In this document: positions 1 to 64,000 of the stretch, piece after piece
How positions within the stretch are numbered: the stretch's first letter is position 1
How the letters are laid out: each line of letters opens with the position of its first letter
Program-made: the position numbers and the translations under genes
Notes under the pieces: generated by a model
Databases searched by the model: none
What the model saw: only the letters and a program-made list of their open reading frames with translations
What the model was told of the DNA's origin: nothing
Assembly: GCA_030606335.1 (NCBI GenBank)
Contig: JAUWGP010000013.1
Coordinates: 2,346 to 66,345 of the forward strand
DNA from: a candidate division WOR-3 bacterium
Lineage (GTDB): Bacteria; Hydrothermota; UBA3073
DNA: 64,000 nucleotides
Direction of reading: 5' to 3'

Positions 1-435
1 TTTCCAGAAGGTAAAATAAAAGAAAGAATATACTCATGTATTCCAGCAAAAATATTAAAGAGGTTTTATGGAGAAAATTTTTATCTTATAGGAGATGCAG
101 CAAGGTTTACTGATCCTTTGAGTGGTGCAGGAATTGCCAATGCTATTAAATCAGGTGTAATAGCCGGGAGAAATGCTGTGTTAAGGCTAAAGGGTAAAAA
201 AGATTACTTTAAGGATGAAATCAAAAAGGAAATACTTAATGAAATTATGTTCCATTATAGAGTGAGAAAGGCCTATCTAAAACTCATAGAAAGAGATTAT
301 AGTGAAATCTTTAATATCAGCAAGAGAGTTTTCGATGGTCACACTGTAAGTGATATCAACATGCGAAGTTTAGTAAAAGAACTTCTCTTATCTTCTCCTC
401 GTTTATTTAGAGTAGGAGTTAATCTTTTGTTTTAA
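1..435 (+). CDS. Geranylgeranyl-reductase-family FAD-dependent oxidoreductase, C-terminal fragment (5' end outside window)
   Basis: Frame 1 is open from base 1 and reads ...FYLIGDAARFTDPLSGAGIANAIKSG..., typical of the geranylgeranyl reductase family; the ORF-track M at 118 is a TTG inside the true frame. Confidence 0.55.
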   Translation, partial: FPEGKIKERIYSCIPAKILKRFYGENFYLIGDAARFTDPLSGAGIANAIKSGVIAGRNAVLRLKGKKDYFKDEIKKEILNEIMFHYRVRKAYLKLIERDYSEIFNISKRVFDGHTVSDINMRSLVKELLLSSPRLFRVGVNLLF

Positions 436-462
436 TTTTCAATTTAATAAAAGGGAGGGGTT

Positions 463-1689
463 ATGTTTAACCTTATGATATTTATATTGCTGTCCTTAAG
501 TCTGGATTACGCAACCTTCAGGGAAAATGACACCCTTTCCAATGTTGAGTTATATATAGCTATACCTTATACATCATTTAACTACTATGAATACGAGGAA
601 CAACAAAGGGCTGATTATAGTATAGATATAACCATAAAAAACCAGGAAGGAGATACAGTGGCACATGATGAATTCGGTAGAATATCTTTTCTCACATCAT
701 TAGAGGATGCACAGAAAAGAATACTCACAATAATCGACCTCTTCTCAGTTTCCTTGCCAGCCGGAAGATATGAGACATCAATATTAACAAAGCAGCAAGA
801 TAATGAGGAATGTGTCAGTGTTAATATAGATGTGACCATTTATCAAGAAGGAGTTTTATCTATAAGTGATTTAGAACTCGTTTCAGAAATCTCTGAAGCA
901 CAAACAGTAACACGATTCACTAAAGGAAACAATAACCTTATACCAAACCCTGAAAGGATATATGGAGAAAAAAGAAATATATTATATGTATATTCTGAGC
1001 TTTATGGACTTTCTCAATCAGAGGAATATTCTTTGGTCTATAGATTGACCGATACTATGGGAGATATAATCACTGAATATCCTGAGAAAAAGGCAATTGC
1101 GGAATATCCTCACTTAAGGGAGATTGGAGGTATAAATACAACAGGACTAACTACTGGCAGTTATATTATTACTCTACAACTCTCTCAGGATAAGGATACA
1201 ACATATTCTTCAAAGTCATTTTTCGTACTAGCCAAGGAAAAAGTAGTCTCCATACTCGATGGCAAAGAAGAAGAATATTACAGCTTTATAAAATACATCG
1301 CCTCTTCTGATGAGCTTTCAAGATACAAAGAAGCAGATGATAAGAAAAGTTTTCTTGAAATCTTCTGGGCAAGGAAAGGAGAAGACATACTTCTCCGCTA
1401 TATCGAGATTGTCAAGAAAGCAGATGAACTATATGGAAAAGAAAAAGATATGGGCAGAATATATATTATTTATGGTCCACCTGATGAAGTGTTAAGATAC
1501 ACAGAGATTCCTGCATATCCTGATAACGAAATCTGGTCGTACTATAGTGGAGGTGGAAAAACTTTCGTGTTCGCAGATATACTTAAAATTGGAAAGTTTG
1601 AGCTTGTATATTCAAGTTATGAGAGAGAATATACTAATCCTCTTTACCATAGGTATGTTAACCCTGAAGCCCTTAACTTAATCGATTAA
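463..1689 (+). CDS. Hypothetical secreted protein; C-terminus has a degenerate GWxTD-like motif (FW...GRIYIIYGPPDEV...EIWSYY)
   Basis: 408-aa ORF with hydrophobic N-terminus, preceded by GGGAGGGG RBS; the domain call rests on motif resemblance only. Confidence 0.45.
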   Translation: MFNLMIFILLSLSLDYATFRENDTLSNVELYIAIPYTSFNYYEYEEQQRADYSIDITIKNQEGDTVAHDEFGRISFLTSLEDAQKRILTIIDLFSVSLPAGRYETSILTKQQDNEECVSVNIDVTIYQEGVLSISDLELVSEISEAQTVTRFTKGNNNLIPNPERIYGEKRNILYVYSELYGLSQSEEYSLVYRLTDTMGDIITEYPEKKAIAEYPHLREIGGINTTGLTTGSYIITLQLSQDKDTTYSSKSFFVLAKEKVVSILDGKEEEYYSFIKYIASSDELSRYKEADDKKSFLEIFWARKGEDILLRYIEIVKKADELYGKEKDMGRIYIIYGPPDEVLRYTEIPAYPDNEIWSYYSGGGKTFVFADILKIGKFELVYSSYEREYTNPLYHRYVNPEALNLID

Positions 1690-2120
1690 TTCTTATTTCT
1701 TTTAGTTTTAAAAAACTCCTGTAAAAGATTCGAACACTCTTTACTGAATACACCACCTAAAACTTCCAGAGATGGTCCTATTACATTGTATTTACTACCA
1801 AAGGCACCTATTATTGGATCGGGAGCTCCATATACACACATCCTTATTCTTGAGAGCATAATTGCACCTGCACACATTGGACAGGGTTCAAGTGTAACAT
1901 ACAGGACTGCACCATTTAATCTCTGGTCAGAAATATAATTACAAGCACTGGTTATGGCTATAATCTCTGCATGAGCAGTTGGGTCATTCAGGGCTTCCAT
2001 ACGGTTATGCCCTCTTCCAATTATCTTATTTCCCATTACGATAATTGAACCGACTGGAATCTCACCCTCTTTCATTGCAAGTTTTGCCTCGACTATAGCA
2101 GCATTCATAAAACTTTGCAT
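1686..2120 (-). CDS. tadA: tRNA-specific adenosine deaminase (CMP/dCMP-type zinc deaminase)
   Basis: HAEIIAI...TLEPCPMCAGAI zinc-binding signature; 144 aa. Confidence 0.85.
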   Translation of the reverse strand: MQSFMNAAIVEAKLAMKEGEIPVGSIIVMGNKIIGRGHNRMEALNDPTAHAEIIAITSACNYISDQRLNGAVLYVTLEPCPMCAGAIMLSRIRMCVYGAPDPIIGAFGSKYNVIGPSLEVLGGVFSKECSNLLQEFFKTKRNKN

Positions 2121-2121
2121 A

Positions 2122-3060
2122 TCATTTTTCCTTGGTCAGGTAACTTTTTGCCCTTTTTCTAAACCCCTTGTATCTTTCTCCTAAACCCTCTGTTATATCA
2201 AGTATCTTTGAGACCTCAATTCTGCATCTTTCATATTTTCCTTCAAAAAAATATATCTGCATAAGTTTATCCATAGCAAAAACAAGAGAGTAATAAGAAT
2301 CAGGCTGACCATGCTCAATTAATCTTATAAGTTTTTTATAGGTTCTCTCTGCATTCTTCCAGTCTCCTTTACCGAAATAAGCCTTTGCAAGAATCCATGT
2401 GAAGGTTCGTGAATCTGGATATTTTTTAAGCAAATCTTTCGTTATCCTTATTGACTCATCCCACTTTTTCTCCTCTATAAGCAGGATAGCCAATGTGCTT
2501 TTAGCAGCCACACTTAAAAAGTGAGCAGAATCTGAAGCAATTTCAAGTTTTTCCATCCAGATATTATTACCATTCATTAACGGAAGCGCTTTTTTTACTC
2601 TATAGCTTATATAATCCTGTATGCCTATTCCAATATATGCGTCATATAGACTGGAATCTATGACTAAACCTTTATTCAATTCCCGAACTGCACTCAAACC
2701 ATCCTCGAACATCCCCAGAATATTACCCTTCTCATACCTGTAGTATGCTCTATTCATAAGTGCACCACCTTTCCAGACATAATTCCATGGATTTTGTCTA
2801 TTTCTCTCTATTAATACCGCTTTGTTTATAGTAGTATCAACATAAGCAAAAAATTTACTCTCTAAAGTATCAGTTCCAAAGTCGGTCATATATGCTGCAT
2901 AAAGCATTGATAGAAAAAAATATGATGCAGGATTTTCTGGTTCTTGATTCCTCGCCTTCAGGAAGACTGCTTCTGCATTATCATATTTCTCCTCATAACC
3001 GTATTCTATCCCCTGAAGTAGAAGAGAATCCAGTGATAATATAAGAAATAATAATAACAT
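2122..3060 (-). CDS. TPR-like repeat protein with signal peptide
   Basis: N-terminal hydrophobic leader; repeated A/Y/F-rich helical-hairpin pattern (e.g. KAYFGKGDWKNAERTYKKLI). Confidence 0.45.
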   Translation of the reverse strand: MLLLFLILSLDSLLLQGIEYGYEEKYDNAEAVFLKARNQEPENPASYFFLSMLYAAYMTDFGTDTLESKFFAYVDTTINKAVLIERNRQNPWNYVWKGGALMNRAYYRYEKGNILGMFEDGLSAVRELNKGLVIDSSLYDAYIGIGIQDYISYRVKKALPLMNGNNIWMEKLEIASDSAHFLSVAAKSTLAILLIEEKKWDESIRITKDLLKKYPDSRTFTWILAKAYFGKGDWKNAERTYKKLIRLIEHGQPDSYYSLVFAMDKLMQIYFFEGKYERCRIEVSKILDITEGLGERYKGFRKRAKSYLTKEK

Positions 3061-3146
3061 ATATATTTCAGTAACTTTTTATTAAAATTACCTATTTTGA
3101 TTATGGATGTATAAATCTTACTTTTTGTTTCTTATCTCTCCAATGT

Positions 3147-3339
3147 GAGATTGCTTCGTCGTCCGTCAATCGACGGACTCCTCGCAATGACATAAAAGGA
3201 TGTGTCATTGCGAGCGACTGAAAGGAGCGTGGTAATCTCATCCAAAGCAACTGTCATTGCGAGCGACTGAAAGGAGCGTGGCAATCTCATCCAAGGGACT
3301 TGTCATTGCGAGCGACTAACAGGAGCGTGGCAATCTCAT
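3147..3339. repeat. Tandem cluster of REP-like hairpin repeats (family 'GAGATTGC...CTCGCAATGAC' / 'GTCATTGCGAGCGACTGAAAGGAGCGTGGCAATCTC'); one plus three ~50-bp units
   Basis: Direct reading: three near-identical units at 3205-3339 preceded by a variant unit at 3147-3190; imperfect palindromes (attgc...gcaat). Confidence 0.8.
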
Positions 3340-3342
3340 TTT

Positions 3343-4302
3343 TTAGCCTAAAAACTTCGGATAAACAACATCAAATCTTTTCTTATAATATAATCTTGTT
3401 AAGAAAACCAGAAAAATCAGAAACACTAAAAACCATGGATATATAACACAACAAATAATAGTAAGCAGATAAACGGGTATACTCGCTGACAAAAGGAGAA
3501 ATCTTCTTTCCTTTCTTCCGTTAGTAGATTCTCTTTCAGGAATTATTATCCTCGAGATTTTGATTATCGATACGTAAAACCAGAAGAAAAATAAGAATGA
3601 AATTGCAGCTATAGGTAGACATATAAAATCTCTAACAACAATTGATGAAATAACAGCACCAATCATGAAAAATATTGCAAGCAATGTTGTCCATTTCTCA
3701 CCAAGGTATACACCTATTGTTCTCTCTTTAGTTTCTCTATCTCCTTTTATATCAATAACCGTACATAGTAAAAACACACCACCAACAGCAAATGCGTATG
3801 GTATTGAGTATATAACCGTATCAATAGAAAAATGTTTTAAAGACAACCAACCAATCGAAAATGCCAGGAAACCATGTCCAAGTGTATTTGATAATAAATC
3901 AAGATATGGTCTACTCTTAAATTTAAAGGGTCTAATAGAATATAATACACCTAATATTAATGAAAGTAAGAGAAAGAGTCTATAAATAGGTGAAAAGAAA
4001 GATGAAAATGCTAAAACCACAACAATCAAAAAAGCAGATTCAAAGTATGCAGATTTTACTGAAATAAGACCTTTGGGAAGTATAAATAGTTTATTATTTA
4101 TTCTATCAGTCTCAATATCTGCAATCTGATTTATTATATAAATTGCACCCATAAGTAGTGTAAATACTATAAAGCCTGGCATTAAATACCTGGAGTCTCC
4201 AAGCATAGTTCCACCAGCTCTATAATATCCCAGGAGAAAAATTATCCAAACAGGAATAAGTAAGATAGGACGAAGAAGAAATATGAAATCAAGAAGATGC
4301 AT
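3343..4302 (-). CDS. Polytopic membrane protein, UbiA-prenyltransferase-like (NQIADIETDRINN motif)
   Basis: 319 aa, about 8 hydrophobic segments, Asp-rich NxxxDxxxD-like motif. Confidence 0.4.
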   Translation of the reverse strand: MHLLDFIFLLRPILLIPVWIIFLLGYYRAGGTMLGDSRYLMPGFIVFTLLMGAIYIINQIADIETDRINNKLFILPKGLISVKSAYFESAFLIVVVLAFSSFFSPIYRLFLLLSLILGVLYSIRPFKFKSRPYLDLLSNTLGHGFLAFSIGWLSLKHFSIDTVIYSIPYAFAVGGVFLLCTVIDIKGDRETKERTIGVYLGEKWTTLLAIFFMIGAVISSIVVRDFICLPIAAISFLFFFWFYVSIIKISRIIIPERESTNGRKERRFLLLSASIPVYLLTIICCVIYPWFLVFLIFLVFLTRLYYKKRFDVVYPKFLG

Positions 4303-4533
4303 ACTCTTTTATTCACAAGAGTTAGGATTAAACGTAATGCAGAAAATCATAGATAGCACCATTTTAACACTACACTATAATTAATAATTTTCCAGAAGAT
4401 TATAACCTACAAACAAAGAAATGTCAAGTAAAAATTTGATTTCCTCGGTGTTTCTATTAATAAAAATGGGACACTGGAAATAATTATTTAAATCCAGTGT
4501 CCCATTATCTATAAGCATAAAGCCGAGAAAGAA

Positions 4534-5103
4534 TTACCACTCAAGATACCTGCCCTCACCAAGAAGCTCTCCGAGTCTCCTTTCTACAATCTCATTCTTT
4601 TTTCTTGCCCTTTCAGCAAGATCATCCTTTAGTCGGTTTATTTCATCTTCCAGTTTACTTATTCTTGAATTTCTTTCTTCCTGCTTCAAATCAAATACTC
4701 TGGAAAGAATCCCCCTTAACTGTTCTTTTATATCATTCCTCTCCGCATCACTCTCCACGTTTCTATACTCTTCTGCAAGGTCAAAACTCTTTCGCTCCAT
4801 ATCCATAATTCCCAGTATTTTTTGATACAGTATTTCATTATTTTCCCTTAACCTTTCGAGGTCTCTCTTCTTAATTAGTGCTGTCCTTAAGTGATTTTCA
4901 TATTCCAGAGGTGCTCTCCACTTAATGTTTTCCAATTTCTTAAGTCTTAATGCACCACCATATTCCTCTATAAATTCAATCGCTTCTTCTCTTTCCTGCT
5001 CACTTAGTCTTCCTATAGTAGGTAGGTGTGATACTCTATGTTGTACCGGTTTTGCAATAAGCACACTCGCTACTATCATCAATCCTGGTAATAACCATCT
5101 CAT
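4534..5103 (-). CDS. Periplasmic coiled-coil protein (signal peptide) downstream of ECF sigma/anti-sigma pair
   Basis: N-terminal signal-like leader; charged helical repeats; operon position. Confidence 0.45.
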   Translation of the reverse strand: MRWLLPGLMIVASVLIAKPVQHRVSHLPTIGRLSEQEREEAIEFIEEYGGALRLKKLENIKWRAPLEYENHLRTALIKKRDLERLRENNEILYQKILGIMDMERKSFDLAEEYRNVESDAERNDIKEQLRGILSRVFDLKQEERNSRISKLEDEINRLKDDLAERARKKNEIVERRLGELLGEGRYLEW

Positions 5104-5142
5104 AATACCCCCTTTTTATTAATTTTGTATTGTCAAAAAACT

Positions 5143-5229
5143 AACCACAGATTCACCCTGTTAAATATTTACAAAATTAAGTATATGTAATCATCTCTGG
5201 TACTTTATTTAACAGGGGAGCCACAGAGG
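5143..5229. repeat. Palindromic 'P' element (~87 bp; arms CCACAGATTCACCCTGTTAAATA / TATTTAACAGGGGAGCCACAGAGG)
   Basis: Reverse complement of the copies at 39064-39143 and 39295-39382. Confidence 0.75.
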
Positions 5230-5385
5230 TTTTGATTCATTAAAGATTAAAGATATTTTTTGTAAAGAGTAGCTATTCAAATCTCTTAAAATCCCTGTAG
5301 AAATAAAAACATAAATATTTGGAGAACACAGAGAATTAATTTCATCTCTGTGACCTCTGTGGTTTATTTCATATTTATAGATAAA
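5230..5385. repeat. Partial 'Q'-type intergenic element ending in CTCTGTGACCTCTGTGGTT; shares CAAATCTCTTAAAATCCCTGTAGAAA segment with the copy at 48485-48728
   Basis: Sequence similarity read directly. Confidence 0.55.
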
Positions 5386-5396
5386 TACTCCTAATA

Positions 5397-5891
5397 TCAC
5401 CACTCACCCTCTAAAAAAGACAATTCAAATACTATACTCTGTATTCTTGAATCTATATCATTATCAAGTATCACATTATTTGTCATAAGACATATCTGTT
5501 GATTTATATTCCATATACTATCTTCAAAGGTATACTGCAATTCATCCTTTCTAATGCGTGGAAGTATTAGTAATAAAAGTACACCAACTGCACATGCAAA
5601 TGCAGGCACAGCCCACCTTACTCTCCATCTGATAAATATCCTTTCTCTCACAGGTGTTGGTTTTCTAATTCTTCCTGCATGTTTTAAAATTCTCCTCACT
5701 GTTCTTTCAGATGGTTCTTTCCTTGGAATATCATCGTAAATCGAAATTATGCCTTTAAATTCCTTTAAGTATTTCTTACAGTAAGGACAGGAGTAAAGAT
5801 GTTCTTCGAACATTCTCTTCTTTTTACCCCTCAATTCACCGTATGCATACAGCACACGGTCTTCTTCATACTCTTTACATTTCATATTCAT
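5397..5891 (-). CDS. Anti-sigma factor, zinc-finger (HxxxCxxC) type with one transmembrane segment
   Basis: HLYSCPYC motif near N-terminus; central hydrophobic helix; overlaps the upstream ECF sigma gene. Confidence 0.6.
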   Translation of the reverse strand: MNMKCKEYEEDRVLYAYGELRGKKKRMFEEHLYSCPYCKKYLKEFKGIISIYDDIPRKEPSERTVRRILKHAGRIRKPTPVRERIFIRWRVRWAVPAFACAVGVLLLLILPRIRKDELQYTFEDSIWNINQQICLMTNNVILDNDIDSRIQSIVFELSFLEGEW

Positions 5892-6435
5892 ACTCCCTTA
5901 TAAATTTTCTAAGATTCAAAACAGCGTTATGCATCCTTGAAAGTACAGTAGAAATTGGACACTCCAGTATTTCGGCTATCTCTTTAAAAGTTAAATCACT
6001 TTCCTGTCTCATAATAAAAACCTGTTTTTGTTTTGGTGGCAGATTACTTATTTTATTCTCTATTAAATTTGCCAGTTCCTTCTGTTCAAGTAAAAACTGC
6101 GGTGATGGTGAGTCGTCAGATAATTCCATCCATTCTTCAATTGGGTCAACTATATATTCCCTTTTTTTCTTCCTAAGATAATCCATAGTCACTGAATTTG
6201 CAATAGTAAATAGCCACTGTTTGAATTTATTTCTTTCCTTATATTTATCTAAACTCTTAATCATCTTTATAAATGTATTCTCAAGCAAATCTTCTGCAAT
6301 ATCAGGGTTTCCAACAAGACGAAATATGAAATTATACACAGTATTTTTATACTTCTTGAATAGTTCTGCAAAGGCATTCTTATCACCTCTTCTATATTCC
6401 TCTATAAGAATACTATCGTTTTTCTGCATATTCAT
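5875..6435 (-). CDS. RNA polymerase ECF-type sigma-70 factor
   Basis: Sigma region 2 (FAELFKKYKNTVYNFIFRLVGNPDIAEDLLENTFIK) and region 4 HTH (LTFKEIAEILECPISTVLSRMHNA). Confidence 0.85.
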   Translation of the reverse strand: MNMQKNDSILIEEYRRGDKNAFAELFKKYKNTVYNFIFRLVGNPDIAEDLLENTFIKMIKSLDKYKERNKFKQWLFTIANSVTMDYLRKKKREYIVDPIEEWMELSDDSPSPQFLLEQKELANLIENKISNLPPKQKQVFIMRQESDLTFKEIAEILECPISTVLSRMHNAVLNLRKFIREYEYEM

Positions 6436-6571
6436 TATAATAAACGTAAATGATTTTAATTTATTTTGTTATTTTAGTAAATATTTCAGGAAATTATAAA
6501 AGTTTTAATGCTTTAACTGTTTTATATAACAGTCTAAAGAATGTCATTCTTCCTTGTGTTAACAATACATT

Positions 6572-6659
6572 GGAGATGCGATTGCTTCGCTAACGCTCGC
6601 AATGACATAGAGCGGTGTCTGTCTTTGCGAGTCCGTCGTTTGACGGATGTGGCAATCTC
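6572..6659. repeat. REP-like hairpin repeat pair (GCGATTGCTTCGCTAACGCTCGCAATGAC ... GCGAGTCCGTCGTTTGACGGATGTGGCAATCTC)
   Basis: Same family as 3147-3339, 26959-27008, 27310-27376 and 45450-45507. Confidence 0.7.
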
Positions 6660-6759
6660 TTTTTAATATTATTTTTTCATTAACAGTATAAAGGCTGTCA
6701 ATCCTGATTTTATCATTTTTTTCCTTGACTTTTTTTATATTTTGTTGTATAATCCTGCC

Positions 6760-7353
6760 ATGTTTAAGAATTTCACCGAAGGAATTTTCAAGAATAACCC
6801 TGTACTGGTTTTAATGATAGGGTTATGTCCTATCCTCGCAGTATCAACGACTGTAAAAAATTCTCTGGGAATGGGTGCAGCGGTTATATTCGTTCTCATA
6901 TTGTCAAATGTTACTATATCCGGCCTCCGCAAGTTCATACCAGAAAATATCAGAATACCCGTCTTTATAATAATAATATCTACTTTCGTTACTATAATTG
7001 ATTATACAATGCATGCATTCATACCTGAACTCTATGATAATTTAGGAGTATTTGTACCACTTATCGTTGTTAACTGTATTGTACTTGGAAGAGCAGAGGG
7101 TTTTGCATACAAAAAGGGCATCGTTGCATCCTTTCTTGATGGAATAGGTTCGGGAATAGGATTTACATTTGCCATATTTTTAATGGGAACCATAAGAGAA
7201 CTTCTTGGAAGTGGAACATTCTATGGATTCAATGTTCTACCTCAGGGCTTTCAGAATAACCCTGTAATATTTATAATTCTCCCTCCTGGGGGGTTTCTTG
7301 TTATAGCCTTTCTTATGGGTATAATGAACCATTTAAAAAGGAGCCAGGCGTAA
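6760..7353 (+). CDS. rnfE: RnfE/NqrD-family membrane subunit
   Basis: LMIGLCPILAVS...VPLIVVNCIVLGRAE motifs; start moved to ATG 6760 (MFKNFTEGIF...). Confidence 0.75.
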   Translation: MFKNFTEGIFKNNPVLVLMIGLCPILAVSTTVKNSLGMGAAVIFVLILSNVTISGLRKFIPENIRIPVFIIIISTFVTIIDYTMHAFIPELYDNLGVFVPLIVVNCIVLGRAEGFAYKKGIVASFLDGIGSGIGFTFAIFLMGTIRELLGSGTFYGFNVLPQGFQNNPVIFIILPPGGFLVIAFLMGIMNHLKRSQA

Positions 7354-7356
7354 CTT

Positions 7357-7941
7357 ATGTCACATTTTCTCATATTCCTCTCAGCATTTCTCGTAAACAA
7401 CATCCTTCTCATGCGATTTCTGGGGCTATGTCCCTACTTTGGAGTTTCGAAAAAGATAGATACTGCCATGGGTATGAGTATGGCAGTATTCTTCGTAATG
7501 CTGCTTGCTTCATGGATTACATTTTTTATATACCGCTATTTGCTTGTACCCTTTGACCTTATTTTCTTAAGGACAGCAACCTTTATTCTTGTTATAGCAT
7601 CACTTGTTCAGTTTATTGAATTATTCTTAAAGAAAAATGTACCAACACTATATCAGGCATTGGGTATATATCTGCCTCTAATCACAACTAACTGTGCAAT
7701 ACTTGGAACAACATTCCTAATTATAGACTATAATTACACACTCGTTCAAGCAACGCTATTTTCTATTGGAACTGCATTGGGATTTGCACTTGCTCTTTTA
7801 CTTATGGCAGGTATGAGAGAGCAGATAGACCTTTCACCAGTACCTGCAGCATTTAAAGGTGCTCCTATAGCATTTATCACAGCATCTCTTACATCACTTG
7901 CATTCCTTGGTTTTTCAGGATTACTTGGTCTATCAATATAA
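7357..7941 (+). CDS. rnfA: RnfA/NqrE-family membrane subunit
   Basis: FLGLCPYFGVSKK...LPLITTNCAILG motifs. Confidence 0.75.
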   Translation: MSHFLIFLSAFLVNNILLMRFLGLCPYFGVSKKIDTAMGMSMAVFFVMLLASWITFFIYRYLLVPFDLIFLRTATFILVIASLVQFIELFLKKNVPTLYQALGIYLPLITTNCAILGTTFLIIDYNYTLVQATLFSIGTALGFALALLLMAGMREQIDLSPVPAAFKGAPIAFITASLTSLAFLGFSGLLGLSI

Positions 7942-9054
7942 TTTCTTTATGTTGATTCCCTTGTAATAGTACCTCAGTATATCTTTATATCTTTTCCCCT
8001 TCTTAGCCATACCTATTGCTCCCCATGCACACATACCCACACCATGTCCCCATCCTCTACCTTCTATATATACCCAATCACCCCGAGTTTTAATATCGAA
8101 ATACCTGCTTTTTAAATCAAATAAACTTCTTATTTCCTCGCCATAAAATGAAAATTCACCCTTCTCAGCCTTCACCATAATTTCTTTTACCCTCCCTGAC
8201 TTATCTCTCTTCTTTATCTTCACATCCTTAATTCGACCCGGATCTTTCCCCTTTTTAGACTTAATCCTATCTCTTACAAGCTCCTGAAAATTTTGCCTTG
8301 AATACTTCTGATTCCATGAGTAGTGGGGAGATATCTCACAATAGTTACAGGAACGACTCTTAAGATAAGGTTTATCATCACCAAATACATCTTTTGCACT
8401 GGCAGTCTTGCCCCCACAAACAGATGAGTACATCGCATTTATCACAGTACCCTTATACATACATACCAAACCTCTGGTATAATCACAAGCAGCCCTGGTA
8501 TTCTTAGTCTCAGAGTTTAATCCCTTGTATACCTGGTCCATATGGGTGGAAAAAAGGTCAAACTCTTTATCAGGTCTCAAATGATATATGGCATACGTCC
8601 TTGCAGCACAAGCTCCTGCTTTCATAGTCTCAATTTCACCACAATTAAATTCACAGCCGACAACAGAATATAAATACAACTCCAACGGAACTCTATTAAT
8701 AACCATAGACTTATTGAAAATTACCTCTCCACGGTAGGAAAGTCCATTAAATCTGAATTTTTTGTCTTCAAAGCATACCTTCAGTGATGGTTCAGTATCA
8801 AAAATAACCTGTTTATCTCTATAGATATTTCCTTCTTGCAACTCTATGGAACCAGAAGAAAGTCTATATACTTTTGCACCTTTATGAATGTATATTTTTT
8901 TTTCAGAACTTATTATACCTCCTTTATCCCCAAGAAGTACCCTCACATATGGCTCAGCAGATATTCTTCTTAACCTCGGTTTCTCTATTCTCCCTACCCC
9001 GATACATCCCAGAAAAAAAGGAAGTATTAGTAGAAGTATTTTTAATTTACCCAT
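7933..9054 (-). CDS. SpoIID/LytB-domain protein (amidase enhancer family) with signal peptide
   Basis: GACAARTYAIYHL...FDLFSTHMDQVYKG region; 373 aa. Confidence 0.55.
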   Translation of the reverse strand: MGKLKILLLILPFFLGCIGVGRIEKPRLRRISAEPYVRVLLGDKGGIISSEKKIYIHKGAKVYRLSSGSIELQEGNIYRDKQVIFDTEPSLKVCFEDKKFRFNGLSYRGEVIFNKSMVINRVPLELYLYSVVGCEFNCGEIETMKAGACAARTYAIYHLRPDKEFDLFSTHMDQVYKGLNSETKNTRAACDYTRGLVCMYKGTVINAMYSSVCGGKTASAKDVFGDDKPYLKSRSCNYCEISPHYSWNQKYSRQNFQELVRDRIKSKKGKDPGRIKDVKIKKRDKSGRVKEIMVKAEKGEFSFYGEEIRSLFDLKSRYFDIKTRGDWVYIEGRGWGHGVGMCAWGAIGMAKKGKRYKDILRYYYKGINIKKLY

Positions 9055-9073
9055 TTTTTATTCTCCTTTATTT

Positions 9074-9100
9074 ACCATTGACAATTGACTATTGACTATT
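9074..9100 (-). promoter_or_regulatory. Tandem heptamers (AGTCAAT x2, TGTCAAT, GGTAAAT on minus strand) immediately upstream of the SpoIID-like RBS, inside a CT-rich low-complexity tract
   Basis: Direct reading of 9060-9260. Confidence 0.25.
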
Positions 9101-9200
9101 TTCCTTACTTTTTCTCTCCTATCTTATCTATCTTCTACCTTTAGACCTTTCAACCTTTCAACTTTTAGACCTTTAACTTTTATTCTTATCCTACTCACTA

Positions 9201-9737
9201 CTATCGTTCCTTTTCCCTTTTTACTTTTTCCTTTTTACTTCTTACCTTTCTCTTACCTATAACCTTATCTATAAACTTTATTATTTTCTCATAATGTGTT
9301 CCCTTCCAATATATCCTTCCGCAATTGATACATTTACTGAATTCATCCTGTGTTTTAAATACATAATCTGGTACATTTCCTACTATTTCCGCTTTCTTTA
9401 CTTTAACAATAGGAAAATTACAAACAGCACATCTTGTAAATGGTTCTGGACTGAGGTTAAATACCCTAACAACTTCTTTTGTTTGTTCTAAGTGATTATC
9501 TATCTCTAATACATATATGTCTTCTCTTTTTGGAAAACCATGAGACCTCGTTAGCAGAATCCTTTCCTCTTCAAGTAATCGAGTTAATAAATCAATTCTA
9601 TTAAAGTGTCTAATGTACTCAGTATCATATCCAAGTAATCGTAGATTTCTGGCAAGTTTTCCAAGCATAAAATCTACTATAAACTTTGGCGTATCAGAAG
9701 ACATATTTGTATGTGAACCATAAAGTTGTTGTAGCAA
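9201..9737 (-). CDS. Mut7-C (DUF82) RNase-domain protein with C-terminal zinc ribbon
   Basis: N-terminal PIN-like region plus CAVCN...CINCGRIYWKGTHYEK pattern. Confidence 0.5.
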   Translation of the reverse strand: MLQQLYGSHTNMSSDTPKFIVDFMLGKLARNLRLLGYDTEYIRHFNRIDLLTRLLEEERILLTRSHGFPKREDIYVLEIDNHLEQTKEVVRVFNLSPEPFTRCAVCNFPIVKVKKAEIVGNVPDYVFKTQDEFSKCINCGRIYWKGTHYEKIIKFIDKVIGKRKVRSKKEKVKREKER

Positions 9738-9843
9738 TTATTATAACATAAGTTTTTTAAAATTGCAAGTTTTTAGTTAAGGATATCAGGATGAATTTTA
9801 ACCTTTTAGCTACTTATTTAAAGACAAAATAACTATTTTTTTC

Positions 9844-9872
9844 TTGACAATATCAATAATTTATCGTATAAT
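9844..9872 (+). promoter_or_regulatory. Sigma70-type promoter (TTGACA-17-TATAAT)
   Basis: Exact hexamers with 17-nt spacer, ~160 nt upstream of the GH130 start. Confidence 0.55.
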
Positions 9873-9950
9873 CCTTTAAACCATACTACATAGGATCTAT
9901 CTATAAGTGTGGGAGAAATATGAAGAATATAGATAGCATATAATTTTATA

Positions 9951-9992
9951 CCCTCAATTCACCAACTGTGTAGAATTGGGGTATTTTTTTAT
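9951..9992 (+). terminator. Intrinsic-terminator-like hairpin plus U-tract inside the 5' leader of the GH130 gene (candidate attenuator)
   Basis: CCCTCAATTC-loop-GAATTGGGG followed by ATTTTTTTTATTT; lies between promoter and RBS. Confidence 0.45.
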
Positions 9993-10031
9993 TTAAAAAC
10001 AATTGATATTCAAAAAGAATTAGGAGGTAGA

Positions 10032-10958
10032 ATGCTTCAAAGATTTAAACAAAACCCCATACTTGAACCAATAGAATCTCACCCCTGGGAATCTAAGATG
10101 GTCTTTAATACCGCTGCTATATATCTTGATAAAAAGGTTCATTTGTTGTACCGAGCCCGTGATGCTAACAACATTTCCACAATTGGCTATGCATCTTCTA
10201 AAGATGGGTTTCATATTGACGAAAGATTCGAAACTCCCGTACTCTCACCCCAGAGTGAAGAGGATTGTTATGGTTGTGAAGACCCACGAATAACGAAAAT
10301 AGAGGAACAGCTTCACATTACATATACAGCCTATGGTCGTATTCCCGGGATGGGTGAAAGTAAACCGCGTATTTCAATGAGACTACCACAAATTGGGCTT
10401 ACATCAATATCCATAGGGGATTTTTTGAATCACACATGGAATTTCAGCAAGAGGATATATCCACTACAGGGGGTTGAAAATAAGGATTGCGTGATATTTC
10501 CTGAGAAATTCGGGGGGAAATATGTAATCTATCACCGTGTCAGTCCATATATTTGGATATGCTACTCAGACGACCTTGTTCACTGGTACGATCATAACAT
10601 ACTAATGGGTCCACAACAAAGATGGGAGCTTTTTAAAATTGGAGCAGGTGCACCTCCTCTTAAAACAGAAAAGGGATGGCTTTTTATTTTTCACGGGGTT
10701 TCGAGTTCACTCGTATATTGCCCCAGCTTTGCTTTTATAGATTTGGAGGATCCAAGTAAGATTATATATAGACATCCCAAACCAATACTTGAGCCAGTAA
10801 TGAAATATGAAAAAGAGGGTATTGTTCCCAATGTTGTTTTTGTGGAGGGTGTTGTTATTAAAGACGAGACCGTTTTTGTCTACTATGGGGGAGCTGACAC
10901 TGTTATAGGTGTTGCAACTGCTCCACTATCTCTGTTCTTTGAGCTTGCAGGATTATAG
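10032..10958 (+). CDS. GH130-family glycoside phosphorylase/hydrolase (beta-mannoside phosphorylase-like)
   Basis: N-terminal NPIL...W motif, GCEDPRITKI, five-bladed-propeller-like repeat pattern; AGGAGG RBS. Confidence 0.8.
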   Translation: MLQRFKQNPILEPIESHPWESKMVFNTAAIYLDKKVHLLYRARDANNISTIGYASSKDGFHIDERFETPVLSPQSEEDCYGCEDPRITKIEEQLHITYTAYGRIPGMGESKPRISMRLPQIGLTSISIGDFLNHTWNFSKRIYPLQGVENKDCVIFPEKFGGKYVIYHRVSPYIWICYSDDLVHWYDHNILMGPQQRWELFKIGAGAPPLKTEKGWLFIFHGVSSSLVYCPSFAFIDLEDPSKIIYRHPKPILEPVMKYEKEGIVPNVVFVEGVVIKDETVFVYYGGADTVIGVATAPLSLFFELAGL

Positions 10959-10999
10959 AAAGTCCGCCAAAGGATCAACAAATAAAAGGAGAAGCGATT

Positions 11000-12961
11000 A
11001 TGAAACAGACGAGAGAAACCTGCTTCAAGAAGAACGGTAAACCCATCTATTTGATAGGAGCCAACTACTGGCCAAGGCAAACAGGACCTCTTATGTGGCG
11101 TAAGTGGGAGCCAAAAACCGTGAGAGAAGAGCTGAAGCAGATGAAGAGCCTTGGAATGAATGTGTGCCGTTCCTTCCTTTATTTTCCCGACTTTATGCCT
11201 ACACCAAACAGAGTAGATGAAAATATGCTTAATAGACTTGTTGAATTCGTAAATCTGTGTGAAGAAGTAGACCTCTGTACAATACCCACTCTTTTTGTTG
11301 GACATATGTCTGGAGAGGACTGGGATGTCAACTGGAGAGGAAATAGAGACTTTTATAAAGACCCTTGGATGGTAGAGAAGGAGTCTTTATATGTTCGCAA
11401 CGTTGTAGATAGTGTCAAAACGAACAAGGTAATTGTTGGGTGGGTGCTGACAAATGAAATTACAAATTACACAGGTGAAACCGATTCAGAAACCATGCTT
11501 GGTTGGGTAAAAACTATATGTAACACAATCCGTGAGAGAGATCCCTTGTGTCCAATCAGTATAGGTGATGGAGTCTGGGGGAGAGAAATCTATGGTAGAG
11601 ATAACGGGTTAAGGTTGAATGAACTAAAAGATGTGATTGACTTCTTGGGACCTCATTTTTATCCTGAAGAAGACGACACTCTCCGCCATTCATATACTCC
11701 CTCGTTTATTTTAAAGATGTGTAATTATGGGAAACCAGTAATTATAGAGGAATTCGGTTGTTCTAATAGCTTTGCATCTGAAGAGCACCAGGCAGATTAT
11801 TACCGAACAACTCTTAATAGCGCTTTCCTTGCAGGTGCAGTTGGAACGCTTTGCTGGTGTTATTCAGACTTTGATCTTCCATATCAAAGACCTTACTCAC
11901 ACCATCCATTCGAGCTGCTATTTGGAGTCATCAGGAAAGATAGTTCAGTAAAACCAGCTGGATATGAAATAGAGCGATTCAGCAAGATAATTAAAGCGAT
12001 TGACCCATTTGAAATTAATATCGAGGAAAGTAATGCTTTTATCATTGTTCCCTCCCACTATGTCCTGGATTATCCATACTCATTTGAAGATAAGGATATG
12101 ATTAAAAAGGTTTTACTACAGTCTTATACATTGACTAAACAGGCGCATATAAACGGTGGTTTTCTTCCAGAACCCCAACTTACAGAAGACATTGAATCAA
12201 AAAAGATACCGAGTATCCCAAAAGAGATAAGATTATTACTCGCACCAAATGTACAGAAACTCACTGCTCCTTTCTGGGAGGCTATCTATCGGTATGTGGA
12301 GGAAGGAGGAGTATTTTACTGCTCTTATCACTACGATATGTGGATACACATATTTGAGAGGCTATTCGGTGCAAAACACAATCTGAGGAGTGGTCTTCCA
12401 GATATACCTGAGAAAGAGTTTATTGAGATAAAGTTTGTCGAAGACTTCTACGAAATAGCCAAGAATGAACGTCTTACTTACTATGTTAGGGGAAATATTA
12501 AGGACAGGGCATTTTGCCCTATCACACCTAACAAGGCAAAGGTTATCGCTGTGGATAGTGATGGTCGACCAGCTATACTACTAAATTCAGTAGGTAAAGG
12601 TGCAGTTATTTTTTCGACTTATCCACTTGAATACTATCTTGTGAATACCAACGACGTCTATAAAAAAGATACGACATATAAATTGTATCGAAGTCTAAGC
12701 AGACTCGCGGGCATTGTGCCTGAATTTCAAACCTCAAATCCACTTGTAGAGCTGGGATATATAAGGTTTAAGGATGAATCAAGGTTTCTCTTATGGATTA
12801 TAAATCATGATTGGGAAAAGACAGAGGGTATTATTGAAACAAGCTTGAATATAAAGAGAGTTTCAAACCTTGAAAGTATGCAATCAATTAACTTCAAGGA
12901 GAGGATACCATTCGAGTTGCCAGCAAAAGAGGTGAGTGTTTATGACATCTACATTAGTTAA
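11000..12961 (+). CDS. Clan GH-A (GH5-like) glycoside hydrolase with C-terminal accessory domain; probable beta-mannanase/mannosidase-type
   Basis: Catalytic-acid-like NE (VLTNEITNY) and nucleophile-like IIEEFG motifs at TIM-barrel spacing; 653 aa. Confidence 0.5.
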   Translation: MKQTRETCFKKNGKPIYLIGANYWPRQTGPLMWRKWEPKTVREELKQMKSLGMNVCRSFLYFPDFMPTPNRVDENMLNRLVEFVNLCEEVDLCTIPTLFVGHMSGEDWDVNWRGNRDFYKDPWMVEKESLYVRNVVDSVKTNKVIVGWVLTNEITNYTGETDSETMLGWVKTICNTIRERDPLCPISIGDGVWGREIYGRDNGLRLNELKDVIDFLGPHFYPEEDDTLRHSYTPSFILKMCNYGKPVIIEEFGCSNSFASEEHQADYYRTTLNSAFLAGAVGTLCWCYSDFDLPYQRPYSHHPFELLFGVIRKDSSVKPAGYEIERFSKIIKAIDPFEINIEESNAFIIVPSHYVLDYPYSFEDKDMIKKVLLQSYTLTKQAHINGGFLPEPQLTEDIESKKIPSIPKEIRLLLAPNVQKLTAPFWEAIYRYVEEGGVFYCSYHYDMWIHIFERLFGAKHNLRSGLPDIPEKEFIEIKFVEDFYEIAKNERLTYYVRGNIKDRAFCPITPNKAKVIAVDSDGRPAILLNSVGKGAVIFSTYPLEYYLVNTNDVYKKDTTYKLYRSLSRLAGIVPEFQTSNPLVELGYIRFKDESRFLLWIINHDWEKTEGIIETSLNIKRVSNLESMQSINFKERIPFELPAKEVSVYDIYIS

Positions 12962-12964
12962 TTC

Positions 12965-13241
12965 AAAGATACTGTGAAAAATAATATGAAAGAATATGAA
13001 AGCAAAAATGTAGGGGTTCGATTTATCGAACCCACAATGTAAAGCAGAAATGTAGGGATTCGTTTTATCGAACCCGTAAAAGAAACAGGTCGGATACCCG
13101 TCTGCCGTCGGGCAGGAATCCGACCCCTACAAGAATCAGGGAGAGACAAGCTAAAAGTATATAACTGCTTTTAAAATTGTAGGTTATTCGTTAGCAAACG
13201 AATTAGAAGAAAATAGACAAAAGTTTTTTGACAATACTGAT
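12965..13241. repeat. Intergenic element, variant of the Q family: two copies of a tRNA-T-arm-like hairpin (AAATGTAGGGGTTCGATTTATCGAACCC) plus right end TTTTTTGACAATAC
   Basis: Left end (ATAATATGAAAGAATATGAAAGC) shared with 31395-31454; right-end motif shared with 33682-33713. Confidence 0.55.
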
Positions 13242-13261
13242 AAATTCCTGAGGAGGACAAA

Positions 13262-14278
13262 ATTAAAGCTGCTGTATTTTATAAACCTAACGATATAAGG
13301 ATCGAAGAAAGAGAGATTCGAGATATAAAGGATAACGAGGTGTTAGTAAGAGTCAAGGCATGTGGCGTATGCGGAACAGATATACATATCTATGAAGGAA
13401 CGGCAGATTCAAGACCACCTGTAATACTTGGTCATGAATACGCTGGTTTAGTTGAGGCTGTAGGTAATAACGTAGCCAATTTTAAATCCGGAGATAGGGT
13501 AGTAATCGACCCAAATATCATCTGTAGTCATTGCCATTACTGTCAACTTGGTCTACCCCATTTCTGTGAAAACTTAGCTGCCCTTGGTGTCCATACTGAT
13601 GGAGGCTTCGCAGGTTACTCAATTGTTCCAGAATCCCAGCTGTATAATCTCCCTTCTAACATTCCCTTTGATTGGGGATGTTTCATTGAGCCAATATCCT
13701 GCGCCATCCATGGTATCGATCTTGCTGGTATAAAGGCGGGTGATAATGTTGTAATAATCGGTACTGGTGCTATTGGTCTAATAATGATACAGCTTGTCAG
13801 ACTTCATGGTGCTGATAAGCTCATTATAGCAGAACCAACAAAAGATAGAAGAGACATTGCCTGCAGGTTAAATCCAGATATAGTAGTAGATCCCATTAAA
13901 GAAAATCTAAAGGATGTTGTGTACAGTAACACCTATGATGGAGCAGATGTAGTAATTGAGTGTGCGGGAACTCCGAAGACTACAAGAGCTACTTTTGATT
14001 TAGTCAAAAGAGGTGGTACAATAATATTCTTTGGTGTCTGTGATAGAGATTCAACTATTACTATAAGACCCCAGGAAATATATTTAAAAGAATTGACTAT
14101 AATTGGCAGTTATATCAATCCCAATACATTCAGTCGTGCCATTGATTTACTTTCTCTAAATAAAATAGATCTAACTCATTTCAGTATAAAAAAGCACTCG
14201 CTCGATGAACTGTTCAAAGCTTTCAAATACCACAAAGAGCGAAGATATCTTAAAAACGTAATTGTTCCAAATACTTAG
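13262..14278 (+). CDS. Zn-dependent MDR alcohol/polyol dehydrogenase (sorbitol/threonine-DH-like); apparent ATT start
   Basis: VRVKACGVCGTDIHIYEG, GHEYAGLVEAVG and a GxGxxG Rossmann fold; frame is open from 13244 with no ATG/GTG/TTG before conserved (M)KAAVFYKP; GAGGAGG RBS 5 nt before ATT 13262. Confidence 0.7.
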   Translation: MKAAVFYKPNDIRIEEREIRDIKDNEVLVRVKACGVCGTDIHIYEGTADSRPPVILGHEYAGLVEAVGNNVANFKSGDRVVIDPNIICSHCHYCQLGLPHFCENLAALGVHTDGGFAGYSIVPESQLYNLPSNIPFDWGCFIEPISCAIHGIDLAGIKAGDNVVIIGTGAIGLIMIQLVRLHGADKLIIAEPTKDRRDIACRLNPDIVVDPIKENLKDVVYSNTYDGADVVIECAGTPKTTRATFDLVKRGGTIIFFGVCDRDSTITIRPQEIYLKELTIIGSYINPNTFSRAIDLLSLNKIDLTHFSIKKHSLDELFKAFKYHKERRYLKNVIVPNT

Positions 14279-14293
14279 TTTCATAGCCTAATT

Positions 14294-15271
14294 ATGGAAA
14301 AGGGCATTTTGGATGTCATATGTATCGGTGAGGCTTTAATAGATTTCATTTCTACCAAAAAAGGAGTAACATTAGAATCAACTCCCGGCTTCTTGAAAGC
14401 TGCAGGTGGAGCTCCAGCTAATGTCTCTGTGGGATTAGCAAGACTGGGCAAAAGAGTCGCATTTATTGGTAAGGTAGGAGAGGATTCTTTCGGTAAATAT
14501 CTGTGGAAGACTTTAAAAGAAAACAATGTTGATGTATCAAAACTCCTTTTTGATAAAAAACATAAAACCAGACTGGCGTTTGTATCACTAACTGACAAGG
14601 GTGAGAGAGATTTTGAATTCTATGGGCATGAGAGTGCGGATACCAAAATAACTAAAGATGAAATAAACAAAATCTACTTTGACGATGCAAGGGTATTACA
14701 TTTTGGTTCTGTATCTCTTATATCAAATCCGAGTAGAGAAGCTATCTTGACCGCAGTAAAGATTGCTAAGAATAATAAAATTCTTGTTTCTTTTGACCCA
14801 AATTTTCGACCCTCTCTCTGGGAAAGCCATGATGTAGCCAGAAATCAGATAAAGGTAGCACTGAACTTAGCAGATATAGTTAAAATGGATAGGGCTGAAA
14901 TGGAATTCATTACCAGTACCACAGACCTAAAGAAGGGAAGTAAATCTATTTTAGAATATGGTGTCCGATTGTCTGTGATTACACTTGGTAAGTATGGTTG
15001 TTATTTTCTCAACGATAACATAGATGGTTATGAAGCCGGTATTAATGTAGAGGTAAAGGATACTACCGGTGCTGGTGACGGATTCGTAGCAGGAATGCTT
15101 GGTAAAATCTCAGAAGTAACATTGAAAGACCTTACAGAGAAAGAACTCCATAAGATATTCAGATTCGCCAATACAGTAGGTGCATTGACAGTCACAAAAT
15201 ACGGTGGAATACCTGGCTTACCTTACAGAGAAGAAGTCGAGTCATTTTATCACCTAAACTTTGGAGATTAA
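14294..15271 (+). CDS. PfkB-family carbohydrate kinase (fructokinase/mannokinase-like)
   Basis: DVICIGEALIDF, GGAPANVSVGLARLG and DTTGAGDGFVAGML motifs. Confidence 0.75.
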   Translation: MEKGILDVICIGEALIDFISTKKGVTLESTPGFLKAAGGAPANVSVGLARLGKRVAFIGKVGEDSFGKYLWKTLKENNVDVSKLLFDKKHKTRLAFVSLTDKGERDFEFYGHESADTKITKDEINKIYFDDARVLHFGSVSLISNPSREAILTAVKIAKNNKILVSFDPNFRPSLWESHDVARNQIKVALNLADIVKMDRAEMEFITSTTDLKKGSKSILEYGVRLSVITLGKYGCYFLNDNIDGYEAGINVEVKDTTGAGDGFVAGMLGKISEVTLKDLTEKELHKIFRFANTVGALTVTKYGGIPGLPYREEVESFYHLNFGD

Positions 15272-15272
15272 A

Positions 15273-16697
15273 ATGAAATTATTAACAATATTCTTACTTG
15301 TATTTCTCTCAGTAGTCCTATGTGAATGTAATGGATATGAGCAAGATAAAAGCCTTGATTATGAGAATTATTCTATAGATTCAATAAATAGACTAATTAA
15401 CCTCAAACATCTGGACTATCTAAACGAAGAAATACTTATAGATGGAATTCCCATGATAATCACCCATATCTACTCCGAATATCCTGATTACGACTGGGTT
15501 GATGCATCAGAAGAGGGAATAGCATGTGTTGACGATGTAAGTCGAGCAGCTGTACTCTATCTCAGACATTACGAGATGTATGGGGACAGTGTATTGTTAG
15601 AAAAGGCAAGAAGAGGGCTTAACTTTGTGATGTATATGGAGCAAGATGACGGCGAGTTCTACAACTTTATTAGAAGCGACCACTCGATAAACAAAGAGGG
15701 GAGGACTAGTAAAAAATCCTTCAATTATTGGGCTGTAAGGGGACTACGAACGTTATGCTATGGTTACAAGGTCTTCAGTAAAATTGATACTTCCTATGCA
15801 AAGAAACTGAAGGAACATATTGAACCCACATTTGAACGAATAGAAGAATTTTTAGAGTATTATGGTAAATACGAATTTGTTGAGGGGGTGAAGGTTCCAA
15901 AATGGCTTATTCGTGGTGGTGATGCAACATCTGAAGTTGTTTTAGCCCTGCTGGATTACTATAGTATGAATCCTGATGATGAAGTAAAAGAAATAATCGA
16001 AAAACTCGTTGATGGCTTGATTGATCTCCAGATACACGACCCAAATAGCCCATTTTATGGCATGCACCTATCCTGGAGAAACCACTGGCATGCATGGGGA
16101 AACACCCAGACAGAGGCACTTGCCAAAGCTGGTAGAATTTGTAATAATAAATCCTGTGTTGAATCTGCAAAATTAGAGGCAGATAATTTTTATCTGTTCC
16201 TGATATCAAGAAATTTTCTTCAAGGTATTGAAATCTTCTCAACAGAGGAGCCAAGGATAAAGGATTTCCCTCAAATTTCGTATGGAATTCGTCCCATGGT
16301 CTCAGGACTCATCCAACTTTATATTACAACAAAGGAGGAGAAATATGCGAAGTTGGCAGGACTTGTTGCATCCTGGCTCAGAGGAAATAATCCTGCTCGT
16401 TATGCTATGTATGATTCGAAAACTGGTAGAGGATACGATGGTATCGATAACAAAGACAAAGTAAATAAAAACTCAGGAGCAGAATCGACTATAGAGGCAT
16501 TGATGACTTTAATGGACATTTCAGAGAATCCCATATCTTTGAAGTACTTTTATTACGATCTCGAGTCCATAGATGAAATAAAAAAGTATGCTTTTTATAG
16601 AGATTGCAGTGACAAAGAAATTAATGTGGTCTATGATGAAAAGATGGGAAGATGGAGGATAGAAGAGTCAGAAGAGAACGAAAAAAATATCAGGTGA
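15273..16697 (+). CDS. Secreted hypothetical protein, possibly an (alpha/alpha)-barrel glycoside-hydrolase-like enzyme
   Basis: Signal peptide MKLLTIFLLVFLSVVLC; W/Y/G-rich; start set at ATG 15273 after GGAG; no family recognised. Confidence 0.4.
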   Translation: MKLLTIFLLVFLSVVLCECNGYEQDKSLDYENYSIDSINRLINLKHLDYLNEEILIDGIPMIITHIYSEYPDYDWVDASEEGIACVDDVSRAAVLYLRHYEMYGDSVLLEKARRGLNFVMYMEQDDGEFYNFIRSDHSINKEGRTSKKSFNYWAVRGLRTLCYGYKVFSKIDTSYAKKLKEHIEPTFERIEEFLEYYGKYEFVEGVKVPKWLIRGGDATSEVVLALLDYYSMNPDDEVKEIIEKLVDGLIDLQIHDPNSPFYGMHLSWRNHWHAWGNTQTEALAKAGRICNNKSCVESAKLEADNFYLFLISRNFLQGIEIFSTEEPRIKDFPQISYGIRPMVSGLIQLYITTKEEKYAKLAGLVASWLRGNNPARYAMYDSKTGRGYDGIDNKDKVNKNSGAESTIEALMTLMDISENPISLKYFYYDLESIDEIKKYAFYRDCSDKEINVVYDEKMGRWRIEESEENEKNIR

Positions 16698-16763
16698 AGA
16701 AGAAGGTTCCTTCTATGTTGATTTAAGACAAGTATGTTAACAAATAAAAGTAGTCTTAAAAAC

Positions 16764-16792
16764 TTGACAAGCATGCGAAAGTGTGCTATAAT
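16764..16792 (+). promoter_or_regulatory. Sigma70-type promoter (TTGACA-17-TATAAT) followed by ~200-nt leader
   Basis: Exact hexamers, 17-nt spacer. Confidence 0.5.
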
Positions 16793-17010
16793 GCACAAAA
16801 TATAATAAATATGAAATCCAATGTAGTAGAAATACTCTCTCAAGGAATCTCTCTATTTAATATAGGGTAAGAATTTATGAAAATAGTAAGGGACTAGCAG
16901 TTCCAAGAAGTTAAATTGAACAACAGGACGCTTTGGGAGATAATGTATGAGAGAGTAAGCCAGCTTGTAGAAGGCATAATCAATAAGAATCAGATAAAAT
17001 GGAGGGATGT

Positions 17011-18042
17011 ATGGAAAAAATTGCTATGATGGCAGCCTGGAATACCGATTCTGGCGTAGCTATTCATGCTGAGCCTATTGGTAAGTTATGGATAAATATG
17101 GGATATGAGCTAAAGGTATTCACCTTCCTTAAAAATGATTTCCATGGTGAAGAGATTACCAGCGAAGATGAGGATTATGTTATTCGATGCTTTGGAATCT
17201 CTACAGGGACTAATTTCCTTGATCCTCGACCAATAATAACTGCAGACTATGATTTCTTCGTTATCGAGGATCTGGGAATGCTTCCAAAAGAGAAACTGTC
17301 CCCAATATTCCCAATTATTAAGAGAAAAGCTAAGACCATACATATAGTTCACGATACTGCTCCATCGTCTGAGCCTGCATTCTATAATTTCGATTGGGAT
17401 GCGGTTATATATTTTGATACTCGTCAGGAGAAGTTCTTGAAGTCAATTTACGGAGATATAGCTCACTATATACCATTTCCCTGCTTTCCTTTAAGGAGAG
17501 GTAACAAAGCTGAAGCAAGGAAAAAGCTTGGGTTACCTCTGAAGCAAAAAATTGTCATCGTCTTCTGCCGTAGAGGTTATCTTCCTTATCTGCCTGAACT
17601 AGCCGCTCCTGATCTCAAAGATGTTCTGTTCTTAATCTTGACTAATAGGGATATTAATGAGAGATATGCTCAGACCGAGATTAGAAAGGAAGAGTTTTTC
17701 TCACATTCCCTATTTGACGATTACCTATTTGCAGCAGATGCAATAATGCTCCATAAGATATCCGCATCACCTCAGGAGATAGGCATATTGTCCAGCACTA
17801 TCTTCCAATGCCTTGGAGCAGGTTGCCCTATCCTGGCGCCAAGGATATCAGATTTTATCTGGCCCTTTCAAAAGGAGATACTCAGGTACAGCGATCGTAA
17901 TGAGCTGAGAACTGAACTCTTGAATGTCTTCAATAAGGGAAAGAAGTATAAGGATACTAAAACATCTGCCAAGAAGTTTGTAAGCAAACGATCGCCAGAA
18001 CGTATAGCCAAGCAATTCATAGATCTATTTCATTCACTTTAA
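17011..18042 (+). CDS. GT-B-fold (GT4-like) glycosyltransferase-like protein
   Basis: N-terminal KIAMMAAWNTDSGVAIHAEPI and C-terminal STIFQCLGAGCPILAPRISD resemble GT4 donor/acceptor-domain motifs; weak. Confidence 0.35.
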   Translation: MEKIAMMAAWNTDSGVAIHAEPIGKLWINMGYELKVFTFLKNDFHGEEITSEDEDYVIRCFGISTGTNFLDPRPIITADYDFFVIEDLGMLPKEKLSPIFPIIKRKAKTIHIVHDTAPSSEPAFYNFDWDAVIYFDTRQEKFLKSIYGDIAHYIPFPCFPLRRGNKAEARKKLGLPLKQKIVIVFCRRGYLPYLPELAAPDLKDVLFLILTNRDINERYAQTEIRKEEFFSHSLFDDYLFAADAIMLHKISASPQEIGILSSTIFQCLGAGCPILAPRISDFIWPFQKEILRYSDRNELRTELLNVFNKGKKYKDTKTSAKKFVSKRSPERIAKQFIDLFHSL

Positions 18043-18053
18043 AGGAGTAAGGT

Positions 18054-19076
18054 ATGCCCAAAACATCTTCAATAGATAAAAGATTGTGGGAAAAGGCTGG
18101 TAAGGCAATTGGAACACTCAGTGGACGCAGAGAAAATAAAGTCAAAGATATTTTCACAAGAAGGTATCTTATAAGTCCAGAAGACTTATTTGTGGAAGAC
18201 TACTTAAGATCGAAGCCAGTTGCTGCATTTAATCCGGGAGCTCTTGAGAGAGATGGAGAGCTTCTCATCTTTCCCCGGCTCGTCTTTGATTACCGTCAAT
18301 ATTCTTCAAGTGTGGGCGTAATTTCAATGAATATCAAGAAGGTGATTGAGGGCGAGGTAGAGAAACCATTGAAAACGAGGATTATTCTTTGGCCCAAGGA
18401 GCCCTGGGAATTCAGTCGTGGCTGTGAGGATCCGCGTGTCTGTCTTTTTAATAATAGCATTTATATGCTTTATACAGCTGCTGGGAAAATAGGCAGACAG
18501 GCATTTGCTGAATTGAATTCATCTTTTGAAGTCAAAAGAAGGGGTTATTTTTGCATTGGGAAGGAAAAGTTCGCTCCTTCCTGTAAGGATAGCGCATTCG
18601 TCAAGTTCTCTAACGGGAAGGCTGTTATGTTAACCAGGCCAGATTTTCGTAGCATAGCAATATGTTGGAGTGCGAAGGCTGACCTAAAGGATCTAACAAT
18701 AGATGAACAGACCTTGAAACCAGTGATATCCCATGAGAAATGGGAATATAAGGTGGGCTGGTCCACGAATGTCGTTAATCTGTCCGAAAATAAGTACTTG
18801 GTGGGTTGGCATGCGGTGCTAAAGGAGGACGACTCCTACAGGAACGGGTTAGCAGTTGTGGATGATAATGCGGAGCTACTCGGTATAAGTAACTATCTTC
18901 TATCCCCTCAAGGATTAAACGAGAGCTATGGGGATAGAACCTTGGTTATTTTCGGTGACGGGCTGGTAAAATATGGGAAATACTTGATCTGGATTGGCGG
19001 GGTGAGCGATTATGCTATCGGGATATTCATCACTGAGATAGATGAAGCATTAGAAAACATTAGATGGATAAAATAA
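18054..19076 (+). CDS. Divergent GH130-family protein
   Basis: GCEDPRVCLFNNSIYMLYTA motif and propeller-like repeat pattern. Confidence 0.5.
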   Translation: MPKTSSIDKRLWEKAGKAIGTLSGRRENKVKDIFTRRYLISPEDLFVEDYLRSKPVAAFNPGALERDGELLIFPRLVFDYRQYSSSVGVISMNIKKVIEGEVEKPLKTRIILWPKEPWEFSRGCEDPRVCLFNNSIYMLYTAAGKIGRQAFAELNSSFEVKRRGYFCIGKEKFAPSCKDSAFVKFSNGKAVMLTRPDFRSIAICWSAKADLKDLTIDEQTLKPVISHEKWEYKVGWSTNVVNLSENKYLVGWHAVLKEDDSYRNGLAVVDDNAELLGISNYLLSPQGLNESYGDRTLVIFGDGLVKYGKYLIWIGGVSDYAIGIFITEIDEALENIRWIK

Positions 19077-19081
19077 TCACT

Positions 19082-20102
19082 GGGGTCAGGCTGGAATCTG
19101 GAAAATAAAACTTGCCATTGGTTGAGAATTATGGGATAATCAAATCCAAAGGAGACAGTAATGGCTCGTAAGCCACGTGTTGAATATCCAGGAGCTTTTT
19201 ACCATGTAATCACCCGTGGAAATCAGCGACGAGATATATTCACAGACAGCAGAGATCGAGAGCGGTGTATTAATAAACTCAAAGATTACAAAGAGAGATA
19301 TGAATTTTTTATCTATGCATATACATTAATGTCGAACCATATTCATCTCCTCATAGAAACAGGAAATACTTCACTTTCTAAAATCATGCAAGGGTTTCTA
19401 CAATCTTATACTCAATACTATAATAGGAAATATAATACAGTGGGACACCTTTTTCAAAGCAGGTATAAGGCAATACTCTGCGATAAGGATGCTTATCTTT
19501 TACAATTAGTGCGATATATACATCTGAATCCAGTACGAGCAAAAATAGTGGAGAATCCTTCCGATTATCTCTGGAGTAGTCATCGTGTTTATCTTGGGTT
19601 AGAAGGTACCTCCTTTATTGATTATGAGTTTGTGCTGGGGCAATTTTCAAACCATCCTATTGAGGCGAGAAGGATGTATGAAAATTTCATCTTTGACGGA
19701 TTAAAAGAGGAGAGAAAGGAGGAATACTCCAAAGGCATAGCAGGGAGGTTCTTGGGAGACAAGGACTTTATTGCTGATATAAAGAAGAGATTTGACAAAG
19801 AGCCTGTACTCAAGAATAAAACACTTCAGGAAGTAATAAAGATGGTAAAGCAGGTTACAGGACTTGGAGAAAGTGAATTAAAGGCGAGAAGTCGAGGGAA
19901 GAAAGAGGTTAAAGCGAGAAGTCTCTTTGTATATCTAAGTCTTTTGTATACGGATGCCAGCCGAATAGAGATAGCCCGACTATTATGCAGAGACCCTAAA
20001 ATGGTAACCCATTTGGAAAAGCAGTTCCAGGAAAAAGAGTGGAAAGAACTTGATACGATTATGCAAGATGGGGTTAGAAATTCCAGATTCCAGCCTGACC
20101 CC
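19082..20102 (+). mobile_element. IS200-like HuH transposase unit bounded by perfect 22-bp inverted repeats (GGGGTCAGGCTGGAATCTGGAA / TTCCAGATTCCAGCCTGACCCC)
   Basis: IR-L 19082-19103 and IR-R 20081-20102 are exact reverse complements; unit sits between a GH130 gene and the GH38 gene. Confidence 0.65.
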
Positions 20103-20114
20103 ATTGACCGATAG
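19161..20114 (+). CDS. Y1 (HuH) transposase-domain protein, IS200/RAYT-like, with C-terminal DnaA-C-like HTH
   Basis: FYHVITRGNQRRDIF...YAYTLMSNHIHLLIE (HuH motif HIH) and downstream Tyr-containing region; 3' end overlaps IR-R. Confidence 0.7.
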   Translation: MARKPRVEYPGAFYHVITRGNQRRDIFTDSRDRERCINKLKDYKERYEFFIYAYTLMSNHIHLLIETGNTSLSKIMQGFLQSYTQYYNRKYNTVGHLFQSRYKAILCDKDAYLLQLVRYIHLNPVRAKIVENPSDYLWSSHRVYLGLEGTSFIDYEFVLGQFSNHPIEARRMYENFIFDGLKEERKEEYSKGIAGRFLGDKDFIADIKKRFDKEPVLKNKTLQEVIKMVKQVTGLGESELKARSRGKKEVKARSLFVYLSLLYTDASRIEIARLLCRDPKMVTHLEKQFQEKEWKELDTIMQDGVRNSRFQPDPIDR

Positions 20115-20126
20115 AGGAAAGGTTAT

Positions 20127-23100
20127 ATGCACATTACTGCTCATATTATTTCTCATACACATTGGGATCGTGAATGGTTTTTGTCCAGTAAATATACTGA
20201 TGAGTGGTTAATTCCTTTTTTCAACTCCTTATTCAATTTGATGAATAAATATCCTGATTATTGTTTTGTTTTAGATGGTCAAACTTTAATGATAGAGGAT
20301 TATTTGCATCAACTTTCAAAAATAGAAAGAATAGAAGCGAAAAAGAAATTTAAAAAATATGTCAGCCAATCGAGATTGCTAATTGGTCCTTACTATCTTC
20401 AGCCAGATTGGCGTTTGGTTAGCGGAGAATCTTTGCTGCGTAATATCATTATTGGCCATCAAATGGCCCAAAAATTAGGCAAAGTAATGAAGGTTGGGTG
20501 GCTATTGGATAATTTTGGTCAAATTTCCCAGGCTCCACAAATACATAAAGGGTTTGATATTGATGGAGTATATTTATGGCGAGGAATAGAAGTAACTCCT
20601 GGGCATTTTCACTCAGAGTATTTCTGGAAATCGCCTGATGGCTCACAAGTTACATCTGTTTATTTGCTGAATAGTTACAGGAATGCAATGCGCTTGGCAG
20701 AGAACTCTGATATCGCTCAGGAAAGGATCGTGAGCGAAGTTAGAAAATTATCCTGCTTTGCTACAACGAATAACATTTTACTTATGAATGGTTACGATCA
20801 GGAAATGGTGCCTGATGATGTTCTTCCATTAATAAGAAAGGTCAATGCAGACCTAAAAGACATTCAGCTACTTCAAACGACTCCTGAGAAATACTTAAAA
20901 GCTGTTCAGAAAGAGAATCCATCACTGCTAACTTTGAAAGGTACTCAAAACAATGGTCGGTACATCTCTGTATTTCCTGGAACACTTTCTACCCGTATGT
21001 ATCTCAAACAAATGAATAGACAATGTGAAAATCAACTGATAAAATGGGCGGAACCGATGTCCAGTTTATTATGGGCTTTTGGGGGTGAATATCCCCAACA
21101 ATTAATGGATTTTGCCTGGAAAAAGTTACTCAAAAATCATCCACACGATAATATTTGTGGAGTCAGTATTGACGATGTACATAGTGATATGGAAGTTAGA
21201 TTCAAACAGAGTCAAGAAGCGTCTGAGAAAATAATCAGTCAGACCTTAAAAACAATAAGCGACAATATTGATACTCAACACGACCAAAATTTAGTGGTTT
21301 TCAACCCTTCCCCCTGGAAAAGAGACGGGATAGTTAAAGTTGCTCTGAAAGTCAAAGATGATTTTTCTATCTGTGAGGTTGATACAAACAAGCCCATCCC
21401 ATATCAAATTGGCAGGAAAAGAGGAGAATTGACAGATGTTTACTTTTTTGTCAGTTCAGTTCCAGCGGTAGGCTATAAAACTTATTATATTCATAATGAA
21501 CAAGTCGATGTGTCTTTGCCGGGTATGGTGACGGTTTCTCTCAAAGATTATACAATGGAGAATAAACATATTAAAGTTAAGATTAAGAGCAATGGCAGCA
21601 TAATTGTTATTGATAAAGAAACAGGGTGCCAGTATAACGCAATCGCCTATTTTGAAGATGGAGCAGATAGTGGCGATACCTACAACTATTCATTTCCCCC
21701 TGAAGATACAATAATTACAAGTTTAGATTCCAAAGCCCGTATCACTTTGATTGAACAAGGGCCTTTAGTGGCAATGTTTAAAATAGAATTATCAATGGAT
21801 ATTCCCATAGCATTGGTTAAAAACCGAAAACGACGCAGTAAGATAACTCGCCGATTCCCCATCGTTACTTTCGTTAGCCTGGAAGTTAATTCACCGCGCG
21901 TGGATTTTCATACCCAACTAAAAAATGTGACCAAAGACCATAGATTAAGGGTAGTATTTCCGACTTTTGCAGGCGCAAAGTATTCCACCTCTGACCGACC
22001 ATTTGATGTTGTTGATACTCCCATTTCATTTTCCCCTTATCCAACACGACTTCCATATAATATTAAGCAAATAATGATTGGAGCACGTGAATCTGTACCA
22101 GTGACCACGCTACCATTGAATTCTTTTGTTTATCTTAACGATGAAAACAGAGGAGCAGGGCTTATCACTCTGGGTCTATCCGAATACGAAATTATTGAAG
22201 AACACAAAATTGCTCTTGCTTTATTCCGGGCAATAGGATGGCTGGCAAGGGATGATTTGCTTACTAGAGTGGGCGATGCTGGTCCCATGATATTTACTCC
22301 AGAAGCTCAATGTTTGCGATATTGCGATTTTCATTATTCTTTTATGCCCTACCATGACAAGACAATCGGTTTTTTGTTTAAGCAGGCAGAACTATTTAAC
22401 ACGAGTTTAAAAGCAGTGTCCACTGGCAAACATAGAGGTATGCTGGAAAATAAAAAGGGTCTGCTCTGGTCAGAATCGGACAATGATGGTTTGGTTATCA
22501 GTGCAGTAAAAAAGGGAGAAAATGAAGACAAACTGATCATCAGACTCTTTAATCCGTTAGAGCAGGAAGTAAGAGGTGTATTGACATTTAATGGGAAAAT
22601 TCAACATGCAGAAATAAACAATCTGAATGAAGAGCTTAAAGATGAATCATCAACAAAGGATAATTCTATTCTTCTCAAAGTACCAGCCAAAAAGATAGTA
22701 ACTTTAGGAATAAAATTTAAAAAAAGAAACCTTATTAAAAATATATCTTCTTCTAAAACAAAAATACTTTTCCCTCTTGCTTTTGAAAAAGAAAATTTTT
22801 TAGATGTAGATATACCCGATATTGTGACAAAAGATGATATAAAACAAGAACAACAAAGAGCTGATCAATTACAAAAAAAGCTTTCTTGCAGTCAAAATAA
22901 GATGGAGAAAATAGAGAAAGAAATATTATCAAATAAAAACAAACGAAGATTAGCAAAATTTAAAAGGGAAAAAATCAGGATATGGGGGGTTGTAACGGCT
23001 CTTGCCAGAGCTGAATTAGAAGCGAGACTGTCACTGATACTTACTCAAAAAAAATATATTGAGTTATATGAATCTGATTATCAAAAGAAGAATGGCAAAA

Positions 23101-23222
23101 TGAATAAGTACGACTCAATGTTGAGAGAAATTGGTCTTATGCTTAATACTGCACGGATAACTAAAAGGGTCTCTGAATATTTAATACAAATTGATTCTCT
23201 TATTAACCAGGTGAAATCATAG
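20127..23222 (+). CDS. GH38 alpha-mannosidase with ~250-aa K/E-rich coiled-coil C-terminal extension
   Basis: HTHWDREW N-terminal signature and downstream GH38 architecture; 1031 aa. Confidence 0.85.
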   Translation: MHITAHIISHTHWDREWFLSSKYTDEWLIPFFNSLFNLMNKYPDYCFVLDGQTLMIEDYLHQLSKIERIEAKKKFKKYVSQSRLLIGPYYLQPDWRLVSGESLLRNIIIGHQMAQKLGKVMKVGWLLDNFGQISQAPQIHKGFDIDGVYLWRGIEVTPGHFHSEYFWKSPDGSQVTSVYLLNSYRNAMRLAENSDIAQERIVSEVRKLSCFATTNNILLMNGYDQEMVPDDVLPLIRKVNADLKDIQLLQTTPEKYLKAVQKENPSLLTLKGTQNNGRYISVFPGTLSTRMYLKQMNRQCENQLIKWAEPMSSLLWAFGGEYPQQLMDFAWKKLLKNHPHDNICGVSIDDVHSDMEVRFKQSQEASEKIISQTLKTISDNIDTQHDQNLVVFNPSPWKRDGIVKVALKVKDDFSICEVDTNKPIPYQIGRKRGELTDVYFFVSSVPAVGYKTYYIHNEQVDVSLPGMVTVSLKDYTMENKHIKVKIKSNGSIIVIDKETGCQYNAIAYFEDGADSGDTYNYSFPPEDTIITSLDSKARITLIEQGPLVAMFKIELSMDIPIALVKNRKRRSKITRRFPIVTFVSLEVNSPRVDFHTQLKNVTKDHRLRVVFPTFAGAKYSTSDRPFDVVDTPISFSPYPTRLPYNIKQIMIGARESVPVTTLPLNSFVYLNDENRGAGLITLGLSEYEIIEEHKIALALFRAIGWLARDDLLTRVGDAGPMIFTPEAQCLRYCDFHYSFMPYHDKTIGFLFKQAELFNTSLKAVSTGKHRGMLENKKGLLWSESDNDGLVISAVKKGENEDKLIIRLFNPLEQEVRGVLTFNGKIQHAEINNLNEELKDESSTKDNSILLKVPAKKIVTLGIKFKKRNLIKNISSSKTKILFPLAFEKENFLDVDIPDIVTKDDIKQEQQRADQLQKKLSCSQNKMEKIEKEILSNKNKRRLAKFKREKIRIWGVVTALARAELEARLSLILTQKKYIELYESDYQKKNGKMNKYDSMLREIGLMLNTARITKRVSEYLIQIDSLINQVKS

Positions 23223-23230
23223 AAAGGGTG

Positions 23231-25054
23231 ATGGATTTGAAGATTAAATGCTTAAATCCACTTTGGCGTAAAATGAAAAATGTCTTTAAAATAGTATTGA
23301 TACCCTTTTTGTTAAGCTGCATGTTGTTCTGTATCCCAGAAAAAGAGGAGAAAACCGTGCTTCGCACACTCGGTAGTTGGGATATGCCACCAATGTATAA
23401 TGGCAACCCATTCGCTCCCGGTGGAGTTGGAGCTGCCAGAGATTTTATCTATGGACCACTTTTTGGCTATGATGTATTTAAAGGCGAGTTCTGGCCATGG
23501 CTTACTTTAGAGCTTGAAGAGACACCAGAGATGTTGACAGTGAAACTGCGTAAGGATATCCTGTGGGAGGATGGCACACCTTTTACAAGTAATGATGTGT
23601 ATACAACTTTTGTTATTCATGGCGGACTTGGTGAGTGGTCTGAAATTTGGAGATATGTAGACAAGATTGAAATACCAGATAGCTTCACAGTAATTTTTCA
23701 CTACGGCTCCACGAACTCTATCATAGCCAAATTTTTTATACTTACTAACTTTATCGAGGCATGTGCTCATATTTATGGAAAGTGGTTAGATGAGGCAGAA
23801 GGATTATTGAAATCGCGCAAGGATATGTGGCAGAAGGCATCCCTGGGTGAAGATGTTAAAAAATTAAGTATTGAGTTAGGAGATAGAACTCACCAGTTTA
23901 AGGAAAACCTACATAAGTTTAAACCAGAAAAACCTGTTGGTTACGGTCCATTTAAGGTCAGAATTGTTATCCCAGATGAGATGGTTTTAGAGAAGTCTGA
24001 TACTTTCTGGGCGGCTAAGAATATATTGTTTGACGAAATTAGAATAGGCAGATTTACCACAAATGAACTTGTTTGGGCATCATTTATAGCAGGGGAAGTA
24101 GATATAGAAAAACCTGCTACTCCGATAGATGTAGTAAAAGCCATACTTAGAGCTCAGCCAAAAATCAAGCACATACCGGTATCAGATTTTACTGCTTTCT
24201 GTTTGGTCATGAACAACGAGAGATTTCCTTTTAGTGAAAAGGATTGTAGGAAAGCACTGGCATATATTATAGACAGAGACAAAGTCAGAATGGTTGCGCT
24301 CTACTATGGCACTACAGTAAAGTATCCTTGTGGGCTACTGCCATCTGTCTTGGATATCTGGACCATGCCTGAGTTTAGGCAAATTCTTAATCCATATATA
24401 TTAAATCATGATAAGGCTGCAGAACTACTTGAGGGTATAGGTTTGATTAAAGATAGGGATGGCTATTGGATGACAATGGATGGAGAGAAGCTGAACTTTG
24501 AGATTGCAACCAATCCCAATACAGACTGGGTTTTGGCTGCTGAGGAGATATCAAGACAACTAACCACCTTTGGTTTTAAAACCAATGTAAGGATAATTGA
24601 GGGAACTCTGTATGGATCCACACTGGGTGCTGGAGAGTATGATATGGCAATAGAGTTTGGGATATCAGCAAAACTTCATCCTGTGCAGGGATACAGGAAC
24701 TTGTATAAGTCGAGAGAATGGATTGCTCGCGTAACCAGGTTTGTTTCCAGGGTCACAGGACCTGATGGTGAGGAATTTAATCTTGATGAATTGCAGAAGG
24801 AGCTTTTTATGACTTCTGACCCGGGCAGTCAGAGGAAGATAATCGAAAAATTGGCCTGGGCAACCAATGAATACTTGCCTGTGATAGATTTATTAGAAAA
24901 AAATGCACAGTTTTTTATCTGTGACGGTGTTCGCGTTGCTGGCTGGCCATACGGGGATGAACTTCAGAATAAATTTGGCTTCAACTTTCGAATTGCAACA
25001 CTCAAGTGGATGATTGAGGGAACACTGAAACCTGGTCCAGTGAGGATTAGATGA
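23231..25054 (+). CDS. ABC transporter substrate-binding protein, family 5 (Opp/Dpp-type; oligosaccharide or peptide)
   Basis: SBP_bac_5-like length and motifs; alternative start ATG 23273 would give a lipoprotein-type signal (FLLSC lipobox). Confidence 0.7.
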   Translation: MDLKIKCLNPLWRKMKNVFKIVLIPFLLSCMLFCIPEKEEKTVLRTLGSWDMPPMYNGNPFAPGGVGAARDFIYGPLFGYDVFKGEFWPWLTLELEETPEMLTVKLRKDILWEDGTPFTSNDVYTTFVIHGGLGEWSEIWRYVDKIEIPDSFTVIFHYGSTNSIIAKFFILTNFIEACAHIYGKWLDEAEGLLKSRKDMWQKASLGEDVKKLSIELGDRTHQFKENLHKFKPEKPVGYGPFKVRIVIPDEMVLEKSDTFWAAKNILFDEIRIGRFTTNELVWASFIAGEVDIEKPATPIDVVKAILRAQPKIKHIPVSDFTAFCLVMNNERFPFSEKDCRKALAYIIDRDKVRMVALYYGTTVKYPCGLLPSVLDIWTMPEFRQILNPYILNHDKAAELLEGIGLIKDRDGYWMTMDGEKLNFEIATNPNTDWVLAAEEISRQLTTFGFKTNVRIIEGTLYGSTLGAGEYDMAIEFGISAKLHPVQGYRNLYKSREWIARVTRFVSRVTGPDGEEFNLDELQKELFMTSDPGSQRKIIEKLAWATNEYLPVIDLLEKNAQFFICDGVRVAGWPYGDELQNKFGFNFRIATLKWMIEGTLKPGPVRIR

Positions 25055-26043
25055 TGACTTCAATAACAAAACGGTTACTTGTCTCTTTTGTTACTATCTT
25101 TCTGGCGCTAAGTATTACTTTTTTCCTAACCAGAAAGATGCCAGGTGATATCTTTTACACAATGGCATTGGATAAGATGAGAACCGAGGGAATTCCTTTT
25201 GATGTAGCCTATGAACGGGTAATGGCTATTTATGGTATGGCTAGTGGTGAGCCCCTATACAAACAGTACTTCGCTTATCTTGGAAACACTATAAGAGGTC
25301 GTCTGGGTACGTCGATCTACTATCACATCTCTGTTAACAAAATAATCGCAAAGGCTATTCCATGGACAGTTTTTGTCTGCTCTATCTCCATATTCCTCGG
25401 TTTTATTATCGGTTCTGCCCTGGGTACGGTAATAGCATGGAAACGAAAAACAATTTTAGATCCATTAGCATCTGCGTATGCTTCGATTACTGATGCTACC
25501 CCTTCCTATATAATTGCGACTATACTTTTAGTTATCTTTGCTGTAAATCTTAAATGGTTTCCGATAAAGGGTGCATACAGTGTTGATGTTACCCCGGGCT
25601 TTAATCTACCATTTATTTGGAATGCACTCTATCATGCCACTTTGCCTATCCTGGCTTATACAATACCGGGCATCGGTGGTTGGATACTTACTATGAAAGC
25701 GAGTGCAATTAGTGTATTAGGTGAAGATTATGTATCAGCAGCCAAAGCCCGGGGCTTAAAGGAGAGAAGAATTGCTATATCCTATGTAGGTAGAAATGCC
25801 ATTTTGGCGCCTTTTACAAGTTTGGCAATTGTATTTGGTAGTATGTTAGGTGGTGCAACCCTTATAGAGAGTGTTTTTGCCTATCCTGGTATGGGCTTCT
25901 TTTTTGGAAAGGCTATAGGTCTTAGGGATTATCCGTTAATGCAAGGGCTATTCCTACTGACCATTGGCGGTGTAATATTGGCAACCTTACTTGCAGATTT
26001 TCTTTATGCTGCAATAGATCCAAGAGTTAGGAAAGGTGGATGA
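25051..26043 (+). CDS. ABC transporter permease (OppB/DppB-like)
   Basis: Six TM segments and an EAA-like loop (YVSAAKARGLKE). Confidence 0.85.
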   Translation: MMTSITKRLLVSFVTIFLALSITFFLTRKMPGDIFYTMALDKMRTEGIPFDVAYERVMAIYGMASGEPLYKQYFAYLGNTIRGRLGTSIYYHISVNKIIAKAIPWTVFVCSISIFLGFIIGSALGTVIAWKRKTILDPLASAYASITDATPSYIIATILLVIFAVNLKWFPIKGAYSVDVTPGFNLPFIWNALYHATLPILAYTIPGIGGWILTMKASAISVLGEDYVSAAKARGLKERRIAISYVGRNAILAPFTSLAIVFGSMLGGATLIESVFAYPGMGFFFGKAIGLRDYPLMQGLFLLTIGGVILATLLADFLYAAIDPRVRKGG

Positions 26044-26942
26044 AATTGATATTTGGTGAAACATCAAATAAATTAGGCAAGGCGTATAAAGACATAATAG
26101 GTTTCTTACGCTTCTTCAGGGGTAATAAAAGGGCTTTATTCGGTTTGTTCTTAACTCTATTGTTTATACTGATGGCTGTAATAGGACCTTATGTCGTTCA
26201 CCTTGATCTTACAACCAGATACTCAGAAAGATTTCAGCCTCCCTCAATTAAGCACATATTAGGCACCGACTTTGTAGGGCGAGACATTTTTGCTCAAATA
26301 GTTCATGGTGCCCGTGATGTTATAGCAGTAGCATTTCTTGCTGCCTTATTTGCTGTAGCCATAGGAGTGGTAATGGGTGGTTTTGCCGGGTTTGTTAGTG
26401 GTTGGGTAGATATGGTTTTGACAAGGATAATAGATGTTCTTTTGGTTATACCCTCTTTCCCGATAATGATGGTGTTTGCTGCATCTTTTAGGGTTAGAGA
26501 TCCTATAAGTATCAGTTTCATTCTTGCTATCTGGATGTGGGCTGGTCTGGCTCGAGCAATAAGGGCTCAGATATTATCTTTAAAAGAGAGGGAGTTCATA
26601 GAAGCTGCACAACTTTTAGGACTTGGTTCACGTCATATAGTTCTGAAAGAACTTATACCAAATTTGATGTCATATATAATTGTGAATTTCGTGAGGACGG
26701 CACGAGGAGCACTAACAGCAAGTGTTGGTCTAATGTTCCTGGGGATAATTCCATATTCACCCACAAACTGGGGAGTAATGATGAACTTAGCACTTTTTCA
26801 AACCGGTTCTATCTATGTACCTCGAGGATTATTTTATACACTATCTCCGATGTTATGCATAATACTCTTCCAATATGGCTTACTCTGTGTTGCCAGTGCA
26901 CTTGAAGAGGTTTTTAATCCAAGGCTCAGAGCATATGAATAG
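26040..26942 (+). CDS. ABC transporter permease (OppC/DppC-like)
   Basis: TM topology and EAAQLLGL motif. Confidence 0.85.
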   Translation: MKLIFGETSNKLGKAYKDIIGFLRFFRGNKRALFGLFLTLLFILMAVIGPYVVHLDLTTRYSERFQPPSIKHILGTDFVGRDIFAQIVHGARDVIAVAFLAALFAVAIGVVMGGFAGFVSGWVDMVLTRIIDVLLVIPSFPIMMVFAASFRVRDPISISFILAIWMWAGLARAIRAQILSLKEREFIEAAQLLGLGSRHIVLKELIPNLMSYIIVNFVRTARGALTASVGLMFLGIIPYSPTNWGVMMNLALFQTGSIYVPRGLFYTLSPMLCIILFQYGLLCVASALEEVFNPRLRAYE

Positions 26943-26958
26943 TATGCTCATTAATGAT

Positions 26959-27376
26959 GTCATTGCGAGGAGTCCGTCGTACTTCTTGACGGACGACGAA
27001 GCAATCCCAAGAGTCAACATAAGTGAATAAGTATTACTACATTTATATAATGACCAATAAGAGGAACACTGTACTTTATACAGGCGTTACTAATGACTTA
27101 AAAATAAGAACTTGCCAACATAAAGAGAAATTAGTTGAAGGATTTACAAAGAAATACAAAATCACCAAACTTGTCTATTACGAAGTATTTGATAACATAA
27201 AAAATGCCATCTTAAGAGAGAAACAGATTAAGGGCGGTTCAAGACAGAATAAAGTCGAGTTAATCAACAGTATGAATTCCAAATGGAAGGATTTATATGA
27301 TGAGGTATGAGATTGCCACGGGCTTTGCCCTCGCAATGACCCTCTAGGTCGGATTGCTTTGCTTCGCTCGCAATGA
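26959..27376 (+). mobile_element. GIY-YIG minigene cassette bounded by REP-like hairpin repeats in inverted orientation (GTCATTGCGAGG ... GCTCGCAATGAC)
   Basis: Repeat copies 26959-27008 and 27310-27376 flank the 95-aa ORF; cassette lies between the oppC-like and oppD-like genes. Confidence 0.5.
27023..27310 (+). CDS. GIY-YIG nuclease-family protein (free-standing, 95 aa)
   Basis: YYIYIMTNKRNTVLYTGVTNDLKIRTCQHK matches GIY-x10-YIG...R...E/H pattern; GTG start, no clear RBS. Confidence 0.7.
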   Translation: MNKYYYIYIMTNKRNTVLYTGVTNDLKIRTCQHKEKLVEGFTKKYKITKLVYYEVFDNIKNAILREKQIKGGSRQNKVELINSMNSKWKDLYDEV

Positions 27377-27430
27377 CAGATGTTTTATCAATAATAAAGA
27401 GACTTTACAGTAAGGTGACAAAGTCAAGTT

Positions 27431-28408
27431 ATGGCTATACCTATTATAACTATAAAAGACCTTGTAGTTGAGTACAAGGTGAGGGAAGGAGCGATAAGGG
27501 TAGTTGATGACGTCTCACTTGAAGTACCCAAAGGTCGATTTACTGCACTCATTGGTGAGAGTGGGTGCGGTAAGACTACCATAGTAGAGGCTATTCTTAA
27601 CACTTTACCTCCCAATGGTTATATAAGGAAGGGTGAAATACTATTTAATGGGAAGAATTTACTCTCATTGAAAGAGGAAGAGCAAAGGCGGTTTAGATGG
27701 AAAAAGATTGCAACTGTCTTCCAGGCAGCACAGAATTCATTAAATCCAATAAAGGTGATAGGAGAGCAGATGGTAGAGACAATTTTAGATCATGAGAGTG
27801 TATCTAAAAAAGAAGCACTAAAGAAATCTTCTAATCTACTTGAACTTGTTGGATTGGAACCCTCTCGTGTTGTTAATTCTTATCCGCATGAGATAAGCGG
27901 TGGTATGAAGCAGAAGGTTATTATCGCCACGAGCCTACTACTCGATCCAGAGATGCTTATTCTGGATGAGCCCACAACTGCTTTAGATCTGATAACTCAA
28001 TTCTATCTCCTGGAAACCTTGGGGAAGCTCCATAAAAAATTAGGAATCACCATGATGATGGTGACCCATGATGTATCAAATGTTGCTCGTCATGCTGATA
28101 GGGTAGCAATAATGTACGCAGGCAAGATAGTGGAAGTAGGTGATATAGATGAGATATTCTACAATTCGCATCATCCCTATACAATTGGCCTTTTAAATTC
28201 AATCCCATCAATTATTGGTGACCTCAGCAAAAAGAAGCCCATACCCGGACTACCACCAAGCTTACTTGATCCACCTTCAGGGTGTAGGTTTCATCCAAGG
28301 TGCTCGTATACTGAGGAAGTATGTAAGAATATAGTGCCAGAACTCAAATCTATTGGGAATGAACATCTTACAGCGTGTCTTAGGTGGTCAGATATAACCA
28401 CAGAGTGA
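27431..28408 (+). CDS. ABC transporter ATP-binding protein (OppD-like)
   Basis: Walker A GESGCGKTT, signature ISGGMKQK, Walker B LILDEPTTALD, C-terminal Cys-rich oligopeptide-type tail. Confidence 0.85.
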   Translation: MAIPIITIKDLVVEYKVREGAIRVVDDVSLEVPKGRFTALIGESGCGKTTIVEAILNTLPPNGYIRKGEILFNGKNLLSLKEEEQRRFRWKKIATVFQAAQNSLNPIKVIGEQMVETILDHESVSKKEALKKSSNLLELVGLEPSRVVNSYPHEISGGMKQKVIIATSLLLDPEMLILDEPTTALDLITQFYLLETLGKLHKKLGITMMMVTHDVSNVARHADRVAIMYAGKIVEVGDIDEIFYNSHHPYTIGLLNSIPSIIGDLSKKKPIPGLPPSLLDPPSGCRFHPRCSYTEEVCKNIVPELKSIGNEHLTACLRWSDITTE

Positions 28409-29406
28409 TGGAGTCATTGGTTAAACTTAGAGATGTAAGTGTTACCTTCAAAATGGGTGGCTTGCGGAAAAGAACCCATGTCCATGCATTATCTGATTTA
28501 TCGCTATGTCTTTTTGAGCATGAGATATTGGCAATTGTGGGTGAAAGTGGTTGTGGCAAGAGTACATTGGGCAGAGTTGTGCTTGGTCTCATAAGACCTA
28601 CATCGGGAGAAGTCCTTTATATGGATGAGAATATATGGAAGATGAAATGGAAGCGTTCCCAAAGATCTCACTCAACCGGACAGATCGTGCATCAGGATTC
28701 CTATGCTGCATTAAATCCAATGAGAACCGTATATCAGACGCTAAGTGCACCACTTATTCATTACGGAGTAAAAAGGGGAAAGTCGAAGGAAGAAGTATGC
28801 AATCTTTTGAAGTTCGTGGGAGTAATGCCACCCGGATACTTCTTAAACAAATATCCACATCACCTGAGTGGTGGACAACGCCAGAGAATAGTGTTTGCAA
28901 GAAGTATTATTCCTAAACCTAAATTCATAGTTGCTGATGAACCCGTATCCATGATAGATGCATCACTCAGGCTTTCAATTCTTGATTTGATGATGAAACT
29001 TAATGATGAGATGAGTATTGCTTTCTTGTATATAACACATGACCTCGCTACGGCAAGGTATATAGCGAGGAGGGGCAGGATAGCAGTGATATACCTCGGA
29101 AGGATAATTGAGATGGGTAAATTGGATGATGTTTTCCAGAGACCGCTCCATCCCTATTTCCAGGCACTACTTACAGCCGCCCCTATTCCAGACCCCAGAT
29201 TAGCGAGAAAGAAGAAGGTATTACCACTCAAGAGTATGGAGCTCCCCAGTGCAGAGAATTTGCCATCCGGGTGTAGCTTTCATCCACGATGTTCGTATGC
29301 AGAGGAGATATGCACCACCGAAAGACCAATACTCAAAAAAGAATCAGGTGACCATTGGGTTGCATGCCATAAAGTAGGTAGGATACCATCATGGAACCAC
29401 ATATAG
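28408..29406 (+). CDS. ABC transporter ATP-binding protein (OppF-like)
   Basis: GESGCGKST, LSGGQRQR, ADEPVSMID; TGATG stop/start overlap with the upstream ATPase. Confidence 0.85.
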   Translation: MESLVKLRDVSVTFKMGGLRKRTHVHALSDLSLCLFEHEILAIVGESGCGKSTLGRVVLGLIRPTSGEVLYMDENIWKMKWKRSQRSHSTGQIVHQDSYAALNPMRTVYQTLSAPLIHYGVKRGKSKEEVCNLLKFVGVMPPGYFLNKYPHHLSGGQRQRIVFARSIIPKPKFIVADEPVSMIDASLRLSILDLMMKLNDEMSIAFLYITHDLATARYIARRGRIAVIYLGRIIEMGKLDDVFQRPLHPYFQALLTAAPIPDPRLARKKKVLPLKSMELPSAENLPSGCSFHPRCSYAEEICTTERPILKKESGDHWVACHKVGRIPSWNHI

Positions 29407-29615
29407 GAAGAATAGTATTTACCGTCGGGATATTTATACTTATATTAGCACTTATCCCTTTACCATTTTTGAGGAGGGATTCGCCAGAATTTGTAGTTGA
29501 TATCGTGGCTATAATAGTGAGCTTGGGGATCTTGGGTTTCGTTATATTAAATGTTAGAAAGCAAGTACGGACATCTAAAAAAAACAAGAAAAACAGAGAA
29601 CAAAAAGGTAAATGA
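29391..29615 (+). CDS. Small two-TM membrane protein
   Basis: 74-aa ORF overlapping neighbours; hydrophobic. Confidence 0.3.
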   Translation: MEPHIGRIVFTVGIFILILALIPLPFLRRDSPEFVVDIVAIIVSLGILGFVILNVRKQVRTSKKNKKNREQKGK

Positions 29616-30850
29616 ATATGGATATTACCCAGTTTATGACCGTTATAAGCATCCTTTCTGTAATATGCTTTGTAGGATTGCTCTTCCAGAAGCTATTGGC
29701 AATTAAGGCAAGACACCAGGGAGAACTCTGCTATTTCCAAAATTTGCAGTCATATATCCCCATTTTTAAGAAGGGCTGGAAAATAATTTGTCAGAATAGA
29801 TGGGCTTTCTGGTTAATTTTTGGAATTTTTCTGATGAGTATAGCATATCACAACGCTTCACGCTTCCTTTTTAATAAAATGCAACCGGTACCTCTCCCAT
29901 TGGAAAAGCCGACACTTTTCGGAATAATATCTACTTTTAAATTTTCTTCCTTATCAGCGATTCGTGGTTCTGCTCGTAGCATGAATGTTTTTTCGGACAT
30001 CCCGATTTTTAATCCTTTAATAATTTTAGCGATTTTAATTATGGTCCGACCATTTAAGCGACTTTTAAATAGGGTATCTGATTCGAGTCTAAACTCCTCT
30101 AAGGACTTATTACAGAAGATGTTGTGGCCTACAGTAACTGTTGCCGGGATACTTCTTATCTTTCATACTCTTCAACTGCTGTACAGTTTAAGATTTGTTC
30201 AACAGTTTTATAGATTCTGGAACCCTCCTGCTTTTTCCATTGCCAGCATTGTCGTTACTATTCCTGGTTTTTATTTAGCCTGCATTGTAGTTTCATTGCT
30301 GCAAGGGGCTATTTTGACTGCCTTCAAAGAGGCTCGAGATAAAAGAAAAGTAGAGAAATCTTTGGTGCTTTCTGGTGCTGTAAGGCATTTCAAGAACCTA
30401 TTTTTCTTTAATCTCTTGCTCTTTGCTATCTCTTATTTTCCTTACATTATGGCTGTCTTTCAAAAAAATCTATTTCGTTCAACACTTTTTTCTTATTATA
30501 GTCCTGCGGTCACTATCACATTTCTTTTCGCAACTTATCTGATAGTTGGTAGAGATTACGATTTTAAGGACGCTCTCAAAGAAAATTTTCTCCTGTGGCG
30601 AAGGAACTTCCTCGAGATCATTGTTTTTATCTTTATTGGTAGTGTTCTCCTATTGATTCCTCACATTTTGTCTTGCTCAGGGTGTCATATTTATTGGTAT
30701 CCCATCACATTAATCAGAGCAATTACCACAGGTATAAGGGTCTTTGCCGGTCTCTGGATTGCGGCGACTCTTATGCTTTTCTTGTTAAAAATTACCGAAA
30801 AGCAATCAGAGAGATTAGTTAGCAATGACAAGACTTCGCTTTTTTTCTAA
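29612..30850 (+). CDS. Polytopic membrane protein of unknown function
   Basis: 412 aa, roughly 8-10 hydrophobic helices, translationally coupled to the ABC genes. Confidence 0.45.
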   Translation: MNMDITQFMTVISILSVICFVGLLFQKLLAIKARHQGELCYFQNLQSYIPIFKKGWKIICQNRWAFWLIFGIFLMSIAYHNASRFLFNKMQPVPLPLEKPTLFGIISTFKFSSLSAIRGSARSMNVFSDIPIFNPLIILAILIMVRPFKRLLNRVSDSSLNSSKDLLQKMLWPTVTVAGILLIFHTLQLLYSLRFVQQFYRFWNPPAFSIASIVVTIPGFYLACIVVSLLQGAILTAFKEARDKRKVEKSLVLSGAVRHFKNLFFFNLLLFAISYFPYIMAVFQKNLFRSTLFSYYSPAVTITFLFATYLIVGRDYDFKDALKENFLLWRRNFLEIIVFIFIGSVLLLIPHILSCSGCHIYWYPITLIRAITTGIRVFAGLWIAATLMLFLLKITEKQSERLVSNDKTSLFF

Positions 30851-30873
30851 AAACCATCGTTAGACGAAACATA

Positions 30874-31389
30874 ATGAAGAAAGCTGTAAGAATATTACCT
30901 TACGATAGCAAAGCACCTGAAATATATGATGAGATAGAACAATTTATTTGCAATGTAATTCCCTATCAGGTTGAAGTTGAACATATAGGGAGCACAGCAG
31001 TTGTAGGATTAGGTGGAAAAGGAATCATTGATATTTTGATAATAACAAACCGGGAATATATGCTAAAAGTAGTCGAACTTTTAGAATCTAAGGGATATAA
31101 ACATAATCCTCAAGCTGGCACCATTCCAGAAAGGCTTTTTGTCTCAGGACCATACAGGTATAAAGAAAGGGAATTACACATACATATCCATATAACATTT
31201 TCGGGAAGTAAAGAGCATAAATATAAGTTGCTCTTTCGGGATTATCTTAGACGACATGCAGAAGAAGCTAAGACTTATTTTGAGCTCAAAAAACAGTGGA
31301 GTTTGGAAGCTGGTTCAGATGGTTCTAAATATACAGAACTTAAAGCATCGTATATTAACGAGATATTAGAGAAGGCAAGAAGAGGGTAG
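30874..31389 (+). CDS. GrpB-family (nucleotidyltransferase-like) protein
   Basis: VEHIGSTAVVGLGGKGIIDILI motif. Confidence 0.55.
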   Translation: MKKAVRILPYDSKAPEIYDEIEQFICNVIPYQVEVEHIGSTAVVGLGGKGIIDILIITNREYMLKVVELLESKGYKHNPQAGTIPERLFVSGPYRYKERELHIHIHITFSGSKEHKYKLLFRDYLRRHAEEAKTYFELKKQWSLEAGSDGSKYTELKASYINEILEKARRG

Positions 31390-31454
31390 TGACAAATAGA
31401 ATATGAAAGAATATGAAAGCAAAAATGTAGGGGTTCGATTTATCGAACCCACAA
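31384..31454. repeat. Short Q-family variant (GGGTAGTGACAAATAGAATATGAAAGAATATGAAAGC plus tRNA-T-arm-like hairpin); overlaps the GrpB stop codon
   Basis: 33-mer GGGTAGTGACAAATAGAATATGAAAGAATATGA also occurs at 32388. Confidence 0.6.
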
Positions 31455-31510
31455 GGTAAATGATTTAAGCCAGAAGGAGTATAAACAAGGATGAGGAGGA
31501 CAAGCTATCT

Positions 31511-32380
31511 ATGCAGATAACAGGTATAGGAATCAATGCACATCCCGACCGCATCGATGGGGAGGTCGAGAGGTTAGAAGATGAACTAAAAGACTTTCAA
31601 GAAATAGGCTATGACTATGTGGAGATTCCTGTGGATGCAGTCGATGTCATATATTGTGGGGAATTGGATCGTCATCGTATGGATGATTTAAAAGCCATCT
31701 TGGGCAGGTTTGCCCTGAAGTATACTGTACATGCTCCTCGAGTCCTTAACCTGAGGGATGTCAAAGAGATAGAGCTACAGAAAAAGCTTTTTAAGTCGTG
31801 TATCTTTTTTAGCTCAGAAATCGGAGCGAACATCTTCGTCTACCACTATGGGCAAAAGACAAAAGAGAAGCAGATCGAGGAGATACTATACCAGTCTATG
31901 CTGGAAATGGCTGATTTTGCTGTCAATTACGGAGTCCAGATCTGCATGGAGAATATCGAGATTGATACAGTTTCTAACGTAATAAAGTTCATAAAGCGAG
32001 TAGCAAAAAATAATGTTGGGATGACCTTTGATTTTGGACATGCTTATCTTGCGTCTAAGTACTTCAGCTTCGACTTCCTAGGCTCGGTCGAGATGGCCGG
32101 GCCATATGTTAAGCACATACACGTGACTGATAACTTTGGACGCTATGAGGAGACAAGACTAATCAGCTATGAACAGTATAAGTTAAAACGATATCCAGAC
32201 TTGCTCTTGCTTGGACGAGGTGATCTGCACCTGCCACCTGGGTGGGGCAAGGTACCACTTGATGCTGCTTTTAATCTCCTGAACGATTATAGAGGGATCT
32301 TCATGCTTGAATACGACTACCGTAGGCATAAGTCTTATAGCCGTGAAATAATAGAGACTGCAAAGCAATACATTAAGTAA
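31511..32380 (+). CDS. Xylose-isomerase-like TIM-barrel sugar (phosphate) isomerase/epimerase
   Basis: FDFGHAYLA and HIHVTDN metal-ligand-like motifs; 289 aa. Confidence 0.55.
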   Translation: MQITGIGINAHPDRIDGEVERLEDELKDFQEIGYDYVEIPVDAVDVIYCGELDRHRMDDLKAILGRFALKYTVHAPRVLNLRDVKEIELQKKLFKSCIFFSSEIGANIFVYHYGQKTKEKQIEEILYQSMLEMADFAVNYGVQICMENIEIDTVSNVIKFIKRVAKNNVGMTFDFGHAYLASKYFSFDFLGSVEMAGPYVKHIHVTDNFGRYEETRLISYEQYKLKRYPDLLLLGRGDLHLPPGWGKVPLDAAFNLLNDYRGIFMLEYDYRRHKSYSREIIETAKQYIK

Positions 32381-32387
32381 CGCTACG

Positions 32388-32540
32388 GGTAGTGACAAAT
32401 AGAATATGAAAGAATATGACAAACCACAGAGGACACGGAGGTAATATTAAATATAAAAAATTAAATATTAAAATTACAAATCAAAATTCAAAAATTCTCT
32501 GAGCTCTCTGTGCCCTCTGTGGTTAAGTTTTTGACGATAC
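32388..32540. repeat. Q-type palindromic intergenic element (IR AAACCACAGAGGACACGGAG ... CTCTGTGCCCTCTGTGGTT, then TTTTTGACGATAC)
   Basis: IR-L 32421-32440, IR-R 32506-32524; fills the whole gap between the isomerase stop and the GH130 RBS. Confidence 0.8.
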
Positions 32541-32564
32541 TACCCCACATTGCAGGAGGTAAAT

Positions 32565-33551
32565 ATGAGTTTAGAGGTAAGACGTTATACTGGTAATCCT
32601 CTTTTAACACCCAGAGGAGATGACTGGGAATCTGTAGCTGTCTTCAATTGCGCTGCTGCATATAAAGACAATCAAATACACATTCTCTATCGTGCTGTTG
32701 GCGATTATTTTCACTATGCTTCAAGCCTGGGGCATGCTGTCTTCGATAAGAACCTCAATTTAGTCGAGCGCTCCGACAAGCCCTGTTTTGTGCCTGACCT
32801 GAAGCTCTGGGAGCCATCGATTGAAGATCCAAGATTCACTGAGATTGATCAGGAGCTCTATATGACCTATGTGGTCACAACAACACCAGCCCCTCCAGGT
32901 GCTGTTCGAAGGAGACTTGGTATACCTAAACCGATGCAGGCATATACACGTATAGCACTTGCAGTAGTAATGGATTTCAATAATTTCAATAGGTTAGGAG
33001 TCATCACACCCTACAAGGCGAAAGAAAGAGCTGCAGTGCTCTTTCCAGAAAAGATTGATGGTAAATATGCAGTATTGCATAGGCCATCTAATTGGATAGG
33101 TCCCGACTATGGCACTGACCGCCCAAGCATCTGGTTTGCATATCTTAGCAGCTTAGATGGAGGGATGTTCGGGCATAAGCTAATTATGGTGCCAAAGGAA
33201 AAGTGGGAATCACATAAAATAGGCCCAGGTCCATCACCTATAAAGACAGAAAGTGGATGGCTTCTTATCTACCATGGAGTTGGTAAGGATTATGTATATA
33301 GGGCAGGAGCAGCCCTTTTAGATTTAGAGGAGCCTTGGAAAGTGATCGCACGTACACATGAGCCAATTCTGGAACCTGAGGAGGATTACGAAAGAGCAGG
33401 TGATGTTCCTAATGTTGTATTTCCAGAGGGAGCAGTAGTAATAAGCAATGAGCTTTTACTCTTTTATGGTGCAGCTGATAAAGTCTGCTGTGTTGCCAGA
33501 GTATCCTTGAAGGAACTTATCAATCATCTAATCACAATTGCAGGAAGATGA
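32565..33551 (+). CDS. GH130-family glycoside phosphorylase
   Basis: N-terminal NPLLTPR...W motif, EDPRFTEI; AGGAGG RBS 4 nt before ATG 32565. Confidence 0.8.
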   Translation: MSLEVRRYTGNPLLTPRGDDWESVAVFNCAAAYKDNQIHILYRAVGDYFHYASSLGHAVFDKNLNLVERSDKPCFVPDLKLWEPSIEDPRFTEIDQELYMTYVVTTTPAPPGAVRRRLGIPKPMQAYTRIALAVVMDFNNFNRLGVITPYKAKERAAVLFPEKIDGKYAVLHRPSNWIGPDYGTDRPSIWFAYLSSLDGGMFGHKLIMVPKEKWESHKIGPGPSPIKTESGWLLIYHGVGKDYVYRAGAALLDLEEPWKVIARTHEPILEPEEDYERAGDVPNVVFPEGAVVISNELLLFYGAADKVCCVARVSLKELINHLITIAGR

Positions 33552-33681
33552 TCGATAAAAGAAAGAACAGGCAAGATAAGAGGTCACAGAATGGGGAGAT
33601 GAGAAAAGAGATAAGAGATGAGGGAGTAGGGATAGATGATTTCTCGCTCTTCCCTCTTCCCTCCTCGCTCCCCGCAAATTG

Positions 33682-33713
33682 CTCTCTTTCTGTGGTTAGA
33701 TTTTTGACAATAC
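33682..33713. repeat. Solo right end of Q-type element (CTCTCTTTCTGTGGTTAGATTTTTGACAATAC)
   Basis: Matches right ends at 32506-32536, 48707-48735 and 62089-62118. Confidence 0.5.
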
Positions 33714-33735
33714 AGATAGAAAGAAGGGAGGATAT

Positions 33736-34719
33736 ATGGAAATAAAAGTTGATGAAGCCAGGAACATTCCAGGCTGGGCAATCGGTCCTTTTACAAAATA
33801 TAAAGGAAATCCAGTTTTAGCGCCATCTGAAGAAGGCTGGGATGCAGGAGGTTCTGGTAACGGGGTTTTTAATGGAGGAGTGATAGTAGAAAATGACACC
33901 TTCTACTATCTATACAGGGGATGTAGAGAAATAAAATCTAAGCCCGGATATCTATGTAAAATTGGGTTAGCCTTGAGCGATGATGGGTGTTGTTTTCGTA
34001 AATATGAAAACAATCCATTATGGGGAAAAGATGATAAATACAGTTACGAAGATGTACAAATAATTAAATGCGAGGGTACATACTACCTATTTTGTAATAG
34101 GTGGGATTGGGAGTGTCGTGAGCCTGCTATTAATGGCATGTGGCTCGCTATTTCTGGGGATCTAATTAACTGGAAGGAATATGGTATAATTTTCCCACAT
34201 GCCAAAAAGATACATCGAAATGGTGCTATCCTGCAAAACCCTGACAATGAACCTGTAAAAGTTAATGAGAAGTTCATTATGTATTTGAACGACGGTCTTA
34301 TTGCGTATTCTTTTGACCTAATTCACTGGGAATCAAAGGAGATGCCTCGTATTCCAGGGGGAGAATGTTGTGTTGCCATAGCTGATCATTCAACACAAGA
34401 GCCCAAAAATATTGTATTGTTTACCGGTGGAGGAGGAGAAGGCACGTCATGGGAGGGAGAACATCGCTATGCAATAGGCGAAGTTTTGTTTTCCAGAGAA
34501 GCTCCAGAAAAACCAATTTCAGTAATGAAGAAACCTATTCTTTACGCTGAGGAAAAGTATCCATGGGAGATGGGCAAAAGTGCTGTAGAACCCGGGAAAG
34601 AAGTTGCACACCCTGATGTCATTTTCTTCGATGCACTGACGAGGTATAAAGATAAGTGGTGGATGTACTACGGAGCTTGTGATTTTTATACCTGTCTCGC
34701 AACCTCTCCAGTTAGATGA
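33736..34719 (+). CDS. GH130-like beta-propeller glycosidase-family protein
   Basis: NPVLAPS...W N-terminal motif and YEDVQIIKCEGTYYLF at the position of the GH130 EDPR motif. Confidence 0.5.
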   Translation: MEIKVDEARNIPGWAIGPFTKYKGNPVLAPSEEGWDAGGSGNGVFNGGVIVENDTFYYLYRGCREIKSKPGYLCKIGLALSDDGCCFRKYENNPLWGKDDKYSYEDVQIIKCEGTYYLFCNRWDWECREPAINGMWLAISGDLINWKEYGIIFPHAKKIHRNGAILQNPDNEPVKVNEKFIMYLNDGLIAYSFDLIHWESKEMPRIPGGECCVAIADHSTQEPKNIVLFTGGGGEGTSWEGEHRYAIGEVLFSREAPEKPISVMKKPILYAEEKYPWEMGKSAVEPGKEVAHPDVIFFDALTRYKDKWWMYYGACDFYTCLATSPVR

Positions 34720-35747
34720 TAAAGTATGAAATGAGGGCTTCTAAAATGAATAGCAATGAAATATTGATAAGTGACCCAAACCCAAAACTTCAGTGGGTCA
34801 ATTTATTGCTTACCTACAGATGCACTGCAGAGTGCTCCCATTGCTTCACAAGTTCTTCGACACATAAAGATGCCACAATGAAGCTCTCTGAGGTACAGGA
34901 ATACCTCGAAAAGGCAAAGAAGGTTGGAGCGAGTCGGCTCTGGATTTTCGGAGGAGAACCTTTCTTCTACTTTGACCTTCTCCTGGGTACCGTCAAATTA
35001 GCAAAGCAGTTGGGCTTTCATGTATTAGTGACCTCAAATGCATTTTGGGCGATAACCGAAGAGTCTGCCTTGAGAAGATTATGTCTACTGAAAGAAGTGG
35101 GCTTGGACTCTATTGCGTTCAGTGCCGATCCATTTCACTGGGAATATGTTCCTCTGGAGTATGTATGCAATGCAGTAAAGGCTGCAGAGAAGCTCGGTAT
35201 TTTAGATGGTATATGGAACGCTGCGATAGAGGAGGATCATGTACAGAAACTCAACAGGGAGATAATAGCCAGGATGTCGATGTACAAAATTGATGCCGGA
35301 GTGGTCACGTTCAATGGAACTGCAGCAGAGGTGCTCGCTGAGCGGGTCAAGAAGCAGCCCTGGATTGACTACGATGAGTGTAATATCGGAAAAGAAGCCT
35401 GGATTGACTACAACAAATGTAAGATTGGAAGGGGATTTCAGTATCTGGGATCGGTAGACATTGATCCATATGGCTATGTTCAGAGATGTTCAGGCATATC
35501 TATTGGCAATGCAAAGGAAAGGAAGCTGTCAGAGATTATCAGAACATATGACATCGAGGATCATCCCATTATGAAAGTATTAAATGAAGAAGGACCTGTA
35601 GGTCTGGCAAAAATGGCAATGAAATATGGTTTTAGACCCACAGAATATGCTGATGGCTGCCATTTATGTTACGAGGCAAGAAAAGTGCTTCTGAAGCATT
35701 ATCCACAGTACTTGGCACCGGCTATTTGGTACGAAAGGATAAAATGA
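34716..35747 (+). CDS. Radical SAM enzyme with Cys-rich C-terminal (SPASM/twitch-like) region
   Basis: CTAECSHC (CX3CX2C), GGEPF glycine motif, further Cys in C-terminal third; internal tandem repeat WIDYDECNIGK/WIDYNKCKIGR. Confidence 0.6.
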   Translation: MIKYEMRASKMNSNEILISDPNPKLQWVNLLLTYRCTAECSHCFTSSSTHKDATMKLSEVQEYLEKAKKVGASRLWIFGGEPFFYFDLLLGTVKLAKQLGFHVLVTSNAFWAITEESALRRLCLLKEVGLDSIAFSADPFHWEYVPLEYVCNAVKAAEKLGILDGIWNAAIEEDHVQKLNREIIARMSMYKIDAGVVTFNGTAAEVLAERVKKQPWIDYDECNIGKEAWIDYNKCKIGRGFQYLGSVDIDPYGYVQRCSGISIGNAKERKLSEIIRTYDIEDHPIMKVLNEEGPVGLAKMAMKYGFRPTEYADGCHLCYEARKVLLKHYPQYLAPAIWYERIK

Positions 35748-35806
35748 TAAAAGTTAATAAGAAAATTAATGTAACCATCCTATCTTTTCTTTCCTTACAG
35801 TTTTTC

Positions 35807-35835
35807 TTGACGCTTAAGGATTTAGCCTTTATAAT
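35807..35835 (+). promoter_or_regulatory. Sigma70-type promoter (TTGACG-17-TATAAT)
   Basis: Hexamers with 17-nt spacer ~30 nt upstream of the IUNH RBS. Confidence 0.45.
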
Positions 35836-35863
35836 CCAGCTTATAATAAGGAGGTGATAGGAG

Positions 35864-36775
35864 ATGAAAAAAGCAGGTCTTGTAGCGAGGGTTACTGGAA
35901 GGACTAGCAACTCAAAGAAGATCATTCTTGATACAGACATAGGAGATGATATTGATGATGCATTCGCATTGGCTCTGGCACTTAAATCGCCAGAACTTGA
36001 AATAGTTGGCATATGTATAGAGAATACTGTTGACGGAAGAGAAAAAATTGCGTTAAGATTAATCCATATTGCAGGTAGAGATGATATACCGGTAGCAAAG
36101 GGGCTTGCAGTACCAGGATTAAAAGGCAAACATCCTGCTAATCAGGTACCTTGGTCGATTGATTATGATTTAACAAAACCATACAAGCTAAATGCCGTAG
36201 ATTTCATAATTTCAAAAGCAAAAGAATCACCAGGCGAAATTACTCTTGTAACTATTGGACCGCTAACTAATGTCGCAGCAGCTCTCAGAAAGGAACCGGC
36301 GATAAAAGATATGATCAAAGAAATTGCTATGATGGGTGGTCCTTTTTATGTAGAGTATGGCATAAGAATCAAACAAAAACCAGGTTCAGATTACAATCTT
36401 TGGTGCGATCCAGAAGCAGCTAAGTCTATTTTTACTTCTGGTATTCCAATAACTTCGGTAGGATTACAGGTTACGACGCATCTTAAGTTATGGAAAGAAA
36501 ACAGAGATAAAATAAAGAATGCAAATAAACCTTTAACCAATGCACTTTGGAAACTTTACAAACTATGGGTGTTTGAAGTACCAACACTTTATGATCCGTT
36601 AGCTATAGCAGTAACTATAGATAAGACATTCGTTGACAGGAGTTCAGTGCATGTGGAAGTAGACGATAACGGAGATACACGAGTCATAGAAGAGTTATCT
36701 CCAAATGCAAGTGTATGTACATTTGTAGACAAAGATAGGTTCATAAATTTCTTTATGAATCGTATTTTGGCTTAG
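35864..36775 (+). CDS. Inosine-uridine-preferring nucleoside hydrolase family
   Basis: N-terminal ILDTDIGDDIDDAFALALAL aspartate cluster. Confidence 0.8.
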   Translation: MKKAGLVARVTGRTSNSKKIILDTDIGDDIDDAFALALALKSPELEIVGICIENTVDGREKIALRLIHIAGRDDIPVAKGLAVPGLKGKHPANQVPWSIDYDLTKPYKLNAVDFIISKAKESPGEITLVTIGPLTNVAAALRKEPAIKDMIKEIAMMGGPFYVEYGIRIKQKPGSDYNLWCDPEAAKSIFTSGIPITSVGLQVTTHLKLWKENRDKIKNANKPLTNALWKLYKLWVFEVPTLYDPLAIAVTIDKTFVDRSSVHVEVDDNGDTRVIEELSPNASVCTFVDKDRFINFFMNRILA

Positions 36776-36897
36776 CTTTAAGAGAGAAATTGAAAAGTTC
36801 GCTAGCAAACATTATCCAATGCTCAGGAGCATAAATGGTAGTTGTTAGTATAAAGAATCTTTAAAACAAATATAAGGATATGTTTTTATAGACGAAA

Positions 36898-37638
36898 ATG
36901 GAAAAGATGAAGATAGAAGAATTGATACATTTTCTGGAGACAGGTGACGATACAGCTAGCTGGAATGCAGTACATACCCTTATGACAACAGCCCCAAAAA
37001 TAGATAGAAAGCTTCTACAAGAGCAGATTAACAGGGTCTTAGATATCGCAAGCTCGAAAGCTGGCTTTAGAAAAGTCTACGCCGTTATGGTTTTGGGAAA
37101 GCTCTTTCAGTATGCAGTTTCTAAGGAAAAGATACTGGATACGCTCCTTCTTGCTGCACGGGACCCTGATGAAAACGTAAGAAGAGCGGCAGTCTTTGCT
37201 TTGAGTGACTGTATTTCAGATGAGATAAGGGATAAAATCTACAGTGTGTTTGAGGCTCTTTTGGAAGATGAAGCTAAAACTGTGAGGTACGGTGCCTTAG
37301 AAATCCTGACAGAGGTCTTGCCATACAAAATTGGTAATAAAGCCTTTGATAAGATATTAGGATTTCTGGAGGCTGATGAGTCATGGTTCAGATGGAGGGC
37401 AGTGTTAGCTATAAACAAAGCATATCCCGAATTAGATAGTAGCGAAAAACAAAAGGCTGTGAGTATTCTTATAGAATTGATCGAGGACGAGGATGTCTTT
37501 GTAAAGGTGAGGGCTTATGAAGCGCTCCTGAATATTAAAGATTTGGAGAAGCGGGACTTTCCAGAGGTCGATGAAGCGTTAAGGAAGGAATCAGATTTTG
37601 TCCGACAATGGGTTCTTTATAACTTTGAACAGAAATAG
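36898..37638 (+). CDS. HEAT/PBS-lyase-type repeat protein
   Basis: Repeated ...DE.VRRAAVFAL... helical repeat units. Confidence 0.45.
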   Translation: MEKMKIEELIHFLETGDDTASWNAVHTLMTTAPKIDRKLLQEQINRVLDIASSKAGFRKVYAVMVLGKLFQYAVSKEKILDTLLLAARDPDENVRRAAVFALSDCISDEIRDKIYSVFEALLEDEAKTVRYGALEILTEVLPYKIGNKAFDKILGFLEADESWFRWRAVLAINKAYPELDSSEKQKAVSILIELIEDEDVFVKVRAYEALLNIKDLEKRDFPEVDEALRKESDFVRQWVLYNFEQK

Positions 37639-37727
37639 ACATTTAAAGTGTTAAAGACATTTGGACAAAGCCATAAAAAGAAATACTCAAGAAGACAATA
37701 GGAAAAAAATAAAAGGGGGAAGAAACC

Positions 37728-38957
37728 ATGAAAGTTACAATGGTAATTCCATCGTATTGGACAAGAGAAAGTAATGTTGGTTGGAAGAAAGGGGACGCTA
37801 TCTATGACCACCCTACTCCTTTAGATAGCGAAAGCACATTGCTTAGGGCTATACAGAGTATAGACATACTGAAAGACAAAGATTTTCATTTGGTGATAAT
37901 CGCTGTTGCCACTGCAGAAGACATTGAAACCAAAGTTGAAAAGAAGGTTGCCAGTATTATCAAATCAGTTTCAACTATTATAGGAGTAGAATTATTCCTA
38001 TTCGGACCTTCCCATCTTAGAAAGATACATAATCTATTTACTAACAAGGGCAAAAATGAGTATATTAACCTTCTCAAACTCCGAGGATATTCTAACATCC
38101 GAAATCTATGCACCTTCATCCCTCATATCTTTGATTCAGAAGTAGCGCTTCTTATTGATGATGATGAGGTATTTGAAGACCCAGAATTCATATCTAAAGC
38201 AAAAGGATTTATCGGTAAAAATGTCGGAGGAAAAACAGTCAATGCAGTAGCAGGATATTACCTCCAACCAGACGGAGATTACCACATTAAAGGACCTTTT
38301 TGTCCCTGGATGAAATATTGGGATAAATGCGAGAAGATGAATGAAGCATTTGATAAGGTCATTGGAACCGAACCAAGGTTAAAAGAGACACCTTTTGTAT
38401 TTGGTGGGAATATGGTTATTCATCGAGATCTTTTTACTTTTGTGCCTTTTGATCCCAATGTTCCAAGAGGAGAGGATATGGACTTTTTGATAAATGCAAA
38501 GATGTTTAGTTTTACCTTCTTTCTGGATAACCAACTTTCTATAAAGCACCTTCCACCACAAAGTATACACCCCACCTGGATGCAGTTGAGAGAAGATATC
38601 TACCGATTTATCTATGAACGAGCTAAGATCGAGCACCAAAAAGAGACAAAAGGAATGATAAAGGTTTATCCAGAAGATTTTGACCCTTATCCAGGGGTTT
38701 TTTTTAAAAGTGATCTTGAGGATAAGATTGAAAAATCATGCGAACTGTTATCTGAAGAGTATCTTGCCCAGGGCGACAAACGAGGTAGTGAGGAGGTATT
38801 AAAGAATATTACGCTCTCCAAAACCGATGCTGTACCGAAATTCAACCCTTTTCAAGGGGTATGCAAGCTGCAAAAACGCTGGAGGGATTTGATGCTGTTT
38901 ACAAGCCAAGAAGATATTCGTTCGCAGATAAGAGATACTATCGGTAGTGTCAAATAG
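37728..38957 (+). CDS. Hypothetical protein, possibly GT-A-fold glycosyltransferase-like (VIPSY...IDDDE)
   Basis: Motif resemblance only; 409 aa; the last codons overlap the left end of a Q element. Confidence 0.3.
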   Translation: MKVTMVIPSYWTRESNVGWKKGDAIYDHPTPLDSESTLLRAIQSIDILKDKDFHLVIIAVATAEDIETKVEKKVASIIKSVSTIIGVELFLFGPSHLRKIHNLFTNKGKNEYINLLKLRGYSNIRNLCTFIPHIFDSEVALLIDDDEVFEDPEFISKAKGFIGKNVGGKTVNAVAGYYLQPDGDYHIKGPFCPWMKYWDKCEKMNEAFDKVIGTEPRLKETPFVFGGNMVIHRDLFTFVPFDPNVPRGEDMDFLINAKMFSFTFFLDNQLSIKHLPPQSIHPTWMQLREDIYRFIYERAKIEHQKETKGMIKVYPEDFDPYPGVFFKSDLEDKIEKSCELLSEEYLAQGDKRGSEEVLKNITLSKTDAVPKFNPFQGVCKLQKRWRDLMLFTSQEDIRSQIRDTIGSVK

Positions 38958-39143
38958 AATATGAAAAAAGACTAAAATTAACCACAGAGGACACGGAGGT
39001 AATATTAAATATCAAAAATTAAATATTAAAATGACAAATCAAAATTCAAAAATGCTCTGAGCCCTCTGCGGTTCCCCTGTTAAATAAAGTATAGGGAGTG
39101 ATTACTTATACTTAATCTTGTAACTATTTAACAGGGTGAATCT
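38947..39143. repeat. Q-type element fused to a P palindrome (IR-L AACCACAGAGGACACGGAG 38979-38997; CTCTGAGCCCTCTGCGGTT 39055-39073; P arm CCCCTGTTAAATA ... TATTTAACAGGGTGAATCT)
   Basis: Direct comparison with 32388-32540, 48485-48728 and 5143-5229. Confidence 0.75.
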
Positions 39144-39294
39144 TTGGTTTAAAAAATGGGAAAAAGATTGGTCTTACCCGTGAGATTTCGTATCCTTTCC
39201 ATACATATCATGTTCTGTGGAATGGATCTTGAGATTAATAAGAGGTCATATAGTGGAGGCATAAGACTCTTTTGCAAGTCCTTAATTAATAAAA

Positions 39295-39382
39295 TTCTCT
39301 GTGGTTCCCCTGTTAAATAAAGTACCAGGAGTGATTACTTGTACTCAATTTTGCAACTATTTAACAGGGTGAATCTGTGGTA
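39295..39382. repeat. P palindromic element (CTCTGTGGTTCCCCTGTTAAATA ... TATTTAACAGGGTGAATCTGTGG)
   Basis: Near-identical to 39064-39143 and to the reverse complement of 5143-5229. Confidence 0.75.
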
Positions 39383-39425
39383 TAGTTTTTTTGAAAATAC
39401 CAGAAATTATTGAGGGAGGAAGAAA

Positions 39426-40633
39426 ATGAACCTGCTGTTCTTGCCCAAGCTACTGCCCCATGCAGACATCATAGGTGGACCTATACTTATATATCATAGA
39501 ATTAAGAATCTATATTCGATGGGACATAAGATAACGCTAATTGCCCCTACTTTTACCGAGAATGATCAAGAGGATAAGAGTCTTGAGCCTTTCTGTGAGA
39601 GGATTATACCGATTAATTCTATCAGGGAAAGACCTCACGATGAAGTGGAGGTTCTTTATAAAAGACTGAACAGACCAAGATTATTCTTAACTGGAGATGG
39701 AGGTTATGATGAAAAATTGAAGATGCATTGAAGTTGACTTTGAAGGAGAAGTATTTCGATGCCATTATTGCTGAATATTCAATGATGGGGCAGTATATAG
39801 AGACGAATTATGCCATTATCCCTCCAGATACCATGGCTATAATTTCGGTGCATGAGTGTTATACAAAGGCGTTTGAATTAAGAGCTGCAAAAGGTGAGAA
39901 TATCAGTGAAGATATGATAAAAGAGTTGTTCGATTACGAGTTTAAGATGTATAGCATTGCTGATAAAATTTTGACTCTTACCAGTGAGGATGCCGATATC
40001 CTGATAAATTATGTTCCTGAGTTGAAAAAGAAAATCAATGTAGTACCACATGGAGTCGATACAGAGTTTTTTACTCCTCCCAGTGAAAACTCCTGGGATA
40101 GAGATAGTAAAAATATTCTATACATAGGAAATTTTCAGCATTATCCCAATGTAGATGCTGTGAAGAATTTTATAAGTAACTGTTGGAATAGAATCTTACA
40201 AGAAGTTCCTGATGCAAAGTTTTACACAATTGGGTTCAATCCACCTCAAGAACTCCTCGAATTAAAAAGCAGCAATGTGATTGTTCAAGAAGGAGGAGAT
40301 AGCGAAAATATACGGCGATTTTATTGGAATAGTGATGTGTTTGTAGCGCCTATTGAGTTAGGCACTGGTTTTAGAGGCAAACTCTTAGAAGCTATGGCTT
40401 GTGGACTGCCAGTCGTTGCTACCTCACGAGCTACTTTTGGAATAAATCCAATAAACGGGAAAAACATGTTTGTGACTGATGACTATGACGCTTTTTCTGA
40501 GTATGTTATTATGCTTCTAAAAGTACCAGAGCAAAGGGAAAAAATTGGTATGAATGCCTTGGCATTGGCAAGGAAATTTGATCACAGGTATGCAGCTGAA
40601 AAATTAGAGCAAGTGCTTAAAGAAGGTAAATGA
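39426..40633 (+). pseudogene. GT4-family glycosyltransferase split by a frameshift into 101-aa and 301-aa ORFs
   Basis: N-terminal GT4 acceptor-domain start (HKITLIAPTF) in frame 0 to stop at 39729-39731; C-terminal GT4 donor domain (EAMACGLPVVATS) in frame +2 from 39728; junction at GAAAAATTGAAG. Confidence 0.5.
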
Positions 40634-40681
40634 AACAATGAGGAGAGGAGGTATAGGGTCAAACCTGAAAAAAGAAAATAC

Positions 40682-40710
40682 TTGACACAAGAAGAAACCT
40701 GGTGTAAAAT
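40682..40710 (+). promoter_or_regulatory. Sigma70-type promoter (TTGACA-17-TAAAAT) with ~240-nt leader
   Basis: Hexamers with 17-nt spacer. Confidence 0.45.
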
Positions 40711-40952
40711 TATAGTATAGCAAGGTTTCCAGGATAGAAATATTCTGGTTCATTTTATCATGTCACTGTGGTAATAGAAGGGAAGATATATTCTCAGGGG
40801 ATAGCAATGGGTTAAACCAGTACAGGTAATATTGAGATAACAATGAAAGTAAAGAAGAATAACACTCTACAAGATATACAGGAAATTGTTGAGAATATAA
40901 CAGGCGTGATGAGAATGGAGTTAATCGGACGTGACCCCATGGGGAAGAAAAG

Positions 40953-42920
40953 ATGAATGTTCGAAGAATAATTTACGTAGGAGTTTTTCTGGCATTTTCT
41001 TGTCAGATGGCACATTTTAATTGGCTGAGAGCAGAGCAACTATCTATTGATAGGGTCGAACTGATGCCTAATGAGCCATCGCCTTACCTCATGAGAGACT
41101 GGAGACAAGTGGCCATAGATTATGATAACTTTGTTTTTAACTTCGATGCTACGGGTCAATTCCTACCATTAGGTTGGTGGGACACACAACCTGCGAATCT
41201 ATTCACGAATTCCTTTGGTATGCGAAGTTATGTAAAGGACTGGACTACAGGAGGATCTGGAGAGGCGATTAACTGTATTGCTGCAGTTGTAAGTGCAACA
41301 CTTGTTGGAATTGACAAAAGCAACCAGGGTGGCAATAACTTTGTCTATATGTGTCAGAACTGGCGAAACCCAAATGAAGGGATGATTATGAATAATCCAA
41401 CTGAGAGTAACCCATGTAGTTTTTGGTATGTGCTTCTACCGAATATTCTCTTCGACCAGCTTGTTTATTACTATCCTAATGTAGATAACATGTCATTAAT
41501 CATGTACGATGCGGCTCTAAAATGGTATGGAGCAGCGGATGTCATGCGCGAGGATGATAACGGTTTTGCCTACGAGGGTTTTGATTTTAATAATATGGAG
41601 CCTTGTCCAGGAACTCATAAAGAACCAGATGCAGCCGCTGGTATTGCCTGGATCGAATATATAGCTTATGTTAAGTTTCATGATACAAGATTCCTGAATG
41701 CTGCAGACTGGTGTTTAGATTGGCTCAGTTTTCTTACCTATAATCCTCTATATGAAATCTTACTACCCTATGGCGCCTATACTGCTGCGCGCATGAATGG
41801 GGAGCTCGGGCGAACTTACGATGTGCACAAGCTCATCAACTGGTGTTTTGGACCCGGTAGTCCACAAGCACGAGAGGGTTGGGGTGTCATTGCCCAGAAC
41901 TGGGGAGGTCATGACTGTCATGGTCTTCATGGCAGTATTACTGATGGTGGTGGCTACGCTTTTACGATGGGTAGTTTTGAAAATGTGGGTTGCCTGGTGC
42001 CTTTGGTGCGTTATGATGATCGCTATACCAGAGCCATTGGTAAATATGTGCTTAACGCAGCAAACGCTGCCCGCCTTTTCTACGGGAATGGACTTGATGC
42101 CCTACATCAGGACAGCGAAGACTGGATATATGAATATGATGAGAATTACTGCGTTGGCTATGAGGCACTACGAAAAATATGGGGAGGTATAAGCCCCCTC
42201 GCCACTGGTGATGTGAATAGAAACAGATACCTAAACCAAACTGGGAATACTAACCTTGCGCTTTATGGAAGTTCCCATGTGGGGATCTTCGGTGGAATAA
42301 TTAGACCCACAAATCACGAAAAGATTCTGCAGTTGGACTGCTTAGTGACAGATTATTTCCATGACACCGCCTACCCCACCTATCTTTACTACAACCCTTA
42401 TAATATTGCAAAAACAATAGAAATCAATGTGGGTCAAGACCCGAAAGACCTCTATGACGCGACCACCGATAGTTTTTTGGCTACCAACATCTCAGGTTTG
42501 GCTTCCTTTATACTTTCCGCAGATTCTGCAGCCGTAGTAGTTGTCGCCCCTGCCAATGGAGAGATAACTTACGATGACAATAAAACACTCATCAATGGTG
42601 TTGTTGTGGACTATGTTTCCAACTCCCAGTCTTGTGATGAGACGACAAGGCTCGTACCTACTCTCCGTATTTTTCCAAATCCTGCTATAGGAGAAGCCAA
42701 AATCTCTTTCACTGTACTAGAGAAGGGATTCGTTTCTGTCGAGATCTATGATTCTGCAGGTATGCTTGTAGAAACTTTGATGGAAGAAGTGAAGAATCCG
42801 GGCACTTATTTGATCTCTTGGAATAAAGGAAGCGGTAAGAAACTGCCAGTCGGTGTATACTTCTGCATTCTCATAACCAGTAAAGTAGAAAAAGTTGAAA
42901 AATTTCTTCTGGTGAGGTAA
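40953..42920 (+). CDS. Secreted protein of unknown function with C-terminal T9SS/FlgD-Ig-like sorting domain
   Basis: Signal peptide; C-terminus IFPNPAIGEAKISFTV...VGVYFCILITSKVEKVEKFLLVR, the same domain type as 55797-55857 and 57327-57387. Confidence 0.55.
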   Translation: MNVRRIIYVGVFLAFSCQMAHFNWLRAEQLSIDRVELMPNEPSPYLMRDWRQVAIDYDNFVFNFDATGQFLPLGWWDTQPANLFTNSFGMRSYVKDWTTGGSGEAINCIAAVVSATLVGIDKSNQGGNNFVYMCQNWRNPNEGMIMNNPTESNPCSFWYVLLPNILFDQLVYYYPNVDNMSLIMYDAALKWYGAADVMREDDNGFAYEGFDFNNMEPCPGTHKEPDAAAGIAWIEYIAYVKFHDTRFLNAADWCLDWLSFLTYNPLYEILLPYGAYTAARMNGELGRTYDVHKLINWCFGPGSPQAREGWGVIAQNWGGHDCHGLHGSITDGGGYAFTMGSFENVGCLVPLVRYDDRYTRAIGKYVLNAANAARLFYGNGLDALHQDSEDWIYEYDENYCVGYEALRKIWGGISPLATGDVNRNRYLNQTGNTNLALYGSSHVGIFGGIIRPTNHEKILQLDCLVTDYFHDTAYPTYLYYNPYNIAKTIEINVGQDPKDLYDATTDSFLATNISGLASFILSADSAAVVVVAPANGEITYDDNKTLINGVVVDYVSNSQSCDETTRLVPTLRIFPNPAIGEAKISFTVLEKGFVSVEIYDSAGMLVETLMEEVKNPGTYLISWNKGSGKKLPVGVYFCILITSKVEKVEKFLLVR

Positions 42921-43325
42921 TGTTTTACGAGGCAATGAAGAGGCGGGAATTAATCAGTTTATTGATAATACTATTTTGTATAGGGACCCCATCCCTCCAC
43001 GCACAAGCCACTTTCTCCTGGGTAGACCCGGAGGATTCTGTTCTTATAGTGACCATCCGTCAGATGGACAGGGTTATCCACTCTCCTATCGGATCAAGGC
43101 AACCGTTGTTGGCAGTGGCCATACATATACTGCCAATATGACACAGGATAACATGAGTGGCTTAAGGCAGGAATATGTCGATATGCGGTCTGACCCTAAA
43201 TCACTTAATCCGCGACTTAAAAAGTTAATATTAGTGTTCCTGATGAGCTGTTTATAATAGAATTCCCCTCAGGCGTTCCTGTTTATGACTTTCGAATTGA
43301 CAAGTCATTCATAGTTAAATGATAC
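42920..43325 (+). pseudogene. Degraded remnant of a paralog of the downstream gene (C-terminal ~110 codons, multiple frameshifts)
   Basis: 43236-43322 translates to VPDELFIIEFPSGVPVYDFRIDKSFIVK* versus the downstream gene's C-terminus VPDSLFMVKFPSGIPVYDSRTGRSFIAD*; further upstream GYPLSYRIKAT ~ GELCYRIRTA in another frame. Confidence 0.45.
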
Positions 43326-43451
43326 TTGTTCAAACTGCCTTGACGTTATTATGACATATACTTTCGATGAGTATGCAACCGCAGGCGATATGTGTGGTGG
43401 TGGGAAGCAATAAGTTTAGTGACTCATAACTACAAAATTAGGAGCAATATT

Positions 43452-44267
43452 ATGAAGTCGATATATGTTATATGCATGCTTTTGTTGTTTACCCAATCAC
43501 ATAGCGCCAATGAGATGTCGATACTTGAATTCGTCAAAGAAGGATGTCGAGCAAATGATAATTTAGTCTATAGTGGAATGGGACACTTAATGTGTGCGGT
43601 GGAGTTCCCTGAACCTCTCAAAAATTACCAATCCGAGATTTTCTTTGCTTTTGAAGGCAAAAAACTGTACTACGATTCTGAAGAGTTCTTCCCTAAAGAG
43701 CGTATAATTGTAAAACAAGCCTATGATGGGGAGAAAACAACAACATACCGCTGTAGGTATAATCTTGACGAGGGAACTATATTCCCAAGTGGTTCTATAA
43801 GTGGGGAGAATATAATCAATATGGACAATATCCCCATAAGTTATGGTATTGCTTTGTACTCGAAATCCCTTGAAGAGCTTCTATCTCAACAGGAAGCTGA
43901 ACTTATAGGAACTGACACGATTAACGGCGAACTCTGCTACAGGATTAGGACTGCATACGAAGGTGTTCCAATCGAAATGTTGGTAAACAGCAGGAGAGGT
44001 TTCAGAGCACAAGAAATTAAGGTTTCTAATCCACGAGGTACGGCAACAATTTCGATTCTCCTTGAGGAGTTCGAAAGATACATATGGTTCCCCAAATCTA
44101 TAAGGATTAAATTTCCCTTAGAGATCTCTGACGAGTTTAAAGAAATAATAGTAAAAGAGAACTTTAAAATTAATGTTGAAGTTCCAGACAGCCTGTTTAT
44201 GGTGAAATTTCCTTCAGGCATTCCTGTCTACGATTCTCGAACTGGTAGGTCTTTTATAGCTGATTAA
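43452..44267 (+). CDS. Secreted hypothetical protein
   Basis: Start set at ATG 43452 (MKSIYVICMLLLF...) after AGGAGC; signal peptide. Confidence 0.5.
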   Translation: MKSIYVICMLLLFTQSHSANEMSILEFVKEGCRANDNLVYSGMGHLMCAVEFPEPLKNYQSEIFFAFEGKKLYYDSEEFFPKERIIVKQAYDGEKTTTYRCRYNLDEGTIFPSGSISGENIINMDNIPISYGIALYSKSLEELLSQQEAELIGTDTINGELCYRIRTAYEGVPIEMLVNSRRGFRAQEIKVSNPRGTATISILLEEFERYIWFPKSIRIKFPLEISDEFKEIIVKENFKINVEVPDSLFMVKFPSGIPVYDSRTGRSFIAD

Positions 44268-44521
44268 TAATAGTAAAAATATTTTTGAAATAACCGCTAT
44301 CATTCGAGTGAGATGATACGAGAATCAGAAAGAAAGTTGATCAATCGTATTAATAATGAGGGTTTCCTTTGCTTTGCTGCTATCTTTGGAATTACTTCGG
44401 GCAAAACTATTATCGAAAGAAGAGGCTTTCAAAAAGCTGTTCGACAAATAAGTGCTATATTATTATAGGGAACATGTAGTCCGACATGTCAGAGTTTTAG
44501 TTAAACCAGAAAGGGATACAT

Positions 44522-45196
44522 ATGAATGGCGAAAAACCCATTAAGAAAAGTTTGGAGGATAGTGTAAAGCAGCTTTACTCAGAGGATCTTAAAAGCACAA
44601 AGGTAACAGGTATTTCTTACAAAAGTAGGCATACAGACTTTTTAAAAAGTCTTTTGATATCTCTTGGCTTGGTGGGCGGCCTTTTGGCTTTGTCCTCATA
44701 TATTTATGTGTTTAAACCAGAAATAAAAGAAAAAACATACAATACTACTGTCTATAAAGAACCCCCACCAGCTGAAAAAGTTGTAATCCGACGATATGAG
44801 CTATTACCTGGGAATAAAACTGGCACAGCAAAGGAGAAATACTTAGAAGGAATAGAGCTAATAGCAGTACGAAAAGGAATTACTTCGGAATTCGCTGTAA
44901 AGCAGCCTGAAGGCTCCGGGAATGGTTTATATGATGGATTCACCTATAGCCCACAAATACCTCCCTCCTATATTCCCGAGCCTACTAATATAGCTTTACC
45001 CAAATCTACAGTTAATGAAGTGTTGCCTTTTATGGAGAGAGAAAGGGAAATGAAAATCGGAGAATATTTGGGAGAACTTGTACTTATATGGACAATTCCC
45101 CAAGTAGGTGAAGGCTGGTCGAGGGTAGGGTACATTCCTCCCCCTGAATCTTCGGGGATTTATCACCCCCCACCATATATACCCCTGCCCCCCTGA
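44522..45196 (+). CDS. N-terminally membrane-anchored proline-rich protein; paralog of 63183-63995
   Basis: Shared blocks IELIAVRKGITSEFAVKQPEGSG / IELIAVKRAITSAFTVKLPEVSG and YSPQI...PEPT. Confidence 0.5.
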   Translation: MNGEKPIKKSLEDSVKQLYSEDLKSTKVTGISYKSRHTDFLKSLLISLGLVGGLLALSSYIYVFKPEIKEKTYNTTVYKEPPPAEKVVIRRYELLPGNKTGTAKEKYLEGIELIAVRKGITSEFAVKQPEGSGNGLYDGFTYSPQIPPSYIPEPTNIALPKSTVNEVLPFMEREREMKIGEYLGELVLIWTIPQVGEGWSRVGYIPPPESSGIYHPPPYIPLPP

Positions 45197-45449
45197 AGCT
45201 TTAGGGATTTACCAATATGATTGGAATTGAAAATTACCATATTCTACTTCCTTCCTTATGAGCCTAATGCTTATACTTTAAGTCAATCTCGTTCTAATCC
45301 TTCAAGATGTTCTATCTATAAGCTTTAATTAGCAAGTGCTCCTAACCTTATAGACAGTGCGAGATTGGGGTCAGTTCTTCAATTTTAAATATTTTCTTGA
45401 TTGCACAGGAAACTATACAACAATTCAGAGACTCAAGTATATGTCAGGT

Positions 45450-45507
45450 GGAGATTGCTTCGGGGATTGCTTTGGCTTCGCCTCGCAATGACTCCCCTCG
45501 TAATGAC
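45450..45507. repeat. REP-like hairpin repeat (GGAGATTGCTTCGGGGATTGCTTTGGCTTCGCCTCGCAATGAC...)
   Basis: Same family as the 3147-3339 cluster. Confidence 0.65.
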
Positions 45508-45779
45508 GATACTCCCGACAATCACAATAATAAAGAAATCATGGCTAATCTGTCCCGCTTTCTTCGGGATCCCGCCAAAGGCGGGACGTCCAATTTTTCT
45601 CTTGACTTTTTCTATTTTATGTGATACAATTTTTATCATTCTTAATCTTCTTTACAGCACTCAGGCAAAAATTCAAGAAATATCTTAAGTATAAGTGATT
45701 TTTGTTGGTTCCAAAGAACAAACTTAACGCATAATTGGGATAATGAAAAAAAGAGTTAATACTTCTTCTGGGAGGAATT

Positions 45780-48482
45780 ATGGCGAGTTTATCAGTCCCT
45801 GCCCTTGCATCTGCTAAAGAGCCCGTTGATTATGTAGACCCATTTATCGGAACTGCAGCAAACCTGGGAAACACTTTTCCGGGTCCGTGCATCCCCTTCG
45901 GGATGATACAGTTAAGCCCCGATGTAACCATTCACAATTGCTCTGGATACGATTATGCCAGACGCACCATCAGAGGGTTTAGTTGTACTCATTTGAGCGG
46001 AACGGGTTGCAGTGATTATGGCAATATCCTTTTTATGCCAATGGTTGGAGAAATTAAAATTCTGCCCGGCTCGAGGGATAAACCTGATGAAGGTTATCGA
46101 TCGAGATTTGACAAAAAAGATGAAAAAGCATTTCCCGGATATTATTCTGTTACGCTTAAAGATTATAATGTAAAGACTGAATTGACTGCTACCAAACGTG
46201 CTGGATTTTTCAAGTTTACCTTCCAGGAGAGTAAAGATGCACACATCTTAGTAGATCTCTTCCATAGAATAGGCGGAGAGGCTATTAATGGATATGTAAA
46301 AATTGTAGATAGTCACACCATTGAAGGTTATAGTTATTGCAATTCGACTGGTAGAGGGTGGTGCGGAGGTTCTGACTATACTGTCTACTTCGTCGCCAAA
46401 TTTAACAAACCATTTAATGGGTATGGAACCGGGAAGGTCTGTGAACCAGTAGACATTCCGGAGAGTGCCTTGATTCCAGCTGGTGCCAAAGAAGGAAAGC
46501 ATGGTCTCAAGGGTGAGTATTTTAATAACCGAAATCTTCAGGGTAAGCCGACATTGATCCGAGTTGACAAGCAGATTAATTTTCAATGGGGAGGTTCACC
46601 GGATAATAGTATAAATTCAGATGATTTCTCTGTTCGCTGGACCGGCTGGTTGGTCCCTCCTTTTTCTGGCACCTATCAGTTAGCTGTTACCAGCGATGAC
46701 GGAGTCCGCCTTTTCATTGATGGGAAACTCATCATCGACAAATGGGTAGACAGACCAATCACGACAGATATAGCACCCGTGACACTGAAGGCGGGACATC
46801 GATATGATATTCGGATAGAGTACTATAAACATGGGGGAAAAGCTGTCGCCCATTTGAAATGGGTTTTTCCTGATACTTATAAGACAATTCGGAAAGGTTC
46901 GCAGGAAGAATCCGGGAAGCATATTGTTGCCTTTGTTGACTATACTACTGCAAAAAACGAAACTATCTTAATGAAGGTAGGGATTTCATTCGTTAGTATA
47001 GAGGGAGCAATAAAAAACCTTGAATCCGAAATCCCGAACTGGGACTTTGATAAGGTAATAAACGAGGCAAAAAAATCCTGGAACAAGAGGTTAAACAAGA
47101 TCAAGGTTGAAGGGGGTACGGATAAGCAAAAAGTGATTTTTTACACTGCCCTTTATCATACATTGATACATCCCAACATTTTTATTGATGTAGATGGAAG
47201 ATATTATGGGATGGACCATAAAATTCATTCTACAGCGGATACTCATTATGCCATCTTTTCTGGATGGGATATATTCCGAGCAGAAATGCCTTTGTTAACA
47301 TTGATAGAGCCAGTGGTGGATAATGAGATAATCCGATCCTTGATAGCCAAGTATAAACAGGGTGGCTGGCTGCCGATATGGGAGTTTGCAAATAGTTATT
47401 CCAACTGCATGATTGGTGACCCGGCTGTTCCTGTAATTGTTGATGCCTATATGAAGGGTCTCAGAGACTTTGATGTTGAGGAGACCTATAAAGCGATGAG
47501 GAAGAGTGCTATGGAATTGCCTCAACCAAGCCATTTATTCAAGGGTCGGCGCGGTTTGGAGGAGTACAAGAAATTTGGCTATATTCCTGCTGACACACCC
47601 GAGATTGATGCAACTGTTTCCGTAACTTTAGAGTATGCCTATCCCGATTGCTGCCTGGCTCAGATGGCGAGAGACTTGGGCAAGGAAGAAGATTACGAGT
47701 TATTTATAAAAAGGGCAGGTAATTACGCAAATGTTTTTGACCATTCAGCGGGATTCATGCGACCGAGGAATAAGGATGGGTCATGGGTAACGCCGTTTAA
47801 CCCCATTGTTTGGGAACACGGCTTTTGCGAAAGCAATTCATGGCAACAGACCTGGTTTGTGCTACATGATGTACAAGGGCTGCTCGACCTTATGGGAAGA
47901 GAATATTTCATTGAAAAGCTGGATACCTTATTCAAGGAAGGTCTCTCCGATAATTTAGGAGGTAGGTATGGAGAGAATCTATATTATTATCATGGAAATG
48001 AGCCTGACCAACATGTTGCTTATTTTTATAATTATGCCGGGGTACCATGGAAAACCCAAAAATGGGTTAGGGAGATAATAGAAAGAGCATATAAATTGGG
48101 TCCCGATGGAATATGTGGGAATGATGATTGTGGCCAAACATCAGCGTGGTACATATTCAGTGCAATGGGTTTTTATCCAGTCTGCCCTGGACAGAATATA
48201 TATGTAATAGGGAGTCCAATATTTGATAAAGTTACGATCGAATTAAACACGCCATACAAAAAAGGCACATTTGTAATAGATGCAATTAATGTATCAAGAG
48301 AGAATAAATATATTCAGTCTGTAACTTTAAATAACAAGGTATTGGACAAATCCTGGATCACGCATTCTGACATAGTCAGTGGAGGGGTTTTGACCTTTGT
48401 AATGGGACCAGAGCCAAACAAGGAATGGGGGAGCTCGCCTGAAGAAGTTCCACCTTCTATGTCCAAAACGGGAGAAAAATGA
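45780..48482 (+). CDS. GH92 alpha-1,2-mannosidase-family enzyme with inserted PA14 domain; 5' end probably frameshifted (signal peptide in frame 0 upstream of annotated ATG)
   Basis: DYVDPFIGTAANLGNTFPGPCIPFGMIQLSPD N-terminal GH92 signature; PA14-like block FSGTYQLAVTSDDGVRLFIDG...GHRYDIRIEYY; KKELILLLGGIMASLSVPALASA readable upstream in frame. Confidence 0.8.
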   Translation: MASLSVPALASAKEPVDYVDPFIGTAANLGNTFPGPCIPFGMIQLSPDVTIHNCSGYDYARRTIRGFSCTHLSGTGCSDYGNILFMPMVGEIKILPGSRDKPDEGYRSRFDKKDEKAFPGYYSVTLKDYNVKTELTATKRAGFFKFTFQESKDAHILVDLFHRIGGEAINGYVKIVDSHTIEGYSYCNSTGRGWCGGSDYTVYFVAKFNKPFNGYGTGKVCEPVDIPESALIPAGAKEGKHGLKGEYFNNRNLQGKPTLIRVDKQINFQWGGSPDNSINSDDFSVRWTGWLVPPFSGTYQLAVTSDDGVRLFIDGKLIIDKWVDRPITTDIAPVTLKAGHRYDIRIEYYKHGGKAVAHLKWVFPDTYKTIRKGSQEESGKHIVAFVDYTTAKNETILMKVGISFVSIEGAIKNLESEIPNWDFDKVINEAKKSWNKRLNKIKVEGGTDKQKVIFYTALYHTLIHPNIFIDVDGRYYGMDHKIHSTADTHYAIFSGWDIFRAEMPLLTLIEPVVDNEIIRSLIAKYKQGGWLPIWEFANSYSNCMIGDPAVPVIVDAYMKGLRDFDVEETYKAMRKSAMELPQPSHLFKGRRGLEEYKKFGYIPADTPEIDATVSVTLEYAYPDCCLAQMARDLGKEEDYELFIKRAGNYANVFDHSAGFMRPRNKDGSWVTPFNPIVWEHGFCESNSWQQTWFVLHDVQGLLDLMGREYFIEKLDTLFKEGLSDNLGGRYGENLYYYHGNEPDQHVAYFYNYAGVPWKTQKWVREIIERAYKLGPDGICGNDDCGQTSAWYIFSAMGFYPVCPGQNIYVIGSPIFDKVTIELNTPYKKGTFVIDAINVSRENKYIQSVTLNNKVLDKSWITHSDIVSGGVLTFVMGPEPNKEWGSSPEEVPPSMSKTGEK

Positions 48483-48484
48483 AC

Positions 48485-48728
48485 AATAATATGAAAGAAT
48501 ATGACAAACCACAGAGGACACGGAGATAATATTAAATATCATGTTTATAAGAAATTGAATTAACAGGGATCGAAAGAGAACTAAAGGGGTAAAAAATAAA
48601 TAAAAAAATCTCTTTCAAATCTCTTTAAATCCCTGTTGAAAAAAAAAGAATAAATTAACAGAGGAAGGTGTAAAAATCTCCTGCGATTCTTTATTACTCT
48701 ATAATTCTCTGTGTTCTCTGTGGTTAGA
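48485..48728. repeat. Q-type palindromic intergenic element, long version (IR-L 48507-48526, IR-R 48707-48725)
   Basis: IRs AAACCACAGAGGACACGGAG / CTCTGTGTTCTCTGTGGTT; spans from 3 nt after the GH92 stop to ~35 nt before the next start. Confidence 0.8.
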
Positions 48729-48765
48729 TTAATCGCACTACCCGTTGAATTGATGAAAGGAACTT

Positions 48766-49992
48766 ATGAAGGCAAAAAATTTGTTCTGGGTTCTGCTTAC
48801 TGGCATATGTCTGTTGATATTGACGACAGCTATAGCGGCGACTCCTCAGAAAACAGGCAAGTGGACTGAAAATTTAGAAGAACTCGCTTTTGTCCGAAAG
48901 ACACAACGTCTTCAAGAGAGAATGGAAGAGGTTAAAGAGAAAGCTGTAAAAGTAAAAGCGTCTGAAAGACTTATTCAGGTGATAGAAGAAGCAGAAAGTG
49001 AACTGGGCAATATGGTCACACAACCCATTTATAAAAGGCAAAAACCTCCTGAATTTGAAGGAATATTAAGGGAAGTGACTTCAACAATTAAGAGAGAAAA
49101 GCTCCCAGGTGAGACTGTTCAGGAGCTGATCAATACAGTTTTAAATTTGGAATTATTTGCTATTCTCAAGTTTGCAAAAGGGAATTTTATTTTAAGGTCT
49201 TTCGTTCTATACGATGAAGAACTCATCAAGGATGCAAAAAGCCAGATTAGGTTGGAATTACCACCAGGGTGGATGGCGAAGCTTGATTCCGAAGAGGATG
49301 AATTTAAAGAATTCCTTATAAACCCTCCTCCATTATGTGCCTTTGGTAATTATGTAGTAGAAGTAAAGGCAACAATATACTGGTCCTGGGGAGAAACAGA
49401 GATTTCTCGGAATTTTCAGTGGCAAAATGCTTCTCTGATTGATTTAAAATTGATAGGTGTTTTTGATAATATCGAAAATAGGGGAATGGATATCGTCTAT
49501 GCACTGGAAAAGGATATTTTAAGAGGGATCGATTTTTCTGATGTTTACAAGGATAAGGAAGGTGTTACTGTAGGTTGGCACGATGTAGAAAAGGAGAGTA
49601 TATTCAGCAGAGGAGGAGCTCATTTTGTGGATCTCAAGAAGGAATTTGAATCTCTTAATTTCCCAACAGAGAATACTATTTCTTATGCCTGCACTTATGT
49701 TCACTCGGATGAGACAATGGATGTGCGGTTTGATTTGGGCAGTGATGACGGCTGTGTGTTCTGGCTTAATGGTCAGGAAATCCACCGCCATTGTGAGCCC
49801 AGAGGATTAAGGATAGGAGAAGATATAATTTTTGCCCAGCTCAAGGAGGGTTGGAATCAAGTTTTGCTTAAAATTGGTCAGGTAGGTGGTGGGTGGGAAT
49901 TCTGTCTCCAAATATTCAGTCTTGAAGGTAAACCCATTGAAGAACTTCGTTGTTCAACCGAGAAAATACTATTTCCTCCAACGGATGAATAA
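48766..49992 (+). CDS. Secreted protein with C-terminal PA14-like beta-sandwich domain
   Basis: Signal peptide; MDVRFDLGSDDGCVFWLNGQEI...WNQVLLKIGQVGGGWEF resembles the PA14 SDDG / L.G core. Confidence 0.45.
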   Translation: MKAKNLFWVLLTGICLLILTTAIAATPQKTGKWTENLEELAFVRKTQRLQERMEEVKEKAVKVKASERLIQVIEEAESELGNMVTQPIYKRQKPPEFEGILREVTSTIKREKLPGETVQELINTVLNLELFAILKFAKGNFILRSFVLYDEELIKDAKSQIRLELPPGWMAKLDSEEDEFKEFLINPPPLCAFGNYVVEVKATIYWSWGETEISRNFQWQNASLIDLKLIGVFDNIENRGMDIVYALEKDILRGIDFSDVYKDKEGVTVGWHDVEKESIFSRGGAHFVDLKKEFESLNFPTENTISYACTYVHSDETMDVRFDLGSDDGCVFWLNGQEIHRHCEPRGLRIGEDIIFAQLKEGWNQVLLKIGQVGGGWEFCLQIFSLEGKPIEELRCSTEKILFPPTDE

Positions 49993-49998
49993 AACTTT

Positions 49999-50901
49999 AT
50001 GCAATATAAATATCAAGTTATGAAGATAATATTTATAATTGCCTTTCTTTTTATTATCTTATCTGGAGCATTTTTTAATTCTCTTGCACAACCATTATTT
50101 AAACCGGTTGCTCCACTCACAGAGACTCCCACTGAAGAGTTTGTGTTTGCAGTCTTTGGAGATAATCGACCAGAGCATAAGGCAATTGAACAACCTCAAG
50201 TATACAAACATATTATTCGGGAAATAAATAAATCTTCGGCTACTCTGGCGATTAACACAGGCGATCTGGTGGATGGAGTTGTGGATCTTGAGACACAAAG
50301 ACTACAGTTTGCAGAGTTCATTAAGGTCTCCCGCAGACTAAGTATCCCTTTATACACCGTAATTGGCAACCATGATGTTGCTGGTCGACAAGAAATCCAG
50401 GACCTTTATTTAAAATTAATCTGTCCGAAACTTTACTATTCTTTTGACTTAAACCACTGCCATTTTATCTTCTTAGATTCTGAGACTATTGGGGAAGAGG
50501 GCTCAATTCCGTGGGAACAGTTAAAATGGTTAGCAAAGGACCTTGAAAATGTTATAGTTACTACGAATCACATTTTCATTTTTCTCCATCGACCATTGTT
50601 TTCGGCAGGTCCTCATAAAGGGGGATGCCTGGATAGATATCCAGAAGAGCGGGATGAATTGTTAAAATTGTTCGTCAGATTTAATGTTGATGCAATTTTT
50701 TGTGGACATGAGCACATCTACCATAAATCCGTGCATAATGGAGTGACCCAGTATATTACGGGTGGAGCAGGTGCTCCTTTACATAAGAATTTTGACGAGA
50801 TAAAAGATTATCCAGGGGCATTTCACCATTATCTGTTTGTAAAGGTTTCCCCTAAAAGATATGAAGTTGAGGTAAAAATCCCCAAAGGTTATGGGAATTA
50901 A
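49999..50901 (+). CDS. Calcineurin-like metallophosphoesterase
   Basis: GDNRP, GDLVDG, GNHD and GHEH metal-ligand motifs in canonical order; N-terminal TM/signal. Confidence 0.75.
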   Translation: MQYKYQVMKIIFIIAFLFIILSGAFFNSLAQPLFKPVAPLTETPTEEFVFAVFGDNRPEHKAIEQPQVYKHIIREINKSSATLAINTGDLVDGVVDLETQRLQFAEFIKVSRRLSIPLYTVIGNHDVAGRQEIQDLYLKLICPKLYYSFDLNHCHFIFLDSETIGEEGSIPWEQLKWLAKDLENVIVTTNHIFIFLHRPLFSAGPHKGGCLDRYPEERDELLKLFVRFNVDAIFCGHEHIYHKSVHNGVTQYITGGAGAPLHKNFDEIKDYPGAFHHYLFVKVSPKRYEVEVKIPKGYGN

Positions 50902-50917
50902 GGAAGAAGGTGAAACT

Positions 50918-52798
50918 ATGCATAGAAAAATACGATTAAGAGTAATAGGCTTATTTTTGTTACAGATAGTCTTTGGCAGTGCAGTATTTTCGCAGCAGAT
51001 TGGCCCCTTCGTTAAATACGAAAATAATCCAATCCTGATACCTCAGGGTACAGGTTTTGAGTCAAAAGCTGTGTTCAATCCCGGGGTTATTCTGGATGAT
51101 GATACCTTTTATATGTTTTATAGAGCTCAAAATGAGAGTGGACAGTCCACCATTGGTTTAGCTGTGAGTGAGGATGGGATAAATTTTACCAGATATCCTG
51201 AACCGGTAATATCGCCTGAATATGATTATGAACTTCCCGGAGGTTGTGAAGATCCGAGAATCGTAAAGATAGGAAATACTTATTATATCACTTATACTGG
51301 TTATAGTCATAAAGGTACACCTTCCTGCTTGGCAATGTCAAAAGACCTGATGCATTGGAAAAAGCTCGGGCCTATTACACCAAATAAATCAGCTGCGATA
51401 TTAAAGAGAAAGATTGATGGAAAATACTGGCTATATTATGGTGATACAAATATCTGGATTGCCCATTCTATAGATTTAATTCACTGGAATGTCATCAATG
51501 AGCCTGTTTTAAAACCGAGAAAGGGTTATTTCGATGAGGGGTTGGTCGAGCCGGGACCTCCGCTAATTATTACTGAAGAAGGGATATTACTTATCTATAA
51601 TGGTAATATACCCAAAGAAAAAGCGATGGAATTAGGCAAAAAAGAAGGACAGGAAAAGGTCAGAGAATATGCCACTGGTTGGGCGCTCTTTTCTATAGAA
51701 GATCCTACCAGACTAATTGCAAGATGTGAATCTCCATTTTTGACAGTAACCGAAGATTTTGAAAAGAATGGGCAGGTAAGCGATGTGGTGTTTTCAGAAG
51801 GATTGGTGCAAAAAGATGGTAGATCTTATCTTTATTATGGTTGCGCAGATACTTACATCGGGGTAGCAGTAAGTCAGCAAACATGGCGAGAACCAATATT
51901 CCTGTCCCACTCCTCGTTTATCTTGGGAATTAGTTTTCCTATATTAATACCTCAAGGAAATGGTTTTGAAGGTAATCGGGTATATAACCCTACAGTCATT
52001 GTATCAGAAGGGACTCTCTATATGGTTTACCGGACAGAGGGAAAGGAAACTGGTACAGGAGCGTTTGGTATGGCTAAGAGTACAGATGGGATAAATTTCA
52101 TCCGATATAAAAACAACCCCATCATGAGGGCAGAGCATGAGTTTGAACAAGGAGGTTGTGAAGACCCCAGAATTGTAAAATTCGGAGACACATACTATTT
52201 ATTTTACCACGGGAATGAGAATAAAACACCAGGTAATATATGTCTGGCGACTTCCAAAGATCTTCTTACTTGGGAAAAATATGGCGAGGTTTTGCAACCC
52301 AAAAACCGTTGGGAAATGGGTCAAATAAAAGCTCCTGCACCTGTTCCTCAAAAGATAAAAGACAAATATTGGATGTACTATCAGGGGGAAATAAATCCAT
52401 GGGATACAAAGGTGGGGATAGCCTGCTCAGAAGATTTAATCCATTGGACTCATGTATTAGAAGAACCTGTAATGACACCCAGAGAAGGCTACTTTGACAG
52501 TTGGGGGACAGAGCCTGGAGTAGCTGTGGTAATAGACGAATGGATATTTTTAATCTATAACGGATGGGGGGGAGATGGGACGAATATCAACAAAATCGGC
52601 TGGGCGTTATTCAGCAAGGAGAATCCTTCAAAGTTAGTCGCTCGATGCGATTCTCCTATAATATCTCTACCACATGACCATGTATTTTGTGAGGGATTAG
52701 TAGAATTCAAAGATAAGTGGTATTTATACTGGGGAACCGCGGATCAATGGATAGAAGGTGCGATTGTGGATTTAAACAAGATAATAAGTAAATTATAG
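50918..52798 (+). CDS. Secreted tandem-GH130 fusion protein (two complete GH130-like modules)
   Basis: Two copies of the NPIL...GCEDPRIVK...YYGCAD / YWGTAD pattern; start set at ATG 50918 (MHRKIRLRVIGLFLL signal). Confidence 0.75.
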   Translation: MHRKIRLRVIGLFLLQIVFGSAVFSQQIGPFVKYENNPILIPQGTGFESKAVFNPGVILDDDTFYMFYRAQNESGQSTIGLAVSEDGINFTRYPEPVISPEYDYELPGGCEDPRIVKIGNTYYITYTGYSHKGTPSCLAMSKDLMHWKKLGPITPNKSAAILKRKIDGKYWLYYGDTNIWIAHSIDLIHWNVINEPVLKPRKGYFDEGLVEPGPPLIITEEGILLIYNGNIPKEKAMELGKKEGQEKVREYATGWALFSIEDPTRLIARCESPFLTVTEDFEKNGQVSDVVFSEGLVQKDGRSYLYYGCADTYIGVAVSQQTWREPIFLSHSSFILGISFPILIPQGNGFEGNRVYNPTVIVSEGTLYMVYRTEGKETGTGAFGMAKSTDGINFIRYKNNPIMRAEHEFEQGGCEDPRIVKFGDTYYLFYHGNENKTPGNICLATSKDLLTWEKYGEVLQPKNRWEMGQIKAPAPVPQKIKDKYWMYYQGEINPWDTKVGIACSEDLIHWTHVLEEPVMTPREGYFDSWGTEPGVAVVIDEWIFLIYNGWGGDGTNINKIGWALFSKENPSKLVARCDSPIISLPHDHVFCEGLVEFKDKWYLYWGTADQWIEGAIVDLNKIISKL

Positions 52799-52949
52799 AG
52801 ACACCTGACAATACTTCTACAATTTAGAATATAGTCCTTATCAAATATATGTCTCTTTGCATAAAAAGTAGAAAGTGCAACGAGCATATAGTATTCAGTC
52901 TCATTTAAACAGCTAATGTAGGCAATATATAAATTTTTTAATTTTTTTC

Positions 52950-52978
52950 TTGACAAAGTTAAATTTTTAAGTTATAAT
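52950..52978 (+). promoter_or_regulatory. Consensus sigma70 promoter (TTGACA-17-TATAAT)
   Basis: Exact hexamers, 17-nt spacer. Confidence 0.6.
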
Positions 52979-52984
52979 AATAAA

Positions 52985-53150
52985 AGTATCAAAAATAAAA
53001 AAATTGCTCTTCAATTTCGGGAATTTAAAAAGCCTGAAGATATGGAGGTATAATGATTTTTTATCCTCATGCTTCAGAAATAAACGAAGATAATACCTTT
53101 TTCGTATCCCCAATCCTTATAATATTTAGGGTTGGGGATTTTTTTTATCC
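52985..53150 (+). ncRNA. Candidate small transcript (promoter-to-terminator unit, ~165 nt) containing GGAGG-ATG short ORF
   Basis: Bounded by the consensus promoter and the hairpin/U8 terminator; no annotated gene; function unknown. Confidence 0.3.
53106..53150 (+). terminator. Rho-independent terminator (TCCCCAATCC-loop-GGGTTGGGGA then TTTTTTTT)
   Basis: Direct reading. Confidence 0.55.
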
Positions 53151-53475
53151 TTTTGTTTTGTCTGAATCCAAAGTAATTATATAACTATCAAGTTTGGTAT
53201 TCAGGGAGTAAATGGGGTATTAATTAAGGTATACGATTATCAAGCAGAGGGGTAACTTTTCGTATTGAAAGGAGGTGATGCAGAGGGTATGAAGGGCATA
53301 ATTTTTTACTGAAAGGAGGTGATAGAATAGTGCAGTGACTTCTCTTAGTAGGGTGGTCAGTACTAAAAGTGAGGAGATACGAAGATAATGATGTTCTGGG
53401 TGGATATGGATTGGCATAAGGTGTAGAAGGGAGTATTTTGCAATAAGATTTAGAAAGTGTGATAGGAGGTAAAAA

Positions 53476-55860
53476 ATGAAGGGAACAAAGGTAGTAATGA
53501 TAGGGCTTATAATTAGTTTAGTAGCCCTGAGCTCTGCTTTTTCACAGCAAGTCATTAACAATGTAGAGAAGTTAGGAGCGATTGGTGAGATGGAGAGGGT
53601 TTGGCGATGGTGGGCAGTGGATTTTTCTTCTGATGGTAACTACGCCTACGTTCCAGGTGGTTACGATGCTGGCTCAGAGGCTAAATGGCCTAGTGTTTAT
53701 ATAGTGGATGTATCTGATGTAACTAATCCTACAATAGCCCAGATTATTCATATTCCTAATCCTGACTGGGGTTCACCCGAGGCATGGGACCTACAGGTTG
53801 TGGGTAATCTCCTTTATGTTGGTGCTTTTAAGCAAGGCTTATGGATTTATGATATAACCGATCCAATCGGTCCTGTGGTAGCTGGCAACTATACAACCCT
53901 GGAAAGTGAAATCCGAGGGTTACATGTTGTAGGCGATTATTGCTATGCTGGTGAAGCATGGAATGGTTTTGCCATATACAATATACAAGATCCAGCTAAT
54001 ATCACGAGAGTTGCTCTGTATAACACCGACGCTGATATAAGTCCAGGTTTTCCAGCTGAGTTCCACTGTGGAAGAGTTGTGGATGATGTCGCTTACTGGG
54101 GAGCAGGAAACCATGGCTTGGTGATGGTAGATGTATCCGATCCTTTAAATCCCGAAGGAATTAGTTATGCCGGCGAGTGTTTTATATCACCTCGTTATCC
54201 TGAGGGTACATATGACTGGGCTCGTGGAGCAACAGCTAGGGGTAACCTCGCATTCCTTGGCGATAATAGGGTTGGCTTACGGATATTCGATATAACTGTG
54301 CCCACAGCTCCCGTAGAAGTAGGTTTTTATTCTTTAGCAGAAGAAAATGCAGGAGAGGTTTGGCAACCCTTAATCAGCGATGATGGGACCCGAGCATATA
54401 TCGGTTATCAGAGGGCTGGTTTCATAATCCTGGATATATCCGATCCTGAAAATCCTACAAAAATAGGTGAATATGATGTAGGAACAGCAAATGTACTGGC
54501 AGGAGCGGGATTAGCTCTACGGGACAATCTTATCTATCTTCCTGATGAAAAGATAGGCGGAACCTTACATATAATTGATATAACTGACGATACAGATCCC
54601 GATTCTATAGGTACCACAGCTATAGCAGGTATTGGAAGACCATGGATGGTAAAAATTGTTGGTAGTAAGCTTTATGTTGCTGATATGGCTCTTCCCGGAT
54701 TAGCGATATATGACATATCTGATCCTACATCACCTACTTTTAAGGGTTGTGCCAAAACTAACGATGAAGCATGGGATGTTGCCATAGTAGGTACCTATGC
54801 TTATGTCGCTTCTAAAACGGACGGCTTGTGTATATTTGAGATATCTGATCCTACAAGTCCGGAAATGGTTGGTCACTGTGTGGTAACCGATAACTCTCTT
54901 TATGGAGGAAGGAATAGTCAAAGTAGAGGAGTAAAGGTTAGCAGAGGCTATGCTTTTGTAGGTGATGCATGGGGTGGTCTAACAGTAATCGATGTGCATG
55001 AACCAGAATCCCCTGTAAAGGTTGCGAATATTGGTGACCCTGACATGGAAGGTCACAGGCTCGATATTGACGGCGACTACTGTTATGTTGGTGGTGGTCG
55101 TGGTATCTTCATAGTGGATATATTTGATCCTACAGCTCCTACGATTATTGGCTATCTCAAAGGACAGGTAACGAGTGGATGGTCATGGGGACGTGGAGTA
55201 AGGGTTTTCAGAGATTATGCCTATTATAGTGAGGGGTTAGAGGTAATAGATATATCTGTTCCTTCAGATCCTGTATGGGTAAATAGCTATACTTTCGAAG
55301 CTCCTGCTGGAAAAGGTTGGGACAACAAAGAAATGAGCGGTCCATATGGTAAATATGCATTTTGTGCAGCTGCGCATGGTCTTGTAGTGGCGGATATAAC
55401 CCATCCCCTTGATCCTCTTGTAGAAGCTGGTTGCTACATAGATGCAGACAGCATTGGCTGGGGTAAAGGCATAGATGTTGTTCCTGTAGCAGATGGATTT
55501 TTGGTTGTCCTGGCAGGTGAGGCTCCTAATATGATTCACATATTTCAGACTACTCAATTCGAAGGTGTTGAAGAAACTCCTGGTATTTTCATGCTGTCAC
55601 AGAGTAGACCTAATCCTGTTTTGGGTAGGACCGAGATATCCTATTATTTACCTGATGAGTGCAGAGTAGAGCTTACAGTTTACGATTTAACAGGCAGACT
55701 GGTCAAGAAACTCACGGATGGAGTAGAAACTTCAGGCTATAATTCAGTAATATGGGATGGAACAGATGCTGTAGGTAACAAAGTTGCACCTGGTGTCTAC
55801 TTCTATAGACTCGAAGCTGGTAGATATTCAGCACAGAAGAAACTCGTCATACTAAGATAA
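53476..55860 (+). CDS. Secreted LVIVD-repeat beta-propeller protein with T9SS/FlgD-Ig-like C-terminal sorting domain
   Basis: Many YAYVA...GL.I.DISDP..P repeats; C-terminus KLTVYDLTGRLVKKLTDGVETSGYNSVIWDGTDAVGNKVAPGVYFYRLEAGRYSAQKKLVILR. Confidence 0.7.
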   Translation: MKGTKVVMIGLIISLVALSSAFSQQVINNVEKLGAIGEMERVWRWWAVDFSSDGNYAYVPGGYDAGSEAKWPSVYIVDVSDVTNPTIAQIIHIPNPDWGSPEAWDLQVVGNLLYVGAFKQGLWIYDITDPIGPVVAGNYTTLESEIRGLHVVGDYCYAGEAWNGFAIYNIQDPANITRVALYNTDADISPGFPAEFHCGRVVDDVAYWGAGNHGLVMVDVSDPLNPEGISYAGECFISPRYPEGTYDWARGATARGNLAFLGDNRVGLRIFDITVPTAPVEVGFYSLAEENAGEVWQPLISDDGTRAYIGYQRAGFIILDISDPENPTKIGEYDVGTANVLAGAGLALRDNLIYLPDEKIGGTLHIIDITDDTDPDSIGTTAIAGIGRPWMVKIVGSKLYVADMALPGLAIYDISDPTSPTFKGCAKTNDEAWDVAIVGTYAYVASKTDGLCIFEISDPTSPEMVGHCVVTDNSLYGGRNSQSRGVKVSRGYAFVGDAWGGLTVIDVHEPESPVKVANIGDPDMEGHRLDIDGDYCYVGGGRGIFIVDIFDPTAPTIIGYLKGQVTSGWSWGRGVRVFRDYAYYSEGLEVIDISVPSDPVWVNSYTFEAPAGKGWDNKEMSGPYGKYAFCAAAHGLVVADITHPLDPLVEAGCYIDADSIGWGKGIDVVPVADGFLVVLAGEAPNMIHIFQTTQFEGVEETPGIFMLSQSRPNPVLGRTEISYYLPDECRVELTVYDLTGRLVKKLTDGVETSGYNSVIWDGTDAVGNKVAPGVYFYRLEAGRYSAQKKLVILR

Positions 55861-55875
55861 TAAAGGTGCTATTGG

Positions 55876-55926
55876 AACCTGAGGGGGCTGGGTTTTGGAA
55901 GAGTTCTTTTAATAACTCAGCCCCCA
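55876..55926 (+). terminator. Terminator-like hairpin (GGGGGCTG ... CAGCCCCC) after the LVIVD gene; no U-tract on this strand
   Basis: 8-bp GC stem; A-run follows on plus strand. Confidence 0.3.
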
Positions 55927-55998
55927 CTAAAAAATAATGGGAATTGACCTTTGTTCTCTATAAAACCCTAAAACGTGAATTCCCATAAAGGAGGTAAT

Positions 55999-57390
55999 AT
56001 GTATGTTCGAAAGTTATGCGTGTCCCTTGTGGCAATTATATTAGGAGCAATTATTGGACTTGGTGGCCTTGCTTCTGTATATGGGCAGTATTCACATTCA
56101 GACAATGTGGAGATAATCTTAAGGATTAGTGAACCATTAGTTCAGACACCATATAGAATAAAAATTGCTAATGATTATGCCTATATTGCTGATTATGGTA
56201 TCCCTGGACTGGTAATATTTGATGTACATAATCCCGCGTATCCTGGTTATAAGAGTTATATTGAAACACCAGCTGCAGCATGGGATGTAGATGTAGTTGA
56301 TACATTGGCTTATGTTGCTGCAACCTCGTCAGGCTTGTTAATATACAATGTGTCGGACCCGGTAAACCCAATAGAGGTTGGTCAGTGTGTAGTAACGAAT
56401 AACAGTCTTTATGGTGGAAGGAATAGCGAAAGTGTAGGAGTAAAAGTACAAGGGGATTATGCCTATGTGAGTGATGGAGCAGGAGGCTTAACAATAATTA
56501 ATGTATTTGATCCTACGAGTCCTTATAAGGTTTCAAATATTGGTGGTGAGCACGTAATCACTTATAGACTGGATGTTTCAGGCAATTATTGCTATGTTGC
56601 TGCTCAAGAAAGCTTATGGGTAGTGAACGTGATTAATCCTGAAACTCCCTCTGTTATTGGTCGGATAGGTTGGGAAACTGTAAGTGGATGGTATAATGGG
56701 CGAGCTGTAAGGGTTCTTGGGGACTATGCTTATTTGTCTATGACGGTTAGAGTAGTAAATATATTGAACCCTGCCGACCCTACAATAGTTGGTAACTATT
56801 TCGCGCCTACTGATTATAGGCATGGTTGGGACAATAAACCCATTGCTGTAGGCGATTCCCTATATTGTTTCTATGCAACTGATAATGCTATGATAGTATT
56901 GGATGTACATGATCATGCAAATCCCCATTCTGTTGGTTACTGTTTGGATATCACATCGGGTAGAGATAGCATTCCTCATTCAAGAGGTATAGATGTCATT
57001 TCAAAACCCGATTGTCATTATGTGTACCTGGTAGGTGAAAACCCAGGAGCACTTTGCATATTCAGGGTCACTGGTATAGCAACAGGTATTGAAGAGACCA
57101 TTAAAACTCCTGGTTCTTTCGAGCTATTGCAAAATAGACCAAACCCTTGTTTTAACAGAACCGAGATATCCTACTACCTACCTGAAAGATGCAGGGTAAA
57201 ACTTACAGTTTACGATATAACAGGTAGAATCGTAAGGGAGCTCACAGATGGAGTCGAAGCTCCAGGCTATAGTTCAGTGGTTTGGGACGGAGTAGATGCT
57301 ACAGGTAAGCCAGTTTCACCAGGTCTCTACTTCTATAGACTCGAAGCTGACAAATATTCAGCACAGAAGAAGCTCATTATACTGAAATAG
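55999..57390 (+). CDS. Secreted LVIVD-repeat protein with near-identical C-terminal sorting domain
   Basis: LVIVD repeats; C-terminus KLTVYDITGRIVRELTDGVEAPGYSSVVWDGVDATGKPVSPGLYFYRLEADKYSAQKKLIILK; GGAGG RBS before ATG 55999. Confidence 0.7.
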   Translation: MYVRKLCVSLVAIILGAIIGLGGLASVYGQYSHSDNVEIILRISEPLVQTPYRIKIANDYAYIADYGIPGLVIFDVHNPAYPGYKSYIETPAAAWDVDVVDTLAYVAATSSGLLIYNVSDPVNPIEVGQCVVTNNSLYGGRNSESVGVKVQGDYAYVSDGAGGLTIINVFDPTSPYKVSNIGGEHVITYRLDVSGNYCYVAAQESLWVVNVINPETPSVIGRIGWETVSGWYNGRAVRVLGDYAYLSMTVRVVNILNPADPTIVGNYFAPTDYRHGWDNKPIAVGDSLYCFYATDNAMIVLDVHDHANPHSVGYCLDITSGRDSIPHSRGIDVISKPDCHYVYLVGENPGALCIFRVTGIATGIEETIKTPGSFELLQNRPNPCFNRTEISYYLPERCRVKLTVYDITGRIVRELTDGVEAPGYSSVVWDGVDATGKPVSPGLYFYRLEADKYSAQKKLIILK

Positions 57391-57478
57391 ATTAACTCGA
57401 ATAGCATCAGATAGAAGCGAAGACACTTCAACCTGCAGGGACAGGTCTTCAGACCTATTCGATTAAAGGGGGTATTAA

Positions 57479-58648
57479 ATGTTAGATAAGAAAGAGGTTC
57501 GAAATTATTTTCGGATCTGTACGGGTCTCTATAGAATATCTAAAGTAACTATTTATGGAGCAATATTAAGCCTACTTACTTTGAATTCTGCATTCAGTTA
57601 CACTATCAGCGGTGTAATAGCAGATATTGATGGAAATCCTGTGATTGGTATTGCAGTTGAGTTAAGTGGTGATGCAAGCATGAGTATCGCAACTGACGAC
57701 TCGGGATTTTATCAATTTCCATACATATATGAAGGAACTTATACGGTTACTCCCTGGGATGCCTCTTACATCTTTATTCCTGAGGATGTAACTTACGATT
57801 CACTTATTTCTGATACTGTGCAGGACTTTTTAGCTGCCCGTATCTATTCTATCAAAGGACATGTAAGAGATGACTTTGGTGATGGGATAAAGGGGGTAAC
57901 CGTGAATCTTAGTGGAGACAGAGATACCACTATTGTCACTGGAACGGAGGGCTATTATAGATTTGGTGAGCTACCTCCTGAAGGTTATTATGAAGTGACT
58001 CCGTTTAAACTTGGGTGGGAATTTACTCCTCCATGTAGTTGTTACTCTCAACTTGACAGAGATTTAACCTTCAACTTTCTTGGTACCCACGATTACTACT
58101 CGATACAAGGTTATATAACTCAGAATAATGGTTCAGGAATAGATGATGTTATCATAAAGTTTACAGGAGTATCTACTATAAAATATGATACTACGAAGGA
58201 AGATGGTCAATACGAGCTCAATTGGCTTCTACCGGAGACCTGCAAAGTAACTCCATATAAATCTGGGTGGGAATTTACTCCTCAAAATATAAGTTATTAT
58301 CCACTCGATAGCAGGAAGACTGGTCAGAATTTTATTGGACAAGAGGTTGCACTTGTCAAAGTTTGGGGCGGAGAGAGGGGATACATTAATCCCACCAGGA
58401 ATGAGGTTGCTAAGATACTATTTACGCCAGCCATTGCAGGAGAAGTAAACATTAAGATTTATACCCTAAGCGGGGAATTAGTATGGGAAAAGGCTAAGGT
58501 GTTCGTTGCTGGACAAGAGGGAGAATCTCAAATTATTGAATGGAATTGCAGAAACGAGGATAATGAAGAAGTTGCATCAGGTATTTATTTAGTATACATT
58601 AAAGGCATAGGGATCGATGCAAAGAAAAAGATAGCCGTTTTAAAATAA
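57479..58648 (+). CDS. Secreted protein with three CarbopepD_reg-like repeats (each ending GWEFTP) and C-terminal sorting domain
   Basis: Repeats Y.I.G.....G.GI..V...SGD ... (L)GWEFTP x3; C-terminus NIKIYTLSGELVWEK...GIYLVYIKG. Confidence 0.5.
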   Translation: MLDKKEVRNYFRICTGLYRISKVTIYGAILSLLTLNSAFSYTISGVIADIDGNPVIGIAVELSGDASMSIATDDSGFYQFPYIYEGTYTVTPWDASYIFIPEDVTYDSLISDTVQDFLAARIYSIKGHVRDDFGDGIKGVTVNLSGDRDTTIVTGTEGYYRFGELPPEGYYEVTPFKLGWEFTPPCSCYSQLDRDLTFNFLGTHDYYSIQGYITQNNGSGIDDVIIKFTGVSTIKYDTTKEDGQYELNWLLPETCKVTPYKSGWEFTPQNISYYPLDSRKTGQNFIGQEVALVKVWGGERGYINPTRNEVAKILFTPAIAGEVNIKIYTLSGELVWEKAKVFVAGQEGESQIIEWNCRNEDNEEVASGIYLVYIKGIGIDAKKKIAVLK

Positions 58649-58690
58649 ACCACTGATTTCAAAAATTACATAAACGAAAGAGAGGTGGAA

Positions 58691-59575
58691 ATGCAAAACA
58701 GATTTCTTGGATTAGTTGTAGGGTTATCAGTTTTATTTTTCAGCCTATTAGCAACCTATGCAAGTGGTCAGGGAACAACCGCAGCTGTAATACTCATACA
58801 GCCAATCGGGGCAAGGGCATCTGGGATGGGAGAAGCAGTTACAAGTATAGGAGGGGATATTTGTGGATTGCATTATAATCCCGCAGCGCTTGGTCGACTG
58901 ACTAATAAAGAGGTCTCTTTTTCTCTTCATAGAGGAATAGCGGATGATTACTTTGGCACCTTGATCTTTGGATTACCCACAAAAATGGGAATATTTGCTT
59001 TGAGTTTTGTTTACTATAATGCTGGAGATATGGTCTTGATAGATTGGTCTGGGAATGAAAGAAAGGTAAATGCACTCACCGACTATCTTTTAACTTTATC
59101 CTTTTCCCGGAAGATGACCGAAGGCTTGAGTATTGGATTCTCTACAAAGGTGCTTAATTCCACAATCGTAGATGAGTTCTCTGCTGTTGCCTTTGCTGTA
59201 GATTTTGGTGGACAGTATAGAATCAGTAATATTGGTTTGGGTTTATCTGTCCAGAACATAGGGACAGGGTTAAAGTATATAGAAGAGAAGGCTCCTCTAC
59301 CTTTGGTTTTTAGATTGGGTGTATCTTACGACTTTGACCCTGGTCTGATTGTTTTCGATATCGTTCGCCAGGTAGATGAAATAAAGGCAAATATAGGATT
59401 AGAATACTGGTATCATAAACTATTTGCAATCCGTTTTGGGTATAGATACAGAGATATTACTTCCTTTTCCTCAGGTCTGGGGTTTGCGGTAAATAATACT
59501 GGGATAGATTACAGCATAATGGTGAGTAATGACCTGGGACTCATTCATAGAATAGGTTTGAACCAAAGTTTTTAG
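58691..59575 (+). CDS. PorV/PorQ-like outer-membrane beta-barrel
   Basis: Signal peptide then IGARASGMGEAVTSIGGD...NPAALG N-terminal motif; alternating amphipathic strands; C-terminal aromatic. Confidence 0.45.
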   Translation: MQNRFLGLVVGLSVLFFSLLATYASGQGTTAAVILIQPIGARASGMGEAVTSIGGDICGLHYNPAALGRLTNKEVSFSLHRGIADDYFGTLIFGLPTKMGIFALSFVYYNAGDMVLIDWSGNERKVNALTDYLLTLSFSRKMTEGLSIGFSTKVLNSTIVDEFSAVAFAVDFGGQYRISNIGLGLSVQNIGTGLKYIEEKAPLPLVFRLGVSYDFDPGLIVFDIVRQVDEIKANIGLEYWYHKLFAIRFGYRYRDITSFSSGLGFAVNNTGIDYSIMVSNDLGLIHRIGLNQSF

Positions 59576-59662
59576 AGATATGAAATGTGCATCCTATCCT
59601 CATCGATTGGGTGTGATTATTTTTTACAGTTACACTTTATAAATGATAAGGAAAGGAGGGAG

Positions 59663-60982
59663 ATGAGTAAAAACATACTTAGATTCGGTATTATAATTTA
59701 CCTAACCATAATGGGAGTAGCAAATGGTTCGGTAACTCCACGTGATTCTATTCCTGAACGAGCAATAGAGATACACTCAAAAGTATATGTCTGTGAAGAG
59801 TGGGAAGCAGAACCGCCAATTGATAAGGTAGCAACCTTGTTAGGAAAAGATGCAACTGCCAACTGGTTGGATATCTCACAATGGATTACTCCTGTTCATT
59901 TAGCACAAGGATTTGTAGATATTATTGTCACGGCAGGAATAGGTCAAATACAAGGGATTGAAAAACCTGGATGGTATATGAGAGGAGATGCAGACGATCA
60001 AGGAGAACAAGACATACGCGCCCTCTGTAGTGGTGTATTTTATGACCTGATCGATTTAGATTTCAAAACTACTACAGGTAATGTATTCGAGCAATCTGCA
60101 GAAGATAGTCAATATGTAATCTTACGGTTTGGATTACCGCCTGTAATAGGAAATTACTATAAAATATATATTGGAAAAGGGTCGGTAGGTTTAGCCTCTA
60201 CTTTTTCAGAGTACACCGATTCTTGCCAGGTCAAGTTTTATCTTTGGCCTCTTGATGCTGGTTTGTATGCATGCCCTGACTTATCCGATGTTGCGATATC
60301 CTACGAAGTGCTAACTCCAGTAAGGAGGGTTCTTGTTAACACTCTCATTACATTCGATTGCAGTCGGTCTATTTCAATGGACTTCGATACTCTCTGGGTG
60401 GATACCACGATTGAATTAATCGATACTACATTCAGCAGTGAGAATATAACTCTATATGAACTTGATACAGATAATAACTTCAATCCAGGAGTTGACGTAA
60501 CAAGTGATAAGCCATTTCTTTCCTATATCTACCGCACTTCTGGACTTAAAAAGGTAGTACTTACTGTACGCGACGATAGTAATAATGCCTCAAGAAGCAA
60601 TGGGAATCCACGCGTTACTATATCAAGCAATCCTTTACCCCTATGGGTCGAGGTGATTGACTCCATAAGTAATCTGCCTGATTATACAAGTAATGTATCA
60701 AAGCTTTATCAATGTGCTCCTCAACCATACATTCCTTCTGAGTGTCCTGTAACAAATATTAAATATATGATTACATCACCCAGTTATCTAACTATCAAGG
60801 TTTACACATTCTCTGGTGATTTAGTAAAGACACTGGTCGATGAGCCAAAAAGTGCTGGTGAATGGATTACAACTTGGGATGGACGAAACAAGCATGGACA
60901 AGAGGTAGGAGCTGGAATTTATTTCTGCGTTATGGAGTCAGGTAACTTTAGAAAGATAGAAAGGATGGTGATGATAAGATGA
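59663..60982 (+). CDS. Secreted hypothetical protein with C-terminal T9SS/FlgD-Ig-like sorting domain
   Basis: C-terminus LTIKVYTFSGDLVKTLVDEPKSAGEWITTWDGRNKHGQEVGAGIYFCVM; start set at ATG 59663 after AGGAGGG. Confidence 0.5.
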   Translation: MSKNILRFGIIIYLTIMGVANGSVTPRDSIPERAIEIHSKVYVCEEWEAEPPIDKVATLLGKDATANWLDISQWITPVHLAQGFVDIIVTAGIGQIQGIEKPGWYMRGDADDQGEQDIRALCSGVFYDLIDLDFKTTTGNVFEQSAEDSQYVILRFGLPPVIGNYYKIYIGKGSVGLASTFSEYTDSCQVKFYLWPLDAGLYACPDLSDVAISYEVLTPVRRVLVNTLITFDCSRSISMDFDTLWVDTTIELIDTTFSSENITLYELDTDNNFNPGVDVTSDKPFLSYIYRTSGLKKVVLTVRDDSNNASRSNGNPRVTISSNPLPLWVEVIDSISNLPDYTSNVSKLYQCAPQPYIPSECPVTNIKYMITSPSYLTIKVYTFSGDLVKTLVDEPKSAGEWITTWDGRNKHGQEVGAGIYFCVMESGNFRKIERMVMIR

Positions 60983-61899
60983 AAGTAATGAAAAATTTGC
61001 CTTTGGTACTTAGTCTATTGGGTTTGTTCCATTGCTTGGCTTTTTCCACCGAGGTTGGAACTACTGGTATGGGATTTCTCAAGATAAGAACTTCTGCTCG
61101 TCCCCTGGGTATGGGCAATGCATTTGTAGCAGTTGCTGATGATATTAGTGCGATGGCCTGGAATGTTGCTGGGTTAGCTACCCTTGAACAACAAGAGCTG
61201 CTTTTCACCCATTTTAATTACATAGATGGCATCGGGTATAGTAATCTCCTATATTGTATACCAGGTAAGAGAGGTACGATCGGTTTTGGCTTTGCTATTC
61301 AATCATTTACAATTGATGAAATAGATGCTCAGTATAATTACAGGGGAGAGATGGCAATCAGAAATGCGGTTTTTTCTCTTGCTTATAGTCTAAAATTGGG
61401 TGATTCTTTCGCTTATGGTTGTGGCATAGACCTATTTTCTTCAACAATTGGTAATTATTCACTAACTTCTTACGGGCTTAATTTTGGTAGTCTGTACTTT
61501 GCACCTTACGACATTATTGTAGGTCTGTCAGTGCAGAATATTGGACCTGAATTCGCTTATGAAAGCAAGACTTTTGTTGGTGAGAAACAGTCTCTTCCTT
61601 TTACCTATATAATAGGAGTAACAAAAAAATTGACATTCTATGGAGATACTCTCTTAGTTACTTCCGATATAGTGAAAGACTATGTTATGCGACTGAATGT
61701 AGGTATGGAATACAAGCTGCTAAATCTCCTTACATTAAGGGTTGGCCGTAGGATAGGTTATGATACAGGCAGTTTTGCTTTTGGAATGGGCATTAATTAT
61801 AAACTTGAGGCATTGGATTACTTTCAGTTTGACTATGCATTTTTCCCAATGAGTGAATTAGGAAGTACCCATTGTTATTCGTTAATTAGTAAATTCTAA
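60979..61899 (+). CDS. PorV/PorQ-like outer-membrane beta-barrel (paralog of 58691-59575)
   Basis: SARPLGMGNAFVAVADDISAMAWNVAGLA motif; C-terminal F. Confidence 0.45.
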   Translation: MKVMKNLPLVLSLLGLFHCLAFSTEVGTTGMGFLKIRTSARPLGMGNAFVAVADDISAMAWNVAGLATLEQQELLFTHFNYIDGIGYSNLLYCIPGKRGTIGFGFAIQSFTIDEIDAQYNYRGEMAIRNAVFSLAYSLKLGDSFAYGCGIDLFSSTIGNYSLTSYGLNFGSLYFAPYDIIVGLSVQNIGPEFAYESKTFVGEKQSLPFTYIIGVTKKLTFYGDTLLVTSDIVKDYVMRLNVGMEYKLLNLLTLRVGRRIGYDTGSFAFGMGINYKLEALDYFQFDYAFFPMSELGSTHCYSLISKF

Positions 61900-61916
61900 A
61901 GACATCCTATAGTTAA

Positions 61917-62112
61917 AGAATATGACAAACCACAGAGGACACAGAGTATCTTTGAGGTAGAAAATTAAGAAAAAAATAAAAAACCTCTGTGCTCTCTTCT
62001 ATAGAACCCAAAGTTTACCAGATGTGAGCTACAAGCAAGAAAAACGCTGATAGTGAATTTGAGTACACAGAGAAAAATAAATATTATCTCTCTGTGCCCT
62101 CTGTGGTTAGAT
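61917..62112. repeat. Q-type palindromic intergenic element (IR-L 61927-61946 AAACCACAGAGGACACAGAG; IR-R 62089-62107 CTCTGTGCCCTCTGTGGTT)
   Basis: Direct comparison with the other Q copies. Confidence 0.8.
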
Positions 62113-62148
62113 TTTGCACAATACTGAATATTATACCAGGAGGAAATT

Positions 62149-63150
62149 ATGAAGAAAGGCTTAAAAAAGTCTTGGTGGTTAGTAGCTTTGCCTTTCTTGG
62201 TTATTTTAGGTGAAATTACTTACGCAAATCCATTGAATAGTGTGGTCGAGAGCTTTTGGGACGCAACCAATGATTTGCTTCTGGAACCGAGGTGGTACAT
62301 AACCACAGAGGTCCGTATGCAGAGGAATACGCTCATAAGTATGGGCGAGATAGGTACCAGTTACTACACCGATCCTTTAGTGCCTACATACAGAACTACA
62401 ATCCGTGTGGGCGATCCTCAAAAACTCACCCTCGAGGCTACTTATGAATTTACCCCTTACACCACAAGCCAAACGATCTATCGCTCTTCTGGAAGTGAGC
62501 GGCTTCTATTGAGAAGTTCCTATGCAATTAAGCCCAAGTGTTTATCTGTGAATGTGGAGACCGGTTGGGATGAGAACAGATATGGGCCGGGATTTGGGAT
62601 TTACGATCCTTTCCTTGCAGTGGGAGCCCTGGGTGGTGGTTTCACAGAGGAGTGCACAGATGGTACCTACAGGCTTGGAGCAGGCTTTAATCTTCACTGG
62701 CCATCTATGATGAAAAAAATTCTTGCTCTTAGCATTACTGTCGGAGCTCAACAGAAGACTAAAATATATCCAAAATCTGAGACTCCTTCGATAGAGAGTA
62801 TGGGGGATAAGGATTTGGTGGAAAAAATGAACGCGTATGCAGACCTCTCTGGCAATTTTGCCTTCTCTCCTAAATTTAAGATTACATGGAGAGGCGGTCT
62901 TAAACCTGACCAGCGTATAGGATACTATACTACGGGTGGTTATGCAGAGCTATATTATACTACAAAGACATTAGAAATTGGGGCCGAATATGAATTAAAT
63001 CCAGCTTTAAAGCTTGGATGTGGCTATTCCTACGAAGAAAAGATATCGGGACGAACTGTGGGTACTGGGGCTGAAGAGTTTGGTCTTCCAGCGGAAGTGA
63101 GGAAGACAAACAATGACGAATTCTACATAAAGATTGATTTTCATCCATAA
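62149..63150 (+). CDS. Secreted/outer-membrane hypothetical protein
   Basis: Signal peptide; beta-rich alternating pattern; C-terminal FHP. Confidence 0.4.
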   Translation: MKKGLKKSWWLVALPFLVILGEITYANPLNSVVESFWDATNDLLLEPRWYITTEVRMQRNTLISMGEIGTSYYTDPLVPTYRTTIRVGDPQKLTLEATYEFTPYTTSQTIYRSSGSERLLLRSSYAIKPKCLSVNVETGWDENRYGPGFGIYDPFLAVGALGGGFTEECTDGTYRLGAGFNLHWPSMMKKILALSITVGAQQKTKIYPKSETPSIESMGDKDLVEKMNAYADLSGNFAFSPKFKITWRGGLKPDQRIGYYTTGGYAELYYTTKTLEIGAEYELNPALKLGCGYSYEEKISGRTVGTGAEEFGLPAEVRKTNNDEFYIKIDFHP

Positions 63151-63182
63151 TCAAAAAATTCATCAGAATGAGGTGAACCAGG

Positions 63183-63995
63183 ATGAGAAGAGCTCTTATC
63201 ATAGCAATTACAATTCACTTCGGTCTACTCTTGGCTGCTGGCTACATCTATGTGATGCGTCCCGAGAAAAAGGAAGCTGCGTTTAGAGCCTTTCTTCGTG
63301 CTGAGAAGGTAGCACCAATGAAGAAGATTAGAACAGCACCACCAAAGAAAGAACCGAAGAAGACACCAGCCATACGTCCTCTAAGAAGGGAAAGACCAAT
63401 AGAGTTGATAGCTGTGAAGAGGGCAATTACTTCAGCATTTACAGTTAAGCTGCCAGAGGTTTCTGGAGCAGCATATAGTCCACAGATAGCCCTTGTATCT
63501 GTTCCCGAGCCTACATTAGCACCTGAGAGGCTGCCTTCTTTTTGGGAAAGAGAGATAGAGCTTAAGGGAAGAGCGATACAGTTGGAGAGTTTTGGTGTGA
63601 CCACCTTGAAACCTCTTGGAACTTTAGAAAACCCAATAACTCGAATAATTGTACAGGTTACTGCTGTCAGCTGCGGCAATAACAACGAAGTAGGCATCAT
63701 TTATCCTGAAAAACGCACAATTGCGACAGGTTTGACAGGAGATAGATCCATGAATGTATCAGTGGCGGTTGGACCTTATGCAGTTCCTCCCGAAGGGATT
63801 AGTTTTTATCTTACTTCACCTGAAATAGGAAATCAACTGTTACTTTCTACGGACCCTAATCAATGCCGTGTGAAGCCATTGGGTTCAAATACATGCATTT
63901 ATGAATGGGAAGATTTACCACCAGGACAATCGGATATGGATTTTAATGATGTTATAATGAAAGTAACTTTTATGGGAGCAGAAAACGGTTGGTGA
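63183..63995 (+). CDS. N-terminally membrane-anchored protein; paralog of 44522-45196
   Basis: Shared sequence blocks (see 44522 entry). Confidence 0.5.
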   Translation: MRRALIIAITIHFGLLLAAGYIYVMRPEKKEAAFRAFLRAEKVAPMKKIRTAPPKKEPKKTPAIRPLRRERPIELIAVKRAITSAFTVKLPEVSGAAYSPQIALVSVPEPTLAPERLPSFWEREIELKGRAIQLESFGVTTLKPLGTLENPITRIIVQVTAVSCGNNNEVGIIYPEKRTIATGLTGDRSMNVSVAVGPYAVPPEGISFYLTSPEIGNQLLLSTDPNQCRVKPLGSNTCIYEWEDLPPGQSDMDFNDVIMKVTFMGAENGW

Positions 63996-64000
63996 ATAGA

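Follow-up and report, generated by a model that had tools for sequence, protein, structure and literature searches.

A co-oriented gene mosaic in a candidate division WOR-3 bacterium with a proposed GH130-based mannoside-scavenging system

The region of ~43 kb described here belongs to an uncultivated bacterium of candidate division WOR-3. Its genes share one orientation and make up a mosaic of about five transcription units, three of which together probably form a mannoside-scavenging system. Outside the cytoplasm, as enzyme families and signal peptides suggest, a GH92 enzyme carrying a PA14 domain would trim mannose-rich glycans to oligosaccharides. Its partners there would be a tandem GH130 protein of the BT3780 type, a metallophosphoesterase, a possibly PA14-like protein and, probably, an exported protein with an (alpha/alpha)6 fold. 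Likely substrates would be beta-1,2- or beta-1,3-linked mannose on alpha-mannan or phosphomannan, found in fungal-type walls and other microbial mannoglycans. A family-5 solute-binding protein (SBP) would hand oligomannosides to an Opp-type ABC importer, a step that homology and conserved synteny both favor. Within the cytoplasm, three GH130 enzymes with phosphorylase-type sequence signatures would convert beta-mannosides to alpha-mannose-1-phosphate without ATP, and the remaining linkages would be hydrolyzed by GH38, a GH5/GH42-like exo-beta-mannosidase and the non-phosphorolytic GH130d. An MDR dehydrogenase and a PfkB kinase may pass the sugar or polyol that is released without a phosphate on to glycolysis.

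Methods

The window is the whole 64,000-nt stretch of DNA that was analyzed. Every plus-strand ORF of at least 100 aa between positions 10032 and 63995 was scanned against Pfam and NCBIfam, and intergenic gaps were searched for promoters with regular expressions. Phosphate-ligand and linkage residues of GH130 domains were read by published rules (PMC4599007, PMC7660257); the linkage calls are two-residue rules, which their own authors describe as not fully validated. Compared loci carry L numbers.

Results

Gene content and arrangement

The gene families claimed in the earlier note are real by HMM search, the check named there (Table 1). PF04041 matches bear out its five GH130 genes with six domains; Pfam recovers GH38, GH92, the GH5-like enzyme and the Opp-type importer (family-5 SBP, two permeases, two ATPases); and the PfkB, MDR dehydrogenase, TIM-barrel, nucleoside hydrolase and radical SAM proteins are each matched by an HMM. 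The proposal of a mannoside-directed gene set is backed by the GH38 and GH92 alpha-mannosidases, the GH130s and the GH5 beta-mannosidase-like enzyme. As had been stated, a regulator is absent: no LacI, ROK, GntR or AraC protein was found anywhere in the window by the Pfam and NCBIfam scans. The window also holds no phosphomannomutase, mannose-6-phosphate isomerase or mannose-1-phosphate guanylyltransferase, and no endo-acting enzyme was identified in it. The SBP is 97% identical to a protein of a WOR-3 MAG.

Table 1. Features of the region (window coordinates)
Feature	Position	Strand	Evidence
Promoter TTGACA-17-TATAAT, perfect sigma-70-type, 5' of module A	9844..9872	+	Regex scan; repeat family D8
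GH130a	10032..10958	+	PF04041 195 bits
GH5 + GH42-type trimerization domain	11000..12961	+	PF00150 'Cellulase' 47 bits; PF08532 (GH42M) weak
Zn-dependent MDR polyol/sugar dehydrogenase	13340..14278	+	ADH_N, ADH_zinc_N
PfkB sugar kinase, fructokinase-like or IolC-like	14294..15271	+	PF00294 224 bits
unk478, exported or anchored (alpha/alpha)6-barrel protein (predicted)	15261..16697	+	AF2 model, Foldseek, N-terminal hydrophobic helix
Second perfect promoter TTGACA-17-TATAAT, module A/B border	16764..16792	+	Regex scan
GT-B/GT4-like protein, 347 aa	16999..18042	+	Weak Glyco_trans_1_2 match only
GH130b	18054..19076	+	PF04041 192 bits
RAYT (REP-associated tyrosine transposase), DnaA_C-like HTH	19077..20114	+	NF047646 87 bits (cut-off 80); Y1_Tnp + Bac_DnaA_C
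GH38 alpha-mannosidase, predicted cytoplasmic	20127..23222	+	Four GH38 Pfam domains
Family-5 (Opp-type) solute-binding lipoprotein	23228..25054	+	SBP_bac_5, PF00496 134 bits
Two permeases, OppB-like + OppC-like	25051..26942	+	BPD_transp_1 (both), OppC_N (one)
REP-like repeat block in transporter operon, permease/ATPase gap	26957..27386	.	Inverted matches to 3146-3341
Two ABC ATPases, OppD-like + OppF-like	27431..29406	+	ABC_tran + oligo_HPY
Membrane protein (412 aa) + GrpB + AP_endonuc_2 TIM barrel	29612..32380	+	Pfam/NCBIfam
AP_endonuc_2 TIM-barrel sugar isomerase/epimerase-like protein	31511..32380	+	Pfam
GH130c	32550..33551	+	PF04041 185 bits
GH130d	33736..34719	+	PF04041 weak, 32.6 bits (cut-off 26)
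Radical SAM enzyme, nucleoside hydrolase, HEAT-repeat protein	34716..37638	+	Pfam/NCBIfam
Radical_SAM ORF	34716-35747	+	Pfam
IU_nuc_hydro nucleoside hydrolase	35864-36775	+	Pfam; own promoter at 35807
409-aa protein, frameshifted GT4, T9SS655 (T9SS-tailed, 655 aa), two further proteins	37728..45196	+	
Near-consensus promoter TTGACT-17-TACAAT, extracytoplasmic operon	45602..45630	+	Repeat family D8; regex scan
GH92 alpha-mannosidase (N-terminal + catalytic domains) with PA14 insert	45745..48482 (Pfam-scanned ORF 45780-48482)	+	PF07971 640, PF17678 271, PF07691 115 bits
unk408, secreted lineage-specific protein (predicted)	48766..49992	+	Five homologs only; syntenic in L022
Secreted calcineurin-like metallophosphoesterase (predicted)	49999..50901	+	PF00149 54 bits; N-terminal hydrophobic segment; syntenic in L022
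Secreted tandem GH130, domains e + f (predicted)	50891..52798	+	PF04041 333 bits, two stretches

The 43 kb are not the single island first described: promoters at the module borders and synteny separate some five transcription units. Ten metagenome loci (L009-L018) also have the radical SAM-HEAT pair, all without nucleoside hydrolase, GH130d or another GH130 and among unrelated neighbors (SNF2, integrase, a nitrogenase-like gene, acyl-CoA dehydrogenase), and because the pair is conserved elsewhere, the radical SAM, nucleoside hydrolase and HEAT genes form an unrelated module. The genes at 37728..45196, including the frameshifted GT4 gene (39426-39731 / 39728-40633), do not demonstrably belong to the mannoside system. 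The pair, the nucleoside hydrolase, the GT4 pseudogene, the RAYT gene and the REP elements are neighbors outside the pathway.

The RAYT gene is bracketed by a 27-nt inverted repeat (19077-19103 / 20081-20107, 96% complementary) and lies at a synteny breakpoint, where L001 carries an additional 6.6 kb between the 3' end of RAYT and GH38. The intergenic repeat boxes pointed out previously exist (8 copies of AACCACAGAGGACACGGAG at up to 3 mismatches, 0 expected); they occur as inverted, hairpin-like pairs 3' of genes and look like REP/MITE elements linked to the RAYT gene rather than like operator sites.

Such a structure might mean that there is no functional island at all and that the shared orientation and the density of GH130 genes come from CAZyme operons for unrelated substrates, acquired independently and accumulated in a stretch prone to recombination, with many REP elements and a RAYT gene. 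The separate promoters, the modules found apart in relatives, the indels (at RAYT, inside the tandem GH130 and at the position of CUT1) and the GC step at position 10000 would all fit this explanation. We nevertheless consider it unlikely, if worth keeping in mind, since every CAZyme present appears mannoside-acting, the predicted locations of secreted hydrolases, importer and cytoplasmic phosphorylases complement each other, and L002 likewise has this importer together with cytoplasmic GH130s and a secreted GH130 of the tandem kind. Only six proteins have signal-like N-terminal segments: SBP, unk478, unk408, metallophosphoesterase, tandem GH130 and T9SS655. A further signal peptide is encoded in frame upstream of the GH92 ORF, but its ATG (45745) is one base off frame, inside an A7 run.

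GH130 classes and linkage

In all six GH130 domains the catalytic Asp is preceded by Glu and the +1 determinant is Lys or Arg, so that each carries the beta-1,2 (E/K) or beta-1,3 (E/R) signature and none the beta-1,4 (Y/R) pair. Three of the six (GH130a, GH130b and GH130c) keep the Arg/His phosphate ligands, which d, e and f have lost; the earlier label 'GH130 phosphorylases' therefore suits the first three, two with the E/K pair and one with E/R, but not GH130d or the tandem protein, which are hydrolase-type.

With its E/K pair, Arg/His ligands and no signal peptide, GH130a is predicted to be a cytoplasmic enzyme of the beta-1,2-mannoside phosphorylase type. It scores 293 bits against NF052550 (beta-1,2-mannobiose phosphorylase; cut-off 450, not reached), and its best PDB matches are 9fj8 (E 3e-72) and 7fip (E 9e-71). 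GH130c, which matches both structures at E about 1e-54, is likewise predicted to be cytoplasmic and phosphorylase-type, and its E/R pair predicts beta-1,3 linkage by the published rule (PMC7660257) although it is most similar to beta-1,2 enzymes. Structures of the UhgbMP type are only distant matches of GH130a and GH130c. GH130b appears to be a divergent cytoplasmic enzyme that keeps the phosphate ligands (TR / HA / YKVG); it has a single PDB match (E 3e-7), its +1 Lys is alignment-dependent, with Lys in both candidate columns, and a 46% ortholog lies 3' of the Opp genes in L004 and L005. GH130d (7fip, E 7e-15; catalytic motif YEDVQ) also appears divergent and cytoplasmic, and the loss of its Arg/His ligands would make it non-phosphorolytic.

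The tandem protein, with its signal peptide, is predicted to be secreted and to consist of two BT3780-type E/K domains, in which Arg/His are replaced, carboxylates occupy the E227 and E268 positions and Lys the K199 position; its predicted secretion and its likeness to BT3780 argue for hydrolysis. It scores 376 bits against NF058598 (beta-1,2-mannosidase), under the cut-off of 550, and its best PDB matches are 3taw, 3r67, 5a7v and 3qc2. L002 has a 69% ortholog and L022 a single-domain version.

Module A

The gene order GH130a-GH5-MDR-(PfkB)-unk478 is kept in L023 and L024, with the MDR gene adjoining the GH5 gene in both and the PfkB gene kept in L023. The GH5 enzyme, whose architecture with a GH42-type trimerization domain has been described (PMC8233224), appears to be cytoplasmic and exo-beta-mannosidase-like, its best PDB match being Op5Man5, an exo-beta-1,4-mannosidase (7bob, E 2e-35), with GH5_18 Man-beta-1,4-GlcNAc mannosidases next, at E values no better than 4e-11. 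The NCBIfam models nearest to the MDR dehydrogenase are of the Tdh, IolM and YdjJ types, all under cut-off, and the PfkB kinase scores 256 bits against NF006957 (fructokinase; cut-off 450, not reached). Import had been proposed to use an Opp-type rather than a family-1 SBP; the window indeed has no family-1 SBP, but module A of two relatives carries one with two permeases, at the very place of a 41-nt gap in the window.

A side observation concerns unk478, which has no Pfam or NCBIfam match and >1800 homologs, some with weak GH9 matches. The best Foldseek match of its AF2 model (pLDDT 92) is 7tem (38% identity, target-normalized TM 0.92), followed by AGE epimerases, GH9, GH76 and GH127 at rmsd above 5. 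This exported (alpha/alpha)6 protein of an uncharacterized, YPO2471-like family is a candidate glycanase of module A.

Module B and the importer

In the PDB, the SBP is best matched by the Thermotoga mannoside-binding proteins 4pfu, 4pft and 1vr5 (E about 1e-24), followed by binders of chitin oligosaccharides, laminarin/cellobiose-type ligands and agrocinopine. Its homologs lie beside GH130 genes in three independent lineages: L002 (69%), L004/L005 (53%) and the archaeal contig L007 (41%); three further homologs at 39-40% identity, from one sample, are orphans without GH130 neighbors. The SBP is accordingly predicted to bind mannosides, and the uptake route proposed in the earlier note, through an Opp-type system, is well supported by these relatives. 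A GrpB gene lies 3' of OppF in L002 as well. GH38 scores 569 bits against the MngB model, under its cut-off of 1138, and its best PDB matches are 3lvt, 5kbp and 2wyh.

Separately, the GT-like protein has a fused relative in L002, a 704-aa GT-GH130 protein whose N-terminal half shares 36% identity with it, and belongs to a small GT4-like family (207 representatives in 1.84 billion proteins) that is repeatedly fused to GH130: the three much longer matches that were scanned (726, 757 and 2382 aa) all contain GH130 domains.

Extracytoplasmic operon

The operon from GH92 to the tandem GH130 is kept in L022. Of the two PA14-domain proteins reported before, GH92 stands, as the sole Pfam PA14 match among plus-strand ORFs of at least 100 aa (10032-63995), and the second is likely unk408, for which matches are weak. 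An alignment of unk408 shows a 'GSDDGCVFWLNG' motif, hhalign gives a marginal match to the GH92 PA14 insert, and a low-confidence model (pLDDT 57) gives weak PA14 fold matches, so a PA14-like C-terminal domain is possible. The yeast-mannan PULs of Bacteroides thetaiotaomicron presumably also include a phosphatase.

Discussion

Comparison with known systems

The closest published system is the Teth514_1785-1796 cluster of Thermoanaerobacter sp. X-514 (Chiku et al. 2014, PMC4264767), which is unidirectional and shares the five ABC proteins (SBP, two permeases, two ATPases), a GH5 beta-glycosidase, a GT4-type glycosyltransferase and two cytoplasmic GH130 beta-1,2-mannoside phosphorylases; GH130a and GH130c have no closer solved relatives than the latter (7fip, 9fj8). 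In contrast to that cluster, the window lacks a mannose-1-phosphate guanylyltransferase, adds GH38, GH92-PA14, the secreted tandem GH130 hydrolase-type protein, the metallophosphoesterase and MDR/PfkB, and spreads its genes over several operons in a diderm candidate-phylum host.

The SBPs TM1223 and TM1226 of Thermotoga maritima are likewise family-5 'oligopeptide-type' proteins for manno-oligosaccharides linked to a GH130 gene, but the similarity is distant (E about 1e-24) and ligand specificity is not transferable. TM1225 (1vkd), among the PDB matches of GH130a and GH130c, is the GH130 whose gene we take to adjoin theirs, and we assume that these SBPs bind beta-1,4-manno-oligosaccharides. 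Because of those presumed ligands, and because the relatives of the GH5 enzyme are beta-1,4-acting, beta-1,4-linked substrates are also possible.

The beta-1,2-mannosidase BT3780 of B. thetaiotaomicron (Cuskin et al. 2015, PMC4599007) resembles the tandem protein as a secreted GH130 that lacks the phosphate ligands and has carboxylate bases and Lys as its beta-1,2 determinant, and the yeast-mannan PULs also have GH92 alpha-mannosidases. Unlike them, the window has no SusC/SusD, GH76, GH99 or GH125, relies on ABC import, has a two-domain GH130 hydrolase and also encodes cytoplasmic phosphorylases. Op5Man5 (PMC8233224) shares the two-domain architecture of the GH5 enzyme and is its best solved relative, but identity is low and the window gene lies among beta-1,2-type GH130 genes.

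Substrates

High-mannose N-glycan or beta-mannan had been proposed as the substrate, and neither agrees well with the absence from the window of Y/R GH130s, GH18, GH85, GH20, GlcNAc catabolic genes and a recognizable endo-mannanase. N-glycan catabolism, in which GH92 and GH38 would take the alpha-mannoses and a GH130 or GH5 would cut imported Man-beta-1,4-GlcNAc, could draw on the enterococcal and streptococcal GH38s that are the best solved relatives of GH38, on the GH5_18 matches and on GH92 itself. It is nonetheless improbable, as the Y/R pair of beta-1,4 and Man-GlcNAc phosphorylases is missing, UhgbMP-type matches are distant, and Pfam found no sialidase, fucosidase, NagA, NagB or NagK either in any ORF of at least 100 aa.

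Use of plant or algal beta-1,4-mannan or manno-oligosaccharides in the style of Thermotoga TM1223-1226, in line with the best PDB matches of the SBP and the GH5 enzyme, seems more doubtful still: besides Y/R GH130s, the window has no recognizable GH26, GH113, GH134 or secreted GH5 endo-mannanase, no alpha-galactosidase or acetyl esterase and no cytoplasmic cellobiose/mannobiose 2-epimerase (the AGE-like fold matches of unk478 are weak, and it is exported), and two alpha-mannosidases would be left without a role. Least likely is a partly anabolic or cycling role, comparable to Leishmania mannogen or the GDP-mannose salvage proposed for Thermoanaerobacter, in which the GT4-like protein and GH130b, possibly with GH130 phosphorylases in reverse, build and mobilize an intracellular or envelope beta-mannoside: the GT-like gene adjoins GH130b, has the GH130 fusions and a GT4 counterpart in Thermoanaerobacter, and beta-1,2 and beta-1,3 GH130s can have dual transferase/phosphorylase activity (PMC12814180), but importer, secreted hydrolases and alpha-mannosidases indicate uptake and breakdown, there is no guanylyltransferase, and GT activity of the 347-aa protein is suggested by very weak Pfam matches only.

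Given no Y/R pair and no GH18, GH85 or GH20, the N-glycan core and plant mannan fit the proposed scavenging system less well than mannoglycans capped with beta-1,2- or beta-1,3-linked mannose. The core of that system is predicted to take up mannosides of the beta-1,2 type by way of a sugar-binding transporter of 'oligopeptide-type', and such systems are known from Thermoanaerobacter and Thermotoga.

Gene content of the locus

The window very probably encodes a system for mannoside uptake and catabolism. Scans against Pfam and NCBIfam (see table) bear out the families that the earlier note had named, with the exception of a second PA14 protein, and among those confirmed are the PfkB, MDR dehydrogenase, AP_endonuc_2 TIM barrel, IU_nuc_hydro and radical SAM proteins. 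One PA14 domain, inserted in the GH92 protein, is matched by an HMM. The other proposed PA14 protein, unk408, lacks an HMM match, and its weak signs are a DDG...WLNG motif and a marginal hhalign match to the GH92 PA14 insert. Since unk408 has only five homologues, its AF2 model is poor (pLDDT 57), and its fold matches are weak. Pfam/NCBIfam scans found nothing for four further window proteins (unk409, unk412, unk291 and unk224), and a 655-aa protein (T9SS655) has, besides its T9SS sorting tail, no Pfam, NCBIfam or PDB sequence match.

All substantial ORFs between 10032 and the window's end lie on the + strand. Upstream of them, 10 kb are taken up by unrelated genes of housekeeping type (Rnf subunits, an ECF sigma factor, a deaminase, UbiA and SpoIID). 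GC content is 0.33-0.345 over 1-10000 and steps up to 0.36-0.43 over 10001-64000, where the + strand gene array begins, and GC skew switches sign at the same point (~10000). The island had been described as having no regulator, which holds, and scans of the whole window found no classical sugar regulator. Rfam and tRNA scans of the window were empty, so riboswitch regulation is without support.

Features of the window, with residue-based predictions for the GH130 domains. The residue pair gives the residue before the catalytic Asp / the residue at R150/K199.
Feature	Position	Strand	Match or content	Residue pair	Phosphate ligands (R/H)	Signal peptide	Predicted type
GH130a	10032-10958	+	PF04041	E/K	kept	none	beta-1,2 phosphorylase type
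GH5 protein	11000-12961	+	Pfam: GH5 domain, then weak GH42-trimerisation match
unk478	15261-16697	+	(alpha/alpha)6 barrel
GT-like protein	16999-18042	+	GT-B/GT4-like, 347 aa
GH130b	18054-19076	+	PF04041	E/K	kept	none	beta-1,2 phosphorylase type
RAYT	19077-20114	+	NF047646
GH38	20127-23222	+	Pfam
Importer	23228-29406	+	Pfam: SBP_bac_5 protein, two permeases, two oligo_HPY ATPases
GH130c	32550-33551	+	PF04041	E/R	kept	none	phosphorylase type; beta-1,3 by rule, nearest beta-1,2 enzymes
GH130d	33736-34719	+	PF04041, marginal (32.6 bits)	E/R	lost	none	non-phosphorolytic, cytoplasmic
Radical SAM gene	34716-35747	+
HEAT gene	36898-37638	+
GT4 gene, split	39426-40633	+	101-aa and 301-aa ORFs
GH92 protein	45780-48482	+	Pfam: GH92 with inserted PA14
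unk408	48766-49992	+
Tandem GH130	50891-52798	+	PF04041, two-domain
Tandem N-domain				E/K	lost; D/E and E instead	yes	beta-1,2-mannosidase type
Tandem C-domain				E/K	lost; D/E and E instead	shared	beta-1,2-mannosidase type
REP/MITE-like elements	5105-5381, 32403-32541, 33677-33735, 38961-39090, 39279-39390, 48488-48742, 61909-62129

The substrate-binding protein (SBP) of the importer is 97% identical to that of a MAG labelled candidate division WOR-3 bacterium, a genome scan with the SBP returned one close relative only, and homologues of several window genes carry WOR-3 or KSB1 labels. The downstream genes encode LVIVD, FlgD_ig, T9SS-tail and PorV-like proteins, which fits an FCB-group diderm host. 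A literature search found no papers linking WOR-3 with GH130.

Two types of GH130 domain

Five genes pass the GH130 Pfam cut-off of 26 (32.6-333 bits), and the ED motif with the catalytic Asp is present in six of six domains, GH130d being marginal (YEDVQ). Hydrolase-type members of GH130 are recognised by a signal peptide, the loss of the basic phosphate ligands and carboxylates at E227 and E268, with Lys199 as the beta-1,2 determinant (Cuskin et al., PMC4599007). Phosphorylase-type enzymes lack a signal peptide, have the phosphate ligands R168 and H231 and possess no carboxylate base (Li et al., PMC7660257). The residue pair listed in the table is read as E/K for beta-1,2, E/R for beta-1,3 and Y/R for beta-1,4 linkages (PMC7660257). 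Residues were taken from two independent alignments, with BT3780 numbering mapped onto them.

The phosphorylase features (HR/TR, HG/HA, K-I/V-G) are found in GH130a, b and c only, and neither in GH130d nor in the two tandem domains. The description of the GH130 proteins as phosphorylases in the earlier note is thus only half right, as three of the six domains have lost the phosphate ligands. For the +1 Lys of GH130b there are two candidate alignment columns, with Lys in both.

The tandem protein carries a signal peptide and the motifs YYGD / VEPGPP / NKSAAIL in its N-domain and YYQGE / TEPG / IKAPAPV in its C-domain. Its nearest solved structures are BT3780-type beta-1,2-mannosidases (3taw, 3r67, 5a7v, 3qc2), and on these features BT3780-type beta-1,2-mannosidase activity is predicted for it. 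With a score of 376 against an NCBIfam equivalog cut-off of 550, the protein is not an equivalog. GH130b has hardly any solved relative among PDB sequence matches, and GH130d is far from all solved structures. About 895 nt of the tandem gene (51736-52630) are missing from an 89%-identical relative (L022, 4798-5816), leaving it with one GH130 domain that may be broken; the GH130 tandem duplication differs between close strains.

The beta-1,4-specific Y/R pair occurs in none of the six domains, and in all six Glu, not Tyr, precedes the catalytic Asp. The predicted linkages lead away from both the core of N-glycans and plant beta-1,4-mannan. The substrate originally proposed, high-mannose N-glycan or beta-mannan, is therefore not favoured, and the needed companion genes were not found in the window. 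N-glycan catabolism, which would account for the alpha-mannosidases, is unlikely: there is no Y/R GH130, and Pfam/NCBIfam scans of the window found no endoglycosidase (GH18/GH85), hexosaminidase (GH20) or GlcNAc catabolic genes. Plant mannan utilisation is quite improbable, as endo-mannanase, epimerase and side-chain enzymes are lacking and the alpha-mannosidases would be left without a role. Beta-1,2/1,3 linkages, together with a division between secreted hydrolases and cytoplasmic phosphorylases, are somewhat favoured.

Sugar import

The importer has the composition of a family-5 sugar importer (SBP_bac_5, two permeases and two oligo_HPY ATPases), with carbohydrate-type SBP relatives and linkage to glycosidases. 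The best solved relatives of the SBP are two Thermotoga mannoside-binding proteins, followed by binders of chitin oligosaccharides, laminarin/cellobiose-type sugars and agrocinopine, and true peptide binders match much more weakly. The SBP thus groups with the sugar-binding Opp-type importers, and ligand binding of this kind is predicted.

Homologues of the SBP lie in varied genomic contexts. In L002/L003 (SBP identity 69%) all five transporter genes recur, together with five genes for GH130, one of them tandem, and a GT-GH130 fusion. In L004/L005 (53%) the transporter is accompanied by a ROK regulator, by a GH130 of hydrolase type and by an orthologue of GH130b at 46%, and a locus labelled as a Thermoprotei archaeon (L007, 41%) has two GH130 genes flanking the transporter. 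Three SBP homologues at 39-40%, all from one sample, are orphans with no nearby GH130, so the association of this SBP clade with GH130 is conserved across phyla and not universal. Three tandem 49-nt repeats (GTCATTGCGAGCGACTGAAAGGAGCGTGGCAATCTCA...) lie upstream at 3146-3341, and inverted copies (26957-27386) fill the 488-nt gap between the permease and ATPase genes.

Companion enzymes

The GH38 protein resembles cytoplasmic GH38 enzymes of enterococci and streptococci. For GH92, translation of the in-frame codons directly upstream (45745-45782) gives a textbook signal peptide (KKELILLLGGIMASLSVPALASA), whose ATG (45745) is off frame by one base inside a run of seven A residues. The offset is probably a homopolymer error, and GH92 is then most likely exported; a real frameshift or a slippage site is the alternative. 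An exact-sequence look-up of the GH92 protein gave no match, likely because the deposited gene call starts elsewhere owing to the A7 frameshift. The GH5 protein, which has no signal peptide, shows the unusual combination of GH5 and GH42-type trimerisation architecture known from Op5Man5, which is an exo-beta-1,4-mannosidase, and a more distant likeness to GH5_18 Man-beta-1,4-GlcNAc mannosidases.

The exported protein unk478 is modelled as an (alpha/alpha)6 barrel (AF2, pLDDT 92). Its sole close structural relative is the uncharacterised exported Yersinia protein YPO2471 (7tem), with AGE epimerases, GH9, GH76 and GH127 far behind in the fold search. The GT-like protein belongs to a small family (207 representatives among 1.84 billion proteins) that adjoins GH130 in the window and is fused to it, in varying domain order, in at least four other proteins, namely all three much longer GT-like matches scanned and the L002 protein. 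A separate GT4 glycosyltransferase gene is split into two ORFs in different frames with a 4-nt overlap, and is either a pseudogene or affected by a sequencing error.

An anabolic or cycling role of the GT-like/GH130b pair, to which the small size and recurrent GH130 fusions of the GT-like family lend some weight, as does the ability of beta-1,2/1,3 GH130 enzymes to act as transferases as well (PMC12814180), is judged decidedly improbable. Further long shots are a nucleotide-independent relay, in which a GH130 phosphorylase and the GT-like protein would pass a beta-mannoside through alpha-mannose-1-phosphate to a new mannoside, or a mannogen-like beta-mannan reserve cycle, and, separately, unk478 as founder of a new GH family. 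Sub-threshold IolM-, IolC-, IolO- and MngB-like matches raised the idea of a substrate of inositol or compatible-solute type (mannosyl-di-inositol-phosphate, mannosylglycerate), which stays speculation because the scores are far under the equivalog cut-offs.

Modules and repeats

The genes had been taken as one island; promoters and comparative borders split them into separate modules. Perfect TTGACA-17-TATAAT promoters lie at 9844, 16764 and 52950 and near-perfect ones at 35807, 40682 and 45602, and the module borders seen in comparison agree with these positions. The first module (GH130a-GH5-MDR-PfkB-unk478) recurs in L023 and L024, where a CUT1-type family-1 SBP and two permeases sit between GH130a and GH5 (L023 183-3228, L024 3816-6911), joined in L024 by a MalK-type ATPase. 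In the window this junction (10959-10999) is clean and only 41 nt long, so an importer of the module's own seems to have been lost. L022 shows synteny with the GH92-unk408-phosphoesterase-GH130 operon and with the T9SS-type cluster behind it, its GH130 having a single domain.

The cluster at 53476-63995 (LVIVD-repeat, FlgD_ig / T9SS-tail, CarboxypepD_reg and PorV-like proteins) lies behind the promoter at 52950, and a C-terminal repeat of 286 nt (55574-55859 / 57104-57389, 78%) is common to its two LVIVD proteins. L002 encodes a 1026-aa fusion protein with an LVIVD segment between two GH130 domains, a hint that these surface proteins may work with GH130 enzymes.

The radical SAM gene, which overlaps GH130d by 4 nt, was considered as its partner and rejected. 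It pairs with the HEAT gene, and never with GH130, in 10 metagenome loci (L009-L018, 61-81% identity), which have no GH130d, no nucleoside hydrolase and unrelated surroundings. In one of these loci the pair has a second radical SAM gene and a nitrogenase-like Oxidored_nitro gene as neighbours, and the pair in the window is split by a nucleoside hydrolase gene with its own promoter.

Between GH130b and GH38 lies RAYT (87.3 bits, cut-off 80), a Y1 transposase with a DnaA_C-like HTH, flanked by a 27-nt inverted repeat (96% complementary) whose 3' arm is within the end of the ORF. A relative at 97% identity (L001, 1-6886) has 6.6 kb of unrelated DNA between the RAYT 3' end and GH38, which gives the site the look of a hot spot for recombination. 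The HTH was also considered as the missing regulator, and was rejected on the equivalog match, the inverted-repeat flanks and the synteny breakpoint.

REP/MITE-like hairpin pairs (AACCACAGAGGACACGGAG and its complement) are present in 8 copies versus 0 expected. The inverted AACCACAGAGGACACGGAG / CTCTGTGCCCTCTGTGGTT pairs have an A/T-rich spacing of 60-180 nt and occupy intergenic gaps 3' of genes. They are probably the 'Q-element boxes' of the earlier note, in which case the repeats are real and their position is after genes, not upstream as claimed. Members of another small repeat family, in which the repeat (AAAGCAAAAATGTAGGGGTTCGATTTATCGAACCC) is itself a hairpin, come after the GH5 gene (12999-13075) and the GrpB gene (31416-31450).

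Discussion

The closest published system is Thermoanaerobacter Teth514_1785-1796, with five ABC proteins, GH5, GT4 and two beta-1,2 GH130 phosphorylases. The window has its first four parts (importer, GH5, GT4 and GH130s) and lacks the mannose-1-phosphate guanylyltransferase: ORF scans of the window found no guanylyltransferase-type nucleotidyltransferase, GrpB being the only protein of nucleotidyltransferase fold. Compared with the Teth514 cluster, alpha-mannosidases and secreted enzymes are added, which recalls the yeast-mannan PULs of Bacteroides. Unlike those, the window is without SusC/D, as ORFs of at least 100 aa gave no TonB_dep_Rec, Plug or SusD Pfam matches. Opp-family SBPs for sugars are established in Thermotoga, where PDB entries are named accordingly. 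Because Thermoanaerobacter, Thermotoga and Bacteroides already provide examples of the system's overall logic, current understanding is unchanged.

In the proposed mechanism, the exported GH92-PA14 protein, the tandem GH130, the metallophosphoesterase and probably unk478 would trim mannose-rich glycans bearing beta-1,2/1,3-mannose. Homology and synteny suggest that the oligomannosides would then enter through the Opp-type system. In the cytoplasm, judging by sequence signatures, GH130a, b and c would phosphorolyse beta-mannosides to mannose-1-phosphate, and GH38, the GH5 enzyme and GH130d would hydrolyse the remaining linkages. The released unphosphorylated sugar may be processed by the MDR and PfkB enzymes, as their conserved linkage suggests.

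The divergent GH130s are candidates for specificity discovery, namely the tandem hydrolase-type protein, GH130b with hardly any solved relative and the cytoplasmic, non-phosphorolytic GH130d. Two side leads worth biochemical work are the uncharacterised families of the GT4-like fusion partner and of the YPO2471-like (alpha/alpha)6 protein, both strongly tied to GH130 by genomic context. The analysis offers a testable picture of an uncultivated WOR-3 member that would feed on mannose-rich microbial glycans by periplasmic trimming, Opp-type import and ATP-saving phosphorolysis.

Follow-up and report, generated by a model that had tools for sequence, protein, structure and literature searches.

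The small gene lodged between oppC and oppD in an uncultured WOR-3 bacterium most likely encodes a nuclease of the Ssn family, i.e., the cd10448 group of Chenal et al. (2025, Nat Commun 16:2388, PMC11893778), accompanied by its cognate hairpin repeats; judging by sequence comparison, we put the probability of this assignment at about 85%. The gene/hairpin system found here was published in 2025 (PMC11893778), so the locus opens no new category. An earlier note on this DNA had proposed a GIY-YIG counterpart to the REP/RAYT associations, an idea that is right, being supported by the SsnA homology and by the association with hairpins, but not new, as the likeness of Ssn and its repeats (NTS/SRM) to the IS200/IS605 and REP systems had already been drawn by the Ssn authors (PMC11893778). 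What is new at the locus is modest: a hairpin variant missed by the published search string, a reversed orientation of the repeats, the usual co-orientation of the gene with its neighbors, the turnover of hairpin interiors, and a near-identical contig that lacks the cassette.

The nuclease gene, its host operon and the hairpins

The window, i.e., the whole 64-kb stretch of DNA analyzed, contains a five-gene Opp-type operon coding for a solute-binding protein, two permeases and two ATPases. The nuclease ORF lies inside it, in the oppC-oppD spacer and on the strand common to both neighbors (Table 1). The spacer measures 488 nt; the earlier note had located the gap correctly, between a permease and an ATPase gene, and had given its size as 490 bp. 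The GTG start codon is immediately 3' of an in-frame TAA. The GIY-YIG domain (PF01541) covers residues 4 to 77 of the 95 (E 6e-15), without any other Pfam domain, which, together with the same-strand oppC and oppD genes, confirms the claim of a GIY-YIG ORF within the opp operon. An HUH Y1 transposase (Pfam Y1_Tnp) was considered and discarded, GIY-YIG being the only Pfam match. No matches were obtained for the ORF in NCBIfam, PADLOC or PHROGs, the scan of viral contigs gave no close relatives of the protein, and no second GIY-YIG gene was found within the 64-kb window. The GC content of the ORF is 0.30, versus 0.385 for the whole window. Directly 5' of the operon there is a GH38 alpha-mannosidase gene (20127-23222), an adjacency which suggests a possible role of the transporter in the uptake of substrates linked to this enzyme, either peptides or compounds derived from glycans.

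Table 1. Location of the cassette, its neighboring genes and the gene-less hairpins in the window
Feature	Positions	Strand or orientation	Basis and remarks
OppC-type ABC permease, upstream neighbor	26040..26942	+	Pfam BPD_transp_1, OppC_N; 99% identical to candidate division WOR-3 MAG
Left hairpin unit (SRM-like): T-GTCATTGCGAG, interior stem TCCGTCG/TGACGGA, then GCAATCCC	26958..27008	+	ssDNA fold -8.9 kcal/mol, outer stem ATTGC/GCAAT
Short leader AAGAGTCAACATAA, from hairpin tail to start codon	27009..27022	+	Similar leaders (aagagacaaca) in many homolog loci
ssn-type gene, single-domain GIY-YIG nuclease, 95 aa, GTG start	27023..27310	+	PF01541; SsnA similarity
Right-proximal hairpin unit; tail GATTGC abuts TGA stop codon	27311..27340	-	Motif and unit search, fold
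Right-distal hairpin unit; head is the right arm of the 12-nt terminal inverted repeat	27352..27378	-	Motif and unit search
OppD-type ABC ATPase, downstream neighbor	27431..28408	+	Pfam ABC_tran, oligo_HPY
Gene-less hairpin cluster	3149..3335	3149-3191 (-) head-to-head with direct units 3204-3237, 3253-3286, 3302-3335 (+)	Intergenic
Gene-less head-to-head doublet	6580..6657	6580-6606 (-), 6621-6657 (+)	Intergenic
Nested hairpin: complete unit 45465-45492 within outer unit, head GTCATTACGAG, tail GCAATCTC	45452..45507	-	Intergenic

The gene is bracketed by a 12-nt terminal inverted repeat (TGTCATTGCGAG at 26958-26969 and CTCGCAATGACA at 27367-27378), complementary at 12 out of 12 positions, the left arm of which is the head of the left hairpin unit (26959-27006, +). 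An 11-nt head motif, GTCATTGCGAG, with up to one mismatch, is present in 11 copies in the window against 0.41 expected, a number reached by none of 100 shuffles. Defining a unit as a head, a variable interior and the tail GCAATC (family pattern TGTCATTGCGAG...GCAATC), we found ten units and a partial one, three at the cassette and seven elsewhere, every copy being intergenic. The inverted bracketing of the gene described in the earlier note stands, with three units (one to the left and two to the right) in place of two. Similarly, the cluster placed at 3147-3339 does contain four units, although one is inverted and three are direct, so they are not all in tandem. The two copies taken as solo turned out to be something else, a head-to-head doublet at 6572-6659 and one unit nested within another at 45450-45507. 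The gene-less pairs (3149-3237 and 6580-6657) are head-to-head, with 12 to 14 nt between the heads; in the mirror-image arrangement of the cassette, it is the tails that face each other, across the nuclease gene.

As single-stranded DNA, the units have a 5-bp outer stem (ATTGC/GCAAT) and a variable inner part, often with a stem of its own. Folding is modest in the window (z from +1.9 to -4.0) and many units fold weakly (median z of -0.25 against shuffles of the interior), so recognition may rest more on sequence than on structure. The hairpins are without convincing terminator tails, no Rfam families were detected anywhere in the window, and a literature search with the motif sequence returned chance primer matches only.

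Ssn homology and generality of the gene/hairpin association

Ssn proteins are single-domain GIY-YIG nucleases of ca. 94 aa (CDD cd10448, GIY-YIG_unchar_3; PMC11893778). SsnA of Neisseria meningitidis (NMV_0044/NMB0047) binds a 28-nt hairpin repeat, the NTS (CGTCATTCCCGCGMAVGCGGGAATCYRG), solely as single-stranded DNA, and cleaves a few nucleotides upstream of it, on one strand only (PMC11893778). The three bases preceding the NTS palindrome are the most critical for cutting and the C following it is the most critical for binding, and cleavage is lost in the mutants Y6A, Y17A and E64A (PMC11893778). In various phyla, ssn genes are flanked by Ssn-related motifs (SRM), with flanking repeats reported for 71% of the genes and repeats on both sides for 42% (PMC11893778).

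We compared the window protein with the 94-aa, NTS-flanked SsnA ortholog of Neisseria gonorrhoeae (not the assayed N. meningitidis protein) and found 45% identity over 89 residues (pairwise E 2e-30). A tblastn search against two N. gonorrhoeae chromosomes gave E 3e-20. Both E values are inside the published cutoff for homology to Neisseria SsnA (E < 1e-10; PMC11893778). Like the Ssn proteins, the ORF is a bare GIY-YIG domain of the same length within one residue, and its Y8, Y19 and E66 align with the catalytic Y6, Y17 and E64 of SsnA; these three residues, as well as R29, H33 and N85, are invariant in an alignment of 14 sequences. Also shared is the presence of oriented hairpins on both sides of the gene that are dispersed and clustered in intergenic DNA as well. 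The window units and the NTS have a common frame, (T/C)GTC-ATT...AAT-C, which can be extended by a final T/C. When the search was anchored only on ATTGCGAG...GCAAT (259 units, taken from the window plus 80 related loci), GTC directly preceded the anchor in 98% and C directly followed it in 97% of the cases, i.e., at the same positions that were found to be critical for cleavage and binding in Neisseria (PMC11893778). Incidentally, the N. gonorrhoeae records NZ_CP119140.1 and NZ_CP119142.1 are 2.17-Mb "plasmid" entries that are evidently chromosomes, and their ssnA ortholog is unannotated.

There are also clear differences. The stem of the window units is ATTGC/GCAAT with conserved unpaired GAG/CGAA, whereas the NTS has a 9-bp palindrome (ATTCCCGCG) within a 28-nt unit, and the interior of the window type is variable (21 to 76 nt) and sometimes nested, unlike that of the NTS. 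The heads point away from the gene in the window (+ gene -) and towards it in N. gonorrhoeae, where ssnA has a - unit nearest to it upstream and a + unit downstream. Again unlike the Neisseria case, the cassette is located within an operon, and its host belongs to an uncultured lineage of WOR-3. The published SRM search string, HGTCWYN(0-2)YYVSBRHN(0-5)WNVSBRGN(0-2)RNCYNB (PMC11893778), in our own implementation, gave 9 NTS matches in a 3.3-kb Neisseria control locus, none in the window, and matches in only 1 of 73 related loci (see below). The mismatch is in the stem, with GCGAG instead of YYVSB. The window hairpin is thus a variant outside the published definition and, as far as sequence goes, new relative to the string, the comparison being with the string itself. 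Extending the SRM pattern by TGTCATTGCGAG...CGAAGCAATCTC would take it in.

A metagenome scan provided 80 loci with homologs 62 to 81% identical, 78 of them with usable flanks, which represent 58 distinct flank contexts. Their taxonomic breadth was judged from a few source names (Dehalococcoidia and Aerophobetes) and from the GC content of the flanks, which ranges from 27 to 65%; the gene is always ca. 11 points lower, yet it tracks the host (r=0.80). We could evaluate 73 loci, those with 150 nt or more of sequence to either side of the gene; the head motif flanks the gene on both sides in 70 of them, and the arrangement is + gene - in 58 and Neisseria-like in 6. In a typical + gene - locus, one copy of the motif lies 49 nt 5' of the start codon and another directly adjoins the stop codon. 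The motif is 30-fold denser close to the gene, with 8.4 copies per kb up to 200 nt away versus 0.28 per kb at distances of more than 500 nt. The hairpin(+)-gene-hairpin(-) order is therefore repeated in dozens of unrelated genomic contexts, and the link between a GIY-YIG gene and a REP-like hairpin family that the earlier note had seen at a single locus holds well beyond it. Homologs flanked by the motif are also carried by an Aerophobetes MAG (43% GC) and by a genome of 5.2 Mb and 59% GC (GCA_041300525.1). In the Aerophobetes MAG (L120:8982-11217), the cassette is co-oriented and lies between genes with an S-methyltransferase domain and a pterin-binding domain that look like a split methionine-synthase pair. 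The variant hairpin was present in all 80 sampled loci; with such a large uncultured subfamily carrying a hairpin that the SRM string does not detect, the published shares of repeat-flanked genes (PMC11893778) are probably too low.

These data bear on a very different interpretation, i.e., a classical homing endonuclease of the I-TevI/Seg type or a housekeeping UPF0213/YhbQ-type nuclease, with the repeats being unrelated REP-like terminators that happen to be nearby. It could draw on the Pfam GIY-YIG match itself, on the "excinuclease ABC subunit C" label that some database copies of the homolog bear, and on the sole PDB sequence match of the ORF, a weak one to the UPF0213 protein BH0048 (1ZG2, E 0.032, 18 bits), which is far exceeded by the match to SsnA. 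Homing GIY-YIG enzymes such as I-TevI and SegA-G are proteins of 200 to 270 aa, with a linker and a DNA-binding domain, that cut double-stranded DNA. The window ORF shares with them the GIY-YIG core and a free-standing gene seemingly inserted between host genes, but it is a 95-aa protein without a C-terminal DNA-binding module or a phage-family match, and the PADLOC and NCBIfam searches were equally empty. Flanking of 70 out of 73 homologs and the 30-fold enrichment near the gene exclude coincidence. We consider this interpretation very improbable. The length of the protein, its domain make-up and its degree of similarity to the respective families led us to discard a homing endonuclease and a UvrC fragment, and they make a UPF0213 protein unlikely.

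Under the Ssn assignment, a mode of action can be proposed by analogy. In DNA made single stranded by replication, repair or uptake, each unit would fold via its ATTGC/GCAAT stem, and the nuclease would bind the folded unit, reading the C after the stem, and cut ca. 3 nt 5' of the TGTC head; the complementary strand of the unit would be no substrate. The predicted cuts would fall just outside the cassette and on opposite strands (ca. 26954-26957, top, and ca. 27379-27382, bottom), and the dispersed gene-less units of Table 1 would be further substrates. The gene itself is probably read through from the opp operon, its orientation being compatible with co-transcription of oppC-ssn-oppD. Both neighbors are co-oriented with the gene in 22 of 30 independent contexts (P of 2e-5 versus an expected share of 0.35, and of 0.008 versus 0.5), which would fit either a dependence on read-through or a replication-linked strand bias.

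Cassette-free alleles and repeat turnover

The cassette is an accessory, polymorphic insertion of ca. 421 bp in the oppC-oppD spacer that only part of the population carries. Contig L122, a single-run automatic assembly, codes for exactly the OppD of the window and is 98.4% and 99.4% identical to it on the two sides, without any increase in divergence close to the junction. In this contig (L122:2300-2345), the stop codon of oppC is followed by 17 nt (GATGATAGTGGAGCTTT, with a GGAG ribosome-binding site) and then by the start of oppD, with no cassette. Two syntenic contigs with OppC 84 to 85% identical (L116 and L113) have oppC-oppD spacers of 118 and 284 nt, respectively, and neither a GIY-YIG gene nor the head motif in 8.5 to 8.9 kb; in more distant opp operons, the gap at the junction is 25 to 123 nt. 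The uninterrupted junction that the earlier note had suggested looking for among relatives thus exists, even within the same population.

The details of the junction are less simple. The spacer of the window consists of 16 nt, the 421-nt cassette and 53 nt, and clean excision would join TATGCTCATTAATGAT directly to AGATGTTTTATC. Instead, L122 has there an unrelated 17-mer with no match in the 488-nt spacer of the window. We looked in L122 for a target-site duplication and for the flanks of the window joined together and found neither; GATG is present on both sides of the cassette and is too short to weigh as a duplication. As regards the insertion postulated by the earlier note, the cassette-free junctions in relatives bear it out, but we found no clean empty site with the inverted repeats as its borders. 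It should be noted that the allele with the cassette is common to the window and L111, which belongs to a lineage only 86% identical, so that a recent gain elsewhere is no more likely than loss or replacement in L122. L111 and L112 represent the same oppC-gene-oppD locus, with GIY-YIG proteins 90 to 93% identical to that of the window. In the genome-collection scan, a single close genome was retrieved, the WOR-3 MAG with the 99% identical OppC, and its contig ends in the left hairpin. Other elements were seen at the oppC-oppD junction, namely a 151-aa NUDIX gene (L126:1609-2388) and a different AT-rich inverted-repeat element (L113:4886-5169), and the junction therefore seems to be a recurrent landing place.

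The repeats themselves show signs of rapid turnover. Among the orthologous loci of the window, L111 and L112, the heads and tails of the hairpins are invariant, and the interiors have been swapped or expanded by 24 to 42 nt (window 26959-27006 and 27311-27377 versus L111:1880-2010 and L112:1600-1700), all of this within DNA that is 86 to 98% identical. The left hairpin of L111 carries a whole nested unit. In L112 (L112:1300-1335), the start codon of the nuclease has changed from GTG to GTA and the only ATG is at codon 10, the use of which would drop the first catalytic tyrosine; some ssn copies may hence be decaying.

Mobile element or host function

Mobility of the cassette is plausible, and the pattern described above may reflect a selfish or mobile status. 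The REP/REPIN-RAYT and IS200/IS605 systems, which are based on HUH Y1 transposases acting on single-strand hairpins, offer a close parallel. In them, there is likewise a small gene between inverted copies of an extragenic palindrome, the palindrome is likewise dispersed as singlets, inverted doublets and clusters, and there are few copies of the gene and many of the repeat; moreover, as with IS200/IS605, relatives of the window enzyme act only on a folded single strand. The differences lie in the chemistry. HUH transposases form a covalent tyrosine intermediate, whereas the fold found here is GIY-YIG, which is hydrolytic.

The cassette could then be an autonomous mobile element, in which the nuclease would act as a "transposase" or homing enzyme and nick single-stranded DNA just beyond the two inverted repeats, leaving it to repair or recombination by the host to duplicate or relocate the cassette as well as the gene-less hairpins, in the manner of REPIN/RAYT or IS200 but with another fold. 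We regard this tentatively, as something well short of probable. The IS-like layout with a perfect terminal inverted repeat, the 58 distinct contexts among 78 loci, the spread of flank GC (27 to 65%) despite protein identities of 62 to 81%, the location within operons in two phyla, and the presence/absence polymorphism at 98 to 99% flank identity all speak for it, as do the differences in number, spacing and interiors of the hairpins between orthologous loci, including nested units. The mobility hypothesis for repeat-ssn cassettes has been raised by the Ssn authors too (PMC11893778). On the other hand, the L122 junction is not a clean empty site, its loss of the cassette is as likely as a gain elsewhere given the allele shared at 86% identity, no target-site duplication is evident, and no close relatives appeared in viral contigs. 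There is a single copy of the gene per 64 kb for 10 hairpin units, and its GC content tracks that of the host, which fits long residence better than frequent transfer. GIY-YIG enzymes are hydrolytic, with no known ability to rejoin DNA, which also counts against a mobile element, and no Ssn is known to transpose. As for the "selfish cassette" with a homing-endonuclease-like gene put forward in the earlier note, the REP-like pairing of gene and hairpin is sound and the cassette-free alleles favor it, but the missing empty site and target duplication do not, and "homing" is an imprecise term for a bare 95-aa domain whose relatives cut only single-stranded DNA.

The same single gene copy with many dispersed intergenic repeats would also be expected of a domesticated host function, in which the nuclease would cut single-stranded DNA, be it incoming or exposed, wherever it carries the hairpins, and so modulate transformation or recombination, its position in the opp operon being incidental. 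This is the role that has experimental support in Neisseria, where modulation of transformation or recombination has been shown for N. meningitidis and a host-controlled restriction of single-stranded DNA has been proposed (PMC11893778). The stable retention of the cassette at the same site in lineages 86 to 99% identical and the partial adjustment of gene GC to that of the host point in the same direction. Nevertheless, the gene is dispensable in the population, as indicated by L122, its start codon has been lost in L112, and closely similar pairs of gene and repeat occur in a very wide range of hosts, which argues for horizontal spread. A host function of this kind seems to us a serious candidate, if somewhat below even odds.

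It is conceivable, although we consider it rather unlikely, that hairpin-ssn-hairpin represents a class of mobile element with a hydrolytic GIY-YIG ssDNA nuclease in the place of the HUH transposase, that would spread across phyla and settle co-directionally in transcription units; the 17-nt junction of L122 and the nested or swapped interiors would be its footprints. In any case, with its polymorphism, interior turnover and co-orientation, the locus is natural material for the question of whether repeat-ssn-repeat cassettes move. Besides, each new pair of enzyme and hairpin is a candidate site-specific cutter of single-stranded DNA for the uses proposed by the Ssn authors (PMC11893778).

A group of 11 of the metagenomic loci (L032-L055) has a conserved ORF of ca. 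200 aa (LKEPF...GLPGTWKTETTEE, P-loop-like) directly after the right hairpin. In this orthologous group, the loci are less alike upstream of the cassette, and the flanking hairpins vary in number and spacing from one locus to another.

Follow-up and report, generated by a model that had tools for sequence, protein, structure and literature searches.

The element under study lies in a 64-kb stretch of DNA (the window, meaning the whole stretch analysed), between an AP_endonuc_2 gene and a GH130 gene. Window GC is 33-43%, and from about 10 kb on the genes lie almost throughout on the plus strand, coding for GH5, GH130, GH92, sugar-modifying enzymes and proteins with T9SS sorting tails. RnfA of the window is 88% identical to its best named relatives, candidate division WOR-3 and Candidatus Stahlbacteria. 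Repeat finding and self-BLAST gave eight repeat copies in the window, the repeat families connecting 12954-13075, 31371-31460, 32374-32541, 38929-39090, 48488-48742, 61909-62125, 5344-5381 and 33677-33714. Eight of about 45 gene junctions carry an element, and the flanking genes are co-directional in every case. The copies are 154-460 bp long, with no long ORF and no transposase gene. Their parts, and one unoccupied target site, are listed below (TIR, terminal inverted repeat; T-box, right TIR; L numbers denote related loci).

32388..32541, plus: focal copy, a complete copy of the probable MITE, 154 bp; orthologous L145 junction empty
32388-32402, plus: left TIR of the focal copy (GGTAGTGACAAATAG)
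32403-32421, plus: AATATGAAAG tandem of the focal copy
32422-32440, plus: Q left arm of the focal copy, pairs with the right arm
32441-32505, plus: AT-rich core of the focal copy
32506-32524, plus: Q right arm of the focal copy
32528-32540 plus base 32541, plus: right TIR (T-box) of the focal copy
32380..32387, plus: left duplication copy of the focal site, decayed (ACGCTACG); 6/8 bases agree with ACACTATG of the empty L145 site
32542-32549, plus: right duplication copy of the focal site (ACCCCACA), against a single ACACTATG in L145
32542..32559, plus: right flank of the focal copy, with the 5-nt spacer TTGCA, then the Shine-Dalgarno sequence GGAGG (32555-32559)
32565, plus: start of the GH130 gene downstream of the focal copy, served by GGAGG 32555-32559
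12968..13238, plus: copy with a variant left end (GATACTGTGAAAAATAATATGAAAG) and no Q arms (families D12, D13)
12999-13033 and 13041-13075, plus: two GTAGGGG... hairpins inside 12968-13238
~13090-13135, minus: GTAG-headed hairpin inside 12968-13238
13225-13237, plus: T-box of 12968-13238
31385..31454, plus: left-end fragment with left TIR, AATATGAAAG tandem and one G hairpin (31416-31450); right end absent
33567..33714, plus: 5'-truncated copy with a purine-rich/pyrimidine-rich hairpin core; left boundary approximate
33701-33713, plus: T-box of 33567-33714; GGAGG 13 nt past it
38943..39401, plus: long composite copy (families D6, D9)
38943-38957, plus: left TIR of 38943-39401, giving the TAG stop of gene 37728-38957
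38980-39073, plus: Q hairpin of 38943-39401
39064-39151 and 39297-39384, plus: P hairpins of 38943-39401
39388-39400, plus: T-box of 38943-39401 (right end 39388-39401)
48483..48742, plus: copy whose two ends are both degenerate (right end ATTAATCGCACTAC)
48507-48525 and 48707-48725, plus: Q arms of 48483-48742, enclosing an inner ACAGGGAT...ATCCCTGT hairpin
61913..62125, plus: 5'-truncated copy, left TIR lost; orthologous L136 junction without element
61928-61946 and 62090-62108, plus: Q arms of 61913-62125
62112-62124, plus: T-box variant of 61913-62125
5126..5383, minus: copy with a degenerate left end, co-oriented with genes 5397-5891 (minus) and 4534-5103 (minus)
5127-5139, 5143-5229 and 5330-5365, minus: T-box, P hairpin and small Q hairpin of 5126-5383
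58649..58684, plus: unoccupied target site; the L136 orthologue holds a ~390-bp copy flanked by a CGCAAATG duplication

The repeats exceed what shuffled sequence gives: AACCACAGAGG occurs 13 times in the window with at most one mismatch (0.88 expected from shuffles), and TTTTTGACAATAC 14 times with at most two (3.98 expected). This bears out the first-pass annotation, which had described related palindromic elements recurring between genes and had placed the focal copy at 32388-32540, one base short of the extent found here. Other extents that it gave have to be redrawn: the copy starting near 38947 runs to 39401, 33682-33713 is part of about 33567-33714, and 5230-5385 is 5126-5383 on the minus strand. 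Of the latter two, both called partial, 33567-33714 is indeed 5'-truncated; 5126-5383 has a complete right end. Window copies start 0-10 nt past the stop codon or overlap it, and end 21-25 nt before the start codon. Beyond the window, a metagenome scan for the junction between left end and Q arm retrieved 23 contigs, none identical to the window and all with the same composite type.

Reading of every window copy shows that the feature common to the family is its outer ends and not the Q arms. These ends, which begin GGTAGTGTCAAA, are imperfect 15-nt terminal inverted repeats: GGTAGTGTCAAATAG on the left and TTTTTGACAATAC[Y] (also ...ATTTTTGACAATAC[Y]) on the right. On the left, GGTAGTGTCAAATAG is followed by AATATGAAAG(AATATGA), and on the right the arrangement is (GGTTAG)ATTTTTGACAATAC. 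When GGTAGTGTCAAATAG is set against GGTATTGTCAAAAAT, the reverse complement of the right end, 12 of the 15 positions match, and a left-end query finds the T-boxes on the opposite strand. Because of this inverted match, what had been annotated as an operator box is the right TIR.

The interior is a mosaic of unrelated hairpin modules: Q arms, GTAG-headed G hairpins, P hairpins and purine-rich hairpins. Copies 12968-13238 and 31385-31454 have no Q arms, contrary to the earlier view that all copies share Q ends, and carry GTAG-headed GTAGGGGTTCGATTTATCGAACCC hairpins in their place. A third hairpin type, CCCCTGTTAAATAAAG...CTATTTAACAGGG, is found in 38943-39401 and 5126-5383, and the hairpin core of 33567-33714 is of the same kind as in L135, L136 and L139. 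The interior is itself a target of nested insertions, with hairpins of about 19-40 nt; the L141 and L132 copies differ solely by CCTGCCTGCGGTAGGCAGG. The interior varies so much that the ends are what chiefly defines the family. The "variable AT-rich core" of the first-pass annotation understates this variety of unrelated modules. Not every copy is strictly miniature and non-coding, because the 613-bp copy in L142 has a GxxExxY ORF, though no transposase.

In the predicted fold of the focal copy, 32422-32440 pairs with 32506-32524 (-41.3 kcal/mol, z = -3.4), as expected from the inverted repeats described earlier. The 48483-48742 copy reaches -74.3 kcal/mol (z = -6.1), and other copies fold comparably relative to shuffled controls (z = -3.4 to -6.1). 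The proposed covariance analysis of the stem was run; 11 outer arm pairs are invariant among copies, so the test gives no information either way. An intrinsic-terminator scan, which is blind to long-loop hairpins, flagged the G hairpin on the antisense strand only. In reverse orientation the left end reads CCTCTGTGGTTTTTCATATTC, which is putatively terminator-like.

Evidence that this DNA was inserted comes from duplications and from orthologous junctions. A script compared the bases just outside both ends, with relatives' copies taken from metagenomes. Target-site duplications of 8-9 bp flank 11 copies (10 by script, and the CGCAAATG duplication around the L136 copy, which was read directly), and eight are perfect: GGGTTAAA, TCACAATAG, TAAATCAA, GGGATTTA, GAGTTTAA, GAATTACCA, ACACAGCA and TCCTGGTTT. 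Two more have one mismatch (TATTGCnTT and CGArATTT). All clean duplications are from the metagenomic relatives; the window copies have decayed duplications (e.g., 6/8 and 4/8 against the empty site) or a truncated left end.

Three pairs of orthologous junctions, one genome having the element and the other lacking it, were found when related genomes were searched for empty sites, as the first-pass annotation had proposed. At the focal site the relative L145 has the same AP_endonuc_2 and GH130 pair (GH130 88% identical) and no element. Its junction reads TAAcactatgttgtAGGAGGtgaacATG, with 22 nt from the stop to the ATG, compared with 184 nt in the window, and the window flanks ACGCTACG and ACCCCACA are decayed copies of the lone ACACTATG in L145. 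The left duplication takes in the last base of the TAA stop of gene 31511-32380. The other two pairs come from L136, whose identity to the window is about 82-83% across 54357-63995: this relative holds a copy of about 390 bp at a junction where the window has just 36 nt (58649-58684), and its junction orthologous to the filled site 61913-62125 is without an element. The elements therefore do not replace the whole spacer, as had been thought, and are inserted into short stop-to-Shine-Dalgarno spacers.

Close relatives add further detail. L149 (93-97% nucleotide identity to the window) has a different composite interior at the 5126-5383 site, with identical flanks and the same right boundary, ...ATAC|AAAATTAATAAAAAGGGGG. 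In L132 and L149 tandem copies are present, a second insertion having entered the same 8 bp beside the resident right end. In the L124/L128 pair the left flank and element are common and the right side differs, which may reflect recombination or chimeric assembly.

By definition MITEs are shorter than 500 bp and end in TIRs of 4-30 bp; the direct repeats beside them decay as copies age, and partial copies are numerous (PMC10969869). The family has dispersed copies with presence/absence at orthologous sites (eight in 64 kb, 23 metagenome loci, three pairs) and flanking direct repeats of 8-9 bp in 11 copies. We conclude with confidence that the family is a non-autonomous DNA transposon (MITE) of a WOR-3/Stahlbacteria-like lineage. 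The guess of an "ERIC/BOX/MITE-type" arrangement was right in kind, given the TIRs, duplications and empty orthologous sites. Purely selfish DNA is the best supported of the three functions offered at first. The operon spacers look alike because ordinary MITE copies occupy them.

The placement of the copies is unusually precise. We tabulated the sequence following ...ATAC at 22 independent sites. Position 1 is T or C, positions 2-9, which are the duplication, have no conserved base, and positions 10-14 are purine- and A-rich. Positions 15-19 read G/G/A/G/G in 19/20/16/20/18 of the 22 sites, so that the distance from the right end to GGAGG is 1 + 8 (duplication) + 5 = 14 nt, a placement that holds, in one orientation, at 20 of the 22 sites. 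An offset of 14 between T-box and GGAGG was scored by script at 14 of 18 sites, and at 17 of 21 once the unscored ones had been read. The distance from T-box to ATG is 21-25 nt in the scored sites and 30 nt in one site read by eye; as it varies, the anchor is the Shine-Dalgarno sequence rather than the start codon. Each of the 22 right ends faces the downstream gene and has GGAGG or GGA at the fixed offset, and no Shine-Dalgarno sequence with a start codon was found beside the left ends.

On the other side of the element the position of the upstream stop codon ranges from 30 nt outside the left end to 12 nt within it (-30 to +12). The fixed offset on the right combined with this variable distance to the stop indicates that insertion is anchored on the Shine-Dalgarno sequence, either through target choice or through selection for exact spacing. 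As the empty sites carry a Shine-Dalgarno sequence, it preceded the insertion. Three of eight upstream genes owe their stop codon to the element, among them 30874-31389 and 37728-38957 of the window. The TAG stop of the former, a GrpB gene, falls within the TIR of the 31385-31454 copy. The left end GGTAGTGTCAAATAGAATATGA offers TAG, TAG and TGA in three reading frames within 22 nt, an arrangement only mildly improbable in AT-rich DNA.

Two sets of sites bear on the choice between targeting and survival. Where the ancestral spacer is 30-40 nt long the element still lies at exactly the 14-nt offset, and in L122, where a young copy lies between convergent genes, positions 15-17 again read GGA. 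Since these sites keep the offset, target choice is favoured over the survival of harmless insertions. Probably, then, a transposase measures its target from the Shine-Dalgarno sequence and inserts directionally. That only copies with exact spacing survive, the U-rich right end being needed at that place for translation of the downstream gene, is a rather unlikely alternative. No description of a MITE anchored on the Shine-Dalgarno sequence was found in the available literature. If target choice is correct, this would be a mode of site selection that we have not found described for MITEs, and could be put to direct use as a tool for polar-neutral insertion at the start of genes.

A DDE transposase acting in trans would make 8-bp staggered cuts. 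The three-frame stops at the left end would still terminate a clipped upstream gene, and the insertion would leave the ribosome-binding site of the downstream gene intact; together these would make the element tolerable inside operons. Since the elements are always co-oriented with the operon they would necessarily be co-transcribed. Co-transcription as hairpin RNA is plausible, each copy presumably folding into long hairpins.

The source of such a transposase was sought in about 370 kb of related sequence, where no autonomous element with these ends (end pairs 0.7-3 kb apart enclosing a transposase) was found. Scans of viral contigs for either element end were negative. The only IS seen in the related loci is that of L154 (rve_3), and its ends are different. 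The ends of the elements fit GGnnnTG, with GGTAGTG on the left and GGTATTG on the right. The ends of IS257/IS6100, which we take to be of the form GGTTCTGTTGCAAAGT, resemble GGTATTGTCAAAAAT when a 2-nt gap is allowed. To our knowledge, targeting of ribosome-binding sites is not known for the IS6/IS26 and IS1 families. IS6/IS26 members have GGnnnTG ends and an 8-bp duplication (PMC6807381). Both families agree with our elements in end motif and duplication length (8 bp in IS6, 8-9 bp in IS1), the ends being compared by motif and not by alignment. Judged on these sequence features, they provide a lead to a possible transposase source; they encode their family transposase, whereas the elements described here have none in the related loci searched.

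The Q arms reach far beyond this lineage, so the term "genome-specific" used at first is wrong for them. The exact 19-mer AACCACAGAGGACAC[AG]GAG is present in at least 120 species-representative genomes, where chance would give about nine in 596 Gb; at least 120 IMG/VR contigs also have it. Phyla represented among the genomes listed are Acidobacteriota, Planctomycetota, Thermodesulfobacteriota, Chloroflexota, Verrucomicrobiota, Proteobacteria, Bacteroidota, Chlamydiota, Cyanobacteria and others, with a locus GC of 33-73%. Cultured isolates with the motif include Gemmatirosa megaplasmids, Bacteroides and Pseudoalteromonas. An inverted arm lies within 330 nt in 70 of the 118 unique matches listed, and the median element is 92 nt. 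Each cross-phylum arm consists of two to four tandem 9-nt CACAGAGnn units, the hairpins having the form AACCACAGAGGACACAGAG-nnCACAGAG with A-rich left and T-rich right flanks. Target duplications around these hairpins are essentially absent among the matches listed, and no recurrent neighbour family stands beside them, only common families, e.g., ABC ATPases.

In most of the viral matches listed one arm stands alone where a gene begins, often after an ATGA start/stop overlap, and the motif occurs several times per contig. The arm is read as TTEDTE into a long ORF in 38 of 100 listed cases, compared with 12 and 8 in the other two frames. Literature searches with nucleotide and encoded-peptide strings of the motif gave only primers and noise; a primer in one B. 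fragilis paper happens to contain it. The arm motif is common, to the base, to genomes of 33-73% GC from many phyla and to phage contigs. We tentatively entertain a joint reading, in which a machinery that reads Shine-Dalgarno sequences cuts 5 and 13 bp upstream of GGAGG and inserts in one orientation only, making an operon-junction-specific transposon, and in which the arms are a hairpin or leader motif rich in Shine-Dalgarno-like sequence (tandem CACAGAGnn), identical across more than ten phyla and phages. If this were true, the arm motif would have an undescribed and very widely shared function or spreading mechanism.

Other explanations of the family have to be weighed against transposition. 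Host-encoded cis-regulatory RNA modules (stabilisers, processing sites or translational-coupling hairpins), positioned by selection, would agree with the constant co-orientation with operons, with folds stronger than those of shuffled controls, and with the exact spacing to the Shine-Dalgarno sequence; co-transcribed MITEs of Neisseria and Yersinia are indeed processed by RNase III or RNase E (PMC10969869). However, the target-site duplications and empty orthologous sites show that DNA was inserted, close relatives have the same junctions without the element, and interiors are interchangeable between strains. Nor do Rfam covariance models match: none at gathering score in the window, only a tRNA in eight related or cross-phylum loci, and only a chance miRNA match in a permissive scan of 48400-48800. 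We consider regulatory modules of the host improbable, while secondary exaptation of the MITE as an RNA element is possible. The view that TTTTTGACAATAC is an operator, or a promoter -35 delivered to downstream genes, draws on its fixed distance from the gene start and on the TTGACA that it holds after a T-run, like the good sigma-70 promoters of the window (family D7). Yet 16-18 nt downstream of the box there is a Shine-Dalgarno sequence (RGGAGG) and no -10 hexamer, a promoter scan gave no match starting at a T-box, and the box is the inverted counterpart of the left end and occurs at unrelated genes, including rplK. The operator-bearing module of the first-pass annotation is thus replaced by a TIR, and a regulatory role of the box is very improbable.

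Elements of the REP/BIME type, mobilised by a RAYT tyrosine transposase, are suggested by the mosaic of several short palindromes, as in BIMEs, by the absence of duplications around the cross-phylum Q hairpins, and by the GTAG with which the nested G hairpins begin. GTAG is said to be the REP head. REPs have neither TIRs nor duplications (PMC3184786), and the outer unit, running from left end to T-box, has inverted ends and 8-9 bp duplications; it is no palindrome of 21-65 nt free of both, and GTAG heads are found only on the nested G hairpins. Incidental inspection showed no RAYT gene. We therefore give this origin a very low probability for the outer unit, and it may apply to the nested hairpins alone. 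Imperfect palindromes between co-directional ORFs could also be attC sites like those of integrons, and the right arm does have GTTAGAT, in keeping with GTTRRRY; or they could be an assembly artefact, as Logan contig L001 breaks inside an element. Site-specific recombination, however, leaves no target-site duplication, duplications are present here, there is no RYYYAAC partner on the left, and only 8 of about 45 window junctions carry the element. Repeats confined to this DNA, or due to assembly duplication, had been named at the outset as what would undo the case; independent assemblies from JGI, NCBI and Logan all contain the family, copies differ by 2-35% and their flanks are unique, so an assembly artefact can be excluded. 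Taken together, attC sites or an artefact have a negligible probability.

The MITE copies are not tied to glycan genes: L142 has a copy with a perfect TCCTGGTTT duplication between nusG and rplK. Gene order around the copies also differs between relatives. A second GH130-like gene with a T-box lies upstream of AP_endonuc_2 in L145 and downstream of GH130 in the window, and the GrpB and nucleoside hydrolase genes are not in L145. As element remnants are found at the junctions of this rearrangement, the repeats may shuffle operon content, here in an uncultured phylum.

Several known systems resemble the family in part. Enterobacterial BIMEs or REP clusters and the very small dispersed repeats of cyanobacteria combine short palindromes into mosaics between genes, as this family does. 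The cyanobacterial repeats are reportedly tiny hairpins in other repeats. Nested hairpins of about 19-40 nt inside other repeats are common to both these groups and to our family; REP/BIME lack the inverted ends and the duplication which the outer unit has. Correia (CREE) and ERIC elements are MITEs that lie beside gene starts or between operon genes, are co-transcribed and fold via inverted repeats, with documented effects through RNase III or RNase E (PMC10969869). They duplicate TA (PMC3184786), in contrast to the 8-9 bp of varied sequence here, and Correia elements carry promoters and an IHF site, whereas we found no promoter geometry in our family.

The closest described analogue in layout, as far as the published summaries go, is Chunjie of Geobacter uraniireducens Rf4 (Chen et al., 2008, via PMC3184786 and PMC10969869), with 178-235 bp, 21-bp TIRs and 9-bp direct repeats, located in operons. 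By these summaries both families are A+T-rich and non-coding, have TIRs, 8-9 bp direct repeats and very stable hairpins, are intergenic, including inside operons, and have many partial copies. Chunjie TIRs are 21 nt long compared with 15 nt here, and there is no evident sequence relationship when the two are compared by description and not by alignment. The summaries report neither a fixed 14-nt Shine-Dalgarno offset nor a single orientation for Chunjie, both of which occur here, and, on the same basis, the mosaic of interchangeable hairpin modules is a feature of our family. Overall, this is a new MITE family, ordinary in kind, which stands out by its oriented placement 14 nt from the Shine-Dalgarno sequence and by an unexpectedly universal arm motif.

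The exact 19-mer AACCACAGAGGACAC[AG]GAG, which in the window forms the left arm of the focal copy (32422-32440) and recurs in the other Q arms, is found far outside the MITE family. At least 120 genomes from many different phyla (loci L002-L121) contain it, as do at least 120 viral contigs (L160-L279). Among the matches listed, the genomic copies mostly lie in hairpins made of tandem CACAGAGnn units, while the viral ones mostly consist of one arm only, are located at the 5' ends of genes and often read TTEDTE in frame. Among the matches listed, target duplications are essentially absent at the hairpins, and a search for a linked gene found none. No Rfam family matches the 19-mer, and no match to it was found in the literature.

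Hairpins of 19-40 nt, e.g., CCTGCCTGCGGTAGGCAGG or CATTCACCCCGTTAGAT...ATCTAACGGGGCAGG, sit inserted within MITE copies of several metagenome loci (L122, L125, L129, L138 and L140, and L141 as compared with L132). L141 and L132 represent one locus, and within the element stretch compared the sole difference between them is one 19-nt hairpin.

One metagenome copy of the MITE carries a gene:

L142 289-597, minus strand: GxxExxY protein gene in a MITE copy between nusG and rplK

The gene product belongs to TIGR04256 (E = 6e-36), and the gene has the same orientation as the nusG/rplK operon. Comparison of window positions 29612-38957 with the relative L145 has revealed a different gene order: the second GH130-like gene is relocated, and only the window has the GrpB gene (30874-31389) and the gene for nucleoside hydrolase (35864-36775). 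The breakpoints carry MITE ends or remnants. Two other metagenome loci, L124 and L128, share the left flank and the entire element and diverge from 5 nt past its right end. The cause is either a short contig that is chimeric or recombination at the element. An insertion sequence was located in a Stahlbacteria relative:

L154 13166-14152: insertion sequence with rve_3/HTH_23 transposase

Its GGACATCGTTTAGTT-type ends are unrelated to those of the MITE.

The window contains another repeat:

3195-3341: three tandem repeats of a 49-nt unit (..TGTCATTGCGAGCGACTGAAAGGAGCGTGGCAATCTC..)

A related inverted copy of this unit is found 23 kb away (3149-3193 versus 26957-27006). The adjacent paralogous genes 53476-55860 and 55975-57390 have a 286-nt stretch in common (78% identity). 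The former codes for a T9SS-tailed protein with LVIVD repeats; the latter is missing in the syntenic relative L136. ATT at 13259-13261, 5 nt past GGAGG (ggaggacaaaATTaaagctgct...), is the apparent start codon of the zinc alcohol dehydrogenase gene. In the ORF list this gene begins only at a later GTG, at the cost of the conserved N-terminus.

Several hairpins of the window are GTAG-headed and resemble REP elements:

12999-13033: GTAG-headed, REP-like hairpin
13041-13075: GTAG-headed, REP-like hairpin
about 13090-13135, minus strand: GTAG-headed, REP-like hairpin
31416-31450: GTAG-headed, REP-like hairpin

None of these REP-like hairpins scores as an intrinsic terminator on the sense strand. 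Read in antisense, where a T-run comes after them, they do score as such.
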